In this document: positions 1 to 64,000 of the stretch, piece by piece | Layout of the letters: every line of letters starts with the position of its first letter | Position numbering within the stretch: position 1 is the stretch's first letter | NCBI GenBank assembly: GCA_043798985.1 | Contig: JAZDOE010000018.1 | Location: 8,057-72,056, forward strand | Origin: Candidatus Falkowbacteria bacterium | Lineage (GTDB): Bacteria; Patescibacteriota; Patescibacteriia; UBA11705; JACRDX01 | Reading direction: 5' to 3' | Length of the DNA: 64,000 bases | Notes under the pieces: generated by a model | Databases searched by the model: none | Seen by the model: the letters and a program-made list of their open reading frames with translations, nothing else | What the model was told of the DNA's origin: nothing | Made by a program: the position numbers and the translations under genes

Positions 1-215
1 GATCAATTATAGATCCGGGCGTGAATGGCATGTTGGTTGAGCCGAAAAACAGTGGCGATATTGCTGACAAAGTAAAATTTTTAATTCAGCGGCCGCAGTT
101 AATGGCAACAATGGGACAAAACGGCGCAGAGCGGGTAAATGCGCATTATCGCTGGCCAATAATCGCGAAAAAATTAGAAGGAATTTACAATCGGATTTTG
201 CGAAAAACGAGTTGA
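1..215 (+). CDS. Glycosyltransferase family 1 (GT4-like), C-terminal fragment; the gene starts upstream of the window
   Basis: The ORF frame is open to the window edge. The translation NGMLVEPKNSGDIADKVKFLIQRPQL...YRWPIIAKKLEGIY has the typical GT1 C-terminal pattern. Confidence 0.5.
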   Translation, partial: SIIDPGVNGMLVEPKNSGDIADKVKFLIQRPQLMATMGQNGAERVNAHYRWPIIAKKLEGIYNRILRKTS

Positions 216-252
216 AACAATTTATTAAATTTGCTATTATTTCAATCGACGC

Positions 253-333
253 GGGGGGTTTGTATAGTGGTAGTACGGAGGTCTCCACCCCACTGCTCGC
301 GAGCAGCGGGGTCCAAAACCTCTATCGCAGGTT
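253..333 (+). other. Truncated tRNA-Trp-like fragment (tRNA positions ~1-55) carrying a 26-28 nt GC-rich palindromic insertion in the anticodon loop
   Basis: 253-286 is identical to 589-622 of the intact tRNA-Trp (acceptor 5' half, D-arm, anticodon stem 5', CTCC of the loop). 287-312 is the palindrome ACCCCACTGCTCG|CGAGCAGCGGGGT (12 of 13 positions pair). 315-333 matches AAAACCTCTAGCGCGGGTT of the tRNA with 2 substitutions. Homology ends inside the T-loop. Confidence 0.6.
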
Positions 334-335
334 AT

Positions 336-581
336 ATGTTTTACGTATATTTATTAACAGACGAGAATCAAAAAATTTATATAGGATATACAGAAAACTT
401 GCCACGGCGGATAGCCGAACATTCTGCGTGCAAGGTTTATACGACGAGAAGGATGGCGAGACCTAAGTTGTACTATCATGAAGCGTATTCAGATAAAGAA
501 TCTGCAAGAAATAGAGAAAAAGGATTGAAACAGTTTGGCTCTGCATATGTTGGATTATTAAAGAGAATTGGGTTAAAATGA
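336..581 (+). CDS. Small GIY-YIG nuclease-superfamily protein (YhbQ/UPF0213-like), 81 aa
   Basis: MFYVYLLTDENQKIYIGYTENLPRRIAEH contains the GIY...YIG motif and the Arg/Glu spacing of YhbQ-like proteins. The ORF-track start at 231 overlaps the tRNA-like fragment, so the ATG at 336 is preferred. Confidence 0.65.
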   Translation: MFYVYLLTDENQKIYIGYTENLPRRIAEHSACKVYTTRRMARPKLYYHEAYSDKESARNREKGLKQFGSAYVGLLKRIGLK

Positions 582-588
582 AAATCGC

Positions 589-662
589 GGGGGGTTTGTA
601 TAGTGGTAGTACGGAGGTCTCCAAAACCTCTAGCGCGGGTTCGATTCCTGCACCCCCTGCCA
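589..662 (+). tRNA. trnW: tRNA-Trp (anticodon CCA)
   Basis: Manual cloverleaf. Acceptor GGGGGGT/ACCCCCT. D-stem GTAT/GTAC with loop AGTGGTA. Anticodon stem GAGGT/ACCTC with loop CTCCAAA. T-stem GCGGG/CCTGC with loop TTCGATT. Discriminator G followed by an encoded CCA. Confidence 0.85.
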
Positions 663-779
663 GGTAGTCAAAGCGGAAGTGAATGGGTAGTTTCATCTAC
701 CCCCGCCAGCAAAAGTGTCCGAACTTCTGGCCAATACTTCTGCCAATTTTCAAAATTCGGATTTTGGGCGATTGTTGGT

Positions 780-2150
780 ATGATGGATGAAAGTATGTTG
801 AAAAAGATAATTAAAAAAATGCTGCCGAAAAATGTTTTAGGATGGTATCATTTTTTGTTGGCAAAATTTGGGGCAATGCTTTACGGATTTCCATCTCGGA
901 AAATGGTGATTATTGGAATCACCGGCACAAAGGGCAAAACCTCAACCGCGAATTTTATTTGGTCGGTTTTGAGCGCCGCTGGTTTTAAAACAGGTATTAT
1001 TACAACGGCCAACATTCGTATCGGCGATCAGGAAATTTTGAACAAATACCACATGACAATGCCCGGCAGATTTATTTTGCAAAAAACAATGGCTGAAATG
1101 GTTGATGCTGAATGCAAATTTTGCGTGGTTGAGACGACGTCAGAAGGCATAAAACAATGGCGCCATGTTGGCATTGATTATGACATTGCCGTGTTCACGA
1201 ATTTGTCGCCAGAACATTTGGCATCGCATGAAAATGATTTTGAAAAATACAAAGAGGCAAAAGGAAAAATGTTCGCCGCGTTGAATGTTAAAAAGCACAA
1301 AACAATTGACGGCCGCGAAATTGACAAAGTGATTGTCGTGAATTCTGACGATGAAAACAAGGATTTTTTTGTCAATTTCGCGGCCGATAAAAAGGTGACT
1401 TTTGCGCTGGAAGCGCATCCCCGCCTGCCGGCAGGCACGGCGCCTTTGGCGGAGGGTTTCCTTGGGGCGGATATTGTTGCGCAAAATATTGTTGAACTTC
1501 CGGACGGCGTGACGTTTAAAGTTGGCGACAATAATTTTCGGCTGAACATTGTCGGCGGCTTTAATGTTTACAACGCATTGCCAGCGATTATCGTTGCCAA
1601 TCTATTTGGCGTTGATAACGCGGCAATACAACGCGGGTTTGAAAATCTGGCGCAGATTCCCGGACGCATGGAAGAAATAAAACAAGGACAAAATTTCAGA
1701 GTTTTTGTTGATTACGCGCATGAGCCAAAAAGCATGGAAGCGGCATTGAACGCGACGCGCAAAATTGTTGGCAATGGCAAATTGATTGTTTTGCTTGGCG
1801 CAGAAGGTGGTGGTAGAGACAAAACAAAACGTCCTGCAATGGGGAAAGTGGCAGGAGAATTGGCGGATTTTGTTGTAATAAGCAATGTTGATCCATATGA
1901 AGATGATCCGGCCGCGATTTTGAGGGATATTAAAGTCGGCGCAGAGGCTGTCGCTAAAATTGAAAATATTAATTTGTTTGTAGTTGAGGATCGGCGAAGC
2001 GGAATTCGCCGCGCATTGCAATTGGCAAATGTTGGCGACATTGTTTTAATCACCGGAAAAGGCGCGGAACAATCTATAACAATTGCCGGTATAAAATATC
2101 CGTGGGATGACCGAAGCGTTGTCGCAGAAGAGCTGACGAAAATTAGATAG
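780..2150 (+). CDS. murE: UDP-N-acetylmuramoyl-tripeptide synthetase, MurE-like Mur ligase
   Basis: P-loop IIGITGTKGKTST. Motifs NLSPEHL, DYAHEP, and GGGRDKTKRPAMG (the MurE DRDKxKRP signature). The start is set after the tRNA; the ORF-track start at 603 overlaps the tRNA. Confidence 0.75.
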   Translation: MMDESMLKKIIKKMLPKNVLGWYHFLLAKFGAMLYGFPSRKMVIIGITGTKGKTSTANFIWSVLSAAGFKTGIITTANIRIGDQEILNKYHMTMPGRFILQKTMAEMVDAECKFCVVETTSEGIKQWRHVGIDYDIAVFTNLSPEHLASHENDFEKYKEAKGKMFAALNVKKHKTIDGREIDKVIVVNSDDENKDFFVNFAADKKVTFALEAHPRLPAGTAPLAEGFLGADIVAQNIVELPDGVTFKVGDNNFRLNIVGGFNVYNALPAIIVANLFGVDNAAIQRGFENLAQIPGRMEEIKQGQNFRVFVDYAHEPKSMEAALNATRKIVGNGKLIVLLGAEGGGRDKTKRPAMGKVAGELADFVVISNVDPYEDDPAAILRDIKVGAEAVAKIENINLFVVEDRRSGIRRALQLANVGDIVLITGKGAEQSITIAGIKYPWDDRSVVAEELTKIR

Positions 2151-2177
2151 TATAGGCGTTATCCACAACCCTCAATT

Positions 2178-2405
2178 ATGTTGGTTGCGGATTTATTTGT
2201 TATGCTGGAATTGAACAAAATAAAAAATAGCGTTGTCAGCGAACTTCAGCCATTTCAATTGGCAGTTAAAGAAGAATTTGATAGATTAAACAGCAAAATA
2301 GATAGGTTGATTGCGCGGATGGATGTGCATAATGATGTGCAGATGCTTAAAATGCGTGTTGGAACGGTAGAGGAAAAAGTCGCGCAGCTTGAAAAAAGTT
2401 TATGA
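2178..2405 (+). CDS. Hypothetical small coiled-coil protein
   Basis: 75-aa ORF with heptad-like charged sequence and no recognisable motif. Confidence 0.3.
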   Translation: MLVADLFVMLELNKIKNSVVSELQPFQLAVKEEFDRLNSKIDRLIARMDVHNDVQMLKMRVGTVEEKVAQLEKSL

Positions 2406-3142
2406 TTTTAATTTACATAATCGGCAGTGTTGTTTTGGTAAGTTTGATAAGCCTTGTTGGCGCGGTCGTGTTGTTGAAGCGAAATTTTTTGGAAAGTAAA
2501 ATGTTATATTTGGTAAGTTTTTCTGTTGGCGCTTTGTTGGGCGATGTTTTTATTCACATCATGCCAGAGCTTGCGGCAACAACGCAGCTGAATTTTGGAA
2601 TTTCAATTTGGATTTTAATTGGTTTGCTGATATTTTTTGTTTTGGAAAAGTTTATTTTCTGGCATCATTGCCATAGAGTTGACGCGCATAAACACGCGCG
2701 GCCAGTTGGCTACGCGATTTTGGTTGGAGATGGGTTGCACAATTTTATTGACGGCGCCATAATCGCCGGAGCGTATTTGGTAAGTGTGCCGCTCGGAATC
2801 GCGACAACATTGGCCGTTGTTTTGCATGAGATTCCGCAAGAAATTGGGGATCTGGGCGTGTTAGTCTACGCTGGGTTCACAAAAGCGCGCGCGCTTTTGT
2901 TTAATTTGTTGTCAGGATTAATCGCAGTAATAGGCGCAATTTTGACAATTGCCGCGGCAAAGCTAATCAATGGGTTGGAACCGATTTTGCTGGCAGTGGC
3001 AGCTGGCGGGTTTATTTATATTGCTGGTTCTGATTTAATTCCAGAATTGCACAAAGAAATCGGTTGGAAAAAATCAACGTGGCAATTGATTACAATTATT
3101 TTGGGAATTAGCGTTATGGCTGGATTATTGTTGATTGAATAA
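2402..3142 (+). CDS. zupT: ZIP family metal transporter (ZupT-like)
   Basis: Multi-TM protein with the HEIPQEIGDLGVL ZIP signature and the His-rich loop HHCHRVDAHKH. Confidence 0.8.
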   Translation: MILIYIIGSVVLVSLISLVGAVVLLKRNFLESKMLYLVSFSVGALLGDVFIHIMPELAATTQLNFGISIWILIGLLIFFVLEKFIFWHHCHRVDAHKHARPVGYAILVGDGLHNFIDGAIIAGAYLVSVPLGIATTLAVVLHEIPQEIGDLGVLVYAGFTKARALLFNLLSGLIAVIGAILTIAAAKLINGLEPILLAVAAGGFIYIAGSDLIPELHKEIGWKKSTWQLITIILGISVMAGLLLIE

Positions 3143-3169
3143 ATATAAAATTAATTTTGATAAAAAATA

Positions 3170-3195
3170 CCCCTTGCCAAGTTTTGGCAAGGGGG
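3170..3195. terminator. Bidirectional rho-independent terminator hairpin between convergent genes
   Basis: CCCCTTGCCAA-GTTT-TGGCAAGGGGG is a perfect 11-bp stem with T/A-rich flanks on both strands. It sits between the ZIP gene (+) and the phosphoesterase gene (-). Confidence 0.5.
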
Positions 3196-3204
3196 TTTAT
3201 GTCT

Positions 3205-3981
3205 CTACTTTCCAACGCGGAGCCGCTCTGCGAAGCCCATCGGCAATCCGCGCGCTCGCATGTGTTGAACCGTGGCTTCCACGTCGTACTCAACGCGGCA
3301 AAACCGCAAGGTGCGTTTTTCCGGCGCTTCCAAATCCAGAATCACGAAGCTCGCGCGCGGGTCTCTATCTCTTGGCTGGCCCACGCTTCCGACGTTGACT
3401 AAATAGCGGCAGTCTGGATTTAATGAGATTGAACACTCTGCGAGGCGCTTTTTTGGAGAATCCGGTCGTTTTACTCGTTTGCCGGTCTGCAAATTCCACG
3501 CGTGAAAACCAAGAATGTGCGTATGGCCAAGCATGATGAGTTGGTGGTCGGTTTGTGTCAATTGAAGTTCTGATTCTTTTTCGTACGGAAACACGTATGG
3601 CCATCGTTCAAGACTGCGCACGCAACTGTGGCTGGAAAAGAAAATTCCGTTCTGCTGGCGCCGTGGCAGTTTTTCAAGCATGCGTAGCGCAGTGCCAGAG
3701 AATTCGTTTTTTGTAAAAACAATCATCCTTGCGACGGCTGATTCGTTATCTGCAAGTTTGTCCATGTTTGCTCTGCAAATCGCTGCTTCATGGTTGCCAA
3801 GAAGCATGATTGCGCCATTGCCGGTCAAGGTTTCCACGACTTCTTTTGGCCATGGTCCATAGCCAATCGCGTCGCCCAGCGAAATCAGCACATCAACTCC
3901 GCAGTTTTGTTGCATGTACTCAATGCACGCATTCAGGGCAAGCAAGTTGCCATGAATATCAGCCAGAAAACCGTATCGCAT
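3205..3981 (-). CDS. Metallophosphoesterase (calcineurin-like phosphoesterase)
   Basis: MRYGFLADIHGN...GDAIGYGPWP...GNHE carries the D-x-H, GD and GNHE metal-ligand motifs. Confidence 0.75.
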   Translation of the reverse strand: MRYGFLADIHGNLLALNACIEYMQQNCGVDVLISLGDAIGYGPWPKEVVETLTGNGAIMLLGNHEAAICRANMDKLADNESAVARMIVFTKNEFSGTALRMLEKLPRRQQNGIFFSSHSCVRSLERWPYVFPYEKESELQLTQTDHQLIMLGHTHILGFHAWNLQTGKRVKRPDSPKKRLAECSISLNPDCRYLVNVGSVGQPRDRDPRASFVILDLEAPEKRTLRFCRVEYDVEATVQHMRARGLPMGFAERLRVGK

Positions 3982-4086
3982 GGTTGCCTCCTGTTTAGCG
4001 TTAAGGTTAAGGAACCGTTGGTTCTGTTGATAATTTAGCGCATTTTATTATTTTTGTCAATTTGTGATAATATTAACAAATTTCAA

Positions 4087-4115
4087 TTGCAAGATTGATT
4101 GAATCGCGGTAAAAT
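4087..4115 (+). promoter_or_regulatory. Putative sigma70-type promoter upstream of the thioredoxin pair
   Basis: TTGCAA - 17 nt - TAAAAT, ending 8 nt before the ATG at 4124. Confidence 0.35.
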
Positions 4116-4123
4116 GAAAGCAT

Positions 4124-4378
4124 ATGAAAATCATCAAAATTGGGGCAATTTGGTGCCCTGTTTGTATTGTTTTAAAAAATAATTTGATGGAATTTCAAAA
4201 GCAAAATCCGGATTTGCGGGTTGAATATATTGATATTGACGATAATCCGGAAGTTAAACAAAAATACGAAATTGATGATGTGCCAGTGATAGTTGTTTTA
4301 GACGATACAAATAATGTTGTGACGAAATTTCAAGGCGAGGATGCGTTAAACAATTTATTAAAATTTATCGAAAAATAA
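4124..4378 (+). CDS. Thioredoxin-fold protein (CxxC = CPVC)
   Basis: GAIWCPVCIVLK active-site-like motif in an 84-aa protein. Confidence 0.55.
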   Translation: MKIIKIGAIWCPVCIVLKNNLMEFQKQNPDLRVEYIDIDDNPEVKQKYEIDDVPVIVVLDDTNNVVTKFQGEDALNNLLKFIEK

Positions 4379-4384
4379 AAAAGT

Positions 4385-5623
4385 ATGTTGAGAAAAGCCA
4401 TTTATATATTTTTGGTTTTGTCGGTTGTGCTTAGCATGTTGCTATGGAGTTTTGGCGTTGGCGCGCAATGGAAAATGCCGCGCGTTTATTTGTTTCACAG
4501 CAAAGATTGCCCGCACTGCGTTGAGGAAATAAAATTTCTGACAAAATTAAAAACCGAAATGCTTGGGTTGGAAGTCGCAACTTTTGAAATTTCAGAAAAC
4601 AAGTTGGATCAAGCGGCTTTTAAGGCTGTGGCAGGGGCGTTCAACTTGCCGGTTGGTGGCGTTCCGTTGACAATTATTGGCCAAGACATGGTGAGCGGCT
4701 TTGATAATGAAAAATCAATTGGAGAGACGATCAAAGCCGCCATTCAAAAAAATATTGGGGTCACAGATTTGCTTGAGCCAATAATTTTGCAGGCTTCGCC
4801 TGATTTTTTGAAGAAAAATTTGATAAAAACAGCCGAGCCACAAAAAGTTGACCAGCCACAAATTGTTCAGAATGGCGCGAAAACAATGCAACTTCCGATT
4901 TTTGGGAAAATCAATATTGGAAAGTTGTCCTTGCCGATTTTGACCGTTGTTTTGGGATTTGCGGACGGATTTAATCCATGCGCCATGTGGATTTTGGTGT
5001 TTTTAATCACGTTGCTATTGGGACAAAGCTGGAAGCGCAGGCTGATTTTGGGCGGAACATTTATTTTTATTTCCGGATTTGTTTATTTTTTATTCATGGT
5101 CGCATGGCTGAATTTTTTTCTATTTGTTGGGTTAAATTTTTGGATACGTTTGATTGTCGGCGGGCTGGCTGTTGTAATGGGCGTGTTGCAATTAAAAAGG
5201 TTTTTTGAAAAACCAAACGTTGGTTGCGCGATTGCGGGCGCTGAACAAAAGAGAAGCATTGTCCAGCGGGTTAAAGAAGTGGTGCAAAGAAAAAATTTGT
5301 GGTTGGCATTGGCAGGATTGGTTATTATCGCAGCAGGAGTAAATTTGCTGGAAATGTTTTGTTCGTTGGGTTTGCCGGCGATTTACACCAATGTTTTGAG
5401 CGCGAGCAATTTAGTGACATGGAAATATTACGCGTACTTGCTCGGATATATTTTCTTTTACATATTGGACGACATTGTTGTGTTTGTCATCGCGATGGCG
5501 ACATTGAAAATCACTGGTGTTGAAAATAAATATAAGCGGTTTATCAACCTTGTTGGCGGTGTGATAATATTATTGATTGGCATTTTATTGTTGTTCAAGC
5601 CGGGTTGGTTAATGTTTTCATAA
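4385..5623 (+). CDS. Membrane thiol-disulfide protein: N-terminal thioredoxin-like domain (CPHC) fused to a CcdA/DsbD-like transmembrane domain
   Basis: SKDCPHCVEEIKFL motif. Cys-containing TM helices FNPCAMW and LEMFCSLGLP, as in the CcdA/DsbD family. Multi-TM C-terminal half. Confidence 0.5.
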   Translation: MLRKAIYIFLVLSVVLSMLLWSFGVGAQWKMPRVYLFHSKDCPHCVEEIKFLTKLKTEMLGLEVATFEISENKLDQAAFKAVAGAFNLPVGGVPLTIIGQDMVSGFDNEKSIGETIKAAIQKNIGVTDLLEPIILQASPDFLKKNLIKTAEPQKVDQPQIVQNGAKTMQLPIFGKINIGKLSLPILTVVLGFADGFNPCAMWILVFLITLLLGQSWKRRLILGGTFIFISGFVYFLFMVAWLNFFLFVGLNFWIRLIVGGLAVVMGVLQLKRFFEKPNVGCAIAGAEQKRSIVQRVKEVVQRKNLWLALAGLVIIAAGVNLLEMFCSLGLPAIYTNVLSASNLVTWKYYAYLLGYIFFYILDDIVVFVIAMATLKITGVENKYKRFINLVGGVIILLIGILLLFKPGWLMFS

Positions 5624-5643
5624 AATAATTAATTTTTAAAACT

Positions 5644-5937
5644 ATGGCATTAATGTCTGACCGTAAAGAAACGCAAGACGAAATTGTAATCGTCTTCAAG
5701 TATCAAGCCGCATGGTATTTGTTTTTGCTGATAGCTTTAGTTGCAAGTTTTTTTACTCGTAGATTAGAGTTAGAAATGTACATGATAGCGGGGCTGGTTG
5801 TGGTCTCGTGCGTTTTTATTTTTGGAAAAGCAAAGGCAAATAGCGAAGTTAAGCGGGCGATGAAAAATGGTAAAGTTCAGGTTTCCGGAAGTCGTTTTTC
5901 TTTTCGCAATCCAATAACATTTACCATTAAAAAATAA
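5644..5937 (+). CDS. Hypothetical small membrane protein
   Basis: 97-aa ORF with two hydrophobic helices. It is the first gene of the long + strand island. Confidence 0.3.
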   Translation: MALMSDRKETQDEIVIVFKYQAAWYLFLLIALVASFFTRRLELEMYMIAGLVVVSCVFIFGKAKANSEVKRAMKNGKVQVSGSRFSFRNPITFTIKK

Positions 5938-5938
5938 A

Positions 5939-7240
5939 ATGGGGTTTGGAATTTTGAAAAATAAATTTATTCAGAATAGTTTTATTTATGTGGCAGGAAC
6001 AATTGCCGCGGGATTTTTGGGTTATATTTTTCAATTTGTCATTTCGCGAAAATTATCAGTCGCGCAATACGGCGAATTCCAAAGTTTAATGGCTGCGTCA
6101 GCGATTTTCGGCATCGTAAGTTCCGCTATAAGTTATTTTGTAATAAAATACAGTTCGGTTTTCGCGAAAAATAATGATTACGCAAGCAACAATTCTTTTT
6201 TAAAATTGACAAACGCGAAAATGCGAAAGCTGGCGATCTTGTTGGTCGTCGGTTTTTTGTTATTGTCGCCGATTTTGAAAAATTATTTACGGCTTGATGA
6301 TTATTATGGATTGATTTTGGTCGCGCTGACGTTATACGTTGGTTTAATAACAACCGGATACACGGCAACGCTTTCCGGCTGGCAAATGTTCGCGATTTCC
6401 AGTGGAATTGGAATATTTTTTGGGATTTTAAAGTTGTTGGCCGGTATAATTGGCACGCAACTTAGCCCAACGTCAACGAGCATTTTGTTTTTTCTGTTGA
6501 TTTTTAGCGGAATATCGGCGTTTGTTAGCTATTGGGTTGTTCGACAAAAATTTTACAACAAAACAACTGTAGAGACGGGATATATCCCGTCTCTACAATG
6601 GAAACAAAAATATTTCGCGACGCTTGATGTTGGCAAAAGTATATTGCCAATTACATTGTTCGCGTTGGCTGTCGCGCTTTTGCAAAACATTGATTTGCTG
6701 ATTGTTAAAAATTTGACCACCGCGGAAATCGCCGGGCAATATGCCGCGCTTAACGTTTTAGGAAAAATAATTTTTTGGATAAATGGCGCGATTATCGCGG
6801 TGGTTTTGCCAACCGCCTGCGCGACTGGAATTGATGGCAACCGGCCAAGCCGAAAATTGGCATTTAGCGCTTATGGGCTTATTGGATTTGTAAGTTTGTG
6901 CGGCATTGCCGCTTATTTCATCGCGCCGAACTTTATTGTTTCATTGTTGTTCGGCGCGAAATATTTAATCTTTGCAAAAGAACTTTGGCTGTTTGGTGTA
7001 ATGGCATTTGCTTTGTCAATTTTAATGTTAGAAGCGAATTTCGCTTACGCGCGTCATGATTTTCGCGTTAATTACATTATTGGCAGCGTTGTTCTGATGA
7101 TGATTATCGGAATTTACGGTTGGCACGCTACAATTCAGATTGTTGTTTTGGATATTATTGTCGCGATGCTGTTGGGTTTTATCGGCATGATAATTTTGAA
7201 TAATTGTCAAACAAAAAACATTGCAAAAACGGTTGTATAA
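5939..7240 (+). CDS. Polysaccharide biosynthesis protein / Wzx-like oligosaccharide flippase (polytopic)
   Basis: 433 aa and about 12 predicted TM helices, matching MOP/Wzx topology. Located at the head of the glycosyltransferase island. Confidence 0.55.
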   Translation: MGFGILKNKFIQNSFIYVAGTIAAGFLGYIFQFVISRKLSVAQYGEFQSLMAASAIFGIVSSAISYFVIKYSSVFAKNNDYASNNSFLKLTNAKMRKLAILLVVGFLLLSPILKNYLRLDDYYGLILVALTLYVGLITTGYTATLSGWQMFAISSGIGIFFGILKLLAGIIGTQLSPTSTSILFFLLIFSGISAFVSYWVVRQKFYNKTTVETGYIPSLQWKQKYFATLDVGKSILPITLFALAVALLQNIDLLIVKNLTTAEIAGQYAALNVLGKIIFWINGAIIAVVLPTACATGIDGNRPSRKLAFSAYGLIGFVSLCGIAAYFIAPNFIVSLLFGAKYLIFAKELWLFGVMAFALSILMLEANFAYARHDFRVNYIIGSVVLMMIIGIYGWHATIQIVVLDIIVAMLLGFIGMIILNNCQTKNIAKTVV

Positions 7241-7255
7241 GCATAAGATGGCAGT

Positions 7256-8203
7256 ATGATAAAAAAGATTTCAATTGTTGTGCCTGTTTATAACGAGGAA
7301 GCAAATGTTCAGATGCTTTATGATTCATTGATTAAATTGTTGCGCCCGCTTTTGACCAAGTATGATCATGAATTGATTTTTGTGGATGATGGCAGCGATG
7401 ATGGCAGCGCTAAAGTTATTGAGACGTTCAGCCAGCAAGATGCGCGAGTTAAGTGCATTGAATTTTCAAGGAATTTTGGCAAAGAAGCCGCGACAACTGC
7501 CGGAATAAATAATGCGACTGGCGACGCGGTTTTGTTGATTGACGCTGATTTGCAACATCCCGTGGAAAAAGTTTCAGAATTTTTGTCAAAGTGGGAAGCT
7601 GGCGCTGAAATCGTAATCGGAATCCGCGAGAAAAATCAAAAAGAAGGGTTGGTTAAATGGTTTGGTTCAATTGTTTTTCATAAATTAATGCAATGGATTG
7701 GTGAGACGAAAATAATTCCACGCGAAACAGATTTTCGTTTGTTGGATCGCAAAGTTGTTGATGAATTTAATAAATTGACAGAACGAAATCGAATGACGCG
7801 CGGGTTGATTGATTGGTTGGGATTTCGGCGAGATTATGTTTATTTTATCGCGAACCCGCGCTCTGCGGGCAAGGCTGGTTATGGTTTTTTGAAACTGACT
7901 CGGCTGGCATTCACCAGCTTTGTAAGTTATAGTTTGCTGCCCTTAAAATTGGCCGGATATTTGGGAATTTTTATTACATTAATTTCTGGTAGCCTCGGTT
8001 TATTTGTGTTTATTGAACGATATTTGCTGAACGATCCATGGAAATTGGAAATTCGCGGAACTGCGATTTTGGCGATAATAATTATGTTTTTGGTCGGCAT
8101 CATATTGATTTGTTTGGGGTTGATTGCTTTGTACATTGCCAATATTCACGGCGAAGTCAGCCGCCGGCCGATGTATATTCTCCGTAAAAAAAGTATTGAT
8201 TGA
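7256..8203 (+). CDS. GT2 polyprenol-phosphate glycosyltransferase (ArnC/GtrB/DPM1-like)
   Basis: N-terminal GT2 domain (IVVPVYNEEANV, DDGSDDGS, DADLQH) plus two C-terminal TM helices, typical of the ArnC/GtrB architecture. Confidence 0.75.
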   Translation: MIKKISIVVPVYNEEANVQMLYDSLIKLLRPLLTKYDHELIFVDDGSDDGSAKVIETFSQQDARVKCIEFSRNFGKEAATTAGINNATGDAVLLIDADLQHPVEKVSEFLSKWEAGAEIVIGIREKNQKEGLVKWFGSIVFHKLMQWIGETKIIPRETDFRLLDRKVVDEFNKLTERNRMTRGLIDWLGFRRDYVYFIANPRSAGKAGYGFLKLTRLAFTSFVSYSLLPLKLAGYLGIFITLISGSLGLFVFIERYLLNDPWKLEIRGTAILAIIIMFLVGIILICLGLIALYIANIHGEVSRRPMYILRKKSID

Positions 8204-8206
8204 ATT

Positions 8207-9145
8207 ATGCCAAAACGAATTTTAGTGACAGGCGGCGCGGGATTTATTGGCTCGCATTTGTGTCGGCGATTGTTGGCAGACGGAAATTTTGTTTTATGTC
8301 TGGATAATTGTTTCACTGGCTCGCACGAGAACATTGTGGAATTGTTGGACAATAAAAATTTTGAGTTTATCCGTCATGATATTGTTGAGCCGATTCTGTT
8401 AGAAGTTGACCAAATTTATAATTTGGCGTGTCCTGCTTCGCCCATTCATTATCAATTTAATCCAGTGAAAACAATTAAAACAAATGTCATTGGCACGTTG
8501 AACATGCTTGGCTTGGCAAAACGCGTTAAGGCGCGAATTTTGCAAGCGTCAACTTCCGAGGTTTATGGCGATCCAGTGGAACATCCGCAAAAAGAAACTT
8601 ATTGTGGCAACGTAAATCCGATCGGCATTCGTTCGTGTTATGACGAGGGAAAGCGGTGCGCCGAAGCGTTAATGATGGATTATCACAGGCAAAATAAAGT
8701 TGATATTAGAATCATTAGAATTTTTAATACATATGGTCCGCGAATGCATCCGAATGATGGCCGTGTTGTTTCAAATTTTATTGTGCAAGCATTGAAGAAT
8801 GAGCCGATTACTTTAATGGGAGACGGAAATCAGACACGATCATTTCAGTACGTTGACGATCTGATTGAAGGAATGACGCGCATGATGAACAATGAAATTA
8901 ATTTTATTGGGCCCGTGAATATTGGAAATCCGGGTGAGTTTACAATAAAGCAATTTGCTGAAATGGTTTTGAAATTCATTCCGGAAAGCAAGAGCCAAAT
9001 TGTTTTTACGGAATTACCGCAAGATGATCCGAAAAAACGCAAACCAGACATTTCATTGGCAAAAGAAAAATTGGGTTGGGCGCCAACGGTGCCGTTGGAA
9101 ATTGGTTTGCAAAAGACAATTGAATATTTTCGTGGCATAATTTGA
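8207..9145 (+). CDS. UDP-glucuronate decarboxylase (UDP-xylose synthase-like SDR)
   Basis: [57 protein letters not shown]. Near-collinear with UXS/ArnA decarboxylase-domain proteins. Confidence 0.85.
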
Positions 9146-9171
9146 AATTTGTAATTTGGCATTTGTTATTT

Positions 9172-10497
9172 ATGAAAATTTCAATATTTGGCGTTGGCTA
9201 TGTTGGCTTGGTGAGTGGCGCGTGTTTTGCCGAGCTTGGCAATGAAGTTTTATGTTGTGATATTAATGCTGAAAAAATTTCTGATTTGAAAAACGGGATA
9301 ATTCCGATTTTTGAGCCAGGTTTAAAGGATATTGTTGATCGAAATGTAAAATCCAACCGTTTATTTTTTACAACAAAGGCAGAAGAAGCGGTTAAATTCG
9401 GAGACATTATATTTATTGCAGTTGGCACACCGCCAAAAGAACATGGCCAAGCAGATTTAAAATATGTTTATACGGTTGCCGAAACAATTGGCGAGTATTT
9501 GGATAAAGATCAAAAAATCATTGTTGATAAATCAACCGTTCCGGTTGGCACAGCAGAAGAAGTGCGGACGATTATTGGGAAAAAATTAAGTTGTCGGGGA
9601 CAAAGTTTTAACTTTGCGGTTGTTTCAAATCCAGAATTTTTAAAAGAAGGCGACGCGATAAATGATTTTATGAAACCCGATCGCGTTGTTGTTGGTTGCG
9701 ATAAGGATTGGGCAAAAAAAATAATGGAAGATTTATATTTGCCAGTGACAAAAAACGGCCATTCGATTTTTTTTATGGATTTGAAATCAGCCGAAATGAC
9801 AAAATATGCGGCAAATGCATTGCTGGCAACAAAAATTTCTTTCATGAATCAAATGGCAAATCTTTGCGAAATGACCGGCGCTGACATTGAACAAGTCAGA
9901 AAAGGAATTTGCGCTGATCGCAGAATCGGACCACATTTTTTATATCCCGGATGCGGTTATGGCGGAAGTTGTTTTCCGAAAGATGTGCAGGCGCTTGCCA
10001 GTTTGTCGAAAAAATTTGGCTATACTCCGCAGTTGTTAGATGCTGTTGAAAATATCAATGAAACGCAAAAAGAAATTTTAGCGAAAAAAATTGTCGCGGG
10101 ATTGGGCGATTTAATTAGTAAAAAAATCGCGGTTTGGGGCTTGGCATTTAAGCCACAGACAGATGATATGCGCGAAGCGCCGGCGATAATTACGATTGAA
10201 CGATTATTGGCAAAGGGCGCGCGCATAAGTGCTTATGATCCTGTTGCGATGAAAGAGGCGAAGAAAATTTTCCGCGACAGAATTGATTATGCGTTTGACA
10301 TGTATGATTGTTTGCGCGACGCGGACGCGTTGGTGGTGATTACCGAGTGGCCAGAATTTAAATTACCTGATTTCGCGAAAATAAAAAGTTTATTGCGCGC
10401 GCCGATAATTTTTGACGGCAGGAACATTTATTCGCCAGAAAAAATGAAAGAATTGGGATTTAAATATTTTTGTATCGGCCGGCCAGTTTTATGCTGA
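9172..10497 (+). CDS. ugd: UDP-glucose 6-dehydrogenase
   Basis: MKISIFGVGYVGLVSGACFAELG Rossmann motif. Catalytic GGSCFPKD. Motifs NPEFLKEG and WGLAFKPQTDDMREAP. Confidence 0.85.
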   Translation: MKISIFGVGYVGLVSGACFAELGNEVLCCDINAEKISDLKNGIIPIFEPGLKDIVDRNVKSNRLFFTTKAEEAVKFGDIIFIAVGTPPKEHGQADLKYVYTVAETIGEYLDKDQKIIVDKSTVPVGTAEEVRTIIGKKLSCRGQSFNFAVVSNPEFLKEGDAINDFMKPDRVVVGCDKDWAKKIMEDLYLPVTKNGHSIFFMDLKSAEMTKYAANALLATKISFMNQMANLCEMTGADIEQVRKGICADRRIGPHFLYPGCGYGGSCFPKDVQALASLSKKFGYTPQLLDAVENINETQKEILAKKIVAGLGDLISKKIAVWGLAFKPQTDDMREAPAIITIERLLAKGARISAYDPVAMKEAKKIFRDRIDYAFDMYDCLRDADALVVITEWPEFKLPDFAKIKSLLRAPIIFDGRNIYSPEKMKELGFKYFCIGRPVLC

Positions 10498-11465
10498 AAT
10501 ACAGTTTTATAATACCAGTAAAAGAGATAAACAATTATGTTCGGGAAGCGGTTCCGAAAATTCTTGAAATTGGCCGCGAGGATTTTGAAATAATTTTATA
10601 TGTTGATATTGCGAATTCGGAGACTTGGTTGAAAACGCGGCAAATCGCAACTGGCCCGGGCGGGCCGGCAATGAAGCGAAGTTTAGCGGCGCGCGACGCG
10701 CAAGGTGAGATTTTGGTTTTTATCGATGATGATGCATATCCTAAAAAAGATTTTTTGGAAAAACTTGACGAAGCGTTTAAAAATGAAAATGTCGTTGCCG
10801 TTGGCGGGCCGGCGATTACGCCGGCTAATAATAATTTTTGGCAAAAAGTTTCCGGCGCGGTTTTTTTAAGTAAACTGTCCGGCGGGTTCCCCGAAAGGTA
10901 CGCGCCGGTCGGCTCAAAAAAGTTTATTGATGATTGGCCGAGCGTGAATTTGTCGGTGCGTAAGGATGCGTTTGCAAAAGTCGGCGGTTTTAAAAGTTCT
11001 TTTTGGCCCGGAGAAGACACATTGTTCTGCGAAGAATTGGTAAAAGAAACCGGTAAAAATATTTTATATGATCCTGCGGTAATTGTTTTTCATCATCGTA
11101 GAGAAGGATTTTTCAGGCATTTGAAACAGGTCGGTGCGTACGGGCTGCATCGCGGTTTTTTCGCGAAAAAGTTCGGCGGCGCGTCGTTGAAATTAAAATA
11201 TTTTTTGCCGAGTTTGTTTTTACTGTTTATCGTCCTTGGCGCAGGATTAAGTTTCGTTTCTTTTTTGCTTTTTAAACTTTACATTGCCGGATGGGCGATT
11301 TATTTATTGGCATTATTGAAAGCATTGCTGGATATTAAACAGTATGAAGCAAGTTGGCTGGTCGCGTTGCATTCGTTGTATTACATCGTGGCAACACATA
11401 TAGTTTACGGATGGCATTTTTTGCGTGGTTTATTTAAAAAAGAATTAGTTAGCAAGTTGCGGTAA
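10491..11465 (+). CDS. Glycosyltransferase family 2 with C-terminal TM helices; contains a GC-rich palindromic in-frame segment
   Basis: FIIPVKEINNYVREA, FIDDDAYP, FWPGEDTLFCEE. 10653-10669 GGCCCGGGCGGGCCGGC encodes TGPGGPAM. Confidence 0.6.
   Translation: MLKYSFIIPVKEINNYVREAVPKILEIGREDFEIILYVDIANSETWLKTRQIATGPGGPAMKRSLAARDAQGEILVFIDDDAYPKKDFLEKLDEAFKNENVVAVGGPAITPANNNFWQKVSGAVFLSKLSGGFPERYAPVGSKKFIDDWPSVNLSVRKDAFAKVGGFKSSFWPGEDTLFCEELVKETGKNILYDPAVIVFHHRREGFFRHLKQVGAYGLHRGFFAKKFGGASLKLKYFLPSLFLLFIVLGAGLSFVSFLLFKLYIAGWAIYLLALLKALLDIKQYEASWLVALHSLYYIVATHIVYGWHFLRGLFKKELVSKLR
10653..10669. repeat. GC-rich palindrome GGCCCG-GG-CGGGCC inside the GT2 gene
   Basis: Shares CCGGGCGGGC with the 11.8 kb copy. 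It encodes GPGGPA. Confidence 0.55.
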
Positions 11466-11471
11466 ATATTT

Positions 11472-12959
11472 ATGAAGATTGCCATATCATTTCCACCATT
11501 AAAATCAGAAAAAGGCATTCCTTTGCTTTCGCAAAATCGGCAGTTCCAATGGTTCAATAGCCCCACTTATATTTATCCCATGATTCCGGCGAGTGCCGCA
11601 ACTTTGTTGAAAAAAAATGGACATGAGGTTATTTGGGACGATGGAATCGCTGAAAAAATGGAGTATGACAAATGGCTAGAGCGAATTGTTGAAACGCAGC
11701 CGGACATTATCGCGATTGAAACAAAAACTCCGGTTGTAAAAAAACATTGGCAGATTATTAATGATTTGAAAGCACAATCTTTGAAAATTGAAAACCCGCC
11801 TGCCGGGCGGGCAGGTTGGAAATTGAAAATTGTGCTGATGGGCGATCATGTGACAGCATTGCCAGAAGAGTCAATGAAAAATTGCGATGTTGATTTTGTG
11901 ATTCAGGCTGGGGATTTTGATTTTATTTTGTTAAGCATTGCGAATAAACTTTCAGGACAAGGCGAGTTGGAAGGTGGAATTTGGTATAAAGAAAATAGTG
12001 AAATAAAAAATAGCGGCGCGTATGATTTGCACAAACATTCGCTGGATGAATTGCCAATGATTGATCGCGAACTGACGCACTGGAAATTGTATGCGTTTGA
12101 AAATGGAAATTTTAAATATACACCTGGTTCATATATGATGAGTGGTCGTGATTGCTGGTGGGGAAAGTGCAGCTTTTGTTCTTGGACAACTTTGTTCCCC
12201 GGACAAAATTTTCGGACGCGTTCCGCGAAAAATGCGCTTGATGAAGTTGGCGCGCTGATTGGTTTGGGGGTAAAAGAAATTATGGAAGATTCCGGAACAT
12301 TACCGATAGGTGATTGGCTAAAAGAATTTTGCGAGGGGATGATTGCGCGTGGCTATAATAAAAAAGTGACGATGAGTTGCAACATGAGAATTAACGCAAT
12401 TAAAGATGTTGAAATTTGGAAAATGATGAAAGCTACGGGATTTAGACTTGTTTTGTTCGGTTTGGAATCAGCAAACCAATTGACATTGGATAGACTTAAT
12501 AAAAATTTAAAAGTTGAAGAAATTGAAAACGGGTTAAAAATTTGTAAACAAGCGGGCTTGGAGCCGCACATTACGGCAATGATGGGTTATCCGTGGGAAA
12601 CGCTGGCAGATGCGCAAAACACGGTCGTTTTGGCGAAGAATTTATTTAAAAAGGGTTATGTTGATACTTTGCAAGCAACGATTGTAATTCCTTATCCGGG
12701 AACGCCATTGCATAGATATTGTAACGAAAATAATTTGTTGAATTTTGAAGATTATGATCGGTTTGATCAACGGGAACAGGTTATGAAAAGCGCGCTAACA
12801 ACCGAAGATGTGCGTAAGTTAACTCAAAATTTGTACCGCGCGTGGATGAGCCCAAGTTTTATCGCGCGGAAAGTTTTTTCGATGAGAAATGTTGCTGATT
12901 TTAAATATTTATTTAAAGCCACGATGAAATTATTCGGGCATTTAATGGATTTTAAATAA
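11472..12959 (+). CDS. B12-binding-domain radical SAM protein (class B-like) with a non-canonical Cx4Cx2C cluster motif
   Basis: N-terminal B12-binding-like Rossmann region. The segment SGRDCWWGKCSFCSW. Downstream rSAM barrel motifs. In-frame GC palindrome at 11795-11815. Confidence 0.55.
   Translation: MKIAISFPPLKSEKGIPLLSQNRQFQWFNSPTYIYPMIPASAATLLKKNGHEVIWDDGIAEKMEYDKWLERIVETQPDIIAIETKTPVVKKHWQIINDLKAQSLKIENPPAGRAGWKLKIVLMGDHVTALPEESMKNCDVDFVIQAGDFDFILLSIANKLSGQGELEGGIWYKENSEIKNSGAYDLHKHSLDELPMIDRELTHWKLYAFENGNFKYTPGSYMMSGRDCWWGKCSFCSWTTLFPGQNFRTRSAKNALDEVGALIGLGVKEIMEDSGTLPIGDWLKEFCEGMIARGYNKKVTMSCNMRINAIKDVEIWKMMKATGFRLVLFGLESANQLTLDRLNKNLKVEEIENGLKICKQAGLEPHITAMMGYPWETLADAQNTVVLAKNLFKKGYVDTLQATIVIPYPGTPLHRYCNENNLLNFEDYDRFDQREQVMKSALTTEDVRKLTQNLYRAWMSPSFIARKVFSMRNVADFKYLFKATMKLFGHLMDFK
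11795..11815. repeat. GC-rich palindrome CCTGCC-GGGCG-GGCAGG inside the radical SAM gene
   Basis: Shares the 10-mer CCGGGCGGGC with 10656-10665. It encodes PAGRAGW. Confidence 0.6.
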
Positions 12960-12960
12960 T

Positions 12961-14586
12961 ATGGAATTGCCATTGGTTTCAATTATAATTACGACGAAAA
13001 ACGAAGAAAAAAATATTGAAAATTGTTTGGCGTCAATAAAAAGCCAGACATATCCGGTTGATAGAATAGAAGTTATTGTTGTTGACAATTCTTCGTCAGA
13101 CAAAACGAAGGAAATCGCGCTGAAATATACCGACAAGGTATTTAATAAAGGACCAGAACGAAGTGCGCAAAGAAATTTTGGAGTTGAAAAAAGCGCGGGC
13201 GAGTATTTTTTGTATTTGGACGCAGACATGATTTTGCAACCGGGAATCATTGATGAATGCGTTTCTTTAACGCAAAAGGACGTTGGCATAGTTGGTTTGT
13301 ATGTTCCGGAAATTGTAACGGGCGCAAAATTTTGGAGCGAGGTTCGCAGATTTGAGCGGAGTTTTTATCATAGTACGGTAATTGATTGCGTTCGATTTAT
13401 AAAACGTAAAACATTTATAGAGGTTGGCGGATTTGATGAGACAATGACTGGCCCGGAAGATTGGGATTTGGATAAAAAATTGCGACTACGTGGGCAGGTA
13501 GCATTAATTAAGACACATCTTTTTCATAACGAAGCAGAGTTTGATCTTAAAAAGTACTTGTCAAAAAAAGCGTATTATATAAAAAGCCTTGATAGGTATA
13601 GCGACAAATGGGGTAAAAATGATGCTGATGTTAAAAAGCAATTAGGAGTTTGCTATCGGTTGATAACCGTATTTACAGAAGACGGAAAATGGATTAAGCT
13701 GATTATGCATCCGGTGTTAACGTCGGGAATGTATTTGTTACGAGTTTTAGTGGGAATAAAATATTGCTGGGCGCTGTTGCAAAAAATTTTGTCCAACCAT
13801 GAAGAAATTCCCAAAAAACAAAAAAACATTGACGAGGAAAGGGAATGTAGAAAAACAGAGATTGTTTCTGTCGGGAAAGCGGAATTGGCTGGTTTTGATG
13901 AGTCCGCAGACTATTTATATAAATTTTTGATGGCAAATAATATTTTAAATTCACAGGAGCATAGTGGTCAATGCTTGGAATTAGGCTGTGGTTTTGGCGC
14001 GTTCACTTTTAAGTTGGCTAAATTGGGCTATAATATTTGCGGTACTGACGTTTCCGAAGAACAAATTGAGTTTAATAATAAAAGATGCGTAGAAAATAAT
14101 TTATCACCAATGTTTAAAGTGTTGAACATAACGACCTTGGATAAGATGGCGGGAGAAAGTGTTGATTATATTTTTCTAACGCAACTATTACATCATTTGG
14201 TTAAAATAGAGGACATTTTTGCGGAACTATTTAGAATTTTAAAACGAAACGGTAAGATTATTATTATAGAAGCCAATACGAGTAATTTTTTGCGCTTCAT
14301 CACCGCGGCTCTTATTAAAATTGATATAGATATATTCAAAAGACGACTTCGATTGGCGGCGCATTCCAACGAAGGATTCCATCTTATTCGAACATATAAA
14401 AAATGTATCAAACAACACGGAAATTTTTCTTTTTATCCATATTGCACGTCCAACAATTATTCTATTCCCAAATATAGGATATTTTCTAGATTGTTGTCTT
14501 TTTTTCATTTGTCGCCGAAATATTATGCTACGGATATTTGTTTAGTTGGGGCAAAAGAAAAGCCTGCGCCTTGTGTTCAAAAATAG
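12961..14586 (+). CDS. Bifunctional GT2 glycosyltransferase / class I SAM-dependent methyltransferase fusion
   Basis: N-terminus VSIIITTKNEEKNIENCLASIKSQTY...DADMIL is GT2. C-terminus CLELGCGFGAFTFKLAKLGYNICGTDVSEEQI is methyltransferase motif I. Confidence 0.65.
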   Translation: MELPLVSIIITTKNEEKNIENCLASIKSQTYPVDRIEVIVVDNSSSDKTKEIALKYTDKVFNKGPERSAQRNFGVEKSAGEYFLYLDADMILQPGIIDECVSLTQKDVGIVGLYVPEIVTGAKFWSEVRRFERSFYHSTVIDCVRFIKRKTFIEVGGFDETMTGPEDWDLDKKLRLRGQVALIKTHLFHNEAEFDLKKYLSKKAYYIKSLDRYSDKWGKNDADVKKQLGVCYRLITVFTEDGKWIKLIMHPVLTSGMYLLRVLVGIKYCWALLQKILSNHEEIPKKQKNIDEERECRKTEIVSVGKAELAGFDESADYLYKFLMANNILNSQEHSGQCLELGCGFGAFTFKLAKLGYNICGTDVSEEQIEFNNKRCVENNLSPMFKVLNITTLDKMAGESVDYIFLTQLLHHLVKIEDIFAELFRILKRNGKIIIIEANTSNFLRFITAALIKIDIDIFKRRLRLAAHSNEGFHLIRTYKKCIKQHGNFSFYPYCTSNNYSIPKYRIFSRLLSFFHLSPKYYATDICLVGAKEKPAPCVQK

Positions 14587-14648
14587 CTTTTATGGATGTG
14601 TTTGTGGCAAATGGGAAAGGACTAAGCTGACTACGCATCCGATAGGGA

Positions 14649-17600
14649 ATGCATTTTGTGAAAACTATGGAAAATAATCAAAGTGGAGACAAAAAAGTTG
14701 TTTATATTGGGATGAGTGCGGATCTTATACATCCGGGGCATCTTAATATTATAGAAGAAGGGCGAAAGCTCGGGGAGGTTGTAATTGGTCTTTTAACCGA
14801 CGCGGCGATTGCGAGTTATAAGAGATTGCCGTATATGTCTTACGAGCAAAGGAAAATCGTAATGGAAAATATAAAGGGCGTTGATCGAGTTGTTCCTCAG
14901 GCAACCTTGGATTACGTGGCGAATTTAAAAATGATCAAACCGGATTATGTTTTGCATGGTGATGATTGGAGAACCGGTGCGCAGCAAACAACGAGAACTC
15001 GGGTGATTGAAGCATTGAAAGAGTGGGGCGGAAAGCTTGTTGAAATTCCATATACTCCGGGAATTTCTTCGACTCAATTAAATAAAGCGCTCAAAGAAAT
15101 CGGCGTGACGCCAGACGTGAGAATGAAGAGATTAAAGCGGCTATTACAAGCAAAACAATTAGTTAGAATAATGGAGGCGCATAGCGGGTTGACAGGATTG
15201 ATTGTTGAAAATATTCACATTAGCAGAAATGGCGCAAATAAGGAATTTGATGGAATGTGGTTGAGTAGCTTGACAGAATCCACTTGCAAAGGAAAACCAG
15301 ACATTGAAGCTGTTGATATTACTTCGCGATTACAAACATTGAATACCATTGCCGAAGTCACGACTAAACCCATCATTTTTGATGGAGACACCGGCGGTCA
15401 GGTTGAACATTTTATTTATACGGTCAGAACATTAGAACGATTGGGCGTATCCGCGGTTATAATAGAAGATAAGACGGGATTAAAAAGAAATTCATTGCTG
15501 GGAACGGATGTTCAACAGTTTCAGGACAGTATTGAAGACTTTTCACAAAAGATTTCAGCCGGAAAACGCGCACAGATAACTCGTGATTTTATGATTATTG
15601 CTCGCATAGAGAGTTTAATTTTAAAGAAGGGCGTGGCTGACGCGATAAAAAGAGCAGATGTTTACATAAAGGCTGGGGCTGATGGGATAATGATTCACAG
15701 CAAGGAAAAAGATCCGCAGGAAATATTTGAGTTTTGCCGCGCGTACAAAAAGCTTGAGAGGGTCGTTCCTTTGGTGGTCATTCCAACTACATACAATCAA
15801 ATTACAGAGCAAGAGTTGATTGACCATGGGGTTAATGTTGTTATTTACGCGAATCATCTTTTGCGAAGCGCTTATCCGGCAATGGTAAAAGCAGCAACTT
15901 TGATTTTGGACAATGAACGGGCAATGGAAGCTGATGCGGTGTGTATGCCGATAAAAGAAATTTTGTCGCTTATTCCGTGCAGAGAGAATAATGTAAAAAT
16001 CGTTGATGGTATCAATGTGCCAGATTTTTGTAAATTTTTAAAAAACCTTGGAATAAATTTTTATTGTGGAGTTCCAGATTCCTTATTGAAAGATTTTTGT
16101 GCATATTTATTGGATAATCTGTCCGCGACCGAACATATTATTGCGGCAAATGAGGGCGGGGCGATCGGCTTGGCAACTGGGTATTATTTAGCTACGCAGA
16201 AACTTCCAGTTGTTTATATGCAGAATTCCGGTTTAGGTAATGCGACAAATCCGCTCGTTTCTTTGGTTGATCCAAAAATTTATTCAATCCCAATGTTACT
16301 TTTTATCGGTTGGCGCGGTGAGCCGAATAAAAAAGATGAACCTCAACATTTAAAACAGGGTGAAATAACCCTTGATTTATTAAAAGATATGGGCATTGCT
16401 TATGATATTTTGCCCAATTCATTTGATTCCGCGTGCAAGATTGTTGAGGATGCATATAAGAAAGCAAAACAAGAACAGCGTGCGCGGGCAATGATTGTTA
16501 AAGAGGGAACCTTTTTGTCGTATGTTCAAAAATCCTCGATAAAAAATGAGTATGAACTAAGTAGGGAAGATGCGATTGAAATTATTGCCGCGACGATTGA
16601 AGATACTGCGGCAATTATTTCTACCACTGGCAAATGTTCGCGAGAGCTTTTTGAATATAGAGAAAAAAACGGCGGTGATCATAAAAAAGATTTTCTTACC
16701 GTTGGCTCGATGGGGCATGCTTCGCAAATCGCGCTGGGCATCGCTCAAGAAAAAAGGGATAGGCAGATTTATTGTTTGGATGGAGATGGCGCGGCGATTA
16801 TGCATCTTGGGGCGATGGCGATTATTGGAAACAACGCGGTCGGCAATTTTAAACACATTATTTTAAATAATGGCGCGCATGAATCTGTCGGCGGACAGCC
16901 AACTGTTGGTTTTTCAATAGATTTTTGCGCGATCGCCAAAAATTGTGGTTATAAACAAGCAATATCGGCAAAAACCGAGCAAGAGTTGCGGGTAGCATTG
17001 GATTTTTTGAAAAACAATAACGGTCCTACGTTGCTGGAGGTGCGTGTTAAATGTGGTGCGCGGGCTGATTTGGGACGGCCGACAATCACGCCACAGCAAA
17101 ATAAAGAGGAATTTATAAAATATTTGCAAGAGGGCATTCCTCAACAGCAAGAAGAATTTTTTGGCATTGGGAAGCTGGCTGAAATTTTAAGAAAAAACGG
17201 GGCAAAAAAGATTTTTTTTGTTCATGGAAAAGAATCATATTCAATGAGCGGCGCTCAATATCTTATAGAACCGATTTTGAAAGATTTTGAAGCCACGCAT
17301 TTTTTTGAATTTGACTTAAATCCAAAAATTGAAGATGTGAAGCGGGGGGTAGCCGAGTTTTTGCGAGAAAAGCACGATATAGTTATCGGGTTGGGTGGCG
17401 GTAGTGCGATAGATATGGCAAAAGCGATTAGGGTTTTGGCGGCACAAGATCAACGAGTCGCGGCAGAAGAATTTGTTACGGGTGTTAAAAAAATAAATAA
17501 CCGTGGGGTACCGCTTGTTGTAATTCCTACCACAGCTGGAACAGGAAGCGAGGCAACTCATTTTGCTGTTGTGTATATTGAAAAAAACAAGAATTCGTTG

Positions 17601-18275
17601 AATAGCCCGTTTGTTTTGCCAGATTATTTCATTTTAGATCCTGTTCTTATTCGTCAATTACCAGCAAAAATTATGGCATCGAGCGGAATGGACGCATTGT
17701 GTCAAGCAATCGAATCATTTTGGTGCATTAACTCAACAAAAGAATCAAAAGAATATTCAAAGAAAGCGATTGAGTTAGCGATTGATAATTTAGAGGGGGC
17801 TTATGCCGGAGATATGAATGCGCGTGGGAAAATGCTTTTTGCCGCAAATTTAGCCGGTAAGGCGATAAACATTACGCAGACAACAGCCTGCCATGCCATA
17901 TCATATCCGATTACGAGCTATTTTGGCGTTGCGCATGGACACGCCGTAGCATTAACGCTCAGCGAAATGTTGAAATATAATTTTGAGATTTCAGAGAATG
18001 ATGTTTTGGATTCGCGCGGAGCAGGGTATGTAAAGGAAATGCTCAAAGAGTTACTGATAATTTTACGTGTTAATGACGTTGAATCGGGCGTTTATTTTCT
18101 TAAGGATTTAATGCAAAAATTGAACCTACCGACGCGGTTATCGGAGCTGAACATTAAGAGCGCGGAAGACATTGAGTTGATCATCAAAAATGGTTTTAAT
18201 CCAGATAGAGTAAAAAACAACCCGCGTGCATTGACAGAAGACAATTTAAGAAAAATTTTGCAAGTTATTTATTGA
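14649..18275 (+). CDS. Four-domain phosphonate biosynthesis fusion: cytidylyltransferase (TagD/Fom1-like), PEP phosphomutase, phosphonopyruvate decarboxylase, Fe-dependent alcohol dehydrogenase
   Basis: Domain 1 is an HxGH nucleotidyltransferase ([18 protein letters not shown]). Domain 2 is PEP mutase/ICL superfamily ([21 protein letters not shown] matching the EDKxxPKxNSL mutase motif). Domain 3 is a TPP enzyme ([29 protein letters not shown]). Domain 4 is an Fe-ADH ([24 protein letters not shown]). The 1208 codons are continuous. Confidence 0.75.
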
Positions 18276-18288
18276 AGATTAGGGTTAT

Positions 18289-19083
18289 ATGGAAAAAGAA
18301 GTTGTGCCCAAACAAACAGCAATGGCTTCAAGAAAGGACTATGATTTTACGGCGGTGCCGATGAGATTTTTTGCTTCTTTTTTTGCAAAATGGCTTGCTA
18401 CTCTTGGCGTAACTCCGAATCAGATAACATTATTCAATTTTTTAGTGCTTACCCCGGTCATTTCGTATTTTTTTATAAGAGGTGGGTATCTGGAAAATTT
18501 GATTGCTTTTGGGTTTATTTTTGTATATATGATATTTGATTTGTGCGATGGGATGGTTGCGCGATTAAGATCTTTACAGTCTGGATTCGGACAAACTCTT
18601 GATAGCAGTTTGGATAGAATTTTTCAAGGAGTATTGTTTATTTCAGTGATTTGTGGAGTTGTTTTGACCTCCGCAAACTGGCGGTGGGCTATTCCTGGAA
18701 TGTTGTTATTGTTTGGGCAAGGAATGGCGAACTGCATGGGCTTGGAATTTGAGAAACGGTTTGGGTTTGATGGATATTCCGGATTGCCCACTTTTAACGA
18801 AAAGTTTAAGTTGGGTGGCGTGGTTACTTTAGTAGATAAGTTTTTAAAGAATATCATTGTCCCGCATAATTTTTGGTATATTTTAATTTTTACGTGTAGG
18901 TACCAGTTTTTCCTCGGTATTTTATTTGATCAATTGGGGATATTTTTGATAGTTTTTGCGATAGCTATAAATATTAGATGGATCGTTTTATATCTTTTAC
19001 TAATGCGCTATTTGTATGGCGGAAAAAGTAAGTTACGAAGCCTTACGTTTTTAAAGGAGCTAGAATATGAAAAACGGAGTTAA
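18289..19083 (+). CDS. CDP-alcohol phosphatidyltransferase-family membrane transferase
   Basis: PNQITL plus DLCDGMVARLRSLQSGFGQTLDSSLDRI, which fits D-G-x2-A-R-x8-G-x3-D-x3-D. Polytopic membrane protein. Confidence 0.65.
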   Translation: MEKEVVPKQTAMASRKDYDFTAVPMRFFASFFAKWLATLGVTPNQITLFNFLVLTPVISYFFIRGGYLENLIAFGFIFVYMIFDLCDGMVARLRSLQSGFGQTLDSSLDRIFQGVLFISVICGVVLTSANWRWAIPGMLLLFGQGMANCMGLEFEKRFGFDGYSGLPTFNEKFKLGGVVTLVDKFLKNIIVPHNFWYILIFTCRYQFFLGILFDQLGIFLIVFAIAINIRWIVLYLLLMRYLYGGKSKLRSLTFLKELEYEKRS

Positions 19084-19121
19084 GCCGAGTATAATGTTAA
19101 TGATTAAAGGTTGAGTTTCAT

Positions 19122-21782
19122 ATGAAGATTGTTTTTGTCGTTGCGGGGGATGAAAATTTGGGGGTAGAATATTTAGCGGACTATTTGAAGAAAAATCATC
19201 ATCAAGTTGAGTTATTGTATGACCCGCAAATATTTGGAAAAGCGCACTTAAACATTTCTTTTTTAGGAAGATTGTTTGATTGGAAAAAATTAAATTTAAA
19301 AAAAATAAAAAGAGCCAGTCCTGATATAGTTGGTCTTTCTTGCGTCACGGCAACATATCAGTGGGCGAGAGATTTTGCAAAATTGGTAAAGACGGAATTG
19401 AGCATCCCGATCATTTTTGGTGGAGTTCATCCAACATTGGTTCCTGAGCTAGTTATAAAAGATGATTTTGTGGACATGGTTTGCGTGGGGGAAGGAGAAG
19501 AACCCCTTTTAGAGCTGCTGGATAGTTTGACGAACAATGCGCAGCGAACCGACATTAAAAGTCTTTGGTTTAAAAAAGGGGGGCAAATAATTAAGAATGA
19601 GGCGCGAGCATTGACAGAAAATATAGATAATTATTGCCTTGATAAAGAATTGTTTTTGGACATTTTGCCTAAGAATTTCAGAAAGGAGATAAATTATTTG
19701 ACGAGCAGGGGTTGCCCGTATAGGTGCACGTATTGTGGAAATGAACAAAAGGCTAAAATTTTTCAGGGTAGGGGAAAATATTTAAGACAAAAGAGCGTCC
19801 AGAGCGTGATCGCAGAACTTCAAAAGATAAAAAATGAGTACTCGTCCCAATACGTTGTTTTTGTTGATGATGTTTTAACGATGGATAGAGCTTGGTTTAG
19901 AGAGTTTAGCAAAATTTACGCAGAAAAAATAGGGTTGCCATTTACCTGTTTTGCACATTGTAAAATCATGGATGAGGAATTGATGATATTATTGCGTGAT
20001 GCTGGATGTAAGCTGATTGGATTTGGAGTGCAGTCAGGATCAGAGGAGACAAGGAGGAACGTGTTAAATAGGTATGAAACCAATGAGGAAATTTTGCAAG
20101 CGGCGGAGCTGTGCCGCAAGTATCAGATGCGGTTTATGGTCGATCACATTTTTGACATCCCATTTGATGATACAAACAATCTTGAATCTTTAAGGTTTTA
20201 TAATAAGGTGCGGCCGACAATGCTGAATGCGTTCAATCTGTTATATTTTCCTTGCGCAAAGATAATAGATTCCGGAATAAAGAGCGGAAAGATAACTGAC
20301 GCCGACGTCACCCTGATAAACGAGGGGCGATCAGTTGTCTACGAAACTGGAGCGGCGACTAGAAAAATAAAAGGAAATAAGAAAGACAATTATAGGAAAT
20401 ATGCGCTGCTTTATCAGCTGATGGTTTTATTTCCTCAACGATTTTTTGAAAAAATTTTGAAGCGGCAAAAAATAGTTGACCTCATTGGGATGTTTTCCCT
20501 TTCGTTCGTTTCAGTTGCCAGGATATTAGTCAATATAAAAGCTGGGCATGGATTTATTCCGCTTAGGATTATCAAAGATGAGATTTATTGGATGGTAAAA
20601 ACAGTCAAAGAAAGATCCTCTTGGCGTCCCAGAAAAGATGCGATGGATAAAATTTTAATTATATCGCCGTTTGTTTCTCCAAATGTTGGTGGGGCGGAGA
20701 CGCACATAGATGATTTAAGCGACTATTTAGCTCAAAAAAATTTTGATGTCCAAATTTTAACTTATCAACCATTAACGACGGACGCCAGTGGCGCATCTAA
20801 AGAAATGAGGGGCGCGCGGATAAAGATTAGAAGATATGCATGGTTTGGTCATAATATCTTCCATCGACTAGCGAATTTTCCGATTTTAAATTTTTTATAT
20901 ATAACTCCGTATTTGTTTGTTCGTTCTTTCTTTTTTATGTTAAGTAATAGCCGAAACTTCCGATTGATAAACGCTCACGGGCTTAATGCTGTATTTATCG
21001 CCGTTGTTTTAAAAATTTTTTTTAACAAAAAGATTGTCTTCAGCACAATGGCTCTTTATGATTTCAGGGACGGTTCGGTATTTAAAAAAATTACACAGCG
21101 TGTTTTGCGTAAGGTTGACCGGATTCTTGCACAGTCCGAAGAATCCAAAGCTGAATTTGTCTCCCTTGGTTTTCCCGTGGAAAAAATTGATGTTTTTGTT
21201 CACTGGGTGAATGTGAGTCGTTTTTATCCGATTGAGAAAAATGAAGCTAGATATCATTTAGGGTGGGAGAACAAGTTTACAGTAATTTTTGTCGGGAGAT
21301 TGATTTTTTTAAAAGGAGTGGATTTAGTTATTCGCGCTGCCGAGGCATTACAAGACATAACTTTTGTAATCGTTGGAGATGATGGCCCTCTTTTAGAGGA
21401 CGTTGCGCGCGCCTCAAAAAATATGAAAAATTTAAATTTTGTTGGCAAAGTAGAATACTCGGCATTGTCAAAATATTATAATGCGGCGGATATTTTTCTT
21501 TATCCGGCGAGGTATAAAGAGGATATGGCGCGTGCGATAAACGAATCGCTTGCCTGCGGAACGCCTGTTTTGGTGGCAAATATTGGCGCGGAGCCATATA
21601 CAATTGACTCCTCGGTCGCTCGGCTTATTGTGCCGGAGGTTGAAAGTATTGTCGCGACAATAAAAGCCTTGAAGCAAACTCCATCGTTGTTATTGGACAT
21701 GCAAAGAGCCGCTCCGAAGTTTATCAAAGAGCTGAATCAAAAGGTTGCTGATATAATCATTGAGGGCTATAATAAAGCATGA
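19122..21782 (+). CDS. Fusion protein: N-terminal B12-binding radical SAM (class B, Fom3-like architecture) and C-terminal GT1 (GT4) glycosyltransferase
   Basis: The B12-binding-like N-terminus is followed by TSRGCPYRCTYCGN (canonical CxxxCxxC). The C-terminal half ILIISPFVSPNVGGAETH...ESLACGTPVLVAN is a GT4 fold. Confidence 0.7.
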   Translation: MKIVFVVAGDENLGVEYLADYLKKNHHQVELLYDPQIFGKAHLNISFLGRLFDWKKLNLKKIKRASPDIVGLSCVTATYQWARDFAKLVKTELSIPIIFGGVHPTLVPELVIKDDFVDMVCVGEGEEPLLELLDSLTNNAQRTDIKSLWFKKGGQIIKNEARALTENIDNYCLDKELFLDILPKNFRKEINYLTSRGCPYRCTYCGNEQKAKIFQGRGKYLRQKSVQSVIAELQKIKNEYSSQYVVFVDDVLTMDRAWFREFSKIYAEKIGLPFTCFAHCKIMDEELMILLRDAGCKLIGFGVQSGSEETRRNVLNRYETNEEILQAAELCRKYQMRFMVDHIFDIPFDDTNNLESLRFYNKVRPTMLNAFNLLYFPCAKIIDSGIKSGKITDADVTLINEGRSVVYETGAATRKIKGNKKDNYRKYALLYQLMVLFPQRFFEKILKRQKIVDLIGMFSLSFVSVARILVNIKAGHGFIPLRIIKDEIYWMVKTVKERSSWRPRKDAMDKILIISPFVSPNVGGAETHIDDLSDYLAQKNFDVQILTYQPLTTDASGASKEMRGARIKIRRYAWFGHNIFHRLANFPILNFLYITPYLFVRSFFFMLSNSRNFRLINAHGLNAVFIAVVLKIFFNKKIVFSTMALYDFRDGSVFKKITQRVLRKVDRILAQSEESKAEFVSLGFPVEKIDVFVHWVNVSRFYPIEKNEARYHLGWENKFTVIFVGRLIFLKGVDLVIRAAEALQDITFVIVGDDGPLLEDVARASKNMKNLNFVGKVEYSALSKYYNAADIFLYPARYKEDMARAINESLACGTPVLVANIGAEPYTIDSSVARLIVPEVESIVATIKALKQTPSLLLDMQRAAPKFIKELNQKVADIIIEGYNKA

Positions 21783-21785
21783 TAT

Positions 21786-22772
21786 ATGCAAGAATTTTAT
21801 AAAGGAAAGAATGTATTAATTACTGGCGGGGTGGGTTTTATTGGCAGTAGTATCGCAAAAAAGTTAGTCGAATTTGGTGCCAATGTTTTTATTATGGATT
21901 CGATGTGCCCGGATTACGGCGGCAATCTTTTTAATATTGAATCTATAAAGTCGTCTGTCAATGTTAATATTTCAGATATGCGCGATCCGTATAGTACAGA
22001 ATATTTGGTGAAAGGTAAAGATGTAATTTTCAATTTAGCGGGGCAGGTCAGTCATATTGATAGCATGAAAAATCCTTTTCAGGATTTAGAAATAAATTGT
22101 ACCGCGCAACTTTCTTTGCTGGAACTTTGCAGGAAGGTTAATCCCGCCGTGAAAATTGTTTTTGCATCAACCCGCCAGATTTATGGGAGAGCTGAATATT
22201 TGCCCTTAGACGAGAAGCACATTGTTAATCCAATAGATGTCAATGGGATAAATAAAGCAGCCGGAGAGCGCTACCATACTTTATACAATAATATTTATGG
22301 AATAAAAGCGTGTGCGTTACGACTAACGAATACTTATGGTCCTCGGCAATTAATCAAACATAATAAGCAGGGATTCATTGCGTGGTTTATTAATAGGTTG
22401 GTAACGAATAATAAAATAGCCATTTTCGGTGATGGAATGCAGACTCGAGATTTTAATTATATCGACGATGTTGTGAATGCGTTTCTCGTGGCTGGGAAAA
22501 ACTCGGTAGCTGATGGCGAAGTATTTAACTTGGGGGGCACTGAGCCAGTAACCTTAAAGGCCCTAACAGAACAAATGATTGAGATAAACGGTGCGGGAGA
22601 ATATGAGTTGGTGCCCTTTCCAGATGAAAAAAAGCAGATTGATCTTGGTAGTTGCAGTTGCAGTTTCGACAAAATAAAAAATGTTTTGGGGTGGGTTCCA
22701 GTGGTTTCTTTAAGGGATGGTCTTATTGCGACACTCAATTACTATAAGGAGCACAAGGCGCATTATTTATAA
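21786..22772 (+). CDS. NAD-dependent sugar epimerase/dehydratase (extended SDR)
   Basis: VLITGGVGFIGSSIAKKL glycine-rich motif. YxxxK context. The length is typical of NDP-sugar epimerases. Confidence 0.75.
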   Translation: MQEFYKGKNVLITGGVGFIGSSIAKKLVEFGANVFIMDSMCPDYGGNLFNIESIKSSVNVNISDMRDPYSTEYLVKGKDVIFNLAGQVSHIDSMKNPFQDLEINCTAQLSLLELCRKVNPAVKIVFASTRQIYGRAEYLPLDEKHIVNPIDVNGINKAAGERYHTLYNNIYGIKACALRLTNTYGPRQLIKHNKQGFIAWFINRLVTNNKIAIFGDGMQTRDFNYIDDVVNAFLVAGKNSVADGEVFNLGGTEPVTLKALTEQMIEINGAGEYELVPFPDEKKQIDLGSCSCSFDKIKNVLGWVPVVSLRDGLIATLNYYKEHKAHYL

Positions 22773-22781
22773 ATATTTTTT

Positions 22782-23876
22782 ATGATTCCATTTTTTGAGT
22801 TAAAGCGACAATATGCGCTGATTAAAAATGCTATACACGAGGAACTGAATGGGATTTTTGAGCGCGGCGTTTATATTTTGGGCGATGAAAATAAAAAATT
22901 TGAACAAGAATTCGCTGATTATTGTGGAGTTGGTTATGCGATAGGTTGTAATTCTGGGACCGATGCTTTGAAATTGGCGATGCTATCGCTAAATATTGGA
23001 GCAGGAGACGAAGTTATAACAGTCTCGCATACAGCAGTTCCAACTGTTTCCTCAATTTATGAGGTTGGAGCCACGCCGGTTTTTGTTGATATAGAAAAAG
23101 ATGGTTTTCTGATGGATGTGAATAAGATTGAAAAAGCTATCACCGCAAAGACAAAAGCGATCATTCCTGTTTCTTTATACGGTGAAGCATGCGATATCCA
23201 GAAAATAAACGAGATAGCTGCAAAATATAACCTATCAGTGATTGAGGATGCGTGCCAAGCGCATGGAGCTATAAGCGCCGGAGTGAAAATTGGTGCCAGA
23301 GCGTTATTAACAGCTTTTAGTTTTTATCCAACGAAGAATTTAGGCGCTTATGGTGATGCTGGTATGGTTACAACCAACAACAAAGAGTTGGCGGGCAAGC
23401 TAGTCAATCTCAGGTTCTATGGAGTGGCAAATAAGGAAAAATATGAGCATACGTTGAGGGGGATCAATTCTAGATTAGATGAAGTACAAGCCGCCATTTT
23501 ACGGATTAAATTAAAATTTTTGGATAGTTGGAATAAACGACGTAGAGAAATTGCGGATTTTTATTTTAAAAATATAAAAAATTCGAATATCGTTTTGCCC
23601 AAAACAAGAGAAGCGGGAGGGCATGTTTTTCATTTATTCGTTATTAGATTTGTAGATAGGGATCGCTTGAAAAAGTATTTGCTTGATAACGGTGTTATTG
23701 CTTTAGTTCATTACCTTTTGCCAGCTCATAAGCAGCCAGTTTTTGCTGGCTTGCAACGAGAGGCATTGCCAGAAACAGAAAAAATTAGCAAGGAAATATT
23801 GTCTTTGCCGGTTTTTCCTGAATTGAAGCAAGAAGAGTTGGAAAAGATTGTTTTTTTGCTTAATAATTTTAAATAA
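22782..23876 (+). CDS. DegT/DnrJ/EryC1/StrS-family PLP-dependent sugar aminotransferase (ArnB-like)
   Basis: FELKRQYALIKNAIHEELNGIFERGVYILGDE, GCNSGTDAL, SFYPTKNLGAYGDAG. Confidence 0.8.
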   Translation: MIPFFELKRQYALIKNAIHEELNGIFERGVYILGDENKKFEQEFADYCGVGYAIGCNSGTDALKLAMLSLNIGAGDEVITVSHTAVPTVSSIYEVGATPVFVDIEKDGFLMDVNKIEKAITAKTKAIIPVSLYGEACDIQKINEIAAKYNLSVIEDACQAHGAISAGVKIGARALLTAFSFYPTKNLGAYGDAGMVTTNNKELAGKLVNLRFYGVANKEKYEHTLRGINSRLDEVQAAILRIKLKFLDSWNKRRREIADFYFKNIKNSNIVLPKTREAGGHVFHLFVIRFVDRDRLKKYLLDNGVIALVHYLLPAHKQPVFAGLQREALPETEKISKEILSLPVFPELKQEELEKIVFLLNNFK

Positions 23877-23888
23877 TGGTCTATTTTT

Positions 23889-24611
23889 ATGAGCGATTTG
23901 AACACGCCAGTCGATTATAATTTTGACGTACACGCACCACTAAGCTTTATGTATTATTTTACAAAACAATACATGGAGCAGACGCGGCGAACGATCTTGT
24001 CGTGCGGCAAAAATATTGGAGGATTGACACTATATGATATTGGCATTGGGCGCGGTCGTGCGCTGCAAATGTTTAAACATTTAGGCATTCAAAACGTAAT
24101 CGGCTTTGAGATTTCTATGGAAGAAGTAAAATTCGCTGAAAACCAGGCGGCTCGATTAAATATGAATCTAACGGTAGTTGCTGATTCCGCAGATAATATG
24201 GAGCTAAAAAAGATCGCAAATGACAGTTGTAGGTTGGTGACAATGATGAATGTTTTATTTTGTGTAAACGATAAAGTTAAATCTACCATGATTGGACAAG
24301 CAAAAAGGATACTTTGTGCAGGCGGAATTTTGATTGTCTTGGACATGCAAAGACCGTCTTTGTTGTCATTTTTTAGCCTTTTATCAGGTAAGCCGTGGAG
24401 ATTTTTTGGGGAAAAAGAATTTTTGCGTTTGATGGAACCATTACGACCAATCGCAATCGCCGAATCTAATCATTTTTATTTTGAGAATAGAACAATGACC
24501 TTTATAAATAAGTTTCTAAGATTTAATATTTGTTATGCGCTGGACGCGATTGCGCGATTTTTTAAAATACCAGGAGCAACTAAAACGTTCATATTTATTA
24601 AAGAGAATTAA
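23889..24611 (+). CDS. Putative SAM-dependent methyltransferase (weak)
   Basis: YDIGIGRGRALQMF motif-I-like segment. Otherwise uncharacterised. Confidence 0.3.
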   Translation: MSDLNTPVDYNFDVHAPLSFMYYFTKQYMEQTRRTILSCGKNIGGLTLYDIGIGRGRALQMFKHLGIQNVIGFEISMEEVKFAENQAARLNMNLTVVADSADNMELKKIANDSCRLVTMMNVLFCVNDKVKSTMIGQAKRILCAGGILIVLDMQRPSLLSFFSLLSGKPWRFFGEKEFLRLMEPLRPIAIAESNHFYFENRTMTFINKFLRFNICYALDAIARFFKIPGATKTFIFIKEN

Positions 24612-24632
24612 ACGTGGGACAAAAAATAAGAT

Positions 24633-25880
24633 ATGGATAAAGAGAAGGACGGCAATGAAATCAAAATAGCCCATTTATATTTTTATGGAGATCAGCATCA
24701 TAAAGATAACGAAGCGGCTCGCTGCAAAAAGAGAGTGATTTCGGACGGTGGATCAAATATTCATACAAATTTTTTGCTTCGGATAAAGGAGCGCGTCGAA
24801 ATAATAATTCATACGTACCAGGACAACTATCAGGTAAAAAATTTTTTTGGTGATTCACCAAGCATAAAGATAAAAGAATATGCGACGCTTTCTGGACTAT
24901 TTAAAAAATATCTATTGAGAATAGAGACTGTTACTCGGTGTTTTTATCCGGGTTTGATTTTTTTATTCAAAAAATTAAAAGAAGATTTTTTAGTAACGCA
25001 GACAGATTTCTTGCCAGATACTTTTGCTGCCTTTTGCGCAAAGATCCGTAATCCTAAAATTATTTGGATAGCATCTTTTTTCTTGGCAGCGCCCGCGCCT
25101 TGGGATAGGCAATCTCCATATAGGGGCAAGCGCTGGATTATTGGATTGTTTTATTGGTTATTGCAAATTCCGTCTATTTGGTTTATAAAACTAAAGGCCG
25201 ATAAAATTATTGTAACCTCAGAACCAGACGTTGTTCAATTTGTTAGCGAGAAGAGGGATAAATCTAAGATTATTGTTGTCCAGGGGGGGGTGGATATTAC
25301 AGATTCTGAAAAATATTTAGGAGCAGGGATCGTTGTGCCGGTTGAGCAAAGAAAGTATGATGCATGTTTTGTCGGCAGGTTTCATTGTCAAAAGGGCGTG
25401 CTTGAATTGGTGGATATTTGGAAAAAGGTTTGTGCACAAAAGCCGACAGCAAAACTGGCAATGATCGGAATCGGACAGTTGGAAAGTGACGTGGAAAAAC
25501 GTATTAAAGAGCATAGTTTGGCAGACAACATTGATTTGCTTGGATTTAAAGATGGCGGAGAAAAATATGAAATTTTTAAGCAAAGTAAAATAATGGTGCA
25601 TCCTGCTACTTATGATAGCGGAGGAATGGCAGCAGCTGGCGGAATGGCATGGGGATTGCCGGCCGTCTCGTTTGATCTAGAAGCGTTGCAGACGTATTAT
25701 CCAAAAGGAATGATTAAATCAGTAATTGGCGATGATCAGGGTTTTGCGGATAATTTGATTAAATTACTAGACGATAAAGATTTGTATGCTCGTACAACAA
25801 CGGACGCATTATCGTTGATTAGGGATGTCTGGAATTGGGATAAACGTGCGGACGAAATGTATAAAAAAATGTTTTTATGA
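24633..25880 (+). CDS. Glycosyltransferase family 1 (GT4)
   Basis: C-terminal GT1 domain (ACFVGRFHCQKG, HPATYDSGGMAAAGGMAWGLPAVSFD). Confidence 0.65.
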   Translation: MDKEKDGNEIKIAHLYFYGDQHHKDNEAARCKKRVISDGGSNIHTNFLLRIKERVEIIIHTYQDNYQVKNFFGDSPSIKIKEYATLSGLFKKYLLRIETVTRCFYPGLIFLFKKLKEDFLVTQTDFLPDTFAAFCAKIRNPKIIWIASFFLAAPAPWDRQSPYRGKRWIIGLFYWLLQIPSIWFIKLKADKIIVTSEPDVVQFVSEKRDKSKIIVVQGGVDITDSEKYLGAGIVVPVEQRKYDACFVGRFHCQKGVLELVDIWKKVCAQKPTAKLAMIGIGQLESDVEKRIKEHSLADNIDLLGFKDGGEKYEIFKQSKIMVHPATYDSGGMAAAGGMAWGLPAVSFDLEALQTYYPKGMIKSVIGDDQGFADNLIKLLDDKDLYARTTTDALSLIRDVWNWDKRADEMYKKMFL

Positions 25881-26749
25881 GTTGCAACTTGTGCGGTTCA
25901 AATAATACAGTTCTTTTGTTTAATACTTGCAATTTACATGGCAGGCACATGTTGGATTCAAAAGATATTTTTAAAATTGCGCGATGCGTGGATTGTGGAA
26001 ATATTTTTGTGGATAATATAAAAGTTGACGATACGTATTATAAAAAATATTATTGTTCTGATTATTATGAGCAACCAGCCAAATTACCGAAAATAGTTGG
26101 CTGTTTTTTAAAATTATTTTCGAGAATATCTCGACACAGGAAAGAAAAAGCGATTATAAAAACTTTGGATGTTCGTAAAACAAAGTATAAGATTTTGGAC
26201 ATTGGCTGCGGCACTGGAAGTTTTTTGTTGGGGCTTGATCCTGTAAAATTTGAAAAGTTCGGAGTGGAAATAAGCCCGACCGGTCAAAAAATTTGTCAAG
26301 AGCAAGGGTTGAACGTTTTTTGCGGAAAATTAGAGGGTGCAAATTTTGCTGATCAATTTTTTGACGCGATTACCGCTTGGCATGTTTTTGAGCATCTTGA
26401 AAAACCAGTTAAAACACTGAGCGCGGCGCGGCGAGTATTGTCAGATGATGGAATTTTAGTTTTTCAGGTTCCAAATGCGGATGGTTTTGGTTTTCAATAC
26501 GGGCAACAAAAATGGTTTCATTCTGACTCGCCGCGCCATTTATGGTTGCCGAACAGGAAAAGCATAGATTTTCTTTTGCAAAAAACCGGCTTCAAGATTT
26601 TGGAAGTGAAGAATGAATTTTATGATTATCCGCTTGATCTTTTTTGGTCAGTGCGCAAATCAAAGATGCGCTTTCTGTTTTATCCATTTTATTTTGTCGC
26701 AAAGATATTGAGCAAAGAGACACTGACTTTTGTTTGTAAAAAAATATGA
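25877..26749 (+). CDS. Class I SAM-dependent methyltransferase with N-terminal Cys-rich (zinc-ribbon-like) segment
   Basis: CNLCGS...CVDCGN, then ILDIGCGTGSFLLGL, then WHVFEHL. Confidence 0.6.
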   Translation: MSCNLCGSNNTVLLFNTCNLHGRHMLDSKDIFKIARCVDCGNIFVDNIKVDDTYYKKYYCSDYYEQPAKLPKIVGCFLKLFSRISRHRKEKAIIKTLDVRKTKYKILDIGCGTGSFLLGLDPVKFEKFGVEISPTGQKICQEQGLNVFCGKLEGANFADQFFDAITAWHVFEHLEKPVKTLSAARRVLSDDGILVFQVPNADGFGFQYGQQKWFHSDSPRHLWLPNRKSIDFLLQKTGFKILEVKNEFYDYPLDLFWSVRKSKMRFLFYPFYFVAKILSKETLTFVCKKI

Positions 26750-27384
26750 AAACCGCGATTTACGCAAAATATGTGCAGGACTTATGCAAAGAGTTTGTGA
26801 AAAAACAGGATAAGGTTTTTGATTGCGGCTGTGGCGATGGTTCTAAAACAAAAATTTTGATGCAATATTCTGACAACGTGATCGGCGGCGATCTTGACAA
26901 CAGAGTTGCGCTGGAGTTTAAAATAAATTTTAGAAAAATAATGCCCACACAATATGGCGACGAAAATGATTTTGATGTTGTTTTCTCGTTCGACGTGATT
27001 GAGCATATTAAGAACGATGCCGATTTCTTGGTGGAGTTAATGAGAATAACAAAACCGACAGGAGTGATAATTGTCGGTACGCCGAACAAAAATAGGCTCT
27101 CAAATAAAGTCACTGCGTTGATAAATGGCGAAATACAATATCCGCGTAAATTGGGATTTCACTATGAGAGCGGCGGTGATATAATTCATGTCAGAGAATA
27201 TACAAAACGAGATTTATTGGATTTGGCAGAAAAATTGAATATCAAAAATGTAGTTATTCGCGCTGGATTTTTGGGGCTTTATACTCCATTTGGCGCGGTT
27301 GGATTTAAAGGATTGAATCAAAAAAGATTTGCCGAATATGCGCAGCATTTGTTTTTAATTATAAAAAAATATGCAAAAAAATAA
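26746..27384 (+). CDS. Class I SAM-dependent methyltransferase
   Basis: VFDCGCGDGSKT motif I. DVVFSFDVIEHI post-I motif. Confidence 0.6.
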   Translation: MKTAIYAKYVQDLCKEFVKKQDKVFDCGCGDGSKTKILMQYSDNVIGGDLDNRVALEFKINFRKIMPTQYGDENDFDVVFSFDVIEHIKNDADFLVELMRITKPTGVIIVGTPNKNRLSNKVTALINGEIQYPRKLGFHYESGGDIIHVREYTKRDLLDLAEKLNIKNVVIRAGFLGLYTPFGAVGFKGLNQKRFAEYAQHLFLIIKKYAKK

Positions 27385-27871
27385 TCAACAATCGATAATT
27401 GAAAAATTCATGTATTTTATTTTGGACGTTGATGGTGTGTTTACGACGGGACAATTTTTGTACACAGCCGATGGAAAATTTGCTAAAGTGTTTGGCCCAC
27501 ATGATAGTGATGGCATAAAATTGGTTTCCGAATTCTTGAAAGTTCAGGTGATTAGCGCTGACAAACGTGGCTGGCTGATTACAAAAAAACGTATTGCTGA
27601 TGATATGGGGCTGCAATTAGATAATGTCGTTGAGGCAGAACGGATAGATTGGTTCCGCAAAAATTTTGATCTTTCAAAAACCATTTACATGGGAGACGGG
27701 ATTTATGATGCCAAAGTTTTTGAATTGGTGGCATATAGCATTGCGCCGGCCGACGCGTTTTATATTGCACGGGAAAAAGCAAGCTTTGTTACAAAATGTA
27801 AAGCAGGAGAAGGCGCTGTCGCCGAAGCGTGTTTGCATATTTTGGAAAAATTTTTTAATCAAAAAATATGA
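27371..27871 (+). CDS. KdsC-like HAD-superfamily sugar-phosphate phosphatase
   Basis: FILDVDGVFTTG (DxD nucleophile) plus YMGDGIYDAKVFELVAYSIAPADA (GDxxxD). The length matches the KdsC/YrbI family. Confidence 0.7.
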   Translation: MQKNNQQSIIEKFMYFILDVDGVFTTGQFLYTADGKFAKVFGPHDSDGIKLVSEFLKVQVISADKRGWLITKKRIADDMGLQLDNVVEAERIDWFRKNFDLSKTIYMGDGIYDAKVFELVAYSIAPADAFYIAREKASFVTKCKAGEGAVAEACLHILEKFFNQKI

Positions 27872-28689
27872 AAATAGACAGAGATACGATCTGCTGTGTT
27901 TCTATTGCCGAGCGACCTGGTAATTTGGGCGCGGCAATTTTTAACGCGGCGTTTCAGGAATTGAATTTGAATTATGTTTACAAGCCATTTTGTGTTTTTG
28001 CGAAAGATTTGCAAAAAGCGATTAACGGTATGCGCGCGTTTGGCATTCGCGGTTGCGGCGTTTCAATGCCACATAAAAGTACAGTAATGCAATATTTAGA
28101 TAAGATCGATGAGGCGGCGAAGAGGATTGGCGCGGTAAATACAATAGTAAATGACGATGGCGTTCTATCTGGGTATAATACTGATTATGTAGGATTTAAA
28201 CGTGCGCTGGCAGAGAGTTATGCTGTATGCAGGAAAAAAGCATTTATTATTGGCGCTGGTGGAGCGGCGCGGGCGATTATTGTCGCGCTAAAAGACGGCG
28301 GTGCGGCTGAAATCTATCTTACTAATCGTGACGAGCAAAAAGGATTAGATTTGGCAAAAGAGTTCTCTTTGCATTATTATCCGTTTGACAAACGAGCAGA
28401 ATTAAGTGCTGATATTTTGGTTAACGCGACGCCGGTCGGCATGGCCCCGAATGCAGAAGAATTGATAATTGACAAACAAGTACTAGTGCACTATCATGCG
28501 TGTATGGACGTTGTAGTGTCTCCAAGAAAAACTGGTTTAATTTTAGCGGCAGAAGCGGCTGGAAAAATTGCCATTCATGGGGTGAAAATGGCACTATATC
28601 AGGGGCTCTCACAGTACGAATTGTATACAAAGTTATCTGCGCCAATCGATATTTTACAAAAGAGCATGCAGAAGTATTTAAATAATTAA
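27868..28689 (+). CDS. Shikimate/quinate dehydrogenase-like (AroE family) oxidoreductase
   Basis: GVSMPHKSTV, NTIVNDDGVLSGYNTDYVGF, then a GAGGAARAI Rossmann motif. Confidence 0.6.
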   Translation: MKIDRDTICCVSIAERPGNLGAAIFNAAFQELNLNYVYKPFCVFAKDLQKAINGMRAFGIRGCGVSMPHKSTVMQYLDKIDEAAKRIGAVNTIVNDDGVLSGYNTDYVGFKRALAESYAVCRKKAFIIGAGGAARAIIVALKDGGAAEIYLTNRDEQKGLDLAKEFSLHYYPFDKRAELSADILVNATPVGMAPNAEELIIDKQVLVHYHACMDVVVSPRKTGLILAAEAAGKIAIHGVKMALYQGLSQYELYTKLSAPIDILQKSMQKYLNN

Positions 28690-28700
28690 CTTGGTACACT

Positions 28701-30287
28701 ATGGATTATAAGGTTTGCATTTTAGCTGCTGGCGCGGGGACACGAATGGGAGAGTTTTCAAATGTTATAAATAAAGCGGTACTTCCCATCAACTTTAAGG
28801 CCGTAATTTCCCATATTATCGAAAAATTTCCTAAGGAGATTGAGTGCGTTATTGCGGTCGGTCATAAAAAAGAAACCGTACAAGATTATTTGACGATTGC
28901 GCACACGGATAGAAAAATTACTTTTGTAGAGGTTGATAAATACATTGGACCGGGTACAGGACCAGGGTATTCATTGCTTAGCTGTAAAAATCAGCTACAA
29001 TGTCCTTTTATTTTTTTTGCCGCAGACACACTCGTGTTGGAAGAAATTCCAGAGCCAGATAAGAATTGGTTTGGCATTGCGCCGGTAAAAGAGACAGAAA
29101 AATATTGCACGGTAAAAATAAAAAATAATTTGATTTATCAGCTCGATGACAAAGTCAAAAATGACAATAAATTCGCGTTTATAGGGTTGGCGGGCGTAAA
29201 AGATTATCAACAATTTTTTGAAGCATTGGAGAAGAATAAAGAAAGTATAAGTGGAGAAATACAGGTTTCAAATGGATTTAGAAAATTGGTTGATAGTCAG
29301 CTGATTCCCGTGGGATTTACTTGGTTTGATACTGGTTCTATAGAAAATTACGACAAAACAAATAAAAATTTTACTGCGGAGATTAAAAAATTCGACTTTA
29401 GCAAGGGGCAGGGAGATGAATTTTTGTACTTCGTAAATGGCAAAGTGATCAAATTTTTCGCTGATCAAAAAATTGCTGCTAACCGTTATGCGCGCGCGCA
29501 GAGTGCGTTAAAAGGATTGTGCCCCAACATAGAAGCCTATCGTGGGAGTTTTTATTGTTACAAAAAGGTTGATGGGCAAACGCTATATAGCATTTTGAAT
29601 AGACAGACTGTAAAGAATTTTTTGGTTTGGGCGAAGACGCATCTATGGAAAAAGCAATTGCTTTCCGAGATTGAAAATGAAGAGTTTTGGGCCGCCTGTA
29701 AAAAGTTTTATATAGATAAAACAACGAAGAGATTGCAGTCGTTTTATGAAAAAACAGGCATAGAGGATGGATATACATATATAAATGGAGTCTATGTGCC
29801 GCCGCTAAAAAATTTGTTTGATAAAGTCGATTGGGGGCAGATTACAGATGGTACGCCGAGTAATTTTCACGGAGATTTGCAATTTGATAACATTTTGGTA
29901 ACGCGTGATATCGTGAGCAACTTAGAGAAATTTATTTTGCTTGATTGGCGACAAGATTTTGCTGGTTTGACAAAGATCGGAGATCTTTACTACGATTTCG
30001 CAAAATTATACGGGGGAACCATTATTTCATATCAATTAATAAAGGAAGGCCTATTTTCGTTTGACATGAGCGGCGCCAGTGTTTATTACAATTATCACCT
30101 AAAAAACGATTTGATCGAAGCAAAAGATGAGTATGAGGCGTTTATAAATAAAAATGGATTTGATTTGAAAAAAATAAAAACTATAACCGCGATTATATTT
30201 TTGAATATGTCTCCCTTGCACAAAGAGCCGTTTAATTTGATGCTGTATTTCATGGGGAAGAGTATGCTTTATAAAGTAATTAGTTGA
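28701..30287 (+). CDS. Bifunctional sugar/alcohol-phosphate nucleotidyltransferase (N-terminal) and APH/choline-kinase-fold kinase (C-terminal); LicC-LicA-like or MurU-AmgK-like
   Basis: VCILAAGAGTRMGE...NKAVLPI is an NTP-transferase motif. The C-terminal HGDLQFDNILV is the APH/ChoK Brenner motif. Confidence 0.6.
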   Translation: MDYKVCILAAGAGTRMGEFSNVINKAVLPINFKAVISHIIEKFPKEIECVIAVGHKKETVQDYLTIAHTDRKITFVEVDKYIGPGTGPGYSLLSCKNQLQCPFIFFAADTLVLEEIPEPDKNWFGIAPVKETEKYCTVKIKNNLIYQLDDKVKNDNKFAFIGLAGVKDYQQFFEALEKNKESISGEIQVSNGFRKLVDSQLIPVGFTWFDTGSIENYDKTNKNFTAEIKKFDFSKGQGDEFLYFVNGKVIKFFADQKIAANRYARAQSALKGLCPNIEAYRGSFYCYKKVDGQTLYSILNRQTVKNFLVWAKTHLWKKQLLSEIENEEFWAACKKFYIDKTTKRLQSFYEKTGIEDGYTYINGVYVPPLKNLFDKVDWGQITDGTPSNFHGDLQFDNILVTRDIVSNLEKFILLDWRQDFAGLTKIGDLYYDFAKLYGGTIISYQLIKEGLFSFDMSGASVYYNYHLKNDLIEAKDEYEAFINKNGFDLKKIKTITAIIFLNMSPLHKEPFNLMLYFMGKSMLYKVIS

Positions 30288-30293
30288 TAATTT

Positions 30294-31301
30294 ATGCTGC
30301 GGCAACCTTTGACATCTACCATAGGGATCGGTCCTATGAGCTCTGAAATTATTGAGGCTGTTTTTCGTTTTTCGCATTACCACAGAAAACAGTTGATGTT
30401 GATCGCGTCAAAAAATCAAATTGATCATAGCGGTGGCTATGTAAATAATTGGAATACTGCACAATATGCGGCATTTATTGCAGAAATAAAAAAAATATAT
30501 CCAATGAGCGATGTAAAAATTTGCAGAGATCATTGTGGACCTGGATTCAATGGAATCGACGAGATAGCCGATTGTTATAAAACAATAGAAGATGATATAA
30601 AAAATGGCTTTGACCTGATGCACATTGATTTCTGTCATTTTAAAGGTGATAAAGGACAGCAGTTGGAAGAAACTAAAAAGGCAATAGAATATTGTTTAAA
30701 ATTACGACCTGATATCTATTTGGAAATTGGCACCGACGAAAATTATGGCGCAAATTATAACCTTCCAATTTTGGAAGAAATTGCACGAGAACTGGATTAT
30801 TTTAAAAATTTTTGCGTGCCTGAGTTTTATGTTGTGCAAACAGGCACGGTCGTTAAAGAAATCGGACAGGCAGGACACATTAACAAAGAGGCCGTTGAGC
30901 AAATCAGCGCAATCCTTAAAAGTAAGGATGTAAAATTAAAGGAACATAACGCTGATTATCTTTCAAAAGACGAGATCGTTTCCAGAAGAGGGATTGTGGA
31001 TGCCGTGAACATTGCTCCGCAGCTTGGGGTTGTTCAAACAAAGATTGTTTTGTCAAAATGCCTAATTTATGGAATAGATCCGTCAGAATTTTTGGAAGAA
31101 GTTTATAAAAAGGGTAAGTGGAAAAAGTGGATGGATAAAAATACCATGGAAAACAAGTTGCTTTGTTGTGAAATTGCAGGGCATTATCATTTCGCTTCTG
31201 ATTCTTATAAAAAAATTATTTTAAAATTAGCAGAACGAGAAGAGATTAAGGAAAACTTGATAAGTGTTGCGTCAGATATTATATCGCATTATTTAACTTA
31301 G
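30294..31301 (+). CDS. GatZ/KbaZ-family protein (tagatose-bisphosphate aldolase accessory / ketose-phosphate-binding TIM barrel)
   Basis: IGIGPMSSEIIEAVF, LIASKNQIDHSGGYVN, CRDHCGP and MHIDFC parallel the GatZ motifs ICSVCSAHP, EATSNQVNQFGGYTG, GGDHLGP and IHLDCS. Confidence 0.5.
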   Translation: MLRQPLTSTIGIGPMSSEIIEAVFRFSHYHRKQLMLIASKNQIDHSGGYVNNWNTAQYAAFIAEIKKIYPMSDVKICRDHCGPGFNGIDEIADCYKTIEDDIKNGFDLMHIDFCHFKGDKGQQLEETKKAIEYCLKLRPDIYLEIGTDENYGANYNLPILEEIARELDYFKNFCVPEFYVVQTGTVVKEIGQAGHINKEAVEQISAILKSKDVKLKEHNADYLSKDEIVSRRGIVDAVNIAPQLGVVQTKIVLSKCLIYGIDPSEFLEEVYKKGKWKKWMDKNTMENKLLCCEIAGHYHFASDSYKKIILKLAEREEIKENLISVASDIISHYLT

Positions 31302-31321
31302 TATTTAATTAATTTAATTTT

Positions 31322-31699
31322 ATGTATCCTAAAACGGTGATAAAACCATGGGGCAAGGAGATTTGGTTAGAATTAAATGACAGATATTGCTATAAGAGGA
31401 TTTATATTAACGCCGGAACCAGGACGAGTTTTCAGTATCATGAAAAGAAACAAGAAACAAACTACATTATTGAAGGCGAGGCGGAAGTGTGGTTGGAGAA
31501 TGAAACCGGTGAAATCGCAAAAAGGAAAATGGGCGTAAATGACTTTTTTAATGTTATTCCTCCGCGGAAGCACAGAGTTATTGCGATTACTGACTTGATT
31601 CTTCAAGAGGTTTCTACCCCTGAAGTTGATGATGTCATTCGAATTGAAGACGATGCTGCTCGACCAAGCGGAAGAATTGCGGCAGAGCACAAGAATTAG
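31322..31699 (+). CDS. Cupin-domain protein (sugar isomerase/epimerase-like small barrel)
   Basis: KPWGKEIW...FQYHEKKQETNYIIEGEAEVW is a cupin_2 pattern. Confidence 0.5.
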   Translation: MYPKTVIKPWGKEIWLELNDRYCYKRIYINAGTRTSFQYHEKKQETNYIIEGEAEVWLENETGEIAKRKMGVNDFFNVIPPRKHRVIAITDLILQEVSTPEVDDVIRIEDDAARPSGRIAAEHKN

Positions 31700-31719
31700 C
31701 GTTTTGCAAATAAAAAGAT

Positions 31720-32994
31720 ATGCGGTTGTGTTTTTATAATCCGCACGCGATAATCAATGCCACAGGTGAAACCGTCGTATCAAGATTGGCACAATTTTTT
31801 GGTACTAACAAAAAAAAACTGAGAAAGCACGTTCAGAAATATTCATTTTTGTTAAATATTTTAAGAAACAAAAAATACAAAACGGCCATTATCGTCGATG
31901 GCGCAGAAACTTCGTTCGGAGCGGTTTTAAATAGAATCTTGCTCCTTAAAAATAATCAATTCATCTACTGCGCGATCTCTTTTGTAGAAATATACATTTG
32001 GTGTTTGTTAAACAAAATAAATCCATTGAAACAAACGATAATTTTCAATAAAAAAAGATTGCGAATAGACGAAGATATTTTGTTTGGCTTTGCGTTCTGT
32101 TCGGAGTTATTTTTAAACGAACAATTACTGAGTAAAAGTATAATGAAATCCTTTAACGGTCTAAAGATCTTGCATGCTTCTCATTTTTATAAATTTACAA
32201 AACGCGTCGCTGAGAATGTTCATAAAGCGGGAATTAAATACATGGTTGCAGAAACCGATCTGAAAAAGTCGCCGTATTTTAATAAGTTTTTTGGTTTTAT
32301 TGAAAAAGTGTATATTCTGCCACATGTTTTGAGAGAAAAATATATAAAAATTACGGATTTCGCAAATAGAAAAAATATTTGCCTTGCGCTGGGAACGCTT
32401 GTGATTGAAAGTGCGCAGGACAAATCCAACCAAGACTATTTGGAATTTTTCAAAATAGACACATTGCATCCGATGAGAAAAATCATTTTTGAAAATAAAG
32501 ATAATCTTCCGCAAATTGATTGTTGCATTAACCTTCATAATAAAGACAGGATGGTGATTTCGCAAAAATCAAAATGGTACAACAAAAACGGTTTTTTCAA
32601 ATTGTTCTACGATTTATTTTTTTTAGCAGAGGGAAAAGAATATCACAGCATGGACATTGTGAAAAAATATAATGAATATAAAATGTTTATCGCGCCCGAA
32701 GAAAATATCGGTTTAACCTCTATAAACGTATGCGAAGGAATGGCTTGCGGCTGCGCGTATATAGGGCTGGATAGCGATATGTATAAAGATATGGGCATGA
32801 TTGGCACGCAACATTATATTGCGTATGACGGCATGTTTGAAGATTTAAAAAATAAAATAAATTATTATCAAAATCATCCGAGCGAGCTGGAACAAATCGC
32901 GCAAAACGGTTATGTGTTTGCGCACGAAAATTTTGCGGAAGAAAAAGTGGTCGCAGATTTTTGGACTTACTTGGAAAAATTGATACAACGATAA
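31720..32994 (+). CDS. Divergent glycosyltransferase family 1-like protein
   Basis: C-terminus EGMACGCAYIGLDSDMY...ELEQIAQNGYVFAHENF resembles GT1 C-terminal domains. The N-terminus is unassigned. Confidence 0.4.
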   Translation: MRLCFYNPHAIINATGETVVSRLAQFFGTNKKKLRKHVQKYSFLLNILRNKKYKTAIIVDGAETSFGAVLNRILLLKNNQFIYCAISFVEIYIWCLLNKINPLKQTIIFNKKRLRIDEDILFGFAFCSELFLNEQLLSKSIMKSFNGLKILHASHFYKFTKRVAENVHKAGIKYMVAETDLKKSPYFNKFFGFIEKVYILPHVLREKYIKITDFANRKNICLALGTLVIESAQDKSNQDYLEFFKIDTLHPMRKIIFENKDNLPQIDCCINLHNKDRMVISQKSKWYNKNGFFKLFYDLFFLAEGKEYHSMDIVKKYNEYKMFIAPEENIGLTSINVCEGMACGCAYIGLDSDMYKDMGMIGTQHYIAYDGMFEDLKNKINYYQNHPSELEQIAQNGYVFAHENFAEEKVVADFWTYLEKLIQR

Positions 32995-35576
32995 TGAAAA
33001 ATTGTTTTAATTCAGTACGGTCTATTAAGATTGGCATTATTTTTTTAACATGTCTTTTCTTTTTAATTTTGCTGATTCTATACTCTCAAAATTATTTGCT
33101 TTTGGGCGGGGAGGGGAATTATATTACTGATTTTCAGCTCACAAAAGACGCGGGGATTTTTACATGGGTTTCGCACATTCAAGGATTGGGATTTCCAAGC
33201 CCTATCTTAAATGCGCTTCGTGGAATTTTCGACCTATTCGCGCTGCTACAAAAATTAACGCTTTCTTTTAAGGTTGCAAATATTGTAAGTGCTTGGCTGG
33301 TTTATATTCTGCCCTTTCTTTCAATGTTTTGGCTGTTAAGCAAAATATTGAAAAGGAGTTTTCCCCTTGCGTATTTTGTTTCATTATTTTATATCATAAA
33401 TCCTTTCAGTACGTTCCATTTACAAGGATTAATGTTTTGGAATATTGCGCTGCTGTTTGTTCTGCCTTTGATTTTCGGCGTGCTTTATAAATATTATTCT
33501 CATGGCTTAAAACTGTTTTTCTTTTTTGGATTGTTGACCAGTCTCTTATCCTTTTCGCTCGCGAATATTCCTTATTTGGGTATTTTCCAGATTTTTTTAT
33601 TCAGTTCATTGATTATAATTCCCTACATGCAAGAAAAAACGCCGCGCGTCCGCGCTGTTGTTAAAAATATCGTCATAACGGAACTAAGTTTTTTGCTTTT
33701 TAACGCGTGGTGGTTTTTAAATCTGTTGCGTTTTCAGATGCAGGACATTGGTCTTTATTATACAAAAGAATTTGCCGTTAGTTGGGCGCAGGCTTATGCG
33801 GGCGATGGAAGTATAATAGCGAAACTTTTCTCATTAACTTCATTAATTTCAAGCAACGATGATAATTTTTTTGCAAGTTTTTTTTACAGCATTCCGATGA
33901 GGCTGATTCTGCTTGTGCCATTTGGATTACTTACCTTTCAGTTTTTTATAAAGCCAAGCAAAGAATATTCTGTTGATAAAAAAATTGTTTCAATTCTCGC
34001 GCTTTTCGTTGCAGGGATTATGTTTTTTGCCAAAGGCGCGAATCAACCACTCGGCGAGCTGTATATTTGGATGCTGAATCACATTCCGTTTTTTATTATC
34101 TTCAAAAGTCCGATAGAAAAATTTTCTTTGCTTTTTGTCTTTTTTTTGGCGCTCACGATGATTTATGTTTTTAAAAATATAAAAACCAAATGGGCGTATT
34201 GTTTGTTTGCAGTTTACCTGACCGCGTGCAGCATCCCATATCTTAGTTTGAATTTTATGCCTGATTTTAGATTCGAAAAAGGCGCCCAAGGAGAAGAGGA
34301 TAAATATATTTCCAAAAAATATGTTTATAAAGAAAATTATTTTGCGGCGGCAGAATCGCTCAATAAACAAAAATTAGAATGTCGATATTTAAGTTTGCCC
34401 GGCTCAGCGAATTACCAGGTAACTTTATTGAACCATGATGGCAATAAATATTACCGCGGCATGGATCCATTCGTTTATTCGGTTAATAAGCCTTTTATTA
34501 CATCCTACTCAACGCCCGCTTTGAATTTTATATTTTACGGTCTCTCGAACGATTCCATTGAAATTTTTTTAAACGCGTTTAATATAAGAAAGATAATCGT
34601 AAATCAAGATCTCTATCCATCATTTGGCAGGGTGGAGAAGGAGCTTCCCGAAGAATTGATAAGTATTTTTTCTAAAAAATATAAAAAAGAAGATTTTAGC
34701 CCAATAACAGTTTTTAGCGTGAAAGATTTTTTGCCGCTTATTTATGTCCCACGCAATTTGATAGTAGCGGAAAACGCTACTGAGCTATCTGCTATTCTTT
34801 CGGAAGCAGATTATAAAATTGATTCGGCGATTTATTTTAAAAATCAGCTTAGTGATAAGGAGACGCAGCCATCTCTGGCGGCAAAAGGCGTCCTTCCGGC
34901 GGTAGAATTCAAAAGAATCAACTCGATTAAATATCGCGTCGTTTTGCATCAAGCGCACGGTGAGTTGCCTGTAATTTTTAACGAATCGTTTCATGCTGGC
35001 TGGAAATTGTATCCGACAAATTTGCAGTCGGTTGATAGCGTTGGTCTGCAGAACAGGCTTGCAGATTATAATATTTTGGATGGCAACGAAGATGATCAAG
35101 CGACAATCGATGAGGTTAAAAATTATATTCAACAAGGATTTATAACCTCGCTTGGCAACGGCAAAGAAAAGACGGTAAAGCATTGGCGACTAGTCGTTGA
35201 TAAGAAAAAATTGGATTACATAGAAAAATATAAAATTGATTTTGTATCTAAAAATTTTCATGGCACAATTCAAAATAATAATCTTATCGATGGAAATTTT
35301 TATGAGACATGGCGATTCAATTCGCTTGCTAACCATGGCAGCCATGTAAAAGTGAATGGTTTTTTTAATAGTTGGATTATTAACGTGGACGATATTTGCG
35401 CTGGAAAAACGTTATGCCAGTGGAATCCTAACGGAACCTATGACATGGAATTAATTTTAGAATTTTCGCCGCAACGATTATTTTATTATGGGCTGGCGAC
35501 GTCTATCGCAACACTGTTTTTGTCGCTCGCATCTTTGTTCTTTGTGAGTTTAATAAAAAAACACGCGAAACAATAA
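32994..35576 (+). CDS. Large polytopic membrane protein (about 12-14 TM N-terminal domain plus soluble C-terminal domain); candidate GT-C/YfhO-like glycan transferase or polymerase
   Basis: Topology inferred from the hydrophobicity pattern only. The start is chosen at the ATG overlapping the upstream stop (TAATG); the ORF track gives 32961. Confidence 0.3.
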   Translation: MKNCFNSVRSIKIGIIFLTCLFFLILLILYSQNYLLLGGEGNYITDFQLTKDAGIFTWVSHIQGLGFPSPILNALRGIFDLFALLQKLTLSFKVANIVSAWLVYILPFLSMFWLLSKILKRSFPLAYFVSLFYIINPFSTFHLQGLMFWNIALLFVLPLIFGVLYKYYSHGLKLFFFFGLLTSLLSFSLANIPYLGIFQIFLFSSLIIIPYMQEKTPRVRAVVKNIVITELSFLLFNAWWFLNLLRFQMQDIGLYYTKEFAVSWAQAYAGDGSIIAKLFSLTSLISSNDDNFFASFFYSIPMRLILLVPFGLLTFQFFIKPSKEYSVDKKIVSILALFVAGIMFFAKGANQPLGELYIWMLNHIPFFIIFKSPIEKFSLLFVFFLALTMIYVFKNIKTKWAYCLFAVYLTACSIPYLSLNFMPDFRFEKGAQGEEDKYISKKYVYKENYFAAAESLNKQKLECRYLSLPGSANYQVTLLNHDGNKYYRGMDPFVYSVNKPFITSYSTPALNFIFYGLSNDSIEIFLNAFNIRKIIVNQDLYPSFGRVEKELPEELISIFSKKYKKEDFSPITVFSVKDFLPLIYVPRNLIVAENATELSAILSEADYKIDSAIYFKNQLSDKETQPSLAAKGVLPAVEFKRINSIKYRVVLHQAHGELPVIFNESFHAGWKLYPTNLQSVDSVGLQNRLADYNILDGNEDDQATIDEVKNYIQQGFITSLGNGKEKTVKHWRLVVDKKKLDYIEKYKIDFVSKNFHGTIQNNNLIDGNFYETWRFNSLANHGSHVKVNGFFNSWIINVDDICAGKTLCQWNPNGTYDMELILEFSPQRLFYYGLATSIATLFLSLASLFFVSLIKKHAKQ

Positions 35577-35596
35577 ACGAAATTTTCTGAAAAGCT

Positions 35597-36709
35597 ATGA
35601 CTAAAATAAAAATAATTTTAAACTGGCTTAAAAACATAAAAGTCATTTATAATCTTCGAGAATTTTTTGTTTTTTATCTATCAAAATTTTCAGAATTTAA
35701 AAAGCTACCCGCTGATAAAAAATATTTACTCTCTAATTACGGTTTTGTCGGTAGTTATTGCTCGCGGCTTTTTGTTGACCATGCTCCTGTTTTTATGGAA
35801 TCGGAAATAAAAAATATTGCGGAAAAGGTTTTTGACGATGAGGATTCAAGGAAGTTATATTATCTGTTTTTTTTAAGGCAAATGCATTGCGCATATTTTG
35901 TTGATGGTTGGGAAAAATATTATGATGACGAAAGAACGTTTGAAGAAAAATTGAGGAAAATAAAATCTGCTATAGCAAGCAATGTTATTTTTGTGGGGAA
36001 CCTTTTTTTCACTAAAACAAAGAAGAAAAAAAAATTTATTCTAAACTTTACAAACGGTGCAACTTATATTTTGCCAATCAATTGGTTTGAGATAAGTGTT
36101 TTTTGCATGAAGCTCGGATTGCCATACTTAAAAGCCGAATATCTTAGTTATATAAAAAGGGGGAACGTCATAGATGCGGGCGCGTTCGTGGGGGACAGTA
36201 GTATTGTCTTAGCTGAATACACCGACGAAAAAGTATTTGCTATAGAAGCACACGCGGAAAATTTTAAATTATTGGAAAAAACAGTAGCGTTAAATAATCT
36301 ACAAACCAAAATAATTGCTTTAAATGCAGCGCTGGATAGAGAAGTCAGGCGGGTTAATATTATCAGCAGTGGCGCGGGTGCGCGAACGGCTGTCGCTGAC
36401 GGTCAATTTTGCACCGTTTCGACTGTGACTTTGGATAAGTTATTTGAAAACAAAAGTCAAAAAATCAGCCTCATAAAACTTGACGTGGAGGGATTTGAAA
36501 TGAATATACTCTTAGGCGCCGATCAGGTGATTCGGCGAGACAAGCCAGTCCTTTTTGTCTCTATTTATCATAGTGGCGAACAATTTATTAACGTTCCGTT
36601 ACAACTTAAAGAAAAATACTCGGATATTTATAGTTTTAAGTTTATTGATTGTAATCCCGTTCATCCGTTGGCGGAAAAGGTTTTGTTGTGCTTGCCTAAA
36701 GATGTTTGA
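35597..36709 (+). CDS. FkbM-family methyltransferase
   Basis: VIDAGAFVGDSSIVLAEY...VFAIEAHAENFKLLEK...NL matches the Methyltransf_21/FkbM core. Confidence 0.6.
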   Translation: MTKIKIILNWLKNIKVIYNLREFFVFYLSKFSEFKKLPADKKYLLSNYGFVGSYCSRLFVDHAPVFMESEIKNIAEKVFDDEDSRKLYYLFFLRQMHCAYFVDGWEKYYDDERTFEEKLRKIKSAIASNVIFVGNLFFTKTKKKKKFILNFTNGATYILPINWFEISVFCMKLGLPYLKAEYLSYIKRGNVIDAGAFVGDSSIVLAEYTDEKVFAIEAHAENFKLLEKTVALNNLQTKIIALNAALDREVRRVNIISSGAGARTAVADGQFCTVSTVTLDKLFENKSQKISLIKLDVEGFEMNILLGADQVIRRDKPVLFVSIYHSGEQFINVPLQLKEKYSDIYSFKFIDCNPVHPLAEKVLLCLPKDV

Positions 36710-38406
36710 TTCCAAAAGTTGATATGCGATTTCCTAGTAAAAAAAACATGGTTTCACTGCTGCCCTATTTTCTGATTATTTGCGCAATTGCGCTGCCGTG
36801 GTTTTTATCTTCTGCATATTTATTTTTTGTGGATTTATCATGGGGGCCAATTATTAATATTGATTGGCATGGATCTTATTTGTTTCTTACGCTGATATTT
36901 AGATTGTTAACATACTTTTTGTCGAGTGCCCTTGTGGAAAAAATTTTTATTTCAGCGATCTTGCTATTTATTCTTTTAGGCGGAAGAGCGTTAGTTATGT
37001 CGGTTTTGAAATTATGTCAGAACGATGCGTTGGATGGTCATAATGGAGTAGTTTTTGTTTTAAGTTTGTTTTTACTGTTTAATCATTTTGTTTATGATCG
37101 TGCGCTGTATGGGCAATTTGGTATTCTCGCGGCTTATGGTGCATTGCTTTTTTTGTTTGCTTACTCATTGAGAACGTTGAAAGAATTAAATCCACGGTAT
37201 TTGATTTACGCGATAGCGTCAGCTACGATCAGCATAATGTTTGCAATTCATTTCATTTTTTTGGTTGCGATAATTTTTTTGTTATTATTTTGGGGCTTAT
37301 TTGCACAACAAAAGTTAATTAGAGCACGGAAGTTGAATAAGTCTCTTTGGCAAGCGCTGTTCCTTTCCGTGCTAATATTTTTGATTCTTAATGCAAATTG
37401 GTTGGCATTTTTTTTCCTCGGTGAAGGTGCATCACTAATTGCGCAAGATATTGGCCGACAAGACTTAAATATTTTTAAAACCGCGGGTATAACGCAAACA
37501 GAAGCAGTGTCGAACGTCTTTTTTATGGGGGGGTTCTGGGCAAAGGATATGAATCGGTATGTTGACATGGCCGCTTTAAAACAAAACTGGGGTAGAAGTT
37601 TTTTTCTGTTATTGCCATTAATTTGCTGGGGTGTGATAAAAGGATTACGAAACAGCAAACAAGAGCCGAATTTGTTTTATTTCACAATTGGTTTGATAAT
37701 AATTTTTGCTACGACGTTTATTTTAGCATTAGGAATAAGTACGCCATTTAGTAGCAAAATAACATTATTGCTATTTAACAACTTTCCGCTTTATAAAGGA
37801 ATGCGTGAACCGCAAAAATGGGTAGCGCTCATTGTAATCATTTACACAATATTTTTATCTATCGGGGTAAAAGAATTTTTTAAATTAAAAATCATTGCTA
37901 AAGATCATATTTTGTTTAAAATTATTTTGACGCTGGTGATTATTATGCAGGCTCCGTTGCTACTTTGGGGATTTGGCGGGCAGATAAAACCGGTTGATTA
38001 TCCAAAAGATTGGTATAGGGTTGATAAGATTACCGCAGGCAATGCGATATCTCAAAAATGCGATGATAAAATTTTATTCTTACCATGGCATATGTACATG
38101 GGATTTCAGTGGGTTGGCCGTGTCATTGCCAATCCGGCAAAAGTATTTTTCCAATGCCCTGTTATAAGCGGAACAAATATGGAAGCAGGCCCGATTTATG
38201 ACAATAGCGGTGACCCAACGGGACAAAAAGTCGCGGCATGGATTTCTGCTCAGGGTGAAACCAACTTGTTTGTTTCAGAAAAAATAAAATATATTATTTT
38301 AGCCAAAGAAGTAGATTGGCAAGGTTACGCTTGGATAAATTCTTTGACAAATTTGCAATTGATTAAAGATTCTGAAACGCTTAAACTATATAAAGTAGTT
38401 GAATAA
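36706..38406 (+). CDS. Polytopic membrane protein, uncharacterised (candidate GT-C/ligase/polymerase)
   Basis: 566 aa and more than 10 hydrophobic helices. Confidence 0.3.
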   Translation: MIPKVDMRFPSKKNMVSLLPYFLIICAIALPWFLSSAYLFFVDLSWGPIINIDWHGSYLFLTLIFRLLTYFLSSALVEKIFISAILLFILLGGRALVMSVLKLCQNDALDGHNGVVFVLSLFLLFNHFVYDRALYGQFGILAAYGALLFLFAYSLRTLKELNPRYLIYAIASATISIMFAIHFIFLVAIIFLLLFWGLFAQQKLIRARKLNKSLWQALFLSVLIFLILNANWLAFFFLGEGASLIAQDIGRQDLNIFKTAGITQTEAVSNVFFMGGFWAKDMNRYVDMAALKQNWGRSFFLLLPLICWGVIKGLRNSKQEPNLFYFTIGLIIIFATTFILALGISTPFSSKITLLLFNNFPLYKGMREPQKWVALIVIIYTIFLSIGVKEFFKLKIIAKDHILFKIILTLVIIMQAPLLLWGFGGQIKPVDYPKDWYRVDKITAGNAISQKCDDKILFLPWHMYMGFQWVGRVIANPAKVFFQCPVISGTNMEAGPIYDNSGDPTGQKVAAWISAQGETNLFVSEKIKYIILAKEVDWQGYAWINSLTNLQLIKDSETLKLYKVVE

Positions 38407-38410
38407 AATT

Positions 38411-39151
38411 ATGGCAGCAAAAGAAAAAACGCGCAACATATTGAAGTTTTTGTTGAATGATATTGCGGAAATTTTTCCTTTGCTGTTTGTTTTCTATGCT
38501 GCTGCTTTTTTGCTATCCTTAGTTTTTGAATCATGGAAATTGTATTTTAATTGGCCAATATTCCACGTTAACATTTTAATTTTGGGTTTGTTTAGTTTTT
38601 TGAGCGAATACGGACGCAAAAAATTTGCTACGATAGTTTCTTTTATAAAAGTAGAGGCAAAAAAAATCGTTGCGTCAACGTTAAACAAATCAATGTTCCG
38701 TGATAAAAAAGTAAACATTCTTAATTTACTATTCATTATTTCAGAAATCGCGATTACGTATATTTTTGCGATCATTAAACGAGCAGTAATTGGTTTGCTA
38801 AAACTTATTATTAAAATCATCGCGCTTGCTTTGGATATTCGCCAGCAAGGATTTAAAAACTATTTAAAATTTGTTTTGCTTGCAATTATTTTAACCTTTG
38901 CGATTACGAAAGGAGCAAATGTTGTTGAATTACTGATTTGGATTTACGCGTTTCGTGCGATATTTGTAGGCATTGATAGTCGCATTAGCGCTGGTATTGC
39001 TTTGGCCTTGTTGGCAACCTGCCCGATTTTATTAATTTTAAAAAAGAATGCGATAGCCGAACAATCTGCTGTTTTTGCGTATTATTTTTTGGTTATAGTT
39101 GTAATCACGCAAATTATTGAATTACGCCGCGAATCAAAAACAAAGAAATAA
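38411..39151 (+). CDS. Hypothetical membrane protein
   Basis: Hydrophobic helices. The start is set at the ATG just after the upstream stop; the ORF track gives 38399. Confidence 0.3.
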   Translation: MAAKEKTRNILKFLLNDIAEIFPLLFVFYAAAFLLSLVFESWKLYFNWPIFHVNILILGLFSFLSEYGRKKFATIVSFIKVEAKKIVASTLNKSMFRDKKVNILNLLFIISEIAITYIFAIIKRAVIGLLKLIIKIIALALDIRQQGFKNYLKFVLLAIILTFAITKGANVVELLIWIYAFRAIFVGIDSRISAGIALALLATCPILLILKKNAIAEQSAVFAYYFLVIVVITQIIELRRESKTKK

Positions 39152-39363
39152 TGGAATTTATCCACAAGCCAGATTTTTAAAAGTATTGTAAAAAGAGTAT
39201 AATATAAATGTAGAAATTTTATAAATAATGAATTCAACGTGAGGCGCCGTAGATTATTCTATTTTTGGATCCTCTCCTTAAGGGGATAGAATAGTTTATA
39301 AAGCCAATAATCACAAACGGGTCGGGTGGTTAAAAGCGTTGAAATAAAGAAAGGAACACGAAA

Positions 39364-40830
39364 ATGGCTGAAAAAATAAAAGCTATTTTGAAAGATGAAC
39401 GGAAAGTAAGCAAAGCGCTATTTATCGCGATTTTAGTTTTCGCGATGGTCGTGATTTTTGACTTGCCTGCGCTTTTTACTGCATATGCTACTCAAAATTC
39501 TGAAAATGGCTGGGGGTATGGAAGTCCTGTCGGATATGCTTGGGGTTATGGTTACTGGTCTGAGGTAACCCCAACGTTGGCGCTAACCTATAATAGCTGC
39601 GCGGCAGATTGTCAAATTGCGAGAAACACGGCAATTACTATTACTGCGACATTCAGTTCTTCTCCTGCAACGCAACCAGACATCAGCATAGATCTTCCTG
39701 GCACAACTTATGACACCGCATATACTGCTATGAGCGGAAGTGGGGCGGTAAGAACGTATAGCTATACAACGGCGAGTGTTTCCGCGACTTCCACGGCTAC
39801 CGTAAGCATACAGACCGCTGGTGGTGCGGCGCACACCCCGACCCCATCAAACAGCACGCTTAGCATCACTGTTCCCGGAGGTGAAAGTGGCGGCGCGACA
39901 GTGACAGATACAACTGCCCCAACGATTAGCAGTGTTGTAGCAACGCCAAAAGCAACAGAAGCGACGATTACATGGACGACAAACGAAGCTTCTGTGACTT
40001 GGATTGATTACGGAACAACAACCACTTATGGTAAACAGACGCTTACAAGCGCTTTTGTCACTGCTCACTCTGTCACTTTGACTGGCTTGACCGCAGGGAC
40101 AACGTATCACTACAAATTAAGTGCGAAAGATGTTTCTTCAAACTTAAATGTTGGCAGTGATGCTACGTTCAAAACTTTGACGGTCGCGGAAGAAGTGAAG
40201 AAGGCAGAAGATGCTAAGAAAGCGGAGGAAGCCAAAAAAGCAGAAGTGGTAAAAGAAGAAGTAAAGAAAGAAGAAACAAAAGCTATTACCCCGGTGACGA
40301 CCGTTGTTGAACCACAAAAGCCAGCAAAGCAAGATGTTGCTAAAGAAAAAGATGGCTTAATCTTTTATATCAAGACCACAAAAGCATTGCCTACAAAGAG
40401 CGCTGACTGGAAAGTCGTACACTTTGTCGCGTATGGCACTAGCAATACTGTAAAATTGGCTGCCGCGGAAAGAAAAGACATGCTGACTGATTACAAAGCG
40501 ATTTATGGCAAAGTGCCAGCAACTACTGGCGATTGGTCAAATGTTGATTCAATGGCAACGGGCGTAAAACCAGCGACAAGATCTTTGGTAGCTGAAAAAG
40601 CAGCGTTTAAAGATTTTATAAAGGTCTATAAACGTGTACCAAACTTCAAGGTTGCGGGTGATAATATGGGCTTGCAGTATATCGCGTATAAGTTGCGACC
40701 AGCGGTGAAAGATGCGGCAAAAGAAAAAGCTGCGACAGCAACGTTTAAGGCAATTTACAAAGTTACGCCAAAGACTTCTGCGCAAATGGCAGTTGTTAGA
40801 GCGATTGCTTACTCTGGAGCAAAACGATAA
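39364..40830 (+). CDS. Cell-surface protein with N-terminal anchor, Thr/Ser-rich region, fibronectin-III-like domain, Lys/Glu-rich repeats (KAEDAKKAEEAKKAE) and a C-terminal domain
   Basis: N-terminal TM/signal segment. ITWTTNEASVTWIDYGTTTTYG...TTYHYKLSAKD is Fn3/PKD-like. Low-complexity charged repeats. Confidence 0.5.
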   Translation: MAEKIKAILKDERKVSKALFIAILVFAMVVIFDLPALFTAYATQNSENGWGYGSPVGYAWGYGYWSEVTPTLALTYNSCAADCQIARNTAITITATFSSSPATQPDISIDLPGTTYDTAYTAMSGSGAVRTYSYTTASVSATSTATVSIQTAGGAAHTPTPSNSTLSITVPGGESGGATVTDTTAPTISSVVATPKATEATITWTTNEASVTWIDYGTTTTYGKQTLTSAFVTAHSVTLTGLTAGTTYHYKLSAKDVSSNLNVGSDATFKTLTVAEEVKKAEDAKKAEEAKKAEVVKEEVKKEETKAITPVTTVVEPQKPAKQDVAKEKDGLIFYIKTTKALPTKSADWKVVHFVAYGTSNTVKLAAAERKDMLTDYKAIYGKVPATTGDWSNVDSMATGVKPATRSLVAEKAAFKDFIKVYKRVPNFKVAGDNMGLQYIAYKLRPAVKDAAKEKAATATFKAIYKVTPKTSAQMAVVRAIAYSGAKR

Positions 40831-40841
40831 GAAATTCAAAA

Positions 40842-40873
40842 ACAGTCCTGATGTAATGTCAGGGCTGTTTTTT
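40842..40873 (+). terminator. Rho-independent terminator after the surface-protein gene
   Basis: ACAGTCCTGA-TGTAATG-TCAGGGCTGT (10-bp stem including one G-U pair) followed by TTTTT. Confidence 0.6.
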
Positions 40874-40907
40874 GTTAATCAATTTGGTATAATTATTACA
40901 ATGAAGC

Positions 40908-41960
40908 ATGCGTATGGACACTGCGATTTTTGATTATAATTTGCCTAAAAATTTAATCGCGCAACAGCCGGCCAAACAACGAGATCGTTCGCAGCTTTTT
41001 ATTTATAATCGCGCAAACGACGAAATTGAACACAAAAAGTTTTTTGAGCTGATTGATTATTTAAAAAAGGGCGATATATTAGTTTTAAATAACACAAAAG
41101 TATTGCCAGCGCGTCTTTTTGGCAAAAAAGAGCAGACTGGTGGCAATGTTGAGGTTTTGTTGCTTAGACAACTTACGGCCAGGATTTGGGAATGCTTATT
41201 GCGTGTTCGTGGAAATAAAAAAAATACATTTTTGGTTTTTCCAAAAAATTTATCCGCGCAGATTTTAAAACCGCACACGAATGAAACATGGCAAGTTCAG
41301 TTTGATCTGCCGGAAAATGATTTTAAATTGTATTTGCAGAAATATGGCGCAATGCCTTTGCCGCCGTACATTAAATCAAATTCCCCCGAAGGGGCCCCTT
41401 CGGGGCAGGCATCAATTTTGAAAAAACAGTACCAGACGATTTTTGCCAAATATGATGGTTCAGCTGCGGCTCCAACAGCCGGATTGCACTTTACCAAAGA
41501 ACTTTTGTCTAAAATTCGACAAAAAGGTGTGGCAATAAAATATATCACCCTGCACGTTGGCTTAGGCACGTTTGCGCCGGTTCGCGAGCAAACGATTGAA
41601 CAGCACAAAATGCACTCGGAAGTTTATAAAATGAGCCAGCCAACATATAAAACTCTTCTTGCCGCAAAAAAACAAGGCCAGCGAATAATTGCGGTCGGCA
41701 CCACAGTCGTTAGGACGCTGGAAACGGTTTTTAATGCCAGCCGACCGCGATTATCCGGCGAAACTGACATTTTTATTTATCCGGGCTATGACTTTAAAAT
41801 GGTTGACGCGATGATAACGAATTTTCATTTGCCAAAATCAACGCTACTAATGTTGCTCGCGGCATTTGTGGGCAGAGAAAAATTAATGGAACTTTATAAA
41901 ATCGCGATAGAAAAACAATATAGATTTTACAGTTTTGGAGATGCGATGTTCATTGAGTAA
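40908..41960 (+). CDS. queA: S-adenosylmethionine:tRNA ribosyltransferase-isomerase
   Basis: FDYNLPKNLIAQQPA, PLPPYI, AAPTAGLHFT. Carries an in-frame palindromic insert at 41384-41405 (see findings). Confidence 0.85.
   Translation: MRMDTAIFDYNLPKNLIAQQPAKQRDRSQLFIYNRANDEIEHKKFFELIDYLKKGDILVLNNTKVLPARLFGKKEQTGGNVEVLLLRQLTARIWECLLRVRGNKKNTFLVFPKNLSAQILKPHTNETWQVQFDLPENDFKLYLQKYGAMPLPPYIKSNSPEGAPSGQASILKKQYQTIFAKYDGSAAAPTAGLHFTKELLSKIRQKGVAIKYITLHVGLGTFAPVREQTIEQHKMHSEVYKMSQPTYKTLLAAKKQGQRIIAVGTTVVRTLETVFNASRPRLSGETDIFIYPGYDFKMVDAMITNFHLPKSTLLMLLAAFVGREKLMELYKIAIEKQYRFYSFGDAMFIE
41384..41405. repeat. Perfect 22-nt GC-rich palindrome CCCCGAAGGGGCCCCTTCGGGG inside queA
   Basis: Read directly from the sequence. 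It encodes PEGAPSG, between the conserved PLPPYI and YQT motifs. Confidence 0.8.
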
Positions 41961-41995
41961 ATTCTAAGCACGAATCTCGAAATTCTAAACAAGCA

Positions 41996-42080
41996 CGAAA
42001 TTCGAATTTCCCAATATTTGAAACATTCTGATTTCGGGCTTCTGATTTGTTTCGAATTTAGGATTTCGGATTTCAAATTT
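41996..42080. repeat. Intergenic repeat family B (copy 1)
   Basis: 42003-42042 CGAATTTCCCAATATTTGAAACATTCTGATTTCGGGCTTC. Also contains the perfect palindrome GAAATTCGAATTTC. Confidence 0.5.
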
Positions 42081-42089
42081 TAGCAGTTT

Positions 42090-42587
42090 ATGCGTTATTC
42101 CAATAAACAACAACTTGAACAAAAGTATAAAGAAAAGTTGGAAACAGCGAAATTGGATGATCGCGAAATGTTTGAATTAAAAAAGGACATGGAAGAATAT
42201 AAACAAGATAAAATCAAAAAAGCGGGAAAGCGCGGCCGCAAGAACGCTATTAGATTTTATTGCGGAGCAATATTTTTGGTGATATTTCTTGCGGCCGTTG
42301 GTTTAATTTTTTATTTTTATCTGCAAATCAAAGACAATTTGGCCGAAGAATTTTTAAAACAAAAAGAGGCTTTGCCTCAAAATGTTGAGCAGCTGCAAAA
42401 TACGATTACTGACGCGCAAGAAAAAATAAACGCGGCATACGCAACTTATCAAGAAGCGAAAAAGACCTACGAAGAATTGAAAGCAATAAAAAATGCCAGC
42501 GTGGAAAAAATAAATCAAGCAAAAGCGCTTATGGATCAAGCAAGCGTGGCGCTTGAGAATGTCAAATTGCAAATGTCAAATCAATAA
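42090..42587 (+). CDS. Hypothetical coiled-coil protein with one TM helix
   Basis: 165-aa ORF with charged heptads and one hydrophobic helix. Confidence 0.35.
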   Translation: MRYSNKQQLEQKYKEKLETAKLDDREMFELKKDMEEYKQDKIKKAGKRGRKNAIRFYCGAIFLVIFLAAVGLIFYFYLQIKDNLAEEFLKQKEALPQNVEQLQNTITDAQEKINAAYATYQEAKKTYEELKAIKNASVEKINQAKALMDQASVALENVKLQMSNQ

Positions 42588-42618
42588 CAAATTCCAAATG
42601 TCAAAATCAAAATTTATG
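42557..42618. repeat. Intergenic motif family A (AATGTCAAA / TTTGACATT units), copy upstream of rsmI in reverse orientation
   Basis: Three AATGTCAAA units within 62 nt. Confidence 0.5.
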
Positions 42619-43254
42619 TTATATATAGTCGCAACGCCAATCGGAAATTTAAAGGACATTACTTTGCGCGCGGTGGAAGTTTTAAAGAGCGTTGACATTG
42701 TTTTTTGCGAAGATACGCGGCAGACAAAAAAGCTACTGGATCATTATCAAATTGATAAGAAAATGATAAGCTTGCATCAGCATTCCAGCGACGAAAAAAT
42801 CGCAGGGTTACTGCGACAGTTTGAAAATATTGCCTATGTCACAGATGCTGGCACGCCCGGAATTTCTGATCCTGGCAATCGTTTGGTTGAAATCGCAATT
42901 CAACTTAATGTCGCGATTTGTCCGATTCCCGGACCATCAGCCGCAATAGCCGCTCTTTCTGTCGCAGGATTCGCGACTGACAAATTTTTGTTTCTGGGTT
43001 TTTTGCCAAAAAAAGGACAACAAAAAGTTTTTGAAAAAATAAAAAATTCCGACTGCGCGGTTTGTTTTTACGAATCACCGCACAGAATTCTTAAAACTCT
43101 CGGCGCGTTGGAAAAAGTGCTTGAACCAACCCGGCAAATGGTTATTTGCAGAGAATTAACGAAAAAATTTGAAACAATTTACCGAGGAACAGCCGAAGAA
43201 TTGTTAAAACAAGTTAAACCCAAAGGCGAATTTGTCATAATCATTGCACCATAA
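42616..43254 (+). CDS. rsmI: 16S rRNA (cytidine1402-2'-O)-methyltransferase RsmI
   Basis: LYIVATPIGNLKDITLRAVEVLKSVDIVFCEDTRQTKKLL. The alternative ATG at 42598 lies inside the intergenic repeat motif. Confidence 0.75.
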   Translation: MLYIVATPIGNLKDITLRAVEVLKSVDIVFCEDTRQTKKLLDHYQIDKKMISLHQHSSDEKIAGLLRQFENIAYVTDAGTPGISDPGNRLVEIAIQLNVAICPIPGPSAAIAALSVAGFATDKFLFLGFLPKKGQQKVFEKIKNSDCAVCFYESPHRILKTLGALEKVLEPTRQMVICRELTKKFETIYRGTAEELLKQVKPKGEFVIIIAP

Positions 43255-43265
43255 TAATTTTTGCT

Positions 43266-44741
43266 ATGAAAAAATTCTATATCACAACTACTTTGCCGTA
43301 CGTTAACGCTGATCCGCACATTGGTTTTGCTTTGGAAATTGTGCAAGCTGACGCTATTGCCAGATACCAACGTCTGCTTGGTAAGGAAGTAATTTTTAAT
43401 ACAGGCACAGATGAACATGGCTTGAAAATTTATCGCAAGGCATTGGAAAACAAAGAGGAACCACAGCAATATTGCAATAGATACGCGGCAAAATTTGACG
43501 CGTTGAAACAGGCGTTGAATTTGAGCTACACCAATTTTATCCGCACCACAGACACACACCACATGGCCGCGGCACAGGAATTTTGGCGGCGGTGTTTAAA
43601 AAACGATGATATTTATAAAAAAAATTACAAAATCAAATATTGCGTCGGATGTGAATTGGAAAAAACCGATTCAGAATTAGTTGATGCTAAATGTCCTTTG
43701 CATCCGAATTTAGAATTAGAAGTAATTGAAGAAGAAAATTATTTTTTTAAATTTTCTAAATTTCAAAAATCATTATTAAAATTTTACGAGAAAAATTCCA
43801 GTTTTGTCATTCCAACCAACCGTTTACAAGAAATTAAAAATTTTGTGGAAAGGGGATTGAAGGACTTCAGTATTTCTCGCTTGAAAATAAAAATGCCTTG
43901 GGGCGTGTCAGTGCCGAACGATGAAGAGCAAGTGATGTATGTGTGGTTTGACGCGTTGATCAACTATATTTCTACGCTTGGCTGGCCCAATGATGAGAAA
44001 AATTTCAAAAAGTTTTGGCCGGGCGTGCAAGTGGCTGGTAAAGACAATCTGCGCCAACAGAGCGCCATGTGGCAGGCGATGTTGATGTCTGCTGGATTGC
44101 CAAATTCTGAACAGATTTTTATACATGGTTTTATTACTTCGGACGGACAAAAGATGAGTAAGTCTCTCGGAAATGTAGTTGATCCGTTTGAAATTGTGAA
44201 AAAATATGGAACAGATGCCACGCGCTATTTTTTGCTTGGTGGCTTGCCATCTTATGATGACGGCGATTTTACCATTGCCAGGTTTGAAGAATTTTACACT
44301 GCCAATCTTGTCAATGGCATAGGAAACCTCACTTCCCGCATTTTGACAATGTTGGAAAAATATTCTGATAACAAAATTCCAGCCAAAGCAAAAGGGCTTT
44401 TGGATATTGATAGTTTTTGGCAAAGCTATGATGTCGCGTTTCGCAATTTTGAATTTGATAGCTTAATTGAAATCATCAACAATTTAGTGGCCAAATGCGA
44501 TAGTACTATTTCTGAACAAAAACCATGGGAAAAAGCCAAAAAAGGCGAGAACGTTTCTGTTCTGCTTTATCAATTGGCGGAAACTTTGCGCCATCTCGCT
44601 GTCGCGTCGCTTCCAATTATTCCAGAATCAGCCGAAAAAATACTGCAACAACTTAACACAGAAGACAAAACGCATTCTTGGGGGAAATTGAGCAAAGGCA
44701 ATGTCATCAAAAAGAGCGAGATATTGTTTCCCAGATTATAA
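43266..44741 (+). CDS. metG: Methionyl-tRNA synthetase (short form)
   Basis: FYITTTLPYVNADPHIGFA matches the HIGH region. KMSKSLGN is the KMSKS motif. Confidence 0.9.
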   Translation: MKKFYITTTLPYVNADPHIGFALEIVQADAIARYQRLLGKEVIFNTGTDEHGLKIYRKALENKEEPQQYCNRYAAKFDALKQALNLSYTNFIRTTDTHHMAAAQEFWRRCLKNDDIYKKNYKIKYCVGCELEKTDSELVDAKCPLHPNLELEVIEEENYFFKFSKFQKSLLKFYEKNSSFVIPTNRLQEIKNFVERGLKDFSISRLKIKMPWGVSVPNDEEQVMYVWFDALINYISTLGWPNDEKNFKKFWPGVQVAGKDNLRQQSAMWQAMLMSAGLPNSEQIFIHGFITSDGQKMSKSLGNVVDPFEIVKKYGTDATRYFLLGGLPSYDDGDFTIARFEEFYTANLVNGIGNLTSRILTMLEKYSDNKIPAKAKGLLDIDSFWQSYDVAFRNFEFDSLIEIINNLVAKCDSTISEQKPWEKAKKGENVSVLLYQLAETLRHLAVASLPIIPESAEKILQQLNTEDKTHSWGKLSKGNVIKKSEILFPRL

Positions 44742-44751
44742 AGCACGTAAA

Positions 44752-44803
44752 TTTTGACATTTGGATTTAATTTGACATTTTAATTTTGATATTTGAAATT
44801 TAC
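44752..44803. repeat. Intergenic motif family A copy upstream of cvpA
   Basis: TTTTGACATTTGGATTTAATTTGACATTTTAATTTTGATATTTGAAATTT. Confidence 0.55.
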
Positions 44804-44809
44804 AAACGT

Positions 44810-45313
44810 ATGTTGCTATTTGACTACATTTTGCTCGGTGCATTGTTACTTTTCGTGTTTTACGGTTTTCGCGCCGGCTTTATACAAAGTGTCGGCGCGC
44901 TAATCGGCTTGGTCGTTGGTTCAGTTTTTGCCAGCCGTTATTTTGAGGCAATCGGCAATATTCTCGGCGGCTCAAATTTGATGAAAATGCTGGCGTTTTT
45001 CATCTTGTTCGGGTTGATCACAAAACTGATTGGTTTTGTTTTCAAAATAGTCGGTAAAATTTTCAAAATTATTACAGTTTTACCGCTTTTGGCACAGTTG
45101 GACAAATTGTTGGGCGCGATTTTCGGGGCCGCCGAAGGTATTTTATTTTTGGCGATCATGTTATTTTTCTTGTCAAAATTCCCAATCAGCGCGTGGCTTA
45201 CGAATTCAATGGGCGCTTCAATTATCACGGCAACATTATTAAAAATCTCCGCGATATTCATGCCGCTATTTCCAGTCGCGATCAAACAAATAGAAACATT
45301 AATCAAAAAATGA
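44810..45313 (+). CDS. cvpA: CvpA-family membrane protein
   Basis: MLLFDYILLGALLLFVFYGFRAGFI is a CvpA-like N-terminus, followed by 4 TM helices. The ORF track gives 44786. Confidence 0.6.
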   Translation: MLLFDYILLGALLLFVFYGFRAGFIQSVGALIGLVVGSVFASRYFEAIGNILGGSNLMKMLAFFILFGLITKLIGFVFKIVGKIFKIITVLPLLAQLDKLLGAIFGAAEGILFLAIMLFFLSKFPISAWLTNSMGASIITATLLKISAIFMPLFPVAIKQIETLIKK

Positions 45314-45314
45314 A

Positions 45315-46148
45315 ATGATTGACACGCACGCGCATGTAAATTTCAATGCGTTCAAAAAAGATTCAGATGAAGTTATAAAAAGGGCATTATTAAACAACGT
45401 CACGATTATTAATGTTGGCGCACAATTTACAACAAGCACTCGCGCAGTTGTTTTTGCGGACGACTATGCTAATTGTTTTGCCGCGGTTGGTTTGCATCCG
45501 ATTCATTTGCAAGACATGACAATTGAAGAAGAGGGCGTAAGTTTTACAACTAGAAAAGAAAATTTTTCATACGAAGATTATAAAAAAATGGCGAGTCAAC
45601 CCAAAGTTGTGGCAATTGGCGAAACTGGTTTAGATTATTGGCATTTGAACGATCAAGAGCCGTTGGAAATCGCGATTGAAAGACAAAAAAAAGTGTTTCA
45701 CGAACATATTAAATTGGCAAATGAATTAAACCTGCCAGTAATCGTTCACTGTCGGGGGGCAAATGGCAACATGGATCCAGCTTATGTTGAAGTTTTGGAA
45801 GAATTAACAAAACAACCGCCAAAAAACGGGGGAGTAATGCATTGTTATGGCGGACCAATTGATTTGGTTGAGAAATTTACAAAACTTGGACTTTATATTA
45901 GTTTCAATGGAATTCTAACTTTTGATAAAACCGGAAAACTTGCGGAAATTTTAGCCGCAACGCCAGACAATAGAATTTTAGTTGAAACAGATTGTCCATA
46001 TTTGACGCCAGAACCGTATCGTAGCAAGCGCAATGAACCTGCGTTTGTTGAATTGGTCGTGCAAAAAATCGCCGCGATAAAAGGTGTGCCGTTTGATGAA
46101 GCTGACAAACTGACAACAACTAACGCGAAACGACTATTTGCAATATAA
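45315..46148 (+). CDS. tatD: TatD-family metal-dependent hydrolase
   Basis: MIDTHAHVNF, GETGLDYW, HCRGA and ETDCPYL metal-ligand motifs. Confidence 0.8.
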   Translation: MIDTHAHVNFNAFKKDSDEVIKRALLNNVTIINVGAQFTTSTRAVVFADDYANCFAAVGLHPIHLQDMTIEEEGVSFTTRKENFSYEDYKKMASQPKVVAIGETGLDYWHLNDQEPLEIAIERQKKVFHEHIKLANELNLPVIVHCRGANGNMDPAYVEVLEELTKQPPKNGGVMHCYGGPIDLVEKFTKLGLYISFNGILTFDKTGKLAEILAATPDNRILVETDCPYLTPEPYRSKRNEPAFVELVVQKIAAIKGVPFDEADKLTTTNAKRLFAI

Positions 46149-46151
46149 AAA

Positions 46152-47906
46152 ATGCCAATTTACTCGCCAAAACCATTCGTTTCTACCTATGAAAATAAAC
46201 GGGCGCTAATTCTGCTTATTTTTTTTATTATTTTTGCGGTGGCAATTATCATCAGACTTTTTGATTTACAAATAATCAAACACAATTATTTTGCCGCGCT
46301 CGCTGAAGACCAGCACGAGATTTTTAAAAAACTTGTGCCGGAGCGCGGCGAAATTTTTTGTCATAATAGCGCGAGCGACCCATTTGCCATTTATCCTTTG
46401 GCAATAAATCGCGATGTTTATTTGGTTTACGCTGTTCCGACTTTGATTACAAACGCGGAACAAACTTTAAAAAAGCTTGAATCAGTTTTATTGCTGGCAA
46501 ACGTTTCGCGCGAACAATTATTAGCGCGACTGAACAAGCAAAATGATCCGTATGAACCGATTTTAAAACGCGTTGAAGAAGAACAAATCAAACAATTGGA
46601 AGAACTCAACATTGCTGGCATAAAATGGCTTAAAGAAAAAGGCAGATTTTATCCGGAAAACAATTTGGCTTCGCACATTCTTGGTTTTGTGAACCAAGCG
46701 GACAATCAGGAAACCGGCGCGTATGGGCTTGAAGCATATTACAACAAAGAACTCACCGGCGTGCCCGGATTTTTGCGCGGCGAAGTTGGCAACCTTGGCA
46801 ATTTTATCGCGCTTGGCCAGCAAGACGTGGTGCCAGCTGAAAATGGCGCGGACGTTATTTTAACAATAGACAAAAACATTGAATTTTTCAGTTGCAAAGA
46901 ATTGGCAATAGCGGTGAGAGAATTTGAAGCTGACAATGGCTCTTTGATTGTGATGGAGCCGCAGACCGGAAAAATTTTGGCAATGTGCAATGCGCCTGAT
47001 TTTAATCCAAACAAATACAATGAAGTTGAAAGCGTTAAAGATTTCACAAATTCAGCCATAAGCGTCGCGTACGAGCCGGGTTCTATTTTTAAGCCTGTGA
47101 CGATGTCAGCGGCAATAGAAGAAAAAGCCGTCACGCCTGAAACAACATATCAGGATCCCGGGCAAATCAAAATTTCTGATTTTACAATTTACAATTATGA
47201 CAAAAAATCTCACGGCACGCGCACAATGACGCAGGTGCTTGAAGAATCGCTGAATACTGGCGTTGTTTTTGCCGGTCGTAAAATTGGAATTGAAAAATTT
47301 ACAGAATATGTAAAAAAATTCGGCATGGGCGCAAAAACAAAAATTGACATGTTCAATGAAGCTGTTGGCAATATTGCGTCCTTAAACAAAAAACATGAGC
47401 TTTACATGGCAACAGCGTCGTTTGGACAGGGGATTATGACAACGCCTTTGCAAATGGTTTCCGCCTACTCGGCAATTGTGAACAACGGCAAATTGATGCG
47501 GCCATATATTGTTGAAGAATTGCGCTTTGACAATAAACCAGCGCAGATTACACAGCCGCAGGTCGTCAGACAGGTGATTTCGCCTGAAACAGCGAAAAAA
47601 GTCGCGGCAATGCTGGTTTCTGTTGTAAACAATGGCCACGCGAAAAACGCCAAGATTCCCGGCTACCTTGTCGGCGGAAAAACAGGCACAGCTCAAATTG
47701 CTGATCCAAATTCTGGAAAATATAGCGAAAATGTCACGCATTCTTTTGTGGAGTTTGCGCCGTTCAACAACCCTAAGTTTGTATTAATTGTAAAATTGGA
47801 AAACGTTAAAAAAGTAAAATACGCGGAAAGTTCAGCTTTGCCAACGGCAACAAAAATCGCGAAATTCATTTTGGATTATTACGCGGTTGAGCCGGAAGTG
47901 AAATAA
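46152..47906 (+). CDS. Penicillin-binding protein 2 / FtsI-type peptidoglycan D,D-transpeptidase
   Basis: N-terminal TM. The transpeptidase motifs SxxK, SxN and KTGT are present (GSIFKP, SLN, GGKTGTA). Confidence 0.8.
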   Translation: MPIYSPKPFVSTYENKRALILLIFFIIFAVAIIIRLFDLQIIKHNYFAALAEDQHEIFKKLVPERGEIFCHNSASDPFAIYPLAINRDVYLVYAVPTLITNAEQTLKKLESVLLLANVSREQLLARLNKQNDPYEPILKRVEEEQIKQLEELNIAGIKWLKEKGRFYPENNLASHILGFVNQADNQETGAYGLEAYYNKELTGVPGFLRGEVGNLGNFIALGQQDVVPAENGADVILTIDKNIEFFSCKELAIAVREFEADNGSLIVMEPQTGKILAMCNAPDFNPNKYNEVESVKDFTNSAISVAYEPGSIFKPVTMSAAIEEKAVTPETTYQDPGQIKISDFTIYNYDKKSHGTRTMTQVLEESLNTGVVFAGRKIGIEKFTEYVKKFGMGAKTKIDMFNEAVGNIASLNKKHELYMATASFGQGIMTTPLQMVSAYSAIVNNGKLMRPYIVEELRFDNKPAQITQPQVVRQVISPETAKKVAAMLVSVVNNGHAKNAKIPGYLVGGKTGTAQIADPNSGKYSENVTHSFVEFAPFNNPKFVLIVKLENVKKVKYAESSALPTATKIAKFILDYYAVEPEVK

Positions 47907-47998
47907 ATTTCAAATATCAAATTACAAATGTCAAAGTTTGGAATTTGATATTTGACATTGATTTGATATTTGACATTTGAGCTTTGAAATTAATTGTG
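47907..47998. repeat. Intergenic motif family A, inverted double copy upstream of murF
   Basis: AAATTTCAAATATCAAATTACAAATGTCAAA in reverse orientation, followed by TTTGATATTTGACATTGATTTGATATTTGACATTTGAGCTTTGAAATT in forward orientation. Confidence 0.55.
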
Positions 47999-48012
47999 CT
48001 ATATTTGATGGC

Positions 48013-49308
48013 ATGAAAAAAATCCTGTGTTTGATTCTACGATTTTTCGCGAAGTGCGTTATTCATAAATACGCGCCGGTTGTTATTGGCATTACAGGCA
48101 GTGTTGGTAAAACTTCAACAAAAGAGGCGATTTTTACTGTTTTGCGAAAAAAATGTCCCAACCTTAGACAAAATATAAAAAATTATAACAATGAAATCGG
48201 CTTGCCGCTTACGATCATTGGCGCTGACACCGGCAATGCAAATCCAATCGCGTGGCTAAGGGTTTTTGCTAAGGCAATCGGGTTGTTGTTAAAATTTGAC
48301 GTGAATTATCCGACAATTTTAATTTTGGAAATGGGAGCTGATAAACCAAATGACATTGAATATTTAATAAAGATCGCGCCGTGCCAAATCGGGGTGTTAA
48401 CAAAAATCGGCACGGCGCACATTGAGTTTTTTGGTTCAATTGAAAAAATCGCTGAAGAAAAACAAAAAATAATTTCTCATTTGGATTCAAGCGGTTTTGC
48501 AATTGTAAATTTTGATGACGCGCGCGCACAAAAGGCATTGAAAAACACAAGCGCCCAAATAATCACTTTTGGAATCAACGAGGGCGCTGACGTGCGCGCG
48601 CTGGAATCAACAATGCAGAACTCTGCCTCATCGGCAGACAAGAACTGCAACTTGGGTTTAAGTTTCAAATTGAATTATAAAGGTTCAAGCGTTCCTGCTT
48701 TTTTGCCAAACATTATTGGCGCGCATCAAATTTACCCGGCGCTCGCCGCGACTGGCGTCGGGCTCGCGCTTGGAATGAACCTCATTGAAATTTCCGAAGC
48801 TTTGCGTAATTATTTGCCGCCAAAGGGTCGGATGAATTTGATAGAAGGAATCAACGATTCAACAATCATTGATGACACTTATAATTCGTCGCCAGAAGCC
48901 GCGATTTCGGCGATTGAAACTCTCGCGCAAATGAAGTTCAACGGAACTGGTCGCAAAATCGCCGCGCTTGGCGACATGTTGGAGCTTGGCGATTCAACTG
49001 AAAAAAGTCATTATGACATTGGCAAATTTTGCGCCGAACAAAAAATTGATGTTTTGATTTGTTCCGGAAAATTCGCGGAAATGACAAAACGCGGAGCAGT
49101 AGAGCATGGCCTGGAATTGGGTCAAGTGTTCGTTGTGGATAACTCTGTTGCTACTGGACAATTGCTAAAAAACATGATAAAAAATGATGACATTGTATTG
49201 ATAAAAGGTTCGCAAGGAAGCCGCATGGAAAAAGCTGTAAAGGCTGTCATGTTAGCACCGGAAAAAGCAGGAAAATTGCTGGTTCGGCAAGAATCAGGCT
49301 GGTTGTAA
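48013..49308 (+). CDS. murF: UDP-N-acetylmuramoyl-tripeptide--D-alanyl-D-alanine ligase
   Basis: VVIGITGSVGKTSTKE P-loop. DDTYNSSPEAAISAIETL...GRKIAALGDMLELGD is the MurF C-terminal motif. Short N-terminal region. Confidence 0.8.
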   Translation: MKKILCLILRFFAKCVIHKYAPVVIGITGSVGKTSTKEAIFTVLRKKCPNLRQNIKNYNNEIGLPLTIIGADTGNANPIAWLRVFAKAIGLLLKFDVNYPTILILEMGADKPNDIEYLIKIAPCQIGVLTKIGTAHIEFFGSIEKIAEEKQKIISHLDSSGFAIVNFDDARAQKALKNTSAQIITFGINEGADVRALESTMQNSASSADKNCNLGLSFKLNYKGSSVPAFLPNIIGAHQIYPALAATGVGLALGMNLIEISEALRNYLPPKGRMNLIEGINDSTIIDDTYNSSPEAAISAIETLAQMKFNGTGRKIAALGDMLELGDSTEKSHYDIGKFCAEQKIDVLICSGKFAEMTKRGAVEHGLELGQVFVVDNSVATGQLLKNMIKNDDIVLIKGSQGSRMEKAVKAVMLAPEKAGKLLVRQESGWL

Positions 49309-49319
49309 AAATTAAACGC

Positions 49320-49394
49320 GCCGGGTTCGTCTAGTGGTTAGGACATTAGGTTCTCAACCTAAGAACACGGGTTCGATTCCCGTACCCGGTACCA
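49320..49394 (+). tRNA. trnE: tRNA-Glu (anticodon CTC)
   Basis: Manual cloverleaf. Acceptor GCCGGGT/ACCCGGT. D-stem GTCT/GGAC. Anticodon stem TTAGG/CCTAA with loop TTCTCAA. T-arm ACGGG-TTCGATT-CCCGT. Discriminator A followed by an encoded CCA. Confidence 0.85.
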
Positions 49395-49403
49395 AATGGG
49401 TTC

Positions 49404-49434
49404 TCGCCCTTCGGGCGACCACCCGCAGGGTGGG
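49404..49434 (+). other. Two tandem GC-rich hairpins immediately 3' of tRNA-Glu
   Basis: TCGCCC-TTC-GGGCGA (49404-49418) and CCACCC-GCA-GGGTGG (49419-49433). The same GC-hairpin style as the intragenic palindromes. Confidence 0.5.
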
Positions 49435-49460
49435 ACACCCCTTGGCGGTACCAAAAATAC

Positions 49461-49485
49461 AGAAATCTCATCGGTTTCTTTTTTT
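49461..49485 (+). terminator. Rho-independent terminator downstream of tRNA-Glu
   Basis: AGAAATC-TCATC-GGTTTCT stem followed by TTTTTT. Confidence 0.45.
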
Positions 49486-49575
49486 GTTAGTTTAGGCTAA
49501 TTTTGCTTATTTTTTTATTAAGCTTGCTATATTTTTATAATTATGCTAAGTTGAATTGTTCTTCACTAGAACTGT

Positions 49576-49594
49576 TGTTTGGATATTCCAAACA
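49576..49594. promoter_or_regulatory. Palindromic operator-like site TGTTTGGA-TAT-TCCAAACA upstream of the first island gene
   Basis: Perfect 8-bp inverted repeat, 34-52 nt upstream of the ATG at 49628, which has an AGGGGG RBS. Confidence 0.35.
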
Positions 49595-49627
49595 GCAAAA
49601 GCTCTTTTGACAGCAAGGGGGATAGAG

Positions 49628-50164
49628 ATGGAAAAGCTTGACTTCACGCAAGTCGAAATCGGCCACTGGTCAGTGAAAGTGGATCTTGATGTTGCAATGG
49701 CTCACTTCGCATTTCTCACCGAGACTTTGCAGTGGGTGCAAAAACACGGACAGGAGATGATAGCAAGGCTGGCGAATCTCAGCTATGAAGAGTGGATAGC
49801 GCTTCTTGAGAAGGCCGTTTATCTGTGGCGAGACATTCCCAGATCACGTTCTGTCAGTGCGTTTTTCGTCGCAGTTATTGAGCGAGGCATCACTGACTTG
49901 ATTCCTCTCGCAGTTTCTAAGAATAACGAAGCGCTGGCAACAGCGTGGTTCCACTCGATTGCTTATCAGCTTCAACCAGGTGCGAGACTTGGCATCGGAG
50001 CAGATACTTGCGGCGATGATAAGAGTCGGGAGCTCATTGAGCGCCTTGCTCGCGTCGCGCAAATACTCACGGCCGAACATCTCCTTGAAAGCTTGTCATC
50101 AAGTCGTTGCCCCGGAGATAGTTCTGCGCAGAAGCTTTTTGTCAAGCACTTCACGAATTGGTAG
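49628..50164 (+). CDS. Hypothetical protein encoded in the GC-rich insert
   Basis: ORF with a strong RBS (AAGGGGGATAGAG-ATG). GC about 50-55%, against about 35% for the flanks. No recognisable motif. Confidence 0.4.
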   Translation: MEKLDFTQVEIGHWSVKVDLDVAMAHFAFLTETLQWVQKHGQEMIARLANLSYEEWIALLEKAVYLWRDIPRSRSVSAFFVAVIERGITDLIPLAVSKNNEALATAWFHSIAYQLQPGARLGIGADTCGDDKSRELIERLARVAQILTAEHLLESLSSSRCPGDSSAQKLFVKHFTNW

Positions 50165-50189
50165 TTGACTCGCTAACGCGCAATTCTAA

Positions 50190-50227
50190 CCCCTTGCGGA
50201 CAAACCGTCTGCGAGGGGATTTTTTTG
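50190..50227 (+). terminator. Rho-independent terminator
   Basis: CCCCTTGCGGAC-AAACC-GTCTGCGAGGGG (12-bp stem including two G-U pairs) followed by ATTTTTTT. Confidence 0.55.
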
Positions 50228-50332
50228 GTTATTGACTTTTAATAAAAAACGTGCAAATATTATTACAGATTCAGCGGAAATACCGCGGAACCTTAACAAC
50301 CTCAGATTGTCCCATGGGGACAGGAGGGTCGC

Positions 50333-51097
50333 ATGAGAAAGGATGGAGCGTTCAGGGCATTGCTTGACTTTGCCAGAGAGAACCCTGATTGTCTTAGCAA
50401 TCAAGTCGATGAAATGGCCGAGGCAATCATCATTGCGCTTGCTGATGGAGGAATGCATCCTCGCCAGCTTTTCGCTCGCGTATTGAATTCTACTGATCCG
50501 AACTTTCTTTTCGCTGTCGTGTACAACAAACTGGCGCAAGACGAAGCCAAACGGCTGGAACTTCTTGACGCGGTAGTGACCGCAGATGAAATGATTTGGC
50601 ACGACGCAATTCTCAACGCCAAAACCGTGGCAAACAAGTTCGCGCGCGCGGAAGACTTTGAACACCTGCTCAAAAATCACCGCGACGCGCTCTTGTATCA
50701 GCGCGACGAACGTCCGTTGTTCTTGTTTGTTCCCTCCGATGAATACTGGCGCAAACGTGTGCGGTGGTACATTGCGAAGAGAGATTGGCGGCGCGCGTGG
50801 GACGAATTCCGCAAGGCGCGCCGCGGATTTTTCAACGGACCGAAAGAAGAAGCCCCGCGGTTTGGGAAGATTGACATGACGTGGTATTGCTACGAAGCTT
50901 CGAAGGAGACGCTTGTCGCACTGATACGCGAGCTTTTCAATGGCATGGTCTCTCGTGGCGTCTTTGCGAAGCTCATCGATTCAGAGTGCGTCCCCAGCGT
51001 TGAAGGTGCGATGGCTATCAAGCTTACCGAATACTTCCGCGAACAGCGCAACGCGCAGCGCCGGAAGAAGTGGGACGTAGCGCGGCGCAAGGTGTAG
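50333..51097 (+). CDS. Hypothetical Arg/Ala-rich protein encoded in the GC-rich insert
   Basis: 254-aa ORF with a GGAGGG RBS and high GC. The overlapping minus-strand 164-aa ORF is judged an antisense artefact. Confidence 0.45.
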   Translation: MRKDGAFRALLDFARENPDCLSNQVDEMAEAIIIALADGGMHPRQLFARVLNSTDPNFLFAVVYNKLAQDEAKRLELLDAVVTADEMIWHDAILNAKTVANKFARAEDFEHLLKNHRDALLYQRDERPLFLFVPSDEYWRKRVRWYIAKRDWRRAWDEFRKARRGFFNGPKEEAPRFGKIDMTWYCYEASKETLVALIRELFNGMVSRGVFAKLIDSECVPSVEGAMAIKLTEYFREQRNAQRRKKWDVARRKV

Positions 51098-51120
51098 TCC
51101 GCGGACTGTGACCAACAAGG

Positions 51121-51148
51121 AGAGAGCTAAAAGTTCTCTCCGTTTTTT
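51121..51148 (+). terminator. Rho-independent terminator closing the GC-rich insert
   Basis: GGAGAGA-GCTAAAAGT-TCTCTCC followed by GTTTTTTTT. Confidence 0.6.
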
Positions 51149-51206
51149 TTAACAAACATTAACATTTCATTTTGGGGATAGTTGTGATATTATATGTCTA
51201 TAAAAT

Positions 51207-52355
51207 ATGAAAATAGCAATCAATCTTACGCGAGAAAGCGTTGGTGGCATCACATGGTCTAACATTAATTTGATTAACCATTTGTATGGTTTGGATTACG
51301 AATTCGTTGGTTTGGAATTAAACGGCAGGATGTACATGAAAGGTCCGTCTCTGTTTAGAAATTTTTCGCCTGAAATTTTTGAACATCATATTATTAACAT
51401 TCATCACTTACCGCTGATTGGCATTTTAGACAAAGCCAAAAATATTAAAGACGTTGAAGCCGCCTATAAAGAGCCGATAAAAATTATCAGGAATGTTTTG
51501 AGAGAAACAAAACCAGACATCATTTTATTAAGCGGCACATACTATATTCCTTGGCTCATATCAATAGCCGCAAAACTGGAAAAAATCCCTGTTGTATTGT
51601 GGTATTCCGGAGTCCTATCCAGAGAAACTGAAAGCCAGCCCGATCACAGAAAAAGGCTTTTCTCTGCAATGGAAAAAAGCCTTGCGTCTCGGGTGGCCAG
51701 AATTGTTTTCCCCTCACGACTCTGCAAAGATGTCGTAGAAAAGGAAGTTGTGAAACACAAAATCAAAAACAGTTACATTATACCAAACCCGGTTTCAAGC
51801 ATTTTTACAGAACATTGCGCCGTAGAATATTCGCTTGTGCGCAGAATCGCGGCGGTTGGCCGTTATTCAAAGGTAAAAAATTTTGATTCATTTTTCGCGT
51901 TGCACAAAGAACTTTTGCGACGCAAATGGCGGCATAGCGCCTGTTTCGTCACCAATCCTGATGCGCGCATTAAAAAACTTCCAAAGGCAATTGAAGTTCT
52001 TCCGCCAATGACCCCTGATGGTTTAAAAAAATTTTATATTTCTCAAGGTTTAATAGTTTGTCCATCAACATTTGAAACTTTCGGGAATGTTCCGATGGAA
52101 GCCGCTTGTCTCGGCGTTCCAGTATTGGTGAGCGACAAAATGGGCTGCGCGGAAATACTAAAAAAAGTTGGTCTTGAAAACATGGTAATATCATTTGATG
52201 ATATTGGCAAAGTGGCTGACCGCGCGCAACAGTTATGCGGTCAATCAATACTGCCCCAACAATTAAATGCGCTTAAAAGAATCTTAGATAACCATTTAAT
52301 AAGCGAAGAAATTAATGCTGTACTGCTCAATGTAATCAAGCGCTCCGTGAATTGA
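51207..52355 (+). CDS. Glycosyltransferase family 1 (GT4)
   Basis: C-terminal FETFGNVPMEAACLGVPVLVSD. The N-terminal half is GT4-like. Confidence 0.6.
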   Translation: MKIAINLTRESVGGITWSNINLINHLYGLDYEFVGLELNGRMYMKGPSLFRNFSPEIFEHHIINIHHLPLIGILDKAKNIKDVEAAYKEPIKIIRNVLRETKPDIILLSGTYYIPWLISIAAKLEKIPVVLWYSGVLSRETESQPDHRKRLFSAMEKSLASRVARIVFPSRLCKDVVEKEVVKHKIKNSYIIPNPVSSIFTEHCAVEYSLVRRIAAVGRYSKVKNFDSFFALHKELLRRKWRHSACFVTNPDARIKKLPKAIEVLPPMTPDGLKKFYISQGLIVCPSTFETFGNVPMEAACLGVPVLVSDKMGCAEILKKVGLENMVISFDDIGKVADRAQQLCGQSILPQQLNALKRILDNHLISEEINAVLLNVIKRSVN

Positions 52356-52621
52356 CTTTGCGTTGTTAGCGCGCTATACTGAACTAAGATAAATAACTAA
52401 AATTTATGTTTGGATTTTTTGAAAAACAAGCTACTGAAAAGGCGGGGTTCACGAGTCAAGAAAGCGCAAGATTAAAAGAGAGTTGTAAAACGCCAGAGCA
52501 AACAACTACTGCCGAACTTTTTGGCGCAAGCTCCGAGTTCCTAGAGAAACGCTTACGCGCTTAATTTAATATTTGCAGATTCGTAACATTTGTAAGATTC
52601 GTAGGTTCGTAGCCATAACTT

Positions 52622-52897
52622 ATGACAAAAATTGAACAAATTGACATTATAATCGCGAAACTTGATGTTGATATAAAAGATGAATCAAAAACACTGATGG
52701 CTGATTTTTTTCGGTCAATTCAGGACCAGCCGCTTTTTGACAAAATGGTTGACCTGCTCAACCGATTCCCGTCGGTTTTAGATAATTTTGCCAAATGTTT
52801 TCAGGATAAAATCGGGTTTTTCAAAAGCAATGGCGCTGATACTGATTGGCAAAAAATCATTGATGTTGAAAAACAAGCGATAGAGAATATTCAATGA
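52622..52897 (+). CDS. Hypothetical protein
   Basis: 91-aa ORF with no motif. Confidence 0.3.
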   Translation: MTKIEQIDIIIAKLDVDIKDESKTLMADFFRSIQDQPLFDKMVDLLNRFPSVLDNFAKCFQDKIGFFKSNGADTDWQKIIDVEKQAIENIQ

Positions 52898-52928
52898 ATT
52901 GAGTGGGTTGTTTATCTCGCTATCATTT

Positions 52929-52968
52929 ACCCACCAAAAGCTTACGCATTTAGGTGGGTTGTTTTTTT
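52929..52968 (+). terminator. Putative terminator upstream of lexA
   Basis: ACCCACC...GGTGGGT stem (17-nt loop) followed by TGTTTTTTT. Confidence 0.4.
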
Positions 52969-53039
52969 ACTTAGAAAAACAAAGTTATCCACACTTGCTG
53001 TTCTTGTTCGCTTTTTGTTCGGTGGTATAATAGTAATAT

Positions 53040-53651
53040 ATGAATAAAGCTATCCTAACAAAAAGACAGGCCGAACTGTTGAACTTCGTCAAAACTTTTC
53101 AGAAAGATTATGGTTATTCACCGAGCTACCGCGAAATCGGACAAGGACTTGGATTAAAATCAACCGCGACTGTTGCCGGTCATTTGCAAACCTTAAAAAA
53201 GAAGGCGTATTTGAAATTTTTTGAAAATGAAAATCGCTCTATTGAACTGACGCACAAATCGTTCTGCCTCGGTAAAACCATGGACTTACCGCTTGTGGGG
53301 CTAATCACTGCTGGCGAGCCGATTGAGGCCATAGAAGATAGGGAGATGTTTGCTGTGCCAGCGGCATTGATTCGGGACGAAAACAGCTTTGTTTTGAAGG
53401 TAAAGGGCAGTTCAATGATTGATGAGGGGATTTGGGATGGCGATTATGTTGTGGTTGAGCGAAATCACTACCCTAAAAATGGTGATATTGTCGTCGCTTT
53501 ATTGAGCAATGCTTATGCCACGCTTAAAAAATTCTATCGCGAAAAAAACGCGATAAGACTTCAGCCGGCAAATCCGCTAATGCAACCAATTTATTGCAAA
53601 GACGTTGCAATCCGCGGAATTGTCCGCGCAATCATCAGAAAATTCGCGTAA
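53040..53651 (+). CDS. lexA: LexA repressor (S24 peptidase)
   Basis: N-terminal wHTH (YSPSYREIGQGLGLKSTATVAGHL). Catalytic Ser in GSSM, and Lys in ATLKKF. Confidence 0.85.
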   Translation: MNKAILTKRQAELLNFVKTFQKDYGYSPSYREIGQGLGLKSTATVAGHLQTLKKKAYLKFFENENRSIELTHKSFCLGKTMDLPLVGLITAGEPIEAIEDREMFAVPAALIRDENSFVLKVKGSSMIDEGIWDGDYVVVERNHYPKNGDIVVALLSNAYATLKKFYREKNAIRLQPANPLMQPIYCKDVAIRGIVRAIIRKFA

Positions 53652-53702
53652 ACTTATTTTATTTGCGGCGATGTTGTAAATTTGTTATACTGGCATAACA
53701 AC

Positions 53703-54865
53703 ATGGCACTAATATCCATTGAAAAAATGCCAGATTTGAATAGCCGAATTGTTTTAGTTCGCTGCGATTTTAATATCAACCTAACTGCTAAAAAACAACT
53801 ATTGGACACGACAAAAATAATTCGCAGCTACAAAACAATAAATTATTTATTGAACAAAGGCGCGAAAGTTGTTATCATTTCGCACCTTGGCAGACCAACG
53901 CGAAAAGATGCAAAGCTTTCGTTGCGGCCGATTTATAATTTTCTTAAAAAAGATTTTCCAACGGCAAGGTTTATTGAACGATCTGTTTTAACAATCAGCG
54001 AAAAACCTGTAAATGGCGATTTATTTTTGCTGGAAAACATTCGTTTTTACAAAGGCGAATGGAAAATGACGCAAAATTCGCGAAGCATCTTGCCACATTG
54101 GCGGATTTTTACGTGAATGAAGCATTTAGCGCGTCGCACAGAAAACACGCTTCGCTCGCGGCAATCACAAAATATCTAAAACCATTTCATGGTTTTAATT
54201 TTATTGAAGAAGTTTCAACGTTAAAAAATCTGAAAATTAAAAAGCCAGCGCTGCTCATTCTCGGCGGGCTGAAAGTTGATGACAAATTGCCAATGATAGA
54301 AAAATTGGCGCCAAAATTTTCAAATATTTTACTTGCTGGTGGATGCTCGTTTTTATTTTATAAAAAATTAGGAATTAACGTTGGCGCATCCAAAATTGAT
54401 AAAGCAGCGCTGGCCTGCCTCGCCGGCGGGCAGGCTTCAACGTCGCTGCGACGTTTGTTAAAAAATAAAAAGATATTATTGCCGATTGATTTGATTGTCG
54501 CGAACGCGAAGACGCTGAAGAAGGCTAGGAATGTAGCTTGTAGCAGGGTAGGTTGTGGGATAGAAAAAGGTGAAGCGATTTTTGATGTTGGCCCTCGCAC
54601 AATTTTAAAATGGTCAGAACTTATAAAAAAAGCGCGGACAATAATCTGGCTCGGGCCAGTTGGTTATGTTGATCACAAACAATTCAGTCACGCGAGCGCG
54701 ATGCTGGCGAAAATTATTGGCAGCCGCGCGAGCGGACGAGCCGTTGGAATCGTTGGCGGCGGAGAAACATTGTATTCGGTGAACAAATCCGGCATGGCAA
54801 AATATTTTGATTACATTTCAACCGGCGGCGGCGCTACTTTAAAATTTTTGAGTGAAAAGGAGTGA
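53703..54865 (+). CDS. pgk: Phosphoglycerate kinase, split into two ORFs by an apparent -1 frameshift at about 54059-54062
   Basis: ORF 53682-54116 carries VLVRCDFN, ISHLGRP and LLENIRFYKGE. ORF 54059-54865 carries MENDAKFAKHLATLADFYVNEAFSASHR and GGLKVDDKL. Joining them with a -1 shift restores a collinear Pgk. Confidence 0.75.
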
Positions 54866-54877
54866 GACAATTCTGTC

Positions 54878-54975
54878 ATTTCGACCCTGTTTAGCGGGGG
54901 AGAAATCCCTCGTAAAAGGCATTTGCCAAGGGATTCCTCACCCTTTCCAAGGGTTCGGAATGACATCAACGCATC
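54878..54975. repeat. GC-rich structured element with about 13-bp terminal inverted repeats (MITE-like or small structured RNA)
   Basis: GTCATTTCGACCC at 54878-54890 pairs with GGGTTCGGAATGAC at 54958-54971. These flank internal hairpins (GGGGGAGAAATCCCTC, and CCCTT-TCC-AAGGG). The element is intergenic and its GC is far above local background. Confidence 0.3.
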
Positions 54976-55017
54976 CTTAACAAAAACCAACCATTAAACA
55001 ATAAAATTTTAAAACGT

Positions 55018-55806
55018 ATGTGTGAAACAAACAACTCAACTTGCTCATGCAAAATGTGGGCGCACAGAATAGGGAGCATTATTTTGGCGGTTTTGGCGAT
55101 TTGTTTATCATTATTTTTGATATTACAAGCGCGCAATTTAATAAAAGCTTACAATTACATTGGCAAATCCGAACAAACTCCAAACGTGGTGACCATCAGC
55201 GCAGAAGGCAAAGTGACGGCCGTTCCAAATGTCGCGACAGTTCAAATCAGCACAACCACAACAAGGGTGACAGTTGCTGACGCGCAAGCTGAAAACACGA
55301 AAAAGATGAATGACCTGATCGCAGGCGTTAAAAAAGAAGGAGTTGCTGACAAAGACATAAAAACAAGCGACTATTCAATTTATCCGCAATATGACTGGAA
55401 TGGCAACAAAAATGTTTTGTCCGGATATACTGTTAATCAAACATTGACTTTGAAAATCAGAGACACGAAAAAAATAAACGCGATCTTAAAATTGGCTGGC
55501 GAAAAGGGCGCGAACAGCATTAGCAATTTGAATTTTGAAATTGATGATCAGGACGCGCTAAAAGAGCAAGCTCGTGAAAAAGCGATTGTGAACGCGAAAG
55601 CAAAAGCAGAGACACTGGCAAAATCTCTTGGCGTTAAATTGGATAAAATAATTTCGTTTTCAGAATCAACTGATATGCCGGTTTACATCGGCTATTCAAA
55701 ATACGCGGAAGGCGGTGGAATGGGCGGCGGGGGAGCATCACCAAACATTCAAACAGGTGAAAACGAAATCAAGGTTTTCGTGAATATCACGTACGAAATT
55801 TTATAA
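55018..55806 (+). CDS. SIMPL-domain (DUF541, BP26-like) protein
   Basis: N-terminal TM, then VTISAEGKVTAVPNVATVQIS...YTVNQTLTLKIRD, typical of SIMPL proteins. Confidence 0.6.
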   Translation: MCETNNSTCSCKMWAHRIGSIILAVLAICLSLFLILQARNLIKAYNYIGKSEQTPNVVTISAEGKVTAVPNVATVQISTTTTRVTVADAQAENTKKMNDLIAGVKKEGVADKDIKTSDYSIYPQYDWNGNKNVLSGYTVNQTLTLKIRDTKKINAILKLAGEKGANSISNLNFEIDDQDALKEQAREKAIVNAKAKAETLAKSLGVKLDKIISFSESTDMPVYIGYSKYAEGGGMGGGGASPNIQTGENEIKVFVNITYEIL

Positions 55807-55808
55807 AT

Positions 55809-57065
55809 ATGAAAATAGCGAAAATTTGGGCGCAGGAAATTTTAGATTCGCGCGGCAATCCGACTGTTGAAGCTTTTGTTAAACTTGAAAACAAAATGAT
55901 TGCCAGCGCGAGTGTGCCGTCCGGCGCGTCAACCGGCGTTCACGAAGCATTGGAATTGCGCGATAATGACAAAAAACGCTATGGCGGCAAAGGCGTTTTG
56001 ATTGCCGTGAAAAATATTGAAGAAAAAATCGCGCCGGAATTAAAAGGAATTAACGTCACACATCAGAGAACCGTTGACGCGCTCATGTTAAAATTGGACG
56101 CGACCAAAAACAAATCAAAATTAGGCGCCAACGCAATTCTAGCGGTTTCGCTAGCATGTTGTCGCGTTGGCGCGGCCAGCCTTAATTTGCCGCTATACAA
56201 ATATATCCGCGCGACCTATGGCTTAAAAGAGCGCGGATGGAAATTTCCAATTCCAACGATGAACATTATCAATGGCGGCAAACACGCGGACAATTCGCTT
56301 ACTGTTCAGGAATTTATGATTGCTCCGATTGCCAAAACTTTTACAAAAAGAATGCAAATCGGCGATGAGGTTTTTCAGACGTTGAAAAAATTATTGAAAG
56401 AAGCTGGCCAGCAAACATTGGTTGGCGACGAAGGCGGCTTTGCCCCTAACCTCAAGAAAAACGAGAATGCACTTGATTTTATTATCACAGCAATAAAATC
56501 AGCTGGTTACAAACCCGGTAAAGATGTTTTTTGCTGCGTTGATTTGGCGCTGTCTGAATATTTTGACAAAAAAACCAACAGCTACTCGTTAAACGACAAG
56601 TTAGGTAAAAAATTTATTTCCGCTGACGCTGTAATCAAAACAATTAGCGCGTGGACTAAAAAATATCCGATTTTGTCACTTGAAGATCCGCTCGCAGAAG
56701 ATGATTGGGACAATTGGCAAAAATTAACAAAAAAACTTGGCAAAAAAGTGACGCTGGTCGGCGACGATTTGTTTGTCACAAACACACAACGTTTACAAAA
56801 AGGCATTGACGCGAAAATCGCCAACGCGATTTTAATCAAACTCAATCAAATCGGCACGCTTTCTGAAACCATTGATGCCATTTATCTTGCGAAAAAGAAT
56901 AATTACAAAGTAAGCGTTTCGCATCGCTCTGGCGAAACGTGCGACACATTTATCGCAGATTTGGCGCTGGCAGTGAACGCTGATTTTATAAAAGCTGGCT
57001 CTTTGTCGCGCTCCGAAAGACTTTGCAAATATAACAGACTACTAGAAATAGAGAATGAATTATAA
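55809..57065 (+). CDS. eno: Enolase
   Basis: ILDSRGNPTVEA, SVPSGASTGVHEALELRD, IKLNQIGTLSETI. Confidence 0.9.
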   Translation: MKIAKIWAQEILDSRGNPTVEAFVKLENKMIASASVPSGASTGVHEALELRDNDKKRYGGKGVLIAVKNIEEKIAPELKGINVTHQRTVDALMLKLDATKNKSKLGANAILAVSLACCRVGAASLNLPLYKYIRATYGLKERGWKFPIPTMNIINGGKHADNSLTVQEFMIAPIAKTFTKRMQIGDEVFQTLKKLLKEAGQQTLVGDEGGFAPNLKKNENALDFIITAIKSAGYKPGKDVFCCVDLALSEYFDKKTNSYSLNDKLGKKFISADAVIKTISAWTKKYPILSLEDPLAEDDWDNWQKLTKKLGKKVTLVGDDLFVTNTQRLQKGIDAKIANAILIKLNQIGTLSETIDAIYLAKKNNYKVSVSHRSGETCDTFIADLALAVNADFIKAGSLSRSERLCKYNRLLEIENEL

Positions 57066-57068
57066 TTT

Positions 57069-58670
57069 ATGAAAACAAATAAGTTGGTTGCACTTATTAT
57101 TTTGGATGGCTGGGGCATTGCTCCGCCCAACGATGGAAACGCGATTGCTCTCGCGAAAACTCCATATTTTGATCAGCTGATTAGCCGCTATCCAACGCGC
57201 ACGCTTTTGGCGTCTGGCGAGGCCGTTGGTTTGTCTTGGGGCGAAATGGGAAATTCAGAAGTCGGGCACCTTAATCTTGGCACCGGCAGAATTTTTTACC
57301 AAAATTTGCCACGCATTGACAAAGCAATTAGCGACAAAAGTTTTTTTGAAAATCCGCAATTTTTAGGCGCGATTGAACACGTGAAACAAACAAATGGCGA
57401 TTTGCATTTGCTCGGAATTTTAAGCGAAGGCCGCGTGCATGGCATGTTGTCTCATCTTTACGCACTGCTGGATCTTTGTAAAAAAGAACATTTTAAAAAA
57501 GTTTACATTCACGGATTTCTTGACGGAAGAGACACGATTTACAATAGTGGCGCGGATTTTGTAAAAGAATTACAAGAAAAAATTGACGAGATTAAAGTTG
57601 GCGAAATCGCCAGTTTGTGCGGCCGGTTTTACGCGATGGATCGGGATAGACACTGGGAAAGAACAGAAAAAGCTTATCGCGCGATTATTGAAGGCAAAAG
57701 TGAAGCATACGCGAAAAACGCAGTCAGCGCGATTGACGCGTCTTACCACAAAAAAGTTTTTGACGAAGAATTTGTGCCGGTTGTTATCGGTTCCGCGCAA
57801 AAGCCCGTAGCAACAATTAAAAATGGCGATTCTGTAATATTGTTTAACTATCGTTCTGATCGCGCGAGACAATTGGCAGAAGCATTAACAAACCCTAAAT
57901 TTGACAAATTTGAGCGCGTCCCTATGGCAGACATTTTCGTTGTCAGCATGACAGAATACGAAACCCCGAAGGGGTCCCCTTCGGGGACCAATAATAACAT
58001 CCATGTCGCGTTTCCCAAAGAACCTGTAAAAACATGTTTGGCAAAAACACTTAGTGAAAACAAAATAAAACAATTGCACGTCGCGGAAACGGAAAAATAC
58101 GCGCATGTCACTTTTTTCTTTAACGGCGGCAAGGAGGAGCCGTATCCAATGGAATCACGAATTATGATCCCATCGCCGCGCGTTTCATCCTACGCGGAAA
58201 TTCCGGAAATGTCTGCAAAAAAAATCAGCGACGCGCTTGAGCAGGAAATTTTGAAAGAAAATATAAATTTTATTGTTGTCAACTATGCAAATCCGGATAT
58301 GGTTGGACACACCGGCGACTTAAAAGCGGTTATAAAAGCGGTTGAAACCACTGATAAACAATTGGAACGCGTTATAAATTTAATTTTATCAAAAAAAGGC
58401 ATCGCGCTTATTGTTGCTGACCATGGCAATGCCGAGGAAATGATAAATTTGCAAACAGGCGAAATTGATAAAGAGCACAGCACAAATCCAGTTCCGTTTA
58501 TTGTTATCGGAGAAGAATTTGAAGGAAAATTATTGGAAACAGAAGAAGCAATTGGTCGTGATTTGAGTTTACTGCGACCGTCCGGTATTCTTAGCGACTT
58601 GGCGCCGACGATTCTGAAACTTTTGAACATTAAACGTCCGAAAGAAATGAGCGGGCAAGACTTATTGTAA
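57069..58670 (+). CDS. gpmI: 2,3-bisphosphoglycerate-independent phosphoglycerate mutase
   Basis: LIILDGWGIAPP, GNSEVGHLNLGTGR, ADHGNAE. Contains the palindromic insert at 57964-57986. Confidence 0.85.
   Translation: MKTNKLVALIILDGWGIAPPNDGNAIALAKTPYFDQLISRYPTRTLLASGEAVGLSWGEMGNSEVGHLNLGTGRIFYQNLPRIDKAISDKSFFENPQFLGAIEHVKQTNGDLHLLGILSEGRVHGMLSHLYALLDLCKKEHFKKVYIHGFLDGRDTIYNSGADFVKELQEKIDEIKVGEIASLCGRFYAMDRDRHWERTEKAYRAIIEGKSEAYAKNAVSAIDASYHKKVFDEEFVPVVIGSAQKPVATIKNGDSVILFNYRSDRARQLAEALTNPKFDKFERVPMADIFVVSMTEYETPKGSPSGTNNNIHVAFPKEPVKTCLAKTLSENKIKQLHVAETEKYAHVTFFFNGGKEEPYPMESRIMIPSPRVSSYAEIPEMSAKKISDALEQEILKENINFIVVNYANPDMVGHTGDLKAVIKAVETTDKQLERVINLILSKKGIALIVADHGNAEEMINLQTGEIDKEHSTNPVPFIVIGEEFEGKLLETEEAIGRDLSLLRPSGILSDLAPTILKLLNIKRPKEMSGQDLL
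57964..57986. repeat. GC-rich palindrome CCCCGAAGGGG-T-CCCCTTCGGGG inside gpmI
   Basis: Identical to the queA element apart from a central T. It encodes PKGSPSG. Confidence 0.8.
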
Positions 58671-59087
58671 AAATAAAATGTACAAAGCCGGAATTGCCAT
58701 GCCTGCCACAAAACCCCAAACAATTTCCCAAAAAGTATGCCCGATCCGCTCTTCCAGAAATTCGTATTTCGCGCCCTCTGTTGGCGCTAAAACATGGACG
58801 GTCTTATTAATAAAATTCGCATGTTTGCCGATAATGCGCCGCAAAACACCAGCATCCCAGATTATTAAAATCGCCAAAACCAACGCGATAGCAAAGTCAG
58901 ATGAATTTAGTCCATGATAATAGCCGATTAACGTGGCAAGACAAACAACAAGCGCAGTATGTGACGATGGCATGCCTCCCGGAGAAAAAAAGTCTCGCCA
59001 ACTGAATTTGTTCTTTAATCCGTGCAATGTGCCTTTAATAATTTGGACGATGATCAGTGTCGCGAGCGGAACGATTACGAATACCAT
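58662..59087 (-). CDS. Divergent PAP2 / DUF212 membrane protein (YuiD-like)
   Basis: GGMPSSHTALVVCLATLIGYYHG core of the DUF212 family. Confidence 0.6.
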   Translation of the reverse strand: MVFVIVPLATLIIVQIIKGTLHGLKNKFSWRDFFSPGGMPSSHTALVVCLATLIGYYHGLNSSDFAIALVLAILIIWDAGVLRRIIGKHANFINKTVHVLAPTEGAKYEFLEERIGHTFWEIVWGFVAGMAIPALYILFLQ

Positions 59088-59119
59088 AAAGTTATAAATA
59101 CGAATACCCGCTTCGCCAT

Positions 59120-59215
59120 AGCTTCAGCGAGGCGAGTCGAAATACGAAACAAATTAGAAATCAGAATGTCCCAATATTGAATCATTGTGATTTCGTGCTT
59201 CAAATTTCGAGCTTC
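59120..59215. repeat. Intergenic repeat family B (copy 2), in the divergent region between DUF212 and manC
   Basis: 59163-59201 AGAATGTCCCAATATTGAATCATTGTGATTTCGTGCTTC. About 85% identical to copy 1, in the same orientation. Confidence 0.5.
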
Positions 59216-59236
59216 TTTGTTAATATATCATCAAAT

Positions 59237-60376
59237 ATGAATTTTGTCATTTTGGCGGGAGGCGGTGGAACGCGCTTGTGGCCACTAAGCAGAGAAAGCA
59301 AGCCCAAACAATTCACAAAATTATTCGGCAATAAAACGTTGATTGAGCTAACCTATGAACGTTTGCGCAAAATCGCGCCGCCGGAGAAAATTTTTGTTAT
59401 CTTAAATAAAAATCTGTTAAGTTTGGCAAAAAAATTCCTTCCGCAAATTTTGATTCGCAATTACATTATTGAACCTTCGCGCAGAGACACAACCGCGGCA
59501 TTTGGTTTGGCATGCGCAAAACTTTTCAACATCGCTCCTGACGAGCCTGTCGCGTTTATTCCGTCCGATCACTTTATTGGCGACACAAAATTGTTTTGCA
59601 AAACATTACAAACCGCGGAAACATTAATAAATAAAACGCAAAAGCTTGTTGACATTGCCGTTTTGCCAACGTTTCCAAGCACAGCGCTTGGCTATACCAA
59701 AATTGGCAAATTGGTCAATAACGAGAATTGCCCGCTTCGGCTCGCGCAGAGCAAGGCGAGCATTGAAATTTTTTCTTTTTTGGGACACAAAGAAAAACCA
59801 AACTTTGATAAAGCAAAAAAATATATTCAAAGCGGAAAATATCTTTGGCACGCCAGTTATTACATGTGGACGCCAAGAAAATTTTTAGAGGCTTTTGAAA
59901 AATATTCACCAAATAATTATAAATTTATAAAACAGATGGCGCGCGCGTTGCGATCCGCCCCGGGCGGAGAAGCAATCTCCGGCGCGCGCAAAAACATTAT
60001 TGAAAATGCTTTTAACAAAATAACCCCTCAATCGCTGGATTACACCATCACGGAAAAAATAAAACCCAGCGAAGTTTTGATAATCAAAGGAAGTTTTGGA
60101 TGGAGCGACGTGGGCGCTTTTGATGTTTTATATGACGCGCAGAAAGCAACGGCTGACACAAATGGCAATGTGAGCCACGCGAATTTTGTCGCCATGGACA
60201 GTTCACATTGCCTTGTCTATGGAATTAAAAATAAGCCAATCGCCGCGATTGGCGTCAATAACTTAGCAATTATTGATACTCCGGACGCACTTTTGATTTG
60301 CCCTTTGAATCGCGGCCAAGAAGTGAAAAAAATAATAACACAAATAAAAATTCAAAAGAAAACCAACCATCTATGA
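59237..60376 (+). CDS. manC: Mannose-1-phosphate guanylyltransferase
   Basis: MNFVILAGGGGTRLWPLSRESKPKQF. The nucleotidyltransferase domain has ManC-like downstream motifs. The ORF-track start at 59177 lies in the intergenic repeat. Confidence 0.7.
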   Translation: MNFVILAGGGGTRLWPLSRESKPKQFTKLFGNKTLIELTYERLRKIAPPEKIFVILNKNLLSLAKKFLPQILIRNYIIEPSRRDTTAAFGLACAKLFNIAPDEPVAFIPSDHFIGDTKLFCKTLQTAETLINKTQKLVDIAVLPTFPSTALGYTKIGKLVNNENCPLRLAQSKASIEIFSFLGHKEKPNFDKAKKYIQSGKYLWHASYYMWTPRKFLEAFEKYSPNNYKFIKQMARALRSAPGGEAISGARKNIIENAFNKITPQSLDYTITEKIKPSEVLIIKGSFGWSDVGAFDVLYDAQKATADTNGNVSHANFVAMDSSHCLVYGIKNKPIAAIGVNNLAIIDTPDALLICPLNRGQEVKKIITQIKIQKKTNHL

Positions 60377-61035
60377 TGCTTAAGGAATTTTTTTTCGCGC
60401 TACCAAGCTTTATAAACAGTTTGCCAGAACACGGATATTTGATTATTTTAGCGTTTTCCATTCTTGAGGCATTGGCATTTGTCGGAGTTTTGTTTCCGGG
60501 AACAATCATCGTAATCATTCTTGGCTTTTTTTCATTTTTAAAATATTGGAATTTTGCCGCGGTATTTTTCTTAATTTTTATTGGCGCTGTTATTGGCGAT
60601 ACTTTCAGTTTTTGGCTTGGCAAAAAATATGGCATAAACATCCTCGCAAAACTTAGCAAATATCGTCTTTATAGATTCTTGGGGCTAGACTTAGCCGCTG
60701 AATTTTTAGGCAGTAATGAACGCAAAAGCATTATTATTGGTCGTCTGATTGGCCCTTCGCGCGCGTTCACGCCGTTTTTGGTTGGAGCGGTTGGCATGCG
60801 CTTTAGAAAGTTTCTCAACGCTGACATTTTGAGCGTTTTTTTATGGTCAATTTTATACTTGGGAATTGGCGCGATGTTTGGCTCGTCAATGCCTTTGATT
60901 GAAAAATTAATAGACCACGTTGAATCTTTATTTTTATTTTTCATCGGCATAATTTTATTGTCTTCGTTCATTGCAAAACTTGTTTTCAAACGACCATTGC
61001 AAAAAGAAATTCGGAATCCTGAAACTATAAACTAG
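60373..61035 (+). CDS. DedA/VTT-domain membrane protein
   Basis: GYLIILAFSILEALAFVGVLFPGTIIVIILG is the DedA core. ATGA overlap with the manC stop. Confidence 0.7.
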   Translation: MMLKEFFFALPSFINSLPEHGYLIILAFSILEALAFVGVLFPGTIIVIILGFFSFLKYWNFAAVFFLIFIGAVIGDTFSFWLGKKYGINILAKLSKYRLYRFLGLDLAAEFLGSNERKSIIIGRLIGPSRAFTPFLVGAVGMRFRKFLNADILSVFLWSILYLGIGAMFGSSMPLIEKLIDHVESLFLFFIGIILLSSFIAKLVFKRPLQKEIRNPETIN

Positions 61036-61038
61036 AAA

Positions 61039-61995
61039 TTGGGGTTTATGCTTTTCAAAAAAAGAACACTGATAATTTTATTGATTATCGTCGGCACGTT
61101 GCTTGTAATAAATTTTCGGTTTGGCTGGCATCGGGATATTGGCATTGCGCAAACGTTTGTAATTGAAAAAGGGCAGGGATTGTCTGAAATCAGCGACGCG
61201 CTGGCGCAGAAAAAAATTATTAAACGCCCGCTTGGCTTTAAAATTTATGCAGTTTTAACGGGCAATTACGACAATTTGCTGGCCGGCAAATTTTTTTTAC
61301 CGCAAAAAATCAGCATAAAAGATTTGATGAAAATTTTGACAAATGAAAAATTCATGCAACTTGAAACCGAAATAACGATTATTGAAGGCTGGAACAAAAA
61401 CGAAATCGCTGATTATTTGGAACAAAAACAATTGGTTGACAAAAAAACGTTTTTAAAAGCAGCTAATGATTTGGAAGGATTTTTATATCCTGACACTTAC
61501 AGAATTTATCAGGCGACAACAGCCGACGAGATTATCAAAAAAATGCTGGATAATTTTAACACCAAACTGACCATTGATTTGAAAAACAAAATTGAGCAAC
61601 AGCACAAAACAATTCCGCAAATTCTGACAATGGCAAGTATTATTGAAAAAGAAATGACCGGCTTGGAAAATCGCAAAATCGCTTCCGGAATTTTTTGGAA
61701 AAGAATCAAACAGGGGATTCCATTGCAATCTGACGCGACAATAAATTTCATCACGCAAAAAGGCATGACTCAACCCAATTACGTTGACCTAAAAATTGAC
61801 AGCCCCTATAACACCTACAAAAATTATGGCCTGCCACCCGGACCGATTTGCAATCCGGGCCTTGAAGCGATTATCGCATCAATTGAGCCAACCGCGAGCC
61901 AATATTATTATTTTTTAACAACCAAAACAGGTGACGTGATTTTCAGCAAAACCTATGAAGAACATTTGAAAAACAAGCAAAAATATTTAAACTAA
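61039..61995 (+). CDS. mltG: Endolytic murein transglycosylase MltG (YceG-like)
   Basis: N-terminal TM. ITIIEGWNKNEIADYL, and GLPPGPICNPG at the C-terminus. Confidence 0.8.
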   Translation: MGFMLFKKRTLIILLIIVGTLLVINFRFGWHRDIGIAQTFVIEKGQGLSEISDALAQKKIIKRPLGFKIYAVLTGNYDNLLAGKFFLPQKISIKDLMKILTNEKFMQLETEITIIEGWNKNEIADYLEQKQLVDKKTFLKAANDLEGFLYPDTYRIYQATTADEIIKKMLDNFNTKLTIDLKNKIEQQHKTIPQILTMASIIEKEMTGLENRKIASGIFWKRIKQGIPLQSDATINFITQKGMTQPNYVDLKIDSPYNTYKNYGLPPGPICNPGLEAIIASIEPTASQYYYFLTTKTGDVIFSKTYEEHLKNKQKYLN

Positions 61996-62043
61996 AACCC
62001 CTTAACTTGCGAATAGCCGCGGGTTGCGATATAGTTAAAATAT

Positions 62044-62517
62044 ATGGAAAAAGATGAGATTTTAAGCTTGGCAATTGAACTTTTACGCGAGGAAGAAGAA
62101 TTTCTCGTGCCAATTTTAAAATTGCATACGCTGATTTTGGACGAGCAAGAAACCTGCGGACTGACCATTGAAGAACTGACAAAACTATTGAGCAATGACG
62201 ACCGCTTCTTTATTTTAGAAAGCCAAAGCACGCAAGAACCATGGGAAGACGATGATGATGACAAAATGGAAGCGCTTGGATTTTACAAAGGGCCACGAGC
62301 TATGCTGATGGAACGCAAACCAAGCAAAGATGAATTGAGCGCTGCAATCAAAGAATCAATGCAACAAATGCTTTATAGCCTGAAACAAGCGTATCACGTT
62401 GGGGACAATGACCCTGACGACACAGAAGAAACGGAATTTTTGCAGATTATGACAAAAGCACGCGATCTAGAACGCAAATTTGACGATGCTTTTCAGGAAA
62501 CAGAAAAAGACACCTAA
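62044..62517 (+). CDS. Hypothetical acidic protein
   Basis: 157-aa Glu/Asp-rich ORF. Confidence 0.3.
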   Translation: MEKDEILSLAIELLREEEEFLVPILKLHTLILDEQETCGLTIEELTKLLSNDDRFFILESQSTQEPWEDDDDDKMEALGFYKGPRAMLMERKPSKDELSAAIKESMQQMLYSLKQAYHVGDNDPDDTEETEFLQIMTKARDLERKFDDAFQETEKDT

Positions 62518-62549
62518 TTTTGACATTTGAAATTTGATATTTGAAATTT
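62518..62549. repeat. Intergenic motif family A copy upstream of the GT1 gene
   Basis: TTTGACATTTGAAATTTGATATTTGAAATTT is the 31-nt core, nearly identical to the reverse complement of 47907-47937. Confidence 0.55.
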
Positions 62550-62557
62550 CCTTTAAT

Positions 62558-63769
62558 ATGGCTATTGATATTTTTGGATACGAAAAAGACAAAATTGATA
62601 TTATCATGTTTAACATGGCAACGTTTTATGATTGGGACAGGGGAGTGGTTAATCGGAATTACAATGTAATGAACGAGCTGGCAAAAAATCCGCGCGTAAA
62701 CCGGATAATCGGCGTTGATTTTCTGCCAATCAAACTTAGGCAGGCAACAGGACATTATTTTAAAAATCTTTTATTAGAAATAAAAACCGCGGAAATGATT
62801 TATGGCGACCTTACCAGCGCTTGTTATCGCAAAACCGACAAAATCTACGCGTACACAACAATTGATTCAATTTTTTCTTTTAAAATCGTCGCGCGAGAAT
62901 TGCGCAGAATAGAAAAAATTCTGAATTTGCGCAACATTGTTTTTTGGTCATATAATCCGATGTTTGTTGAATTTATAGGTCGGTTGAACGAACGGCTTAT
63001 TGTTTTTGACACTGTGGATAACTGGATAGAGCACTCAATTTATCCGAAATTGCTGTCGCGAAAGCGCTTGTGCGCAAATTACAAAATAATTAGCGAAAAA
63101 GCTGACTTGATATTTACAGTGTCAGAAGAATTATTGGATTTTTATAAAGAAATGGGACGGAAAAAGGATATGACTTGGATACCAAATGGCGTTGATTTCG
63201 CGCATTTTAATGATTCTGAAAAATTGGCAAAAGAAAACGAACTGTCCAAAATTGATAAAAAAATAATTGGCTATCTTGGCACAATTGAGAATCGGTTAAA
63301 TTTTGATTTGTTGACCAAAATCGCGGATAACAATAAGGACAAAGTCCTTGTTTTGGTCGGACCAGTTTGGCCGTCTGTGAAAAGCAAGGTTGCGGCGCTC
63401 GCGAAGCGAAAAAATGTGAAAATTATCGGCCGCGTCAAATATAATGACGCGCCGAGCTATATTAGCCGTTTTGACGCGGCCATTATTCCGCATCAATCAA
63501 CCGGTTTGGTAAAATCAATGAATCCAATGAAACTTTACGATTATCTTGCCTGCGGCAAGCCGATTATTACAACATCTGTCCCGGGCGCTGAAATGTTTAA
63601 AGAACAGATTTATATTTCAAAAAATGATTCTGAATTTTTACAAAATATAGCGCGCGCGATGACAGAAGATTCTTTGGAAAAGACGGCCGCGCGTCGCGCG
63701 GCCGTGAAGCCGCATTCATGGTCATCGCGCGTCTCCCAAATGACCGATCTGGTTTTTAAAAAATTATGA
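62558..63769 (+). CDS. Glycosyltransferase family 1 (GT4)
   Basis: GT1 C-terminal domain (GYLGTIENRLNFDLL, VKSMNPMKLYDYLACGKPIITT). The ORF track gives 62534, which overlaps the intergenic motif. Confidence 0.6.
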   Translation: MAIDIFGYEKDKIDIIMFNMATFYDWDRGVVNRNYNVMNELAKNPRVNRIIGVDFLPIKLRQATGHYFKNLLLEIKTAEMIYGDLTSACYRKTDKIYAYTTIDSIFSFKIVARELRRIEKILNLRNIVFWSYNPMFVEFIGRLNERLIVFDTVDNWIEHSIYPKLLSRKRLCANYKIISEKADLIFTVSEELLDFYKEMGRKKDMTWIPNGVDFAHFNDSEKLAKENELSKIDKKIIGYLGTIENRLNFDLLTKIADNNKDKVLVLVGPVWPSVKSKVAALAKRKNVKIIGRVKYNDAPSYISRFDAAIIPHQSTGLVKSMNPMKLYDYLACGKPIITTSVPGAEMFKEQIYISKNDSEFLQNIARAMTEDSLEKTAARRAAVKPHSWSSRVSQMTDLVFKKL

Positions 63770-63775
63770 TTTTAT

Positions 63776-64000
63776 GCAAAATAAAATCAAAGACAAAAAC
63801 TATTTCTTTGTTGATGAATCTGGCGACCCAATTTTTTATGATCGTTATGGCAACTGCATTGTCGGAGATGACGGATGCTCAAAAATTTTAATAATAGGCT
63901 TTATAATGGCAGATAACCCTAGCCTATTAAGAAAAGAAGTTGCGAAATTGCAGAATGAAATAATTAACGATCCATATCTCAAAGGCATACCGTCCCTCGA
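63776..64000 (+). CDS. Partial ORF, DUF3800-like N-terminus; continues past the window end
   Basis: YFFVDESGDP...ILIIGFIM resembles the DUF3800 N-terminal motif. Confidence 0.25.

Follow-up and report, generated by a model that had tools for sequence, protein, structure and literature searches.

A small GIY-YIG nuclease gene and an adjacent GC-rich hairpin recur beside tRNA-Trp genes across Patescibacteria

Organization of the tRNA-Trp locus

Close to the start of the window—the whole 64-kb stretch of Candidatus Falkowbacteria DNA analyzed here—a predicted promoter, a truncated copy of tRNA-Trp interrupted by a palindrome, a gene encoding a single-domain GIY-YIG nuclease of 81 aa and an intact tRNA-Trp follow one another on the forward strand. 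The intact tRNA-Trp (anticodon CCA; 589–662) is called by ARAGORN and matched by Rfam RF00005 at 59.8 bits. The 5′ part of the truncated copy (250–287) comprises three leader nucleotides and tRNA positions 1–35, with TCCA of the anticodon loop at its end, and is 100% identical to 586–623, including the leader CGC (250–252 = 586–588). An earlier note, made from the letters alone, had described this copy as identical to the start of the intact tRNA-Trp; our comparison confirms the identity of 253–287 with tRNA positions 1–35 (589–623), with no mismatch, and extends it by 3 nt upstream.

The palindrome, hereafter PAL, follows directly at 288–311 (CCCCACTGCTCGCGAGCAGCGGGG, assigned to neither strand). 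Its halves, CCCCACTGCTCG|CGAGCAGCGGGG, are complementary at 11 of 12 pairs, with a single A.C mismatch, and its length of 24 nt reaches 26 nt if A287/T312 is counted. A TCCA direct repeat (284–287 and 312–315) brackets it, so that the extra DNA in the tRNA copy amounts to 28 nt, namely the palindrome plus one copy of TCCA. The anticodon-loop location proposed in the earlier note thus stands, whereas its size of 26–28 nt and its insertion site after CTCC give way to 24 nt between TCCA repeats. Beyond PAL, the copy continues at 312–333 with the duplicated TCCA and tRNA positions 36–53; in local alignment this segment matches tRNA positions 32–53 except at 2 sites and goes no further than the TT of the T-loop, in agreement with the earlier description of tRNA homology that resumes and then breaks off there. 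The upstream copy lacks the 3′ strands of the T-arm and the acceptor stem, and neither ARAGORN nor Rfam calls it as a tRNA.

When 253–335 is folded as ssDNA, PAL is the sole stable element (centroid −8.7 kcal/mol), and this segment as a whole folds no better than shuffled sequence (z −0.82). Neither a T-run after the hairpin nor a terminator was found, and an Rfam scan of 1–1500 returned only the tRNA, together with spurious sub-threshold miRNA and sRNA matches on a coding-region inverted repeat.

The nuclease gene occupies 336–581, with its ATG at 336 and its stop codon ending at 581, 7 nt before the intact tRNA-Trp; PAL lies 25 nt upstream of it. No other ORF lies between the tRNA repeats, which are separated by ~300 nt of interposed DNA, and this is the only GIY-YIG ORF of its type in the window. 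Pfam PF01541 (GIY-YIG) matches residues 1–66 of the product (E 9e-12), and profile comparison places its closest solved relatives among the UPF0213/YhbQ-like proteins (1zg2, E 2.3e-8; 1ywl, E 8.5e-7), bearing out the earlier call of a YhbQ-type GIY-YIG gene followed by a complete tRNA. The AlphaFold model (pLDDT 82) matches the folds of UPF0213, Slx1 and I-TevI, and shows, apart from the GIY-YIG fold, a single short helix at the C-terminus and no extra domain; the conserved C-terminus reads LKQFGSAYVGLLKR. Among dedicated profile collections, GIY-YIG matches in NCBIfam were all sub-threshold (TIGR01453, 18.8 bits against a cutoff of 56), PHROGs gave no match, and PADLOC returned only a marginal UzuA fragment. 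Exact look-ups of the window GIY-YIG product, the window MurE product and P0006 found no match.

The predicted sigma-70-like promoter (212–240; TTGAAA-17-TATTAT with TG) lies 12 nt 5′ of the truncated copy. It is the only promoter-like site within 1–900, and none precedes the intact tRNA-Trp. In the closest relative, described below, the intact tRNA-Trp has TTGAAT-16-TATACT with TG 13 nt upstream; automatic alignment of the two promoter regions gave no convincing homology, and only the promoter-like geometry is common to both. A scan of other loci found a promoter-like site upstream of the pseudo-copy in only 6 of 15. Judging from this layout, 212–240 is presumably the original tRNA-Trp promoter, now driving the truncated copy, the nuclease gene and the tRNA; with the truncated copy presumably retaining that promoter, the nuclease gene would be transcribed from a tRNA promoter.

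Recurrence of the nuclease, hairpin and tRNA association across Patescibacteria

Homologs of the nuclease were sampled by protein similarity alone, with tRNAs left out of consideration. They form 5223 clusters at 90% identity (E ≤ 1e-12), and all source names given are those of Patescibacteria lineages. The sampled proteins cover at least 21 lineages, including Candidatus Falkowbacteria, Uhr-, Moran-, Collier- and Magasanikbacteria and Microgenomatia. They are 45–72% identical to one another, and because of this protein divergence, cross-contamination of one organism's assemblies can be excluded. An intact tRNA-Trp lies 0–80 nt downstream of the nuclease gene in 20 of 23 lineages; the exceptions are a group at tRNA-Cys (L006–8), an outgroup at tRNA-Gln (L033) and one contig end. 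In a test set chosen later, all four further lineages conform: three loci (L036, L038 and L044) are at tRNA-Trp, and L041–43 are at tRNA-Cys, with hairpin-bearing pseudo-tRNA-Cys copies flanking both sides. Different projects have produced over 25 independent assemblies with the same architecture, which disposes of the assembly duplication artifact raised in the earlier note. In addition, a library of 1.84 billion proteins contains over-called ORFs whose N-terminal extensions translate the tRNA fragment and PAL (for example, SPPSVRERRDPKP and SPTPLLARSGAIP), and the architecture is therefore widespread. The earlier suggestion of a single event or element behind both the GIY-YIG gene and the tRNA fragment pointed in the right direction, but the three explanations offered with it all fail to fit. 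We regard the association of nuclease, hairpin and tRNA as well supported and hold it with high confidence; its anchoring on tRNA genes appears to be undescribed in the literature searched.

Most sampled loci carry PAL, with the consensus YCCCGCCnTTCGCGAAnGGCGGGR, upstream, downstream or on both sides of the nuclease gene; it lies downstream of the tRNA, or between gene and tRNA, in L012, L016, L022–23, L027, L030, L034 and L041. The TCGCGA center is invariant in 22 of 22 PAL variants, although the search was seeded on TCGCGA and could find only copies with that center. The arms vary in concert (for example, CTGCTCGCGAGCAG, CCGTTCGCGAACGG and CCTTTCGCGAAAGG). PAL sequences were chosen for having at least 10 of 12 symmetric positions, which renders a simple percentage of paired cells circular; double changes escape this circularity, and both-side changes were found in 6 of 10 arm pairs (31 cells), a level reached by 0 of 500 shuffles. 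This pattern points to selection for the symmetry of PAL. Arm mismatch types (T.G 5 versus C.A/A.C 8) give no hint as to which strand folds.

PAL is also tightly confined in space. Across 237 kb, 52 of 53 copies lie within 600 nt of a nuclease gene, a zone that takes up 23.6% of this sequence (P ~1e-31, with near-duplicate contigs entered separately); the one copy farther away is L035:221. The window itself holds a single TCGCGA-type palindrome, and the scanned viral contigs yielded neither a nuclease homolog nor a match to the common PAL consensus. The earlier note had linked PAL to palindromes with CCCC...GGGG termini inside protein genes of the window, a connection without support from sequence, since those have a different core (CCCCGAAGGGG.CCCCTTCGGGG); the two may nonetheless share a common origin. 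The GC-rich in-frame inserts within genes are themselves real, as seen in MurE.

Within the duplicate tRNA copies, PAL junctions fall mostly at loop positions and can be sorted into a few forms. Form A places PAL in the anticodon loop (TCCA-PAL-TCCAAAACC) and is found in the window and in L005, L009, L010, L017, L018 and L036. In Form B, PAL stands in place of the stretch from the anticodon loop to the T-loop (CCAA-PAL-CGATTCC), as in L011, L013, L022–23 and L027–29, and also in the tRNA-Cys copies of L006 and L041–43. Form C has the junctions GGTAG-PAL-TCCAAAACC (L014, L030 and L038, and likewise L044 with the junction GGTA), and D-loop insertions of PAL with 3-nt repeats occur in L015, L016 and L021. 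Forms A and B follow two protein subclades; an independent origin of each junction class, which we had entertained, is weakened by this tracking, and inheritance together with gene conversion is the simpler reading.

The pseudo-copies resemble their own neighbors: in 10 of 12 lineages, the copy is 94–100% identical to the adjacent tRNA, and tRNAs differ by ~17% between lineages; divergent pseudo-copies are those of L005, L009 and L036. We read this pattern as an architecture probably inherited with the gene, with ongoing gene conversion from the adjacent tRNA and an occasional foreign origin. Further signs of turnover come from L027 and L028, which differ by one 113-nt unit of pseudo-tRNA plus PAL, and from L015 and L044, where gene–tRNA units are in tandem duplication. 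A frameshift is present in L021. In L032, manual reading of the sequence revealed in-frame stops in the nuclease gene and mutated centers in both palindromes, so that the gene and the palindromes have apparently decayed together.

The closest relative recovered, the Falkowbacteria MAG L035, has a MurE that shares 84% identity with that of the window. Its tRNA-Trp sits between the same glycosyltransferase and murE genes and differs from the window tRNA by 1 nt, and it has neither a nuclease gene nor a fragment nor PAL next to it. It is not a clean version of the empty site that the earlier note had proposed to seek among relatives, because the tRNA is inverted and an extra gene is present. In L001, the gene order is glycosyltransferase, nuclease gene and tRNA-Trp, as in the window; here and in L002–4, the gene lies upstream of tRNA-Trp with no PAL or fragment within the DNA covered.

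Relation to Ssn nucleases and other hairpin-associated systems

The nearest parallel is offered by the Ssn nucleases, single-domain GIY-YIG proteins of CDD family cd10448 (SsnA, 94 aa; Chenal et al. 2025, PMC11893778). Ssn binds its hairpin repeat, the NTS or SRM, on one strand only and solely as ssDNA, cutting upstream of it; such repeats occur in the flanks of 71% of Ssn homolog genes, in a repeat–gene–repeat layout that the authors likened to an insertion sequence (PMC11893778). The locus shares several of these traits: its protein is a single-domain GIY-YIG nuclease of a type about 80–95 aa long, its gene is flanked by hairpin repeats of its own (20–50 nt in such systems), and the repeats are arranged around the gene in an insertion sequence-like manner. 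The arms of PAL (TCCCGC...GCGGGA) and its flanks (5′ GTCA or TCCA, 3′ TC) likewise resemble the Neisseria NTS, given as CGTCA-TTCCCGCG-MAV-GCGGGAA-TCYRG (PMC11893778); NTS-like contexts of PAL include tGTCA-TCCCGCC...GGCGGGA-TCaat in L016 and cTCCA-TCCCGCCC...GGGCGGGA-TCCaa in L009.

The differences are equally specific. PAL is a 24-nt palindrome throughout, including its TCGCGA center, with a 10–12-bp stem, whereas the loop of the NTS is asymmetric. The published SRM pattern, HGTCWYN(0-2)YYVSBRHN(0-5)WNVSBRGN(0-2)RNCYNB, matches no PAL because the stem is too long, even though arms and flanks resemble the NTS; its sole matches are at position 175 of L023–25. PAL copies are few and confined to their loci, in contrast to the hundreds of dispersed Neisseria repeats, and they are embedded in duplicate tRNA copies beside a functional tRNA-Trp or tRNA-Cys, in patescibacterial hosts. 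The Ssn paper makes no mention of tRNA genes (PMC11893778), and tRNA-Trp, pseudogenes and palindromes all go unmentioned in a 2026 paper about patescibacterial tRNA introns. A plasmid tblastn search for an annotated Ssn gave one weak match only. By analogy, the module may be classed as a tRNA-Trp-anchored variant of the Ssn/SRM kind in Patescibacteria, with putative membership in cd10448.

Among solved structures, the UPF0213/YhbQ proteins BH0048 and EF2693 are the best match in sequence and fold and are of similar size, but identity is only ~30% over the fold alignment, and LKQFGSAYVGLLKR lies beyond the aligned stretch. This similarity reflects relatedness at the superfamily level and is compatible with Ssn membership. 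We know of no hairpin or tRNA association described for UPF0213/YhbQ proteins. The free-standing homing endonucleases I-TevI and Seg, T4 SegB among them, share the GIY-YIG fold and a location at tRNA genes, and selfish presence/absence may be a further parallel, but the nuclease described here has neither a DNA-binding domain nor a phage context, and, to our knowledge, a dedicated palindrome with tRNA pseudo-copies is absent from the I-TevI and Seg systems. Short GC-rich palindromes in AT-rich genomes are known from REP/RAYT, IS200/IS605, the tRNA-flanking palindromes of Neurospora mitochondria and the GC clusters of yeast mitochondria, where they go with either a dedicated enzyme or the flanks of tRNA genes and where ssDNA hairpins are recognized; these systems differ in using HUH/Y1 transposases, or no known enzyme, and in having palindromes dispersed genome-wide instead of limited to pseudo-copies of a single tRNA.

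A proposed nuclease–hairpin module and its alternatives

We propose that the locus carries a compact nuclease–hairpin module lodged in the tRNA-Trp gene, a reading that we consider reasonably probable. The 81-aa GIY-YIG protein would be an Ssn-like nuclease and the 24-nt palindrome its cognate, SRM-like hairpin site; we lean slightly toward an Ssn-like action on the hairpin as ssDNA, with a cut a few nucleotides 5′ of it, by analogy with Ssn and the NTS. The full symmetry of PAL could instead indicate that a dimer recognizes it as duplex DNA. The truncated tRNA would be a duplicate of the target tRNA gene and not random debris; it could not make tRNA because the hairpin sits in a loop, and the functional tRNA would be cut from the 3′ end of the same transcript as the nuclease gene. 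Recombination between the tRNA repeats, stimulated by the nuclease, would keep the duplicate near-identical to the working gene and would also yield copy-number changes of tandem units, while precise loss, or re-insertion by homologous recombination via the shared 5′ half, would be possible in principle. It is plausible that cut-stimulated recombination would lead to homogenization and unit turnover and, possibly, to precise excision followed by re-entry; the activities that we infer throughout are ssDNA cleavage, transcription from a tRNA promoter, recombination and mobility.

A bolder version, to which we give a low though appreciable probability, takes the module for a self-propagating element that captures tRNA genes, either tRNA-Trp or tRNA-Cys. 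It would enter via the shared tRNA sequence, its hairpin would disable the resident copy, and the cell would be left dependent on an intact tRNA linked both physically and transcriptionally to the nuclease gene. Through this linkage, loss of the nuclease would mean loss of an essential single-copy tRNA, and hairpin-specific ssDNA cuts would fuel gene conversion and the spread that follows DNA uptake. If true, this would be a minimal mobile or addictive element of a new class, acting on tRNA genes and comprising ~330 nt and one 81-aa protein.

Of the competing explanations, a free-standing homing endonuclease survives best, and we hold it to be improbable. The GIY-YIG enzyme would cut duplex tRNA-Trp genes lacking it, break repair would copy the gene in, the truncated copy would be a by-product of one-sided illegitimate repair, and the palindrome would serve as an operator or as protection for a pseudo-target. 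The fold shared with I-TevI, a target in a universally conserved gene and the apparent presence/absence among relatives all accord with homing, as do the pseudo-copies of L005, L009 and L036, whose divergence from the resident tRNA suggests foreign DNA, and a fully symmetric palindrome suited to a dimer on duplex DNA. Phage T4 SegB is reportedly a GIY-YIG homing enzyme within a tRNA gene cluster. The protein, however, has only 81 aa and carries no DNA-binding domain like those of I-TevI or the Seg enzymes, PHROGs and viral contigs returned no relative, and the intact tRNA beside the gene would stay a target. Nor does homing explain a conserved 24-nt palindrome with co-varying arms, found on both sides in several loci.

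Quite improbable, in our view, is an element acting at the RNA level, in which the tRNA-like leader and the GC hairpin form a structured 5′ UTR, a processing signal or an attenuator controlling how the nuclease mRNA is expressed and how the co-transcribed tRNA matures. A hairpin lying between the likely promoter and the ORF would fit this role, as would co-varying arms, and the 5′ half, which stays identical to the tRNA, could base-pair with the 3′ half of the tRNA. The placement of PAL downstream of the tRNA, or between gene and tRNA, in several loci argues against it, as does the invariance of the TCGCGA center in all scored copies, a feature unnecessary for an RNA loop; the segment, moreover, folds no better than shuffled sequence and has no terminator, T-run or Rfam match.

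Incidental debris, in which a tandem tRNA duplication decayed and later took up a mobile GC-rich palindrome of unrelated origin, the GIY-YIG gene being a mere neighbor, or, in the variants put forward earlier, an integrase-mediated island scar in the T-loop or a degenerate tRNA intron, draws on the GC-rich palindromic inserts elsewhere in the genome, some of them in-frame in genes, but the comparative data contradict it and we give it very little credence, since over 20 lineages show the triad with the same junctions, homologs of the nuclease are accompanied by the same PAL family in nearly all sampled lineages, PAL is restricted to the neighborhood of the gene (52 of 53 copies within 600 nt), no integrase is present, only ~300 nt are interposed, the tRNA 5′ part and not the 3′ part is duplicated, and the copy lacks its 3′ half, receives no intron call from ARAGORN or Rfam, and holds an insert of 28 nt that is too short to self-splice.

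The nuclease–hairpin module is thus more than a scar, as it recurs across Patescibacteria. For genome annotation, it explains recurrent mis-annotations in the CPR, where extended ORFs such as '...SPPSVRERRDPKP...' are a translated tRNA fragment plus hairpin, and it offers new enzyme/site pairs for ssDNA tools. Ssn nucleases were characterized only in 2025, and the locus reveals a large branch of small GIY-YIG proteins in Patescibacteria, amounting to thousands of clusters. Hairpin sites in this branch, instead of being scattered, lie within inactivated duplicates of a single essential tRNA gene and are directly coupled to its working copy. With ~400 nt and one protein, the locus provides a minimal natural context for the effects of hairpin-directed ssDNA cutting on a genome, among which gene conversion, tandem-unit turnover, mobility and addiction are possible effects open to study within the module.

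Module variants and tandem units

Beyond its tRNA-Trp form, the module of a small GIY-YIG nuclease gene, the TCGCGA-centred palindrome (PAL) and a hairpin-bearing pseudo-tRNA beside an intact tRNA was also recovered in a tRNA-Cys form, at the related loci L041-L043 (1410-1960) and L006-L008. The former encode, in order, a pseudo-tRNA-Cys with the arrangement GCAA|PAL|CGATTC, the nuclease gene, an intact tRNA-Cys overlapping the 3' end of that gene, and a second PAL-bearing pseudo-tRNA-Cys; at L006-L008, the intact tRNA-Cys lies upstream of both the pseudo-copy and the nuclease gene. Whole units, comprising a PAL-bearing pseudo-tRNA with the nuclease gene or with its 3' part, are duplicated in tandem at L015 (3897-4393) and L044 (1301-1500). 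L027 and L028 differ by a single 113-nt unit of pseudo-tRNA and PAL.

Palindromes apart from the nuclease gene

The sole PAL-like palindrome found apart from any nuclease gene, CCTCGCTGTTCGCGAACAGCGGGG, occupies 221-244 of L035, the closest relative, where a DUF2304 gene has its 3' end; no nuclease gene is present in the 6.5 kb examined from this relative. The published search pattern for the SRM hairpin repeats of Ssn nucleases (Chenal 2025) matched only at position 175 of L023, L024 and L025, reading TGTCATCCCGGGCTTGACCCGGGATCCAT; the nuclease gene follows ~3.8 kb downstream of these matches. Here, a canonical SRM may coexist with PAL in one genome.

GC-rich repeats in protein genes and beside tRNA-Glu

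The window's murE ORF (783-2150) contains a GC-rich, partly palindromic in-frame insertion of 48 nt (1412-1459), translated as HPRLPAGTAPLAEGFLG. Because this insertion is missing from P0007, the closest relative's MurE (84% identical), GC-rich inserts within genes are real in this genome. Three GC-rich perfect palindromes lie in-frame in protein genes at 41384-41405, 57964-57986 and 63683-63705; two read CCCCGAAGGGG[C/T]CCCCTTCGGGG and one ACGGCCGCGCGTCGCGCGGCCGT, with a core unlike the TCGCGA-type palindrome of the tRNA locus. Elsewhere in murE, conserved coding sequence at 1306-1392 forms an imperfect inverted repeat with arms of ~20 nt each (GACGGCCGCGAAATTGACAAAG ... TTTTTTTGTCAATTTCGCGGCCG), whose encoded peptide is kept in the relative; the sub-threshold Rfam matches to mir-7131 and WsnRNA46 were spurious, being caused by this repeat.

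Directly after tRNA-Glu (49320-49394), a GC-rich double hairpin, CGCCCTTCGGGCG + CCACCCGCAGGGTGG, spans 49403-49448, and a very similar one lies upstream of murE in L035 (3950-3985). These double hairpins appear to form another family of short repeats, the second in these genomes.

A distant GIY-YIG gene at tRNA-Gln

At L033 (3900-4340), a more distant GIY-YIG gene lies immediately upstream of tRNA-Gln. Its product has a different C-terminus (YFKTTKGKKTL...), and a different inverted repeat, CCCTGAGCTGAAC...GTTC.AGTTCAGGGC, precedes the gene. Further small GIY-YIG families may also pair with tRNA genes and hairpins of their own.

Follow-up and report, generated by a model that had tools for sequence, protein, structure and literature searches.

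The roughly 31 kb between positions 8207 and 39151 (24 genes) are probably a lineage-variable cell-surface glycoconjugate island with a lipid-linked assembly mechanism, set in a conserved frame formed by the genes at 5939, 7256 and 39364, and the most likely product is a methylated, phosphonate-bearing cell-surface glycan. The host genome is the MAG of an ultra-small CPR bacterium, Candidatus Falkowbacteria, and the window is the whole 64-kb stretch of it that was analysed. On the ORF map, positions 5939–39151 are filled by 26 consecutive + strand ORFs (29 once those at 4385, 5644 and 39364 are added); a first-pass annotation of this DNA had counted about 30 co-directional genes, of which the unbroken run stands but not the number. 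As it had also stated, spacers are minimal or overlapping, with intergenic gaps of at most 62 nt and nine overlapping gene pairs. Promoter and terminator scans gave no convincing terminator inside the island, and nearly every gene in 5939–39151 has been assigned a glycan or phosphonate role. Because nearly all genes of the window lie on the + strand, as do all those described below (just 2–3 of about 58 are on the − strand), co-directionality is non-specific here, and the features above chance are functional coherence and tight packing, shared strand excluded. The glycoconjugate island as such is real and, by ORF map and family content, 31–35 kb long.

The frame opens with a MOP-superfamily (Wzx/RfbX-like) flippase for lipid-linked glycan (5939..7240; about 12 or more TM segments). 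It lacks a direct Pfam match; homologues at 82–87% identity are annotated with PF01943/PF13440 and named 'O-antigen/teichoic acid export membrane protein' by JGI, and these domains bear out the earlier flippase call. Next to it lies a GT2 polyprenol-phosphate glycosyltransferase of the GtrB/PgfS/ArnC type (7256..8203) with two C-terminal TM helices (segments at 227–290). Upstream are a 97-aa ORF (5644..5937) with two predicted TM segments and no match in family searches, and a 412-aa membrane protein (4385..5623) that joins an N-terminal thioredoxin-like CPHC domain (weak glutaredoxin matches, CxxC motif) to a polytopic C-terminal part with TM segments. A homologue of the latter (69% identity) holds the same position in a syntenic relative, L086, and we regard it as a conserved frame gene that probably has no glycan-specific role. 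The 3′ frame gene (39364..40830) encodes an Fn3 protein of 488 aa that is anchored in the membrane, contains a KAEEAKK linker and is rich in Thr, Ser and Ala (70 Thr, 36 Ser), with a homologue (61% identity) directly 3′ of the GT2 genes in L086 and C-terminal homology in L084. One small gene alone separates the GT2 from the Thr-rich Fn3 protein in L086, where the 31-kb block is absent, and 8207–39151 is therefore a lineage-variable insert in a conserved flippase–GT2–surface-protein locus. Other Patescibacteria keep the order flippase-GT2...GT4-MT-MT-GT-C...GT-C-250aa, with differing sugar genes mid-locus. Since the Fn3 protein is both synteny-linked and Thr/Ser-rich, it is a plausible candidate glycan acceptor, the carrier role that the first-pass annotation had suggested for it.

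The insert begins with two genes for UDP-sugar supply. The enzyme encoded at 8207..9145 matches human UXS1 with E=6e-125 (420 bits, versus about 88 bits for ArnA), has the motifs STSEVYG, YDEGK and RIFNTYGPR, and is by these matches a canonical, true UDP-xylose synthase (UDP-glucuronate decarboxylase, UXS type). Enzymes of the UXS type yield UDP-xylose by reducing the 4-keto intermediate. The neighbouring UDP-glucose 6-dehydrogenase (Ugd; 9142..10497) has all three UDPG_MGDP_dh domains, a 557-bit match to TuaD and an NDP-sugar dehydrogenase subfamily score above cutoff. Family matches thus uphold both enzymes as originally called, and together they are predicted to supply UDP-GlcA and UDP-xylose. 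A DegT-family PLP sugar aminotransferase (22782..23876) groups by its bit scores with C-3 aminotransferases of the QdtB/DesV type (QdtB 349, WlaRG 305, DesV 302, WbpE 247, ArnB 164). Its partner, an atypical extended SDR (21786..22772), carries STRQxYG and NGINK where the catalytic Tyr of YxxxK would be expected, motifs that are kept throughout its family, and natural SDR-DegT and SDR-methyltransferase fusions of this family occur elsewhere. A class I SAM methyltransferase (23889..24611; family match) follows, with no TylM1/DesVI-like match in the PDB. Family searches confirm the presence of aminotransferase and SDR, and we read the Tyr-less SDR, the QdtB/DesV-like aminotransferase and the methyltransferase as an amino-sugar unit (21786–24611). 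The lack of a canonical catalytic Tyr in the SDR counts against the preferred explanation of the island.

The first-pass annotation had read Ugd, the decarboxylase, an aminotransferase resembling ArnB and a GT2 resembling ArnC as the core of the island, which together would form a lipid-linked route of the UDP-4-amino-pentose (L-Ara4N-like) kind. Each of the four enzyme classes is indeed found, lower-ranking matches to ArnC (139 bits) and ArnB (219 bits) are detectable, and Ugd, UXS, flippase and GT2 are likewise grouped in a second Patescibacteria genome (L085). Against this stand the canonical UXS nature of the decarboxylase; the scores of the aminotransferase, 247–349 bits to C-3 aminotransferases versus 164 to ArnB; and its separation from the UXS by 13.6 kb and seven genes, beside its own SDR (DegT-fused elsewhere), so that we are dealing with a true UDP-xylose synthase unlinked to the aminotransferase. 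The GT2 at 7256 is nearer to GtrB than to ArnC (GtrB sll0501 233 bits and ArnC 125 bits against the PDB; PgfS 224 bits and ArnC 139 bits as full-length matches), and of the proposed 'ArnC/GtrB-type' enzyme a GtrB/PgfS-like polyprenol-phosphate GT2 is what holds. Family searches of the island revealed no formyltransferase (ArnA), deformylase (ArnD), ArnT-type GT83 domain or ArnE/F. The island does not encode an L-Ara4N route; that model is already largely refuted, and we consider it highly improbable. Resemblance to the Arn (PmrHFIJKLM plus Ugd) lipid A pathway comprises Ugd, a UDP-GlcA decarboxylase, a DegT aminotransferase, a polyprenol-phosphate GT2 and GT-C enzymes, while the decarboxylase type, the aminotransferase clade and the missing Arn parts set the two apart. 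Lipid A synthesis is not known from CPR bacteria. What remains of the earlier interpretation is a glycoconjugate island with phosphonate, methyltransferases, flippase, GT2 and GT-C enzymes, without the Ara4N core.

The predicted phosphonate would be made by the product of a single 1208-aa ORF (14649..18275) comprising a cytidylyltransferase (PF01467), PEP mutase (Ppm, 408 bits), phosphonopyruvate decarboxylase (Ppd, 492 bits) and Fe-alcohol dehydrogenase. Ppm and Ppd both exceed their NCBIfam cutoffs, the 10-residue Ppm motif is present, and the four-domain fusion belongs to the island as the first reading had it. A PF01467-Ppm fusion with Ppd and Fe-ADH, shared with the 2-hydroxyethylphosphonate (HEP) pathways of fosfomycin (Fom1/Fom2/FomC/Fom3) and of the HEP-bearing exopolysaccharide of Stackebrandtia nassauensis (PMC6697681, PMC8942020), implies HEP and CMP-HEP; the predicted product is thus CMP-activated HEP, for which Fom1-type cytidylyltransferase is the precedent (PMC6697681). 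As in S. nassauensis, the HEP is predicted to end up on a cell-surface glycan, and, like Fom3 in the fosfomycin pathway, B12-radical-SAM enzymes are encoded close by. Unlike in those pathways, the functions are united in one ORF (they are three separate genes in 80 of 80 related loci), the epoxidase/hydrolase for a free antibiotic is absent, and the role of transferase would fall to a CDP-alcohol phosphotransferase, not to a LicD- or TagF-like enzyme. This membrane enzyme (18289..19083; PF01066), in which the motif DxxDGxxARx8GxxxDxxxD is complete, occupies the site of the TagF-like gene in Bacteroidota loci; the CDP-donor transferase directly after the ADH function is of the CDP-OH family here and TagF-like in 26 of the 80 related loci. 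We propose that it transfers either the phosphonyl group or some other alcohol phosphate activated with CDP. A homologue (33% identity) sits in another Patescibacteria glycan locus whose 10 kb shown hold no phosphonate genes, and homologues occur in 0 of the 80 Ppm loci, so adjacency is what ties 18289 to the phosphonate.

Of 8 CPR/DPANN loci, 6 have genes for B12-radical-SAM proteins beside their Ppm genes, an arrangement that the other loci all lack. The island has two such proteins: a B12-binding radical SAM enzyme (11472..12959; PF04055 and PF02310), with HpnJ as best match (147 bits over full length, below the HpnJ cutoff), and a fusion of a B12-radical SAM domain with a GT4 (GT-B) glycosyltransferase (19122..21782; domain matches), whose PDB matches (TokK, OxsB, AprD4) are all weak. 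Both could target sugars (HpnJ-like) instead of the phosphonate. They come in addition to five SAM methyltransferases, in line with the five or more first listed: the C-terminal half of 12961, 23889, the scaffold pair 25877..26749 (family match and relatives' loci) and 26746..27384 (60% identity in L082 and L083), and an FkbM-family enzyme (35597..36709; TIGR01444 93.6 bits, above cutoff). The three GT2 enzymes that had been announced are likewise present, namely 7256, a protein with a C-terminal membrane segment (10470..11465; PF00535/PF13632, TM at 240–285, weak AglG/MftF-like matches) and the N-terminal half of a GT2–class I SAM methyltransferase fusion identified by domain search (12961..14586), 65% identical to a stand-alone GT2 adjoining a CDP-OH transferase in L082. 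Three to four GT1 enzymes had been proposed; two are firm GT-B/GT4 enzymes, the C-terminal half of 19122 and the Patescibacteria-conserved scaffold GT4 at 24633..25880 (family match), which in L081 and L082 has homologues (36–40% identity) that precede the gene of the 871-aa family, but the third (31720..32994) is a weak GT-B-like/GT90-like candidate. The block at 27371–31699 probably provides a further activated building block; it encodes a KdsC-like HAD sugar-phosphate phosphatase (27371..27871; TIGR01670 64.6 bits, below cutoff), a putative oxidoreductase of the shikimate dehydrogenase family (AroE-like; 27868..28689; TIGR00507 202.2 bits, cutoff 200.2), an N-terminal nucleotidyltransferase with a C-terminal extension of about 300 aa that is faintly APH-kinase-like (28701..30287), a 335-aa protein (30294..31301) weakly matching GatZ/KbaZ (class II aldolase/epimerase TIM-barrel) and a 125-aa cupin (31322..31699) resembling the C-terminal part of phosphomannose isomerase, the last two without match in PDB sequence searches.

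The recurrence of these parts could also mean that independent pathways with separate products, for example for a phosphonolipid, for protein O-glycosylation and for a polysaccharide, have collected at one recombination hot spot. Ppm-Ppd-ADH with a TagF-like gene recurs in Bacteroidota, the SDR-DegT unit recurs as fusions, the GT4-MT-MT-GT-C scaffold occurs without phosphonate genes, L086 lacks the entire block and co-directionality is genome-wide. We find such a mosaic unlikely: the tight packing and the failure to find convincing internal terminators oppose it, as does the interleaving of phosphonate, glycosyltransferase and methyltransferase genes, which do not form separate blocks; the GT2-MT gene and the rSAM-GT4 gene, for example, directly flank the phosphonate genes on their 5′ and 3′ sides.

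The two large polytopic GT-C-like proteins of the first-pass annotation are corroborated by AlphaFold2 and Foldseek. The first (32961..35576; 871 aa, NCBI V1902_02955), with a large extracytoplasmic beta-rich domain, has 44 homologues, all in Patescibacteria and without Pfam domain; its model (pLDDT 86) is closest to AftD (E=1.7e-8), followed by AftA, ALG12, DPY19, STT3 and ArnT. The second (36706..38406; 566 aa, V1902_02965) has more than 148 homologues in Patescibacteria and an invariant D43 in the first loop, and its model (pLDDT 87) matches AftD (2.5e-6), STT3, PglB and AglB. With a probability of 96.9% in hhalign between the two families, they are modelled as paralogous, Pfam-less, CPR-specific GT-C-fold glycosyltransferases of AftD/STT3-like fold, the second a distant, CPR-wide paralogue of the first. 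Directly 3′ follows a conserved 250-aa polytopic membrane protein (38399..39151), without Pfam match, whose homologue (29% identity) has the same position in L084.

In the mechanism that we favour, sugars, methyl groups and phosphonate would be built up at the cytoplasmic face on a lipid carrier, likely polyprenol-phosphate, with the GT2 at 7256 as likely initiator; the CDP-OH transferase would take a (hydroxyalkyl)phosphonyl group off its CMP ester and attach it to a hydroxyl acceptor, the MOP flippase would export the lipid-linked intermediates, and the two GT-C enzymes would transfer the glycan outside the membrane to Thr/Ser-rich surface protein(s) and/or lipid. A GT-A plus GT-C system has been shown experimentally to glycosylate Ser/Thr-rich surface proteins of the same cluster (PMC12041528). 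Family searches recognised no initiating phosphoglycosyltransferase, Wzy or Wzz in the island, which speaks against this explanation. The missing initiator would suit a lipoglycan in place of a glycoprotein, by analogy to mycobacterial PIM/LM/LAM: 18289 would make a PIP-synthase-like phospholipid or phosphonolipid anchor, the GT4s would glycosylate it in the cytoplasm and the AftD-like GT-Cs would extend it outside from GT2-made polyprenol-P-sugars. Consistent with this, family searches place 18289 nearest to archaetidylinositol-phosphate and PIP synthases (AF2299 56 bits, PIP synthase 31 bits), the GT4 domains yield MshA/PimA-type matches, both GT-C proteins are structurally most similar to AftD and AftA, a related protein of 849 aa from Patescibacteria attains the Pfam GT-C_AftD cutoff, and Ppm clusters of the CDP-OH type have been predicted to produce phosphonolipids (PMC8942020). 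Yet the lipid-synthase scores all fall far under family cutoffs, the GT-C fold matches do not discriminate the acceptor, with STT3 and PglB scoring similarly, and synteny ties the Thr/Ser-rich surface protein to the locus, which leaves a lipoglycan rather doubtful. The mycobacterial assembly of PIM/LM/LAM and arabinan (PgsA1, PimA/B, Ppm1, AftD/AftA) shares with the island a CDP-OH transferase, GT4, polyprenol-phosphate GT2 and AftD-like GT-C folds, but sequence-level orthology is absent (about 11% identity to AftD), the sugars differ and the CPR organism has no mycomembrane.

For glycosylation on the surface protein, the closest parallels are the streptococcal Pgf (PgfS = GT-A, PgfM1/PgfM2 = GT-C) and GtrB-PgtC2 protein O-glycosylation systems (PMC12041528, PMC5856776) and three-component GtrABC-type systems in general, which likewise use a GtrB/PgfS-type polyprenol-phosphate GT2. 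Also in common are enzymes of GT-C fold whose first external loop bears an acidic residue, and a Ser/Thr-rich surface protein gene beside the machinery. They differ in that the GT-Cs here are two Pfam-less CPR-specific families, not YfhO-family, and that about 20 extra genes serve sugars, methylation and phosphonate; the flippase is MOP-type rather than GtrA-type. The Haloferax Agl N-glycosylation pathway (AglJ/G/I/E GT2s, AglM, AglP methyltransferase, AglR flippase, AglS/AglB) differs in its STT3/AglB Pfam domain, absent here where the host is bacterial (CPR), but resembles the island in its polyprenol monophosphate assembly logic and sugar methylation, with weak matches to AglJ, AglG and AglM.

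The genes of the 64-kb window lie almost entirely on one strand (only two or three of about 58 are on the − strand), and in the ORF map + strand ORFs follow one another without interruption from 4385 until past 45 kb, so that co-directionality as such is not special to the glycan gene island at 5939–39151. The island itself is real and functionally coherent. It is tightly packed, with a largest gap of 62 nt and overlaps in nine gene pairs, and comprises 26 genes where the first-pass annotation had counted about 30. Pfam and NCBIfam scans recovered most of the inventory proposed earlier, all on the + strand: three GT2 enzymes (7256, 10470 and the N-terminal half of 12961), Ugd (9142), two extended SDRs (8207 and 21786), a DegT aminotransferase (22782), two B12-radical-SAM proteins (11472 and the N-terminal half of 19122), a 1208-aa cytidylyltransferase/PEP mutase (Ppm)/phosphonopyruvate decarboxylase (Ppd)/Fe-ADH protein (14649–18275) and a CDP-alcohol phosphotransferase (18289). 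The expected five or more methyltransferases are present as five SAM methyltransferases (C-terminal half of 12961, 23889, 25877, 26746 and 35597). Of the three to four GT1 enzymes listed earlier, the scans recovered two as GT4 domains, one C-terminal in 19122 and one in 24633, plus a weak GT-B-like match in 31720. Three island proteins correspond at 100% identity to NCBI entries from a Candidatus Falkowbacteria MAG (V1902_02840, V1902_02955 and V1902_02965, on a 72-kb contig); exact-sequence look-ups of 14649, 8207, 40908 and P0165 returned no record. Promoter and terminator scans gave counts close to the shuffled expectation and revealed no operon boundaries, and the Rfam scan of the window returned two tRNAs as its sole result and no riboswitches. 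The island is best read as a lineage-variable CPR glycoconjugate locus that combines UDP-xylose/UDP-GlcA supply, an amino sugar, heavy methylation and CMP-activated hydroxyethylphosphonate, with a product that would be exported by a MOP flippase and then transferred extracytoplasmically by two CPR-specific GT-C enzymes. Its components are of known kinds; new are their combination, the CPR-specific GT-C families, a Tyr-less SDR–DegT unit and a triple fusion.

Housekeeping genes flank the island: at its 5′ end a Mur ligase, tRNA-Trp and a Zip transporter, and at its 3′ end QueA, MetRS, TatD, PBP2 and another Mur ligase, with LexA and glycolytic genes beyond them. A JGI contig, L086, carries these flanking genes at 60–80% identity to those of the window, in the order Mur ligase, Zip, Metallophos, 412-aa protein, flippase (63%), GT2 (77%), one small GT2, Fn3 protein (61%), QueA and onward. 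Because L086 has this frame without the block in between, 8207–39151 (about 31 kb, 24 genes) is a variable insert in a conserved locus. In other Patescibacteria this frame persists around different middles: GCA_028711565.1 encodes Ugd (52%), UXS (68%), flippase, GT2 (54%), WbpB/D/E-like genes and GT4, followed by an 849-aa protein meeting the Pfam cutoff for GT-C_AftD, a 541-aa GT-C (42%), a membrane protein of 281 aa and a protein of 479 aa; three further loci (L081–L083) have GT4 and two methyltransferase genes and then a GT-C of the 871-aa family described below; and in a Minisyncoccia contig flippase and GT2 are followed by rhamnose genes and GT-C. Judged by gene order, the organisation is that of a variable surface-glycan locus, like O-antigen or capsule loci. 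CPR/Patescibacteria, whose genomes measure about 1 Mb, are regarded as living on host cells to which they attach, and to our knowledge their surface chemistry is essentially unknown. One elaborate surface glycan would take about 3% of such a genome, and a conserved frame (flippase, GtrB-like GT2 and two unclassified GT-C families) around a swappable middle suggests surface-glycan diversification under selection in episymbionts. Third-codon-position G−C skew of the + strand genes (window 2402–63769) runs from +0.1 to +0.44 between 2402 and about 31.7 kb, is mostly positive up to 42 kb and, past 42.5 kb, stays near zero or a little below it, gene orientation being unchanged. In L086 (91–20767) the skew changes at the equivalent place, between the GT2 gene and the homologue of the Fn3 protein, so that the island lies at a conserved GC-skew transition. 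We rejected composition as a signal of horizontal transfer, since the GC3 skew extends over the conserved flanking genes, is common to L086 and does not mark the island.

The earlier proposal that Ugd, UXS, ArnB and ArnC homologues form the core of an L-Ara4N-like route fails on the decarboxylase, on the aminotransferase and on missing Arn partners. The product of 8207 aligns with human UXS1 at E=6e-125 and 420 bits, versus about 88 bits with ArnA; it has full-length similarity to characterised UXS, contains the UXS motifs STSEVYG, YDEGK and RIFNTYGPR, and retains the catalytic T/S-E, YxxxK and R residues. It is thus a predicted UDP-xylose synthase and not an ArnA-type oxidative decarboxylase releasing UDP-4-keto-pentose. 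The aminotransferase 22782 scores 349 bits with QdtB, 305 with WlaRG, 302 with DesV and 247 with WbpE, all of them C-3 aminotransferases, and 164 with ArnB; its clade argues for C-3 rather than ArnB-type C-4 regiochemistry. The two genes are 13.6 kb apart, and the direct neighbour of the aminotransferase is the second SDR, 21786. A true UXS unlinked to the aminotransferase, which the first-pass annotation had named as the observation that would overturn its route, is therefore what the locus presents. The GT2 enzyme 7256 does belong to the subfamily of ArnC and has its architecture, yet GtrB (233 bits versus 125 for ArnC in the PDB search) and PgfS (224 versus 139) score above ArnC. Pfam and NCBIfam scans of the island proteins found no ArnA formyltransferase or polysaccharide-deacetylase (ArnD) domain and no PMT_2/ArnT (GT83) or EamA/SMR-type (ArnE/F) match, and ArnT ranks only 9–10 (E=0.02) in the Foldseek search with the 871-aa protein. 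The Ara4N label, which we withdraw, was a wrong annotation hinting at lipid A chemistry; we know of no LPS production in this lineage.

The SDR 21786 has STRQIYG in place of the TDE of 4,6-dehydratases and NGINK in place of the catalytic YxxxK. It was considered as a 4,6-dehydratase and as an ArnA-like decarboxylase, and both assignments were rejected on the STRQ for TDE exchange and the missing catalytic Tyr; the usual route to a keto-sugar is not expected of a Tyr-less SDR. A search of 1.84 billion cluster representatives returned 2291 relatives at E below 1e-30, the close ones sharing the consensus STRQxYG ... DxNGIxK, which makes Tyr loss a family trait. In natural fusions, members of this family are joined with DegT aminotransferases (database proteins P0240, P0328 and P0280), a methyltransferase (P0297) or another SDR, and the DegT and methyltransferase fusions identify the SDR–DegT–methyltransferase triplet at 21786–24611 as a recurrent functional unit. 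No solved structure is close to 21786, the best being T. maritima GalE at 158 bits. The PDB sequence search gave no usable match for the methyltransferase 23889, leaving an N,N-dimethyltransferase (TylM1/DesVI) role unsupported. The Tyr-less family, repeatedly fused to DegT aminotransferases, is a concrete target for experiments. Further downstream, the block at 27371–31699 encodes a KdsC-like phosphatase, a dehydrogenase of the AroE family, a nucleotidyltransferase whose extension faintly resembles APH kinases, a protein with weak similarity to GatZ and a cupin, which together resemble a pathway to a further nucleotide-activated sugar or polyol. In PDB sequence searches 28701 gave weak N-terminal GalU/LicC matches only, and neither the cupin (31322) nor the 335-aa protein (30294) gave a usable match, so that a 3,4-ketoisomerase (QdtA/FdtA) role is likewise unsupported.

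Export and transfer are represented by a flippase, a GT2 and two GT-C proteins. Although 5939 has no direct Pfam match, its homologues at 82–87% identity carry PF01943/PF13440 and O-antigen/teichoic acid export names, by which 5939 is assigned as a divergent MOP (Wzx-like) flippase. It thereby supplies, through the domains of its homologues, the Wzx element of a Wzx/Wzy pathway; Bac_transf, MraY/WecA, Wzy_C and Wzz domains were absent from the island in the Pfam and NCBIfam scans, in which the membrane proteins 5644 and 38399 received no assignment. The GT2 7256 is a full-length GtrB/PgfS/ArnC-type protein, a GT-A domain with two C-terminal TM helices, predicted to charge polyprenol phosphate. 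Pfam domains are lacking in both the 871-aa (32961) and the 566-aa (36706) protein; all homologues, 44 for the former and more than 148 for the latter, are from Patescibacteria. AlphaFold2 models of both, built on family alignments, reached pLDDT 86 and 87 and pTM 0.87 and 0.90, respectively. Foldseek searches of the PDB matched the 871-aa model to AftD (E=1.7e-8), AftA, ALG12, DPY19, STT3 and ArnT, and the 566-aa model to AftD (E=2.5e-6), eukaryotic STT3, PglB, AglB and AftA; the top matches of both models are GT-C enzymes only, with probability 1.0 to AftD, STT3 and PglB, and the GT-C-like character first proposed for these two large polytopic proteins is thus borne out. The first external loop has an invariant D43 in the 566-aa family and, as its conserved acidic residue, E40 (at least 90% conserved) in the 871-aa family. 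By hhalign the families are distantly paralogous (probability 96.9%). The GT-A and GT-C features match those of the GtrABC, Pgf and CsbB–YfhO systems, but the small GtrA/GtcA-type flippase of these systems was not found, the island having the MOP type instead. Both Pfam-less GT-C families are concrete targets for experiments. V1902_02965 is deposited at 490 aa, whereas family members of about 560 aa align from the TTG start at 36706, and its deposited start is probably too far downstream.

The phosphonate module is carried by 14649, with Ppm at 408 bits (TIGR02320) and Ppd at 492 bits (TIGR03297), both exceeding the curated cutoffs, and with the EDKxxxxxNS motif diagnostic of PEP mutase ([10 protein letters not shown]) at residue 273. 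Pfam further detects a PF01467 cytidylyltransferase and an Fe-ADH domain, candidates for the Fom1 and PhpC/FomC types, respectively, the latter scoring 179 bits against a cutoff of 424 in the phosphonate-specific ADH model. Fusion of a PF01467 cytidylyltransferase to Ppm is the arrangement of Fom1, which makes CMP-2-hydroxyethylphosphonate (CMP-HEP) (PMC6697681). In all 80 related Ppm loci that we compared from reference genomes, the functions of 14649 reside in three adjacent genes of about 433, 376 and 375 aa; a single ORF for all of them occurs in the window and in none of the 80, and one Saccharibacteria locus (L030) has Ppd and ADH fused (755 aa). The commonest neighbour, in 26 of the 80 loci (L002, L012, L031–L059, L067) and mainly in Bacteroidota and Ignavibacteria, is a TagF-like CDP-glycerol-type transferase (Glyphos_transf), a candidate CMP-HEP:acceptor phosphonyl transferase; in 22 of these 26 loci it follows the HEP-forming ADH gene at a distance of no more than 80 nt. 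A profile of these 26 neighbours matched nothing in the window, by which 31720 was rejected as a TagF-like phosphonyl transferase. The TagF-like position is held here by 18289, a CDP-alcohol phosphotransferase with complete catalytic motif. As both families use CDP-activated donors, the analogy supports a putative role for 18289 in phosphonyl transfer from a CMP-activated phosphonate to glycan or lipid. As a caveat, none of the 80 Ppm loci has a CDP-OH transferase homologue; one at 33% identity occurs in another Patescibacteria glycan locus, phosphonate genes being absent from the 10 kb examined. The module suggests phosphatase-resistant C–P decorations on CPR cells.

B12-binding radical SAM genes adjoin Ppm genes in six of eight CPR/DPANN loci (L027, L030, L054, L062, L064 and L077) and in none of about 70 from other phyla, and the loci with most island genes in common are from Woesearchaeota, Nanoarchaeota, Portnoybacteria and Saccharibacteria. 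A B12-radical-SAM gene beside Ppm recalls Fom3. The best match of 11472, however, is HpnJ, the substrate of which is a lipid-linked sugar, so that its target may be a sugar and not the phosphonate. A metagenome scan with the rSAM–GT4 fusion matched the GT4 domain only, at 39% identity, and thus gave no evidence of the central block recurring as a unit. Two cobalamin-dependent radical SAM proteins are encoded in this CPR genome (11472–12959 and 19122–20561). Since the window shows neither a cobalamin riboswitch nor genes for B12 biosynthesis, the cell would depend on cobalamin from outside, a requirement that would come with the phosphonate module.

As to the acceptor, the Fn3 protein 39364 has a membrane anchor at its N terminus, a region strongly enriched in Thr, Ser and Ala (70 Thr and 36 Ser in 488 residues) and, besides the Fn3 domain, a charged linker of the KAEEAKK type and a C-terminal domain that is conserved. 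In streptococci, Ser/Thr-rich regions of surface proteins are glycosylated by GtrB/PgfS-type GT-A and GT-C enzymes, and the genes for the adhesins that serve as substrates belong to the pgf cluster itself (PMC12041528); by this analogy 39364 is a plausible glycan carrier. The acceptor could equally well be a lipid: an initiating phosphoglycosyltransferase is missing from the island, the CDP-OH transferase is PIP-synthase-like and the GT-C folds are AftD-like. In one elaboration of the lipid alternative, which we consider a long shot, 18289 would join CMP-2-hydroxyethylphosphonate (or a radical-SAM-methylated 2-hydroxypropyl form) to diacylglycerol, the rSAM-fused GT4 would glycosylate the free hydroxyl and, after flipping, the two AftD-like GT-Cs would extend the product to a LAM-like lipoglycan with a C–P lipid anchor. 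If true, a phosphonate-anchored lipoglycan in a CPR bacterium would be a membrane anchor type not described so far.

Some further observations concern the flanks. The called GTG start (603) of the Mur-ligase ORF at 603–2150 falls within tRNA-Trp (589–662), so translation must begin further downstream; immediately before this tRNA lies the ORF of a GIY-YIG nuclease (231–581). Phosphoglycerate kinase (PGK) is split at 53682–54865 into ORF 53682–54116 (PGK 5–121) and the overlapping ORF 54059–54865 (PGK 120–379), the result of a frameshift, pseudogene or sequencing error. In the 412-aa protein at 4385–5623 a secreted, thioredoxin-like domain with CPHC is joined to a polytopic region that resembles DsbD/CcdA, and the homologue of this protein in L086 (69% identity) lies directly upstream of the flippase.

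Follow-up and report, generated by a model that had tools for sequence, protein, structure and literature searches.

The window, meaning the whole 64,000-nucleotide stretch of Candidatus Falkowbacteria DNA analysed here, carries on its forward strand a co-directional island of glycan-synthesis genes. The island encodes GT2, GT4 and GT1 glycosyltransferases, epimerases, a UDP-Glc dehydrogenase, DegT, methyltransferases and an NTP transferase, and its borders are marked by Mur ligase/ZIP and QueA/MetRS. The ORF under study lies inside this island, in the setting that the original prediction had described. The features are as follows:

5939..39151, forward strand: co-directional glycan-synthesis island holding the ORF, by Pfam/NCBIfam gene content
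11472..12959, forward strand: second B12-binding radical SAM (rSAM) protein, by Pfam and NCBIfam, equivalog level not reached
14649..18275, forward strand: whole ORF, with cytidylyltransferase (CyTase or CyT), PEP mutase (Ppm), phosphonopyruvate decarboxylase (Ppd) and Fe-type alcohol dehydrogenase (Fe-ADH), by ORF continuity and domain order in Pfam and NCBIfam
14688..15101, forward strand: Fom1-type CyTase domain, aa 14-151, predicted to convert 2-hydroxyethylphosphonate (HEP) and CTP to CMP-HEP, by match to PDB 5x3d
15126..15986, forward strand: PEP mutase domain, aa 160-446, predicted to convert PEP to phosphonopyruvate, by TIGR02320 and alignment with 1m1b
15987..16019, forward strand: junction 1 (Ppm-Ppd), aa 447-457, a joint of 7-10 residues, placed by gene ends and starts of relatives
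16008..17135, forward strand: Ppd domain, aa 454-829, predicted to convert phosphonopyruvate to phosphonoacetaldehyde and CO2, by TIGR03297 and motifs
17136..17141, forward strand: junction 2 (Ppd-ADH), aa 830-831, practically without linker, placed by gene ends and starts of relatives
17142..18272, forward strand: group III (Fe-type) alcohol dehydrogenase domain, aa 832-1208, predicted to convert phosphonoacetaldehyde to HEP, by Pfam Fe-ADH and ADH_Fe_C
18289..19083, forward strand: CDP-alcohol phosphotransferase-family membrane protein, candidate CMP-HEP phosphonyl transferase, by PF01066, 14 nt downstream of the ORF
19122..21782, forward strand: fusion of a B12-binding rSAM protein and a GT4 glycosyltransferase, 886 aa, by Pfam; island partner with a putative role in the phosphonate branch

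The ORF begins with ATG and encodes 1,208 aa with no interruption. Pfam places CTP_transf_like at aa 23-144, PEP_mutase at 162-419, TPP_enzyme_N at 461-573, TPP_enzyme_C at 677-798, Fe-ADH at 841-998 and ADH_Fe_C at 1010-1206, all above the gathering score. This is the order in which the original prediction had expected a Pfam search to recover them, and its reading of one unbroken ORF carrying a cytidylyltransferase, a PEP mutase, a TPP-dependent decarboxylase and an Fe-ADH is supported. The catalytic motifs are intact, apart from one putative metal-site position of the ADH (below). In the structure model of the whole protein, the CyTase, Ppm and Ppd domains are predicted with high confidence, which drops at the two joints only. 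In codon usage and GC3, the ORF's three segments fall inside the spread of values found for the remaining genes of the window. A chimeric assembly between organisms was ruled out on this basis and by the domain order, which is that of the cassette in the 80 related loci described below. An alternative genetic code was also ruled out, since the window genes terminate at TAA, TGA and TAG.

The first domain was classified as a Fom1-type HEP cytidylyltransferase (PF01467) by HxGH, (R/Y)TxGISxT and close similarity to the solved Fom1 CyTase, all of which are present. It matches the Fom1 CyTase domain (PDB 5x3d) with 220.8 bits and an E value of 7.8e-65, with 94/138 residues identical (68%), and the two share the motifs HPGH (aa 28-31) and PGISST (aa 137-142), in agreement with the TagD/Fom1 type first assigned to it. 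The Fom1 CyTase domain makes HEP-CMP (PMC9088020; PMC6697681). The identity of the window CyTase has a median of 68% to 52 CyTases from ADH-type cassettes, against 57% to 12 from aminotransferase-type ones, and the 64-kb window contains no AEP transaminase homologue. The domain itself is joined to an ADH and not to a transaminase. On this indirect evidence, a preference of the domain for HEP over AEP or other phosphonates is putative.

The second domain reaches 407.7 bits with the PEP mutase model TIGR02320, above the equivalog cut-off of 319.55 and over model positions 1-282 of 284 (NCBIfam). Its segments PDIEAV, DGDTG, EDK..K.NS, ARIES and IHSK line up with segments of the Mytilus PEP mutase 1m1b, which presumably hold the active-site residues of that enzyme (about D58, D85/D87, E114, K120, R159 and H190). 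The motif EDKxxxxxNS, noted from the start as the mutase motif EDK..NSL, is intact at aa 273-282; the phosphonopyruvate hydrolase 2dua has ...KDTS at this place in the alignment. This motif separates Ppm from other members of the superfamily (Rice et al. 2019, PMC6697681).

The third domain matches the Ppd model TIGR03297 over its full length (model positions 1-360 of 360), with 492.5 bits against an equivalog cut-off of 312.5 (NCBIfam). The motifs used for Ppd were GDG-x(24-27)-NN and a Glu conserved in the PYR domain; the protein has GDG712-x25-NN740/741 and, at aa 500-503, ANEG. The TPP fingerprint claimed earlier is present, but it had been read with the wrong NN, the nearer 'GNN', instead of the canonical pair at 740/741.

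The C-terminal domain scores 135.1 and 118.4 bits with PF00465 and PF25137, respectively, and carries the dinucleotide motif GGGS at aa 916-919. Its best NCBIfam family is the phosphonate-associated Phn_Fe-ADH/PsrA TIGR03405, with 179.3 bits; as this is below the cut-off of 423.7, we classify the domain no further than group III Fe-ADH. The putative metal-site motifs are DALCQ (1015-1019), CHAIS (1081-1085) and AHGH (1095-1098), in which the Asp and two His motifs are kept and the first His is replaced by Gln (DALCQ). Most homologues carry His at this position; Gln is also found in the solved structure of a methanol dehydrogenase, 6jko (DVLSQ). Confidence of the structure model is low in this domain because the alignment held only four ADH-bearing sequences. 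A catabolic reading, with oxidation of HEP, was ruled out, as the ADH is joined to the biosynthetic Ppm and Ppd.

Taken together, the four domains would form the early HEP pathway. The Ppm domain would isomerise PEP to phosphonopyruvate, and the TPP-dependent Ppd domain would decarboxylate it irreversibly to phosphonoacetaldehyde, which would pull the unfavourable equilibrium of the mutase. The Fe-type ADH domain would then reduce phosphonoacetaldehyde to HEP, and the N-terminal Fom1-type CyTase would join HEP and CTP into CMP-HEP. The analysis shows which domains and motifs the protein has, that it is colinear with the separate genes of relatives and that the fusion is rare; we infer from sequence each catalytic activity, the specificity for HEP, the synthesis of the full-length fusion and the fate of CMP-HEP. 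We consider it likely that a single polypeptide, derived from end-to-end fusion of a cassette, runs this pathway and that its CMP-HEP feeds the island.

This cassette is widespread. CyTase-Ppm, Ppd and Fe-ADH occur as three separate genes in about 55-58 of 80 related genome loci, with products of about 438, 385 and 386 aa in the same order as in the ORF. The hosts range from Bacteroidota to CPR, DPANN and Asgard archaea, and include Bacteroidales, Ignavibacteria and Bacillota (MAGs). By domain, the window protein is at best ~73-77% identical to the cassette in CyT and Ppm, 58% in Ppd and 51% in ADH, and the alignment presents it as an almost linker-free, colinear concatenation of the three products. 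The relatives keep stop and start codons between their genes, whereas the window ORF has no stops between domains. The ORF would have originated by end-to-end fusion of the cassette genes.

Several partial fusions were found among the relatives: CyT-Ppm-Ppd with a separate ADH (P0002, locus L081), CyT-Ppm followed by Ppd-ADH (P0121, locus L082; also locus L030), CyT-Ppm-ADH (P0009) and CyT-FeADH (P0131). Their joints are colinear with those of the window protein, but none of them has both. P0130 (CyT-Ppm-Ppd-aminotransferase(V), 1,174 aa) shares the first three domains, with 39% identity over query aa 15-827, and differs in the last one, an AEP transaminase, so that its predicted product is CMP-AEP and that of the window protein CMP-HEP. 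Searches of 1.84 billion representatives and 5.8 billion clusters returned no second protein with the CyT-Ppm-Ppd-ADH architecture. The original description of the four-step fusion as unusual is fair for its architecture; the cassette itself is common, as a rule in the form of three neighbouring genes. The pathway chemistry and the cassette were known before, as was the fact that Ppm tends to be fused to partners; the complete four-domain fusion is the sole new element, and it is one of architecture only.

Comparison with the separate genes places both joints of the protein. At junction 1, the relatives' CyT-Ppm stops ~3 aa past aa 443, and the Met of their Ppd falls near aa 454 in the alignment; pLDDT in the structure model drops at aa 445-452. 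The joint includes a run of five A (15995-15999), an out-of-frame TGA (16004-16006) and a GTG (16017). At junction 2, the corresponding positions are about aa 828 for the end of the relatives' Ppd and about aa 832 for the Met of their ADH; here, independent Ppd-ADH fusions (P0121 and others; L030; L082) are colinear across the joint. The public NCBI annotation covers only the C-terminal 752 aa (aa 457-1208; P0001, which starts at V457). The mutase half, CyT-Ppm, has no protein in the public record, and the full-length 1,208-aa product is absent from a collection of 15 billion proteins. Proteins encoded next to the ORF are identical to NCBI entries deposited as Candidatus Falkowbacteria, all from one contig, and this match takes the place of a direct comparison with the public DNA. 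Since public annotation is limited to the decarboxylase-ADH part, surveys of PEP mutase in annotated proteins would miss this organism.

One more A in the run at 15995-15999 would bring a stop back in frame ('...NNVKNR*'), 10 nt before the GTG that NCBI uses as start. Junction 1 might consequently be a sequencing or assembly artefact of a true A6, with two genes in place of one: a CyTase-Ppm of 452 aa (...NNVKNR, TGA 16004-16006) and a Ppd-ADH of 752 aa (from GTG 16017), the arrangement of loci L082 and L030. In favour of this, the single added base yields exactly the two-gene layout, spacer and start included, and searches returned no other four-domain protein of this type. Moreover, the NCBI protein accessions ending in 988, 989, 990 and 992 (within MFH0814988-MFH0814992) leave the CyT-Ppm product without a number, and the pgk gene on the same contig is frameshifted by an apparent one-base contraction of an A run (now A4, 54063-54066) in an otherwise canonical sequence. 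However, a scan for frameshifts that a homopolymer indel would repair returned mainly ordinary gene boundaries, with pgk as the only convincing broken gene across the 64 kb, and homopolymers in the window show a normal distribution of lengths, with runs up to 9. By a rough target-size estimate, in-frame fusion of two genes by a random indel should be several hundred times rarer than disruption of a gene. Natural Ppm-Ppd joints of equal length also occur (P0002/L081 and others), and a genuine one-base deletion would leave an identical relic pattern. An artefact is in our judgement unlikely; it would leave the pathway and its product unchanged and remove the four-domain fusion alone. We hold the fusion to be very probably real, though its junction 1 hangs on a single base in the A5 run. 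The Ppm-Ppd joint looks young, since deletion of one base from this run would have been enough to abolish the stop.

A continuous ORF might also be translated as two functional proteins, if initiation took place additionally or mainly at the internal GTG at 16017 and Ppd-ADH were made separately. This codon lies within ~3 residues of the relatives' Ppd Met and is the start chosen by NCBI. No obvious Shine-Dalgarno motifs precede the genes of the island, so that the sequence would permit internal initiation. Against this, the internal start has no promoter or RBS support, and ribosomes that begin at 14649 meet no stop before 16017 and would make the fusion anyway. We find this arrangement quite improbable and retain the single polypeptide.

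The ORF is followed by a gene for a membrane protein of the CDP-alcohol phosphotransferase family, with an E value of 1.5e-16 and 61.6 bits to PF01066 (gathering 22). Its motif D-x2-D-G-x2-A-R-x8-G-x3-D-x3-D is intact (DLCDGMVARLRSLQSGFGQTLDSSLD), and it reached no NCBIfam equivalog. Only 6 homologues occur in 5.8 billion clusters. One of these, 52% identical, shares its island, L083, with an unfused HEP cassette, while more distant PF01066 proteins occupy the equivalent slot in CPR glycan islands without the cassette; in two of these (L087 and L089) B12-rSAM, DegT and PF01066 occur together, with no Ppm, Ppd or ADH. A role of PF01066 as general partner of the cassette was ruled out, as the motif was found in 1/82 loci. 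The usual neighbour of the cassette in relatives is a TagF-like CDP-glycerol glycerophosphotransferase (24+6 loci), whereas that of the window ORF is the PF01066 protein. This adjacent protein is the best candidate for the transfer of the phosphonyl group from CMP-HEP.

Two B12-binding rSAM proteins flank the cassette. In the downstream one, of 886 aa, the rSAM and GT4 halves meet seamlessly at M508 (nt 20643); each resembles a protein of L083, the former a separate rSAM (51% identity) and the latter a GT4 (41%). The B12-rSAM Fom3 acts on cytidylyl-HEP (PMC9088020), and a Fom3-like C-methylation by one of the flanking B12-rSAMs would turn CMP-HEP into CMP-2-hydroxypropylphosphonate. Fusions of rSAM with CyT-Ppm exist (P0038), to whose rSAM the window rSAM half is 28% identical (E 2e-32), and the cassette is flanked by B12-rSAMs in CPR and DPANN loci. 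On the other hand, the close homologues of this rSAM that were examined (45-52% identity; L087, L088 and L089) come from CPR glycan islands without phosphonate genes, where Ppm, Ppd and ADH are all missing over 10 kb. The fusion to GT4 suggests a sugar-directed role, and all phosphonate-specific rSAM families remained below cut-off, with comparisons to NCBIfam and PDB returning generic class-B rSAM matches only. A Fom3-like role for these proteins is thus weakened. That the activated product is anything other than plain CMP-HEP, by such a methylation or by the use of a different phosphonate by the CyTase, is highly improbable.

The four activities predicted for the ORF are those of Fom1, Fom2 and FomC of Streptomyces (and of PhpC-type HEP formation), and in both Fom1 and the window protein the CyTase is fused N-terminally to Ppm (PMC9088020, PMC6697681, PMC8942020). 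In Streptomyces, however, they are distributed among three proteins of an antibiotic pathway, together with Fom3, FomD and Fom4, whereas here one polypeptide combines them, encoded in the glycan island of a member of the CPR. No equivalents of FomD or Fom4 (HppE) were seen in the window. A second parallel is offered by PntC/LicC-type pathways and the HEP phosphonoglycans of Stackebrandtia and Glycomyces, in which a phosphonate is activated by a cytidylyl group for decoration of the cell surface; HEP is a known substituent of polysaccharides (PMC6697681; PMC8942020). These systems differ in using PntC of PF12804 and/or separate genes, and come from cultured Actinobacteria, Bacteroides and Treponema. 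PMC6697681 and PMC8942020 describe no CPR case and no PF01066 transferase.

In the Falkowbacteria island, CMP-HEP would most likely provide a phosphonyl head group for a lipid or lipid-linked glycan that the island genes produce, and we infer, as the original prediction did, phosphonate decoration of a glycoconjugate or lipid. A more specific scenario is tentative: these bacteria may have a phosphonate-decorated envelope, with a 135-kDa 'PEP-to-CMP-HEP synthase' that channels its intermediates and a PF01066 protein recruited as phosphonyl transferase owing to insertion of the HEP cassette into a CPR glycan module that otherwise works with phosphate. If true, C-P surface chemistry would be assigned to the Candidate Phyla Radiation for the first time, and a new class of phosphonyl transferase would be defined. 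The fusion, if real, would be the most compact known genetic route to an activated phosphonate, with one gene from PEP to CMP-HEP. Engineers of phosphonate production or of phosphonoglycans would have in it a convenient tool made of a single part, and it would offer a naturally occurring system in which to test whether channelled substrates get past the unfavourable equilibrium of PEP mutase. The predicted phosphonate decoration of surfaces would extend to the ultra-small CPR and, through the unfused cassettes, to DPANN and Asgard archaea.

The ORF at 14649–18275 (+) is open throughout and encodes a protein of 1,208 aa, as the original prediction had stated, and the four domains named in it were recovered by Pfam in the same order, all above the gathering score:

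aa 23–144, CTP_transf_like
aa 162–419, PEP_mutase
aa 461–573, TPP_enzyme_N
aa 677–798, TPP_enzyme_C
aa 841–998, Fe-ADH
aa 1010–1206, ADH_Fe_C

Two parts also exceeded NCBIfam equivalog cut-offs: phosphonopyruvate decarboxylase (Ppd), with 492.5 bits (cut-off 312.5) and the full model covered, and PEP mutase (Ppm), with 407.7 bits (cut-off 319.55). The top NCBIfam model for the alcohol dehydrogenase (ADH) part is the phosphonate-associated Fe-ADH PsrA, with 179.3 bits, far below its cut-off of 423.7.

The cytidylyltransferase (CyTase) part, aa 14–151, aligned with the crystal domain of Streptomyces Fom1 (PDB 5x3d) with an E-value of 7.8e-65 and 94 of 138 residues identical; HPGH and PGISST lie inside the aligned region. 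The conversion of 2-hydroxyethylphosphonate (HEP) and CTP to HEP-CMP has been demonstrated for the Fom1 CyTase domain (PMC9088020; PMC6697681). The catalytic motifs of the first three domains stood up to alignment. In relation to Mytilus PEP mutase 1m1b, the Ppm part retains the conserved segments, including IHSK. The motif EDKxxxxxNS, the marker used to separate true Ppm from other isocitrate-lyase relatives (PMC6697681), is altered at NS in phosphonopyruvate hydrolase. The predicted TPP fingerprint is present as GDG712-x25-NN740/741, while the nearer 'GNN' quoted for it was the wrong NN. The ADH part has GGGS. At the putative metal positions, the Asp and two of the His motifs are kept, and the first His is replaced by Gln (DALCQ). 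Since the solved methanol dehydrogenase 6jko has Gln at the same place, this replacement need not mean an inactive enzyme.

The AlphaFold model (aa 9–1208, 42-row alignment) supported the first three domains, with pLDDT of 85–97 and dips only at the two joints, aa 445–452 and 832–840; the ADH part was poorly modelled and is uninformative, because only four alignment rows contained it.

The CyTase family is common to the HEP and AEP branches. The identity of the window CyTase is 68% both with Fom1 and with the median of the ADH-type cassettes (52 loci), against 57% with aminotransferase-type cassettes (12 loci). This closeness, the fused ADH and the lack of an AEP transaminase in the window favour HEP over AEP as the probable substrate, and the reading of the ORF as a CMP-HEP module holds with its activities as predictions.

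Among genomes sampled at one per GTDB species, 80 loci matched residues ~16–1205 colinearly within ~3.5 kb. Where all three parts are present, the ORF structure is in almost every case three tightly packed genes, which encode CyTase-Ppm (~435–450 aa), Ppd (~375–390 aa) and Fe-ADH (~380 aa) and are often parted by a single stop in the same frame. The loci come from Bacteroidales, Ignavibacteria, Bacillota, Portnoybacteria, Woesearchaeota, Aenigmatarchaeota and a Promethearchaeum, and a Ppd-ADH fusion (787 aa) occurs among the scanned loci only in Saccharibacteria L030. In pairwise alignments the CyTase-Ppm of the relatives ends ~3 residues past aa 443 of the window protein, their Ppd corresponds to about aa 454–828, and the Met of their ADH falls close to aa 832; therefore 438, 385 and 386 residues are joined with almost no linkers. 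Judged from these gene ends, the four-domain ORF appears to be a fusion of the common cassette. In the Asgard archaeon locus L001 (Promethearchaeum sp. MAG), the three-gene HEP cassette lies at 9702–13322.

The fusion was predicted to be unusual, and it is the only complete CyTase-Ppm-Ppd-ADH single-chain module found, in a CPR bacterium. Neither an exhaustive phmmer search against 1.84 billion cluster representatives nor a word-indexed search of 5.8 billion clusters found a protein with all four domains. In the former, the top matches were Ppd-ADH proteins (P0121 and about ten other clusters, 35–49% identity). Partial combinations in the word-indexed search were CyTase-Ppm-Ppd (P0002, 60% identity, and others), CyTase-Ppm-ADH (P0009), Ppm-Ppd, CyTase-Ppm-NTP_transferase and radical SAM (rSAM)-CyTase-Ppm. 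Pfam analysis of selected matches added the CyTase-FeADH proteins P0131 and P0205, and P0130 (1,174 aa), an AEP-pathway counterpart of the all-in-one module which ends in an aminotransferase(V) domain instead of the ADH. P0139 (1,058 aa) is Ppm-Ppd-aminotransferase; both proteins, from the representative library, are single-chain (CMP-)AEP modules, with architectures absent from the published fusion inventories (PMC6697681; PMC8942020). Intermediate states were also observed. L081, which is the nearest relative when all domains are considered (63/64/57/51% identity), has a CyTase-Ppm-Ppd gene and, 2 nt behind it, an ADH gene of its own; in L082, a gene ending in Ppm overlaps a Ppd-ADH gene. 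These inventories record Ppm on its own, in combination with PF12804 and/or PF01467 and, rarely, fused to a TPP domain, with no ADH fusion (PMC6697681; PMC8942020). Only the architecture is new: the enzymology and the cassette are established, and Ppm is already recognised as prone to fusion with partner enzymes.

The best database match is MFH0814990.1, 'MAG: phosphonopyruvate decarboxylase [Candidatus Falkowbacteria bacterium]', of 752 aa and 100% identical. It starts at GTG 16017, with V457 taken as the initiator Met, and its contig is 72,153 bp long. A collection of 15 billion proteins did not contain the 1,208-aa product in full length. The neighbouring genes are annotated as follows:

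11472–12959, MFH0814988
12961–14586, MFH0814989, a fusion of GT2 glycosyltransferase and class I SAM methyltransferase (541 aa), directly upstream of the four-domain ORF
19122–21782, MFH0814992, a seamless fusion of B12-radical SAM protein (~507 aa) and GT4 glycosyltransferase (from M508, nt 20643), 886 aa

With this numbering, no protein accession remains for the CyTase-mutase half (14649–16016). The PEP mutase of this genome is thus without a protein product in the public record, and protein-based phosphonate surveys would overlook the genome.

The Ppd-ADH joint (aa 830–831) is regarded as sound, since it is colinear with independent fusion proteins. The Ppm-Ppd joint (aa 447–457) hangs on a single base. 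It contains an A5 run at 15995–15999, and with one added A the mutase would end at TGA 16004–16006, with the GTG chosen by NCBI 10 nt later, as in the usual two-gene arrangement of L082 and L030. An A lost through error would make the joint an artefact and the ORF two genes. Such a contraction, whether error or real mutation, does occur in the same contig: pgk (phosphoglycerate kinase), which adjoins the enolase and iPGM genes, is split into overlapping ORFs at 53682–54116 and 54059–54865, covering Pfam PGK positions 5–121 and 120–379. When an A is added to the A4 run of 'TGGAAAATG' (about 54057–54075), the frames rejoin into what we take to be a canonical PGK sequence. The split reflects either an indel of the assembly or a genuine frameshift in this core gene of glycolysis. 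However, no other gene in the 64 kb is convincingly broken, A/T runs reach 9 with normal decay, and by a rough target-size estimate random indels would break a gene several hundred times more readily than fuse two in frame. Ppm-Ppd joints of equal length are also found in natural proteins, and composition is uniform along the ORF. An artefact is therefore considered improbable; the relics at the joint would be exactly those expected from a real, recent one-base deletion.

The ORF lies inside a co-directional glycan island of ~33 kb (about 5939–39151), bordered by housekeeping genes, which encodes GT2, GT4 and GT1 glycosyltransferases, epimerases, a UDP-glucose dehydrogenase, a DegT aminotransferase, several methyltransferases and two B12-radical SAM proteins. 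The rSAM and GT4 parts joined in MFH0814992.1, which NCBI annotates at its full 886 aa, are separate genes in L083, L087 and L088. Five ORFs in or beside the island had no Pfam match at E ≤ 1e-4: 4385–5623 (412 aa), 5939–7240 (433 aa), 32961–35576 (871 aa), 36706–38406 (566 aa) and 38399–39151 (250 aa). The rSAM proteins might act on CMP-HEP as Fom3 does, and in P0038, an rSAM-CyTase-Ppm fusion, the rSAM part shares 28% identity with that of the window; this proposal is weakened by close rSAM homologues in cassette-free contexts.

No TagF-like gene was found in the window. A PF01066 CDP-alcohol phosphotransferase (264 aa), with an intact catalytic motif, lies 14 nt downstream of the four-domain ORF. 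CMP-HEP is a CDP-alcohol analogue, so phosphonyl transfer by this enzyme is chemically reasonable, and in our preferred reading it would move the phosphonyl group onto a lipid or glycan hydroxyl. Only six homologues were found in 5.8 billion clusters. One (about 52% identical) is in L083, an island with an unfused CyTase-Ppm, Ppd and ADH cassette, GT4, DegT, methyltransferase and a B12-rSAM 51% identical to that of the window; another adjoins a stand-alone PF01467 cytidylyltransferase (L086). The link between PF01066 and phosphonate is not exclusive: the CPR islands L087 and L089 have the same rSAM-DegT-(PF01066)-methyltransferase module but lack Ppm, Ppd and ADH within 10 kb, and the motif occurs in only 1 of 82 loci. 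Apart from that of the window, the ORF with it is at position 4099 of L001, ~5.6 kb upstream of the cassette.

These distributions are most simply read as an optional insertion of the HEP cassette into a conserved CPR glycan module. This module, with genes for GT4, two B12-rSAM, DegT, methyltransferase, PF01066 transferase, UDP-Glc dehydrogenase and epimerases, is present without the cassette in L087 (1–17930) and L089 (1–21148), and with it in L083 (551–14097) and the window. In other lineages the usual cassette neighbour is a TagF-like CDP-glycerol glycerophosphotransferase (24 + 6 of 82 loci). These PF04464 proteins, which in Bacteroidota and other lineages adjoin the cassette most often (e.g. 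L042, 11598–12854; L023, 7359–8576, − strand), are good candidates for CMP-HEP transferases. A membrane protein of ~1,000 aa adjoins the cassette in 15 loci (e.g. L046, 14860–18243); it begins with a YidC/60KD_IMP domain, and its long C-terminal part is unassigned. At the edge of the Ppm-less CPR glycan island of L087, a phosphonate-binding periplasmic protein (PF12974) and an ABC ATPase are encoded at 19926–21527.
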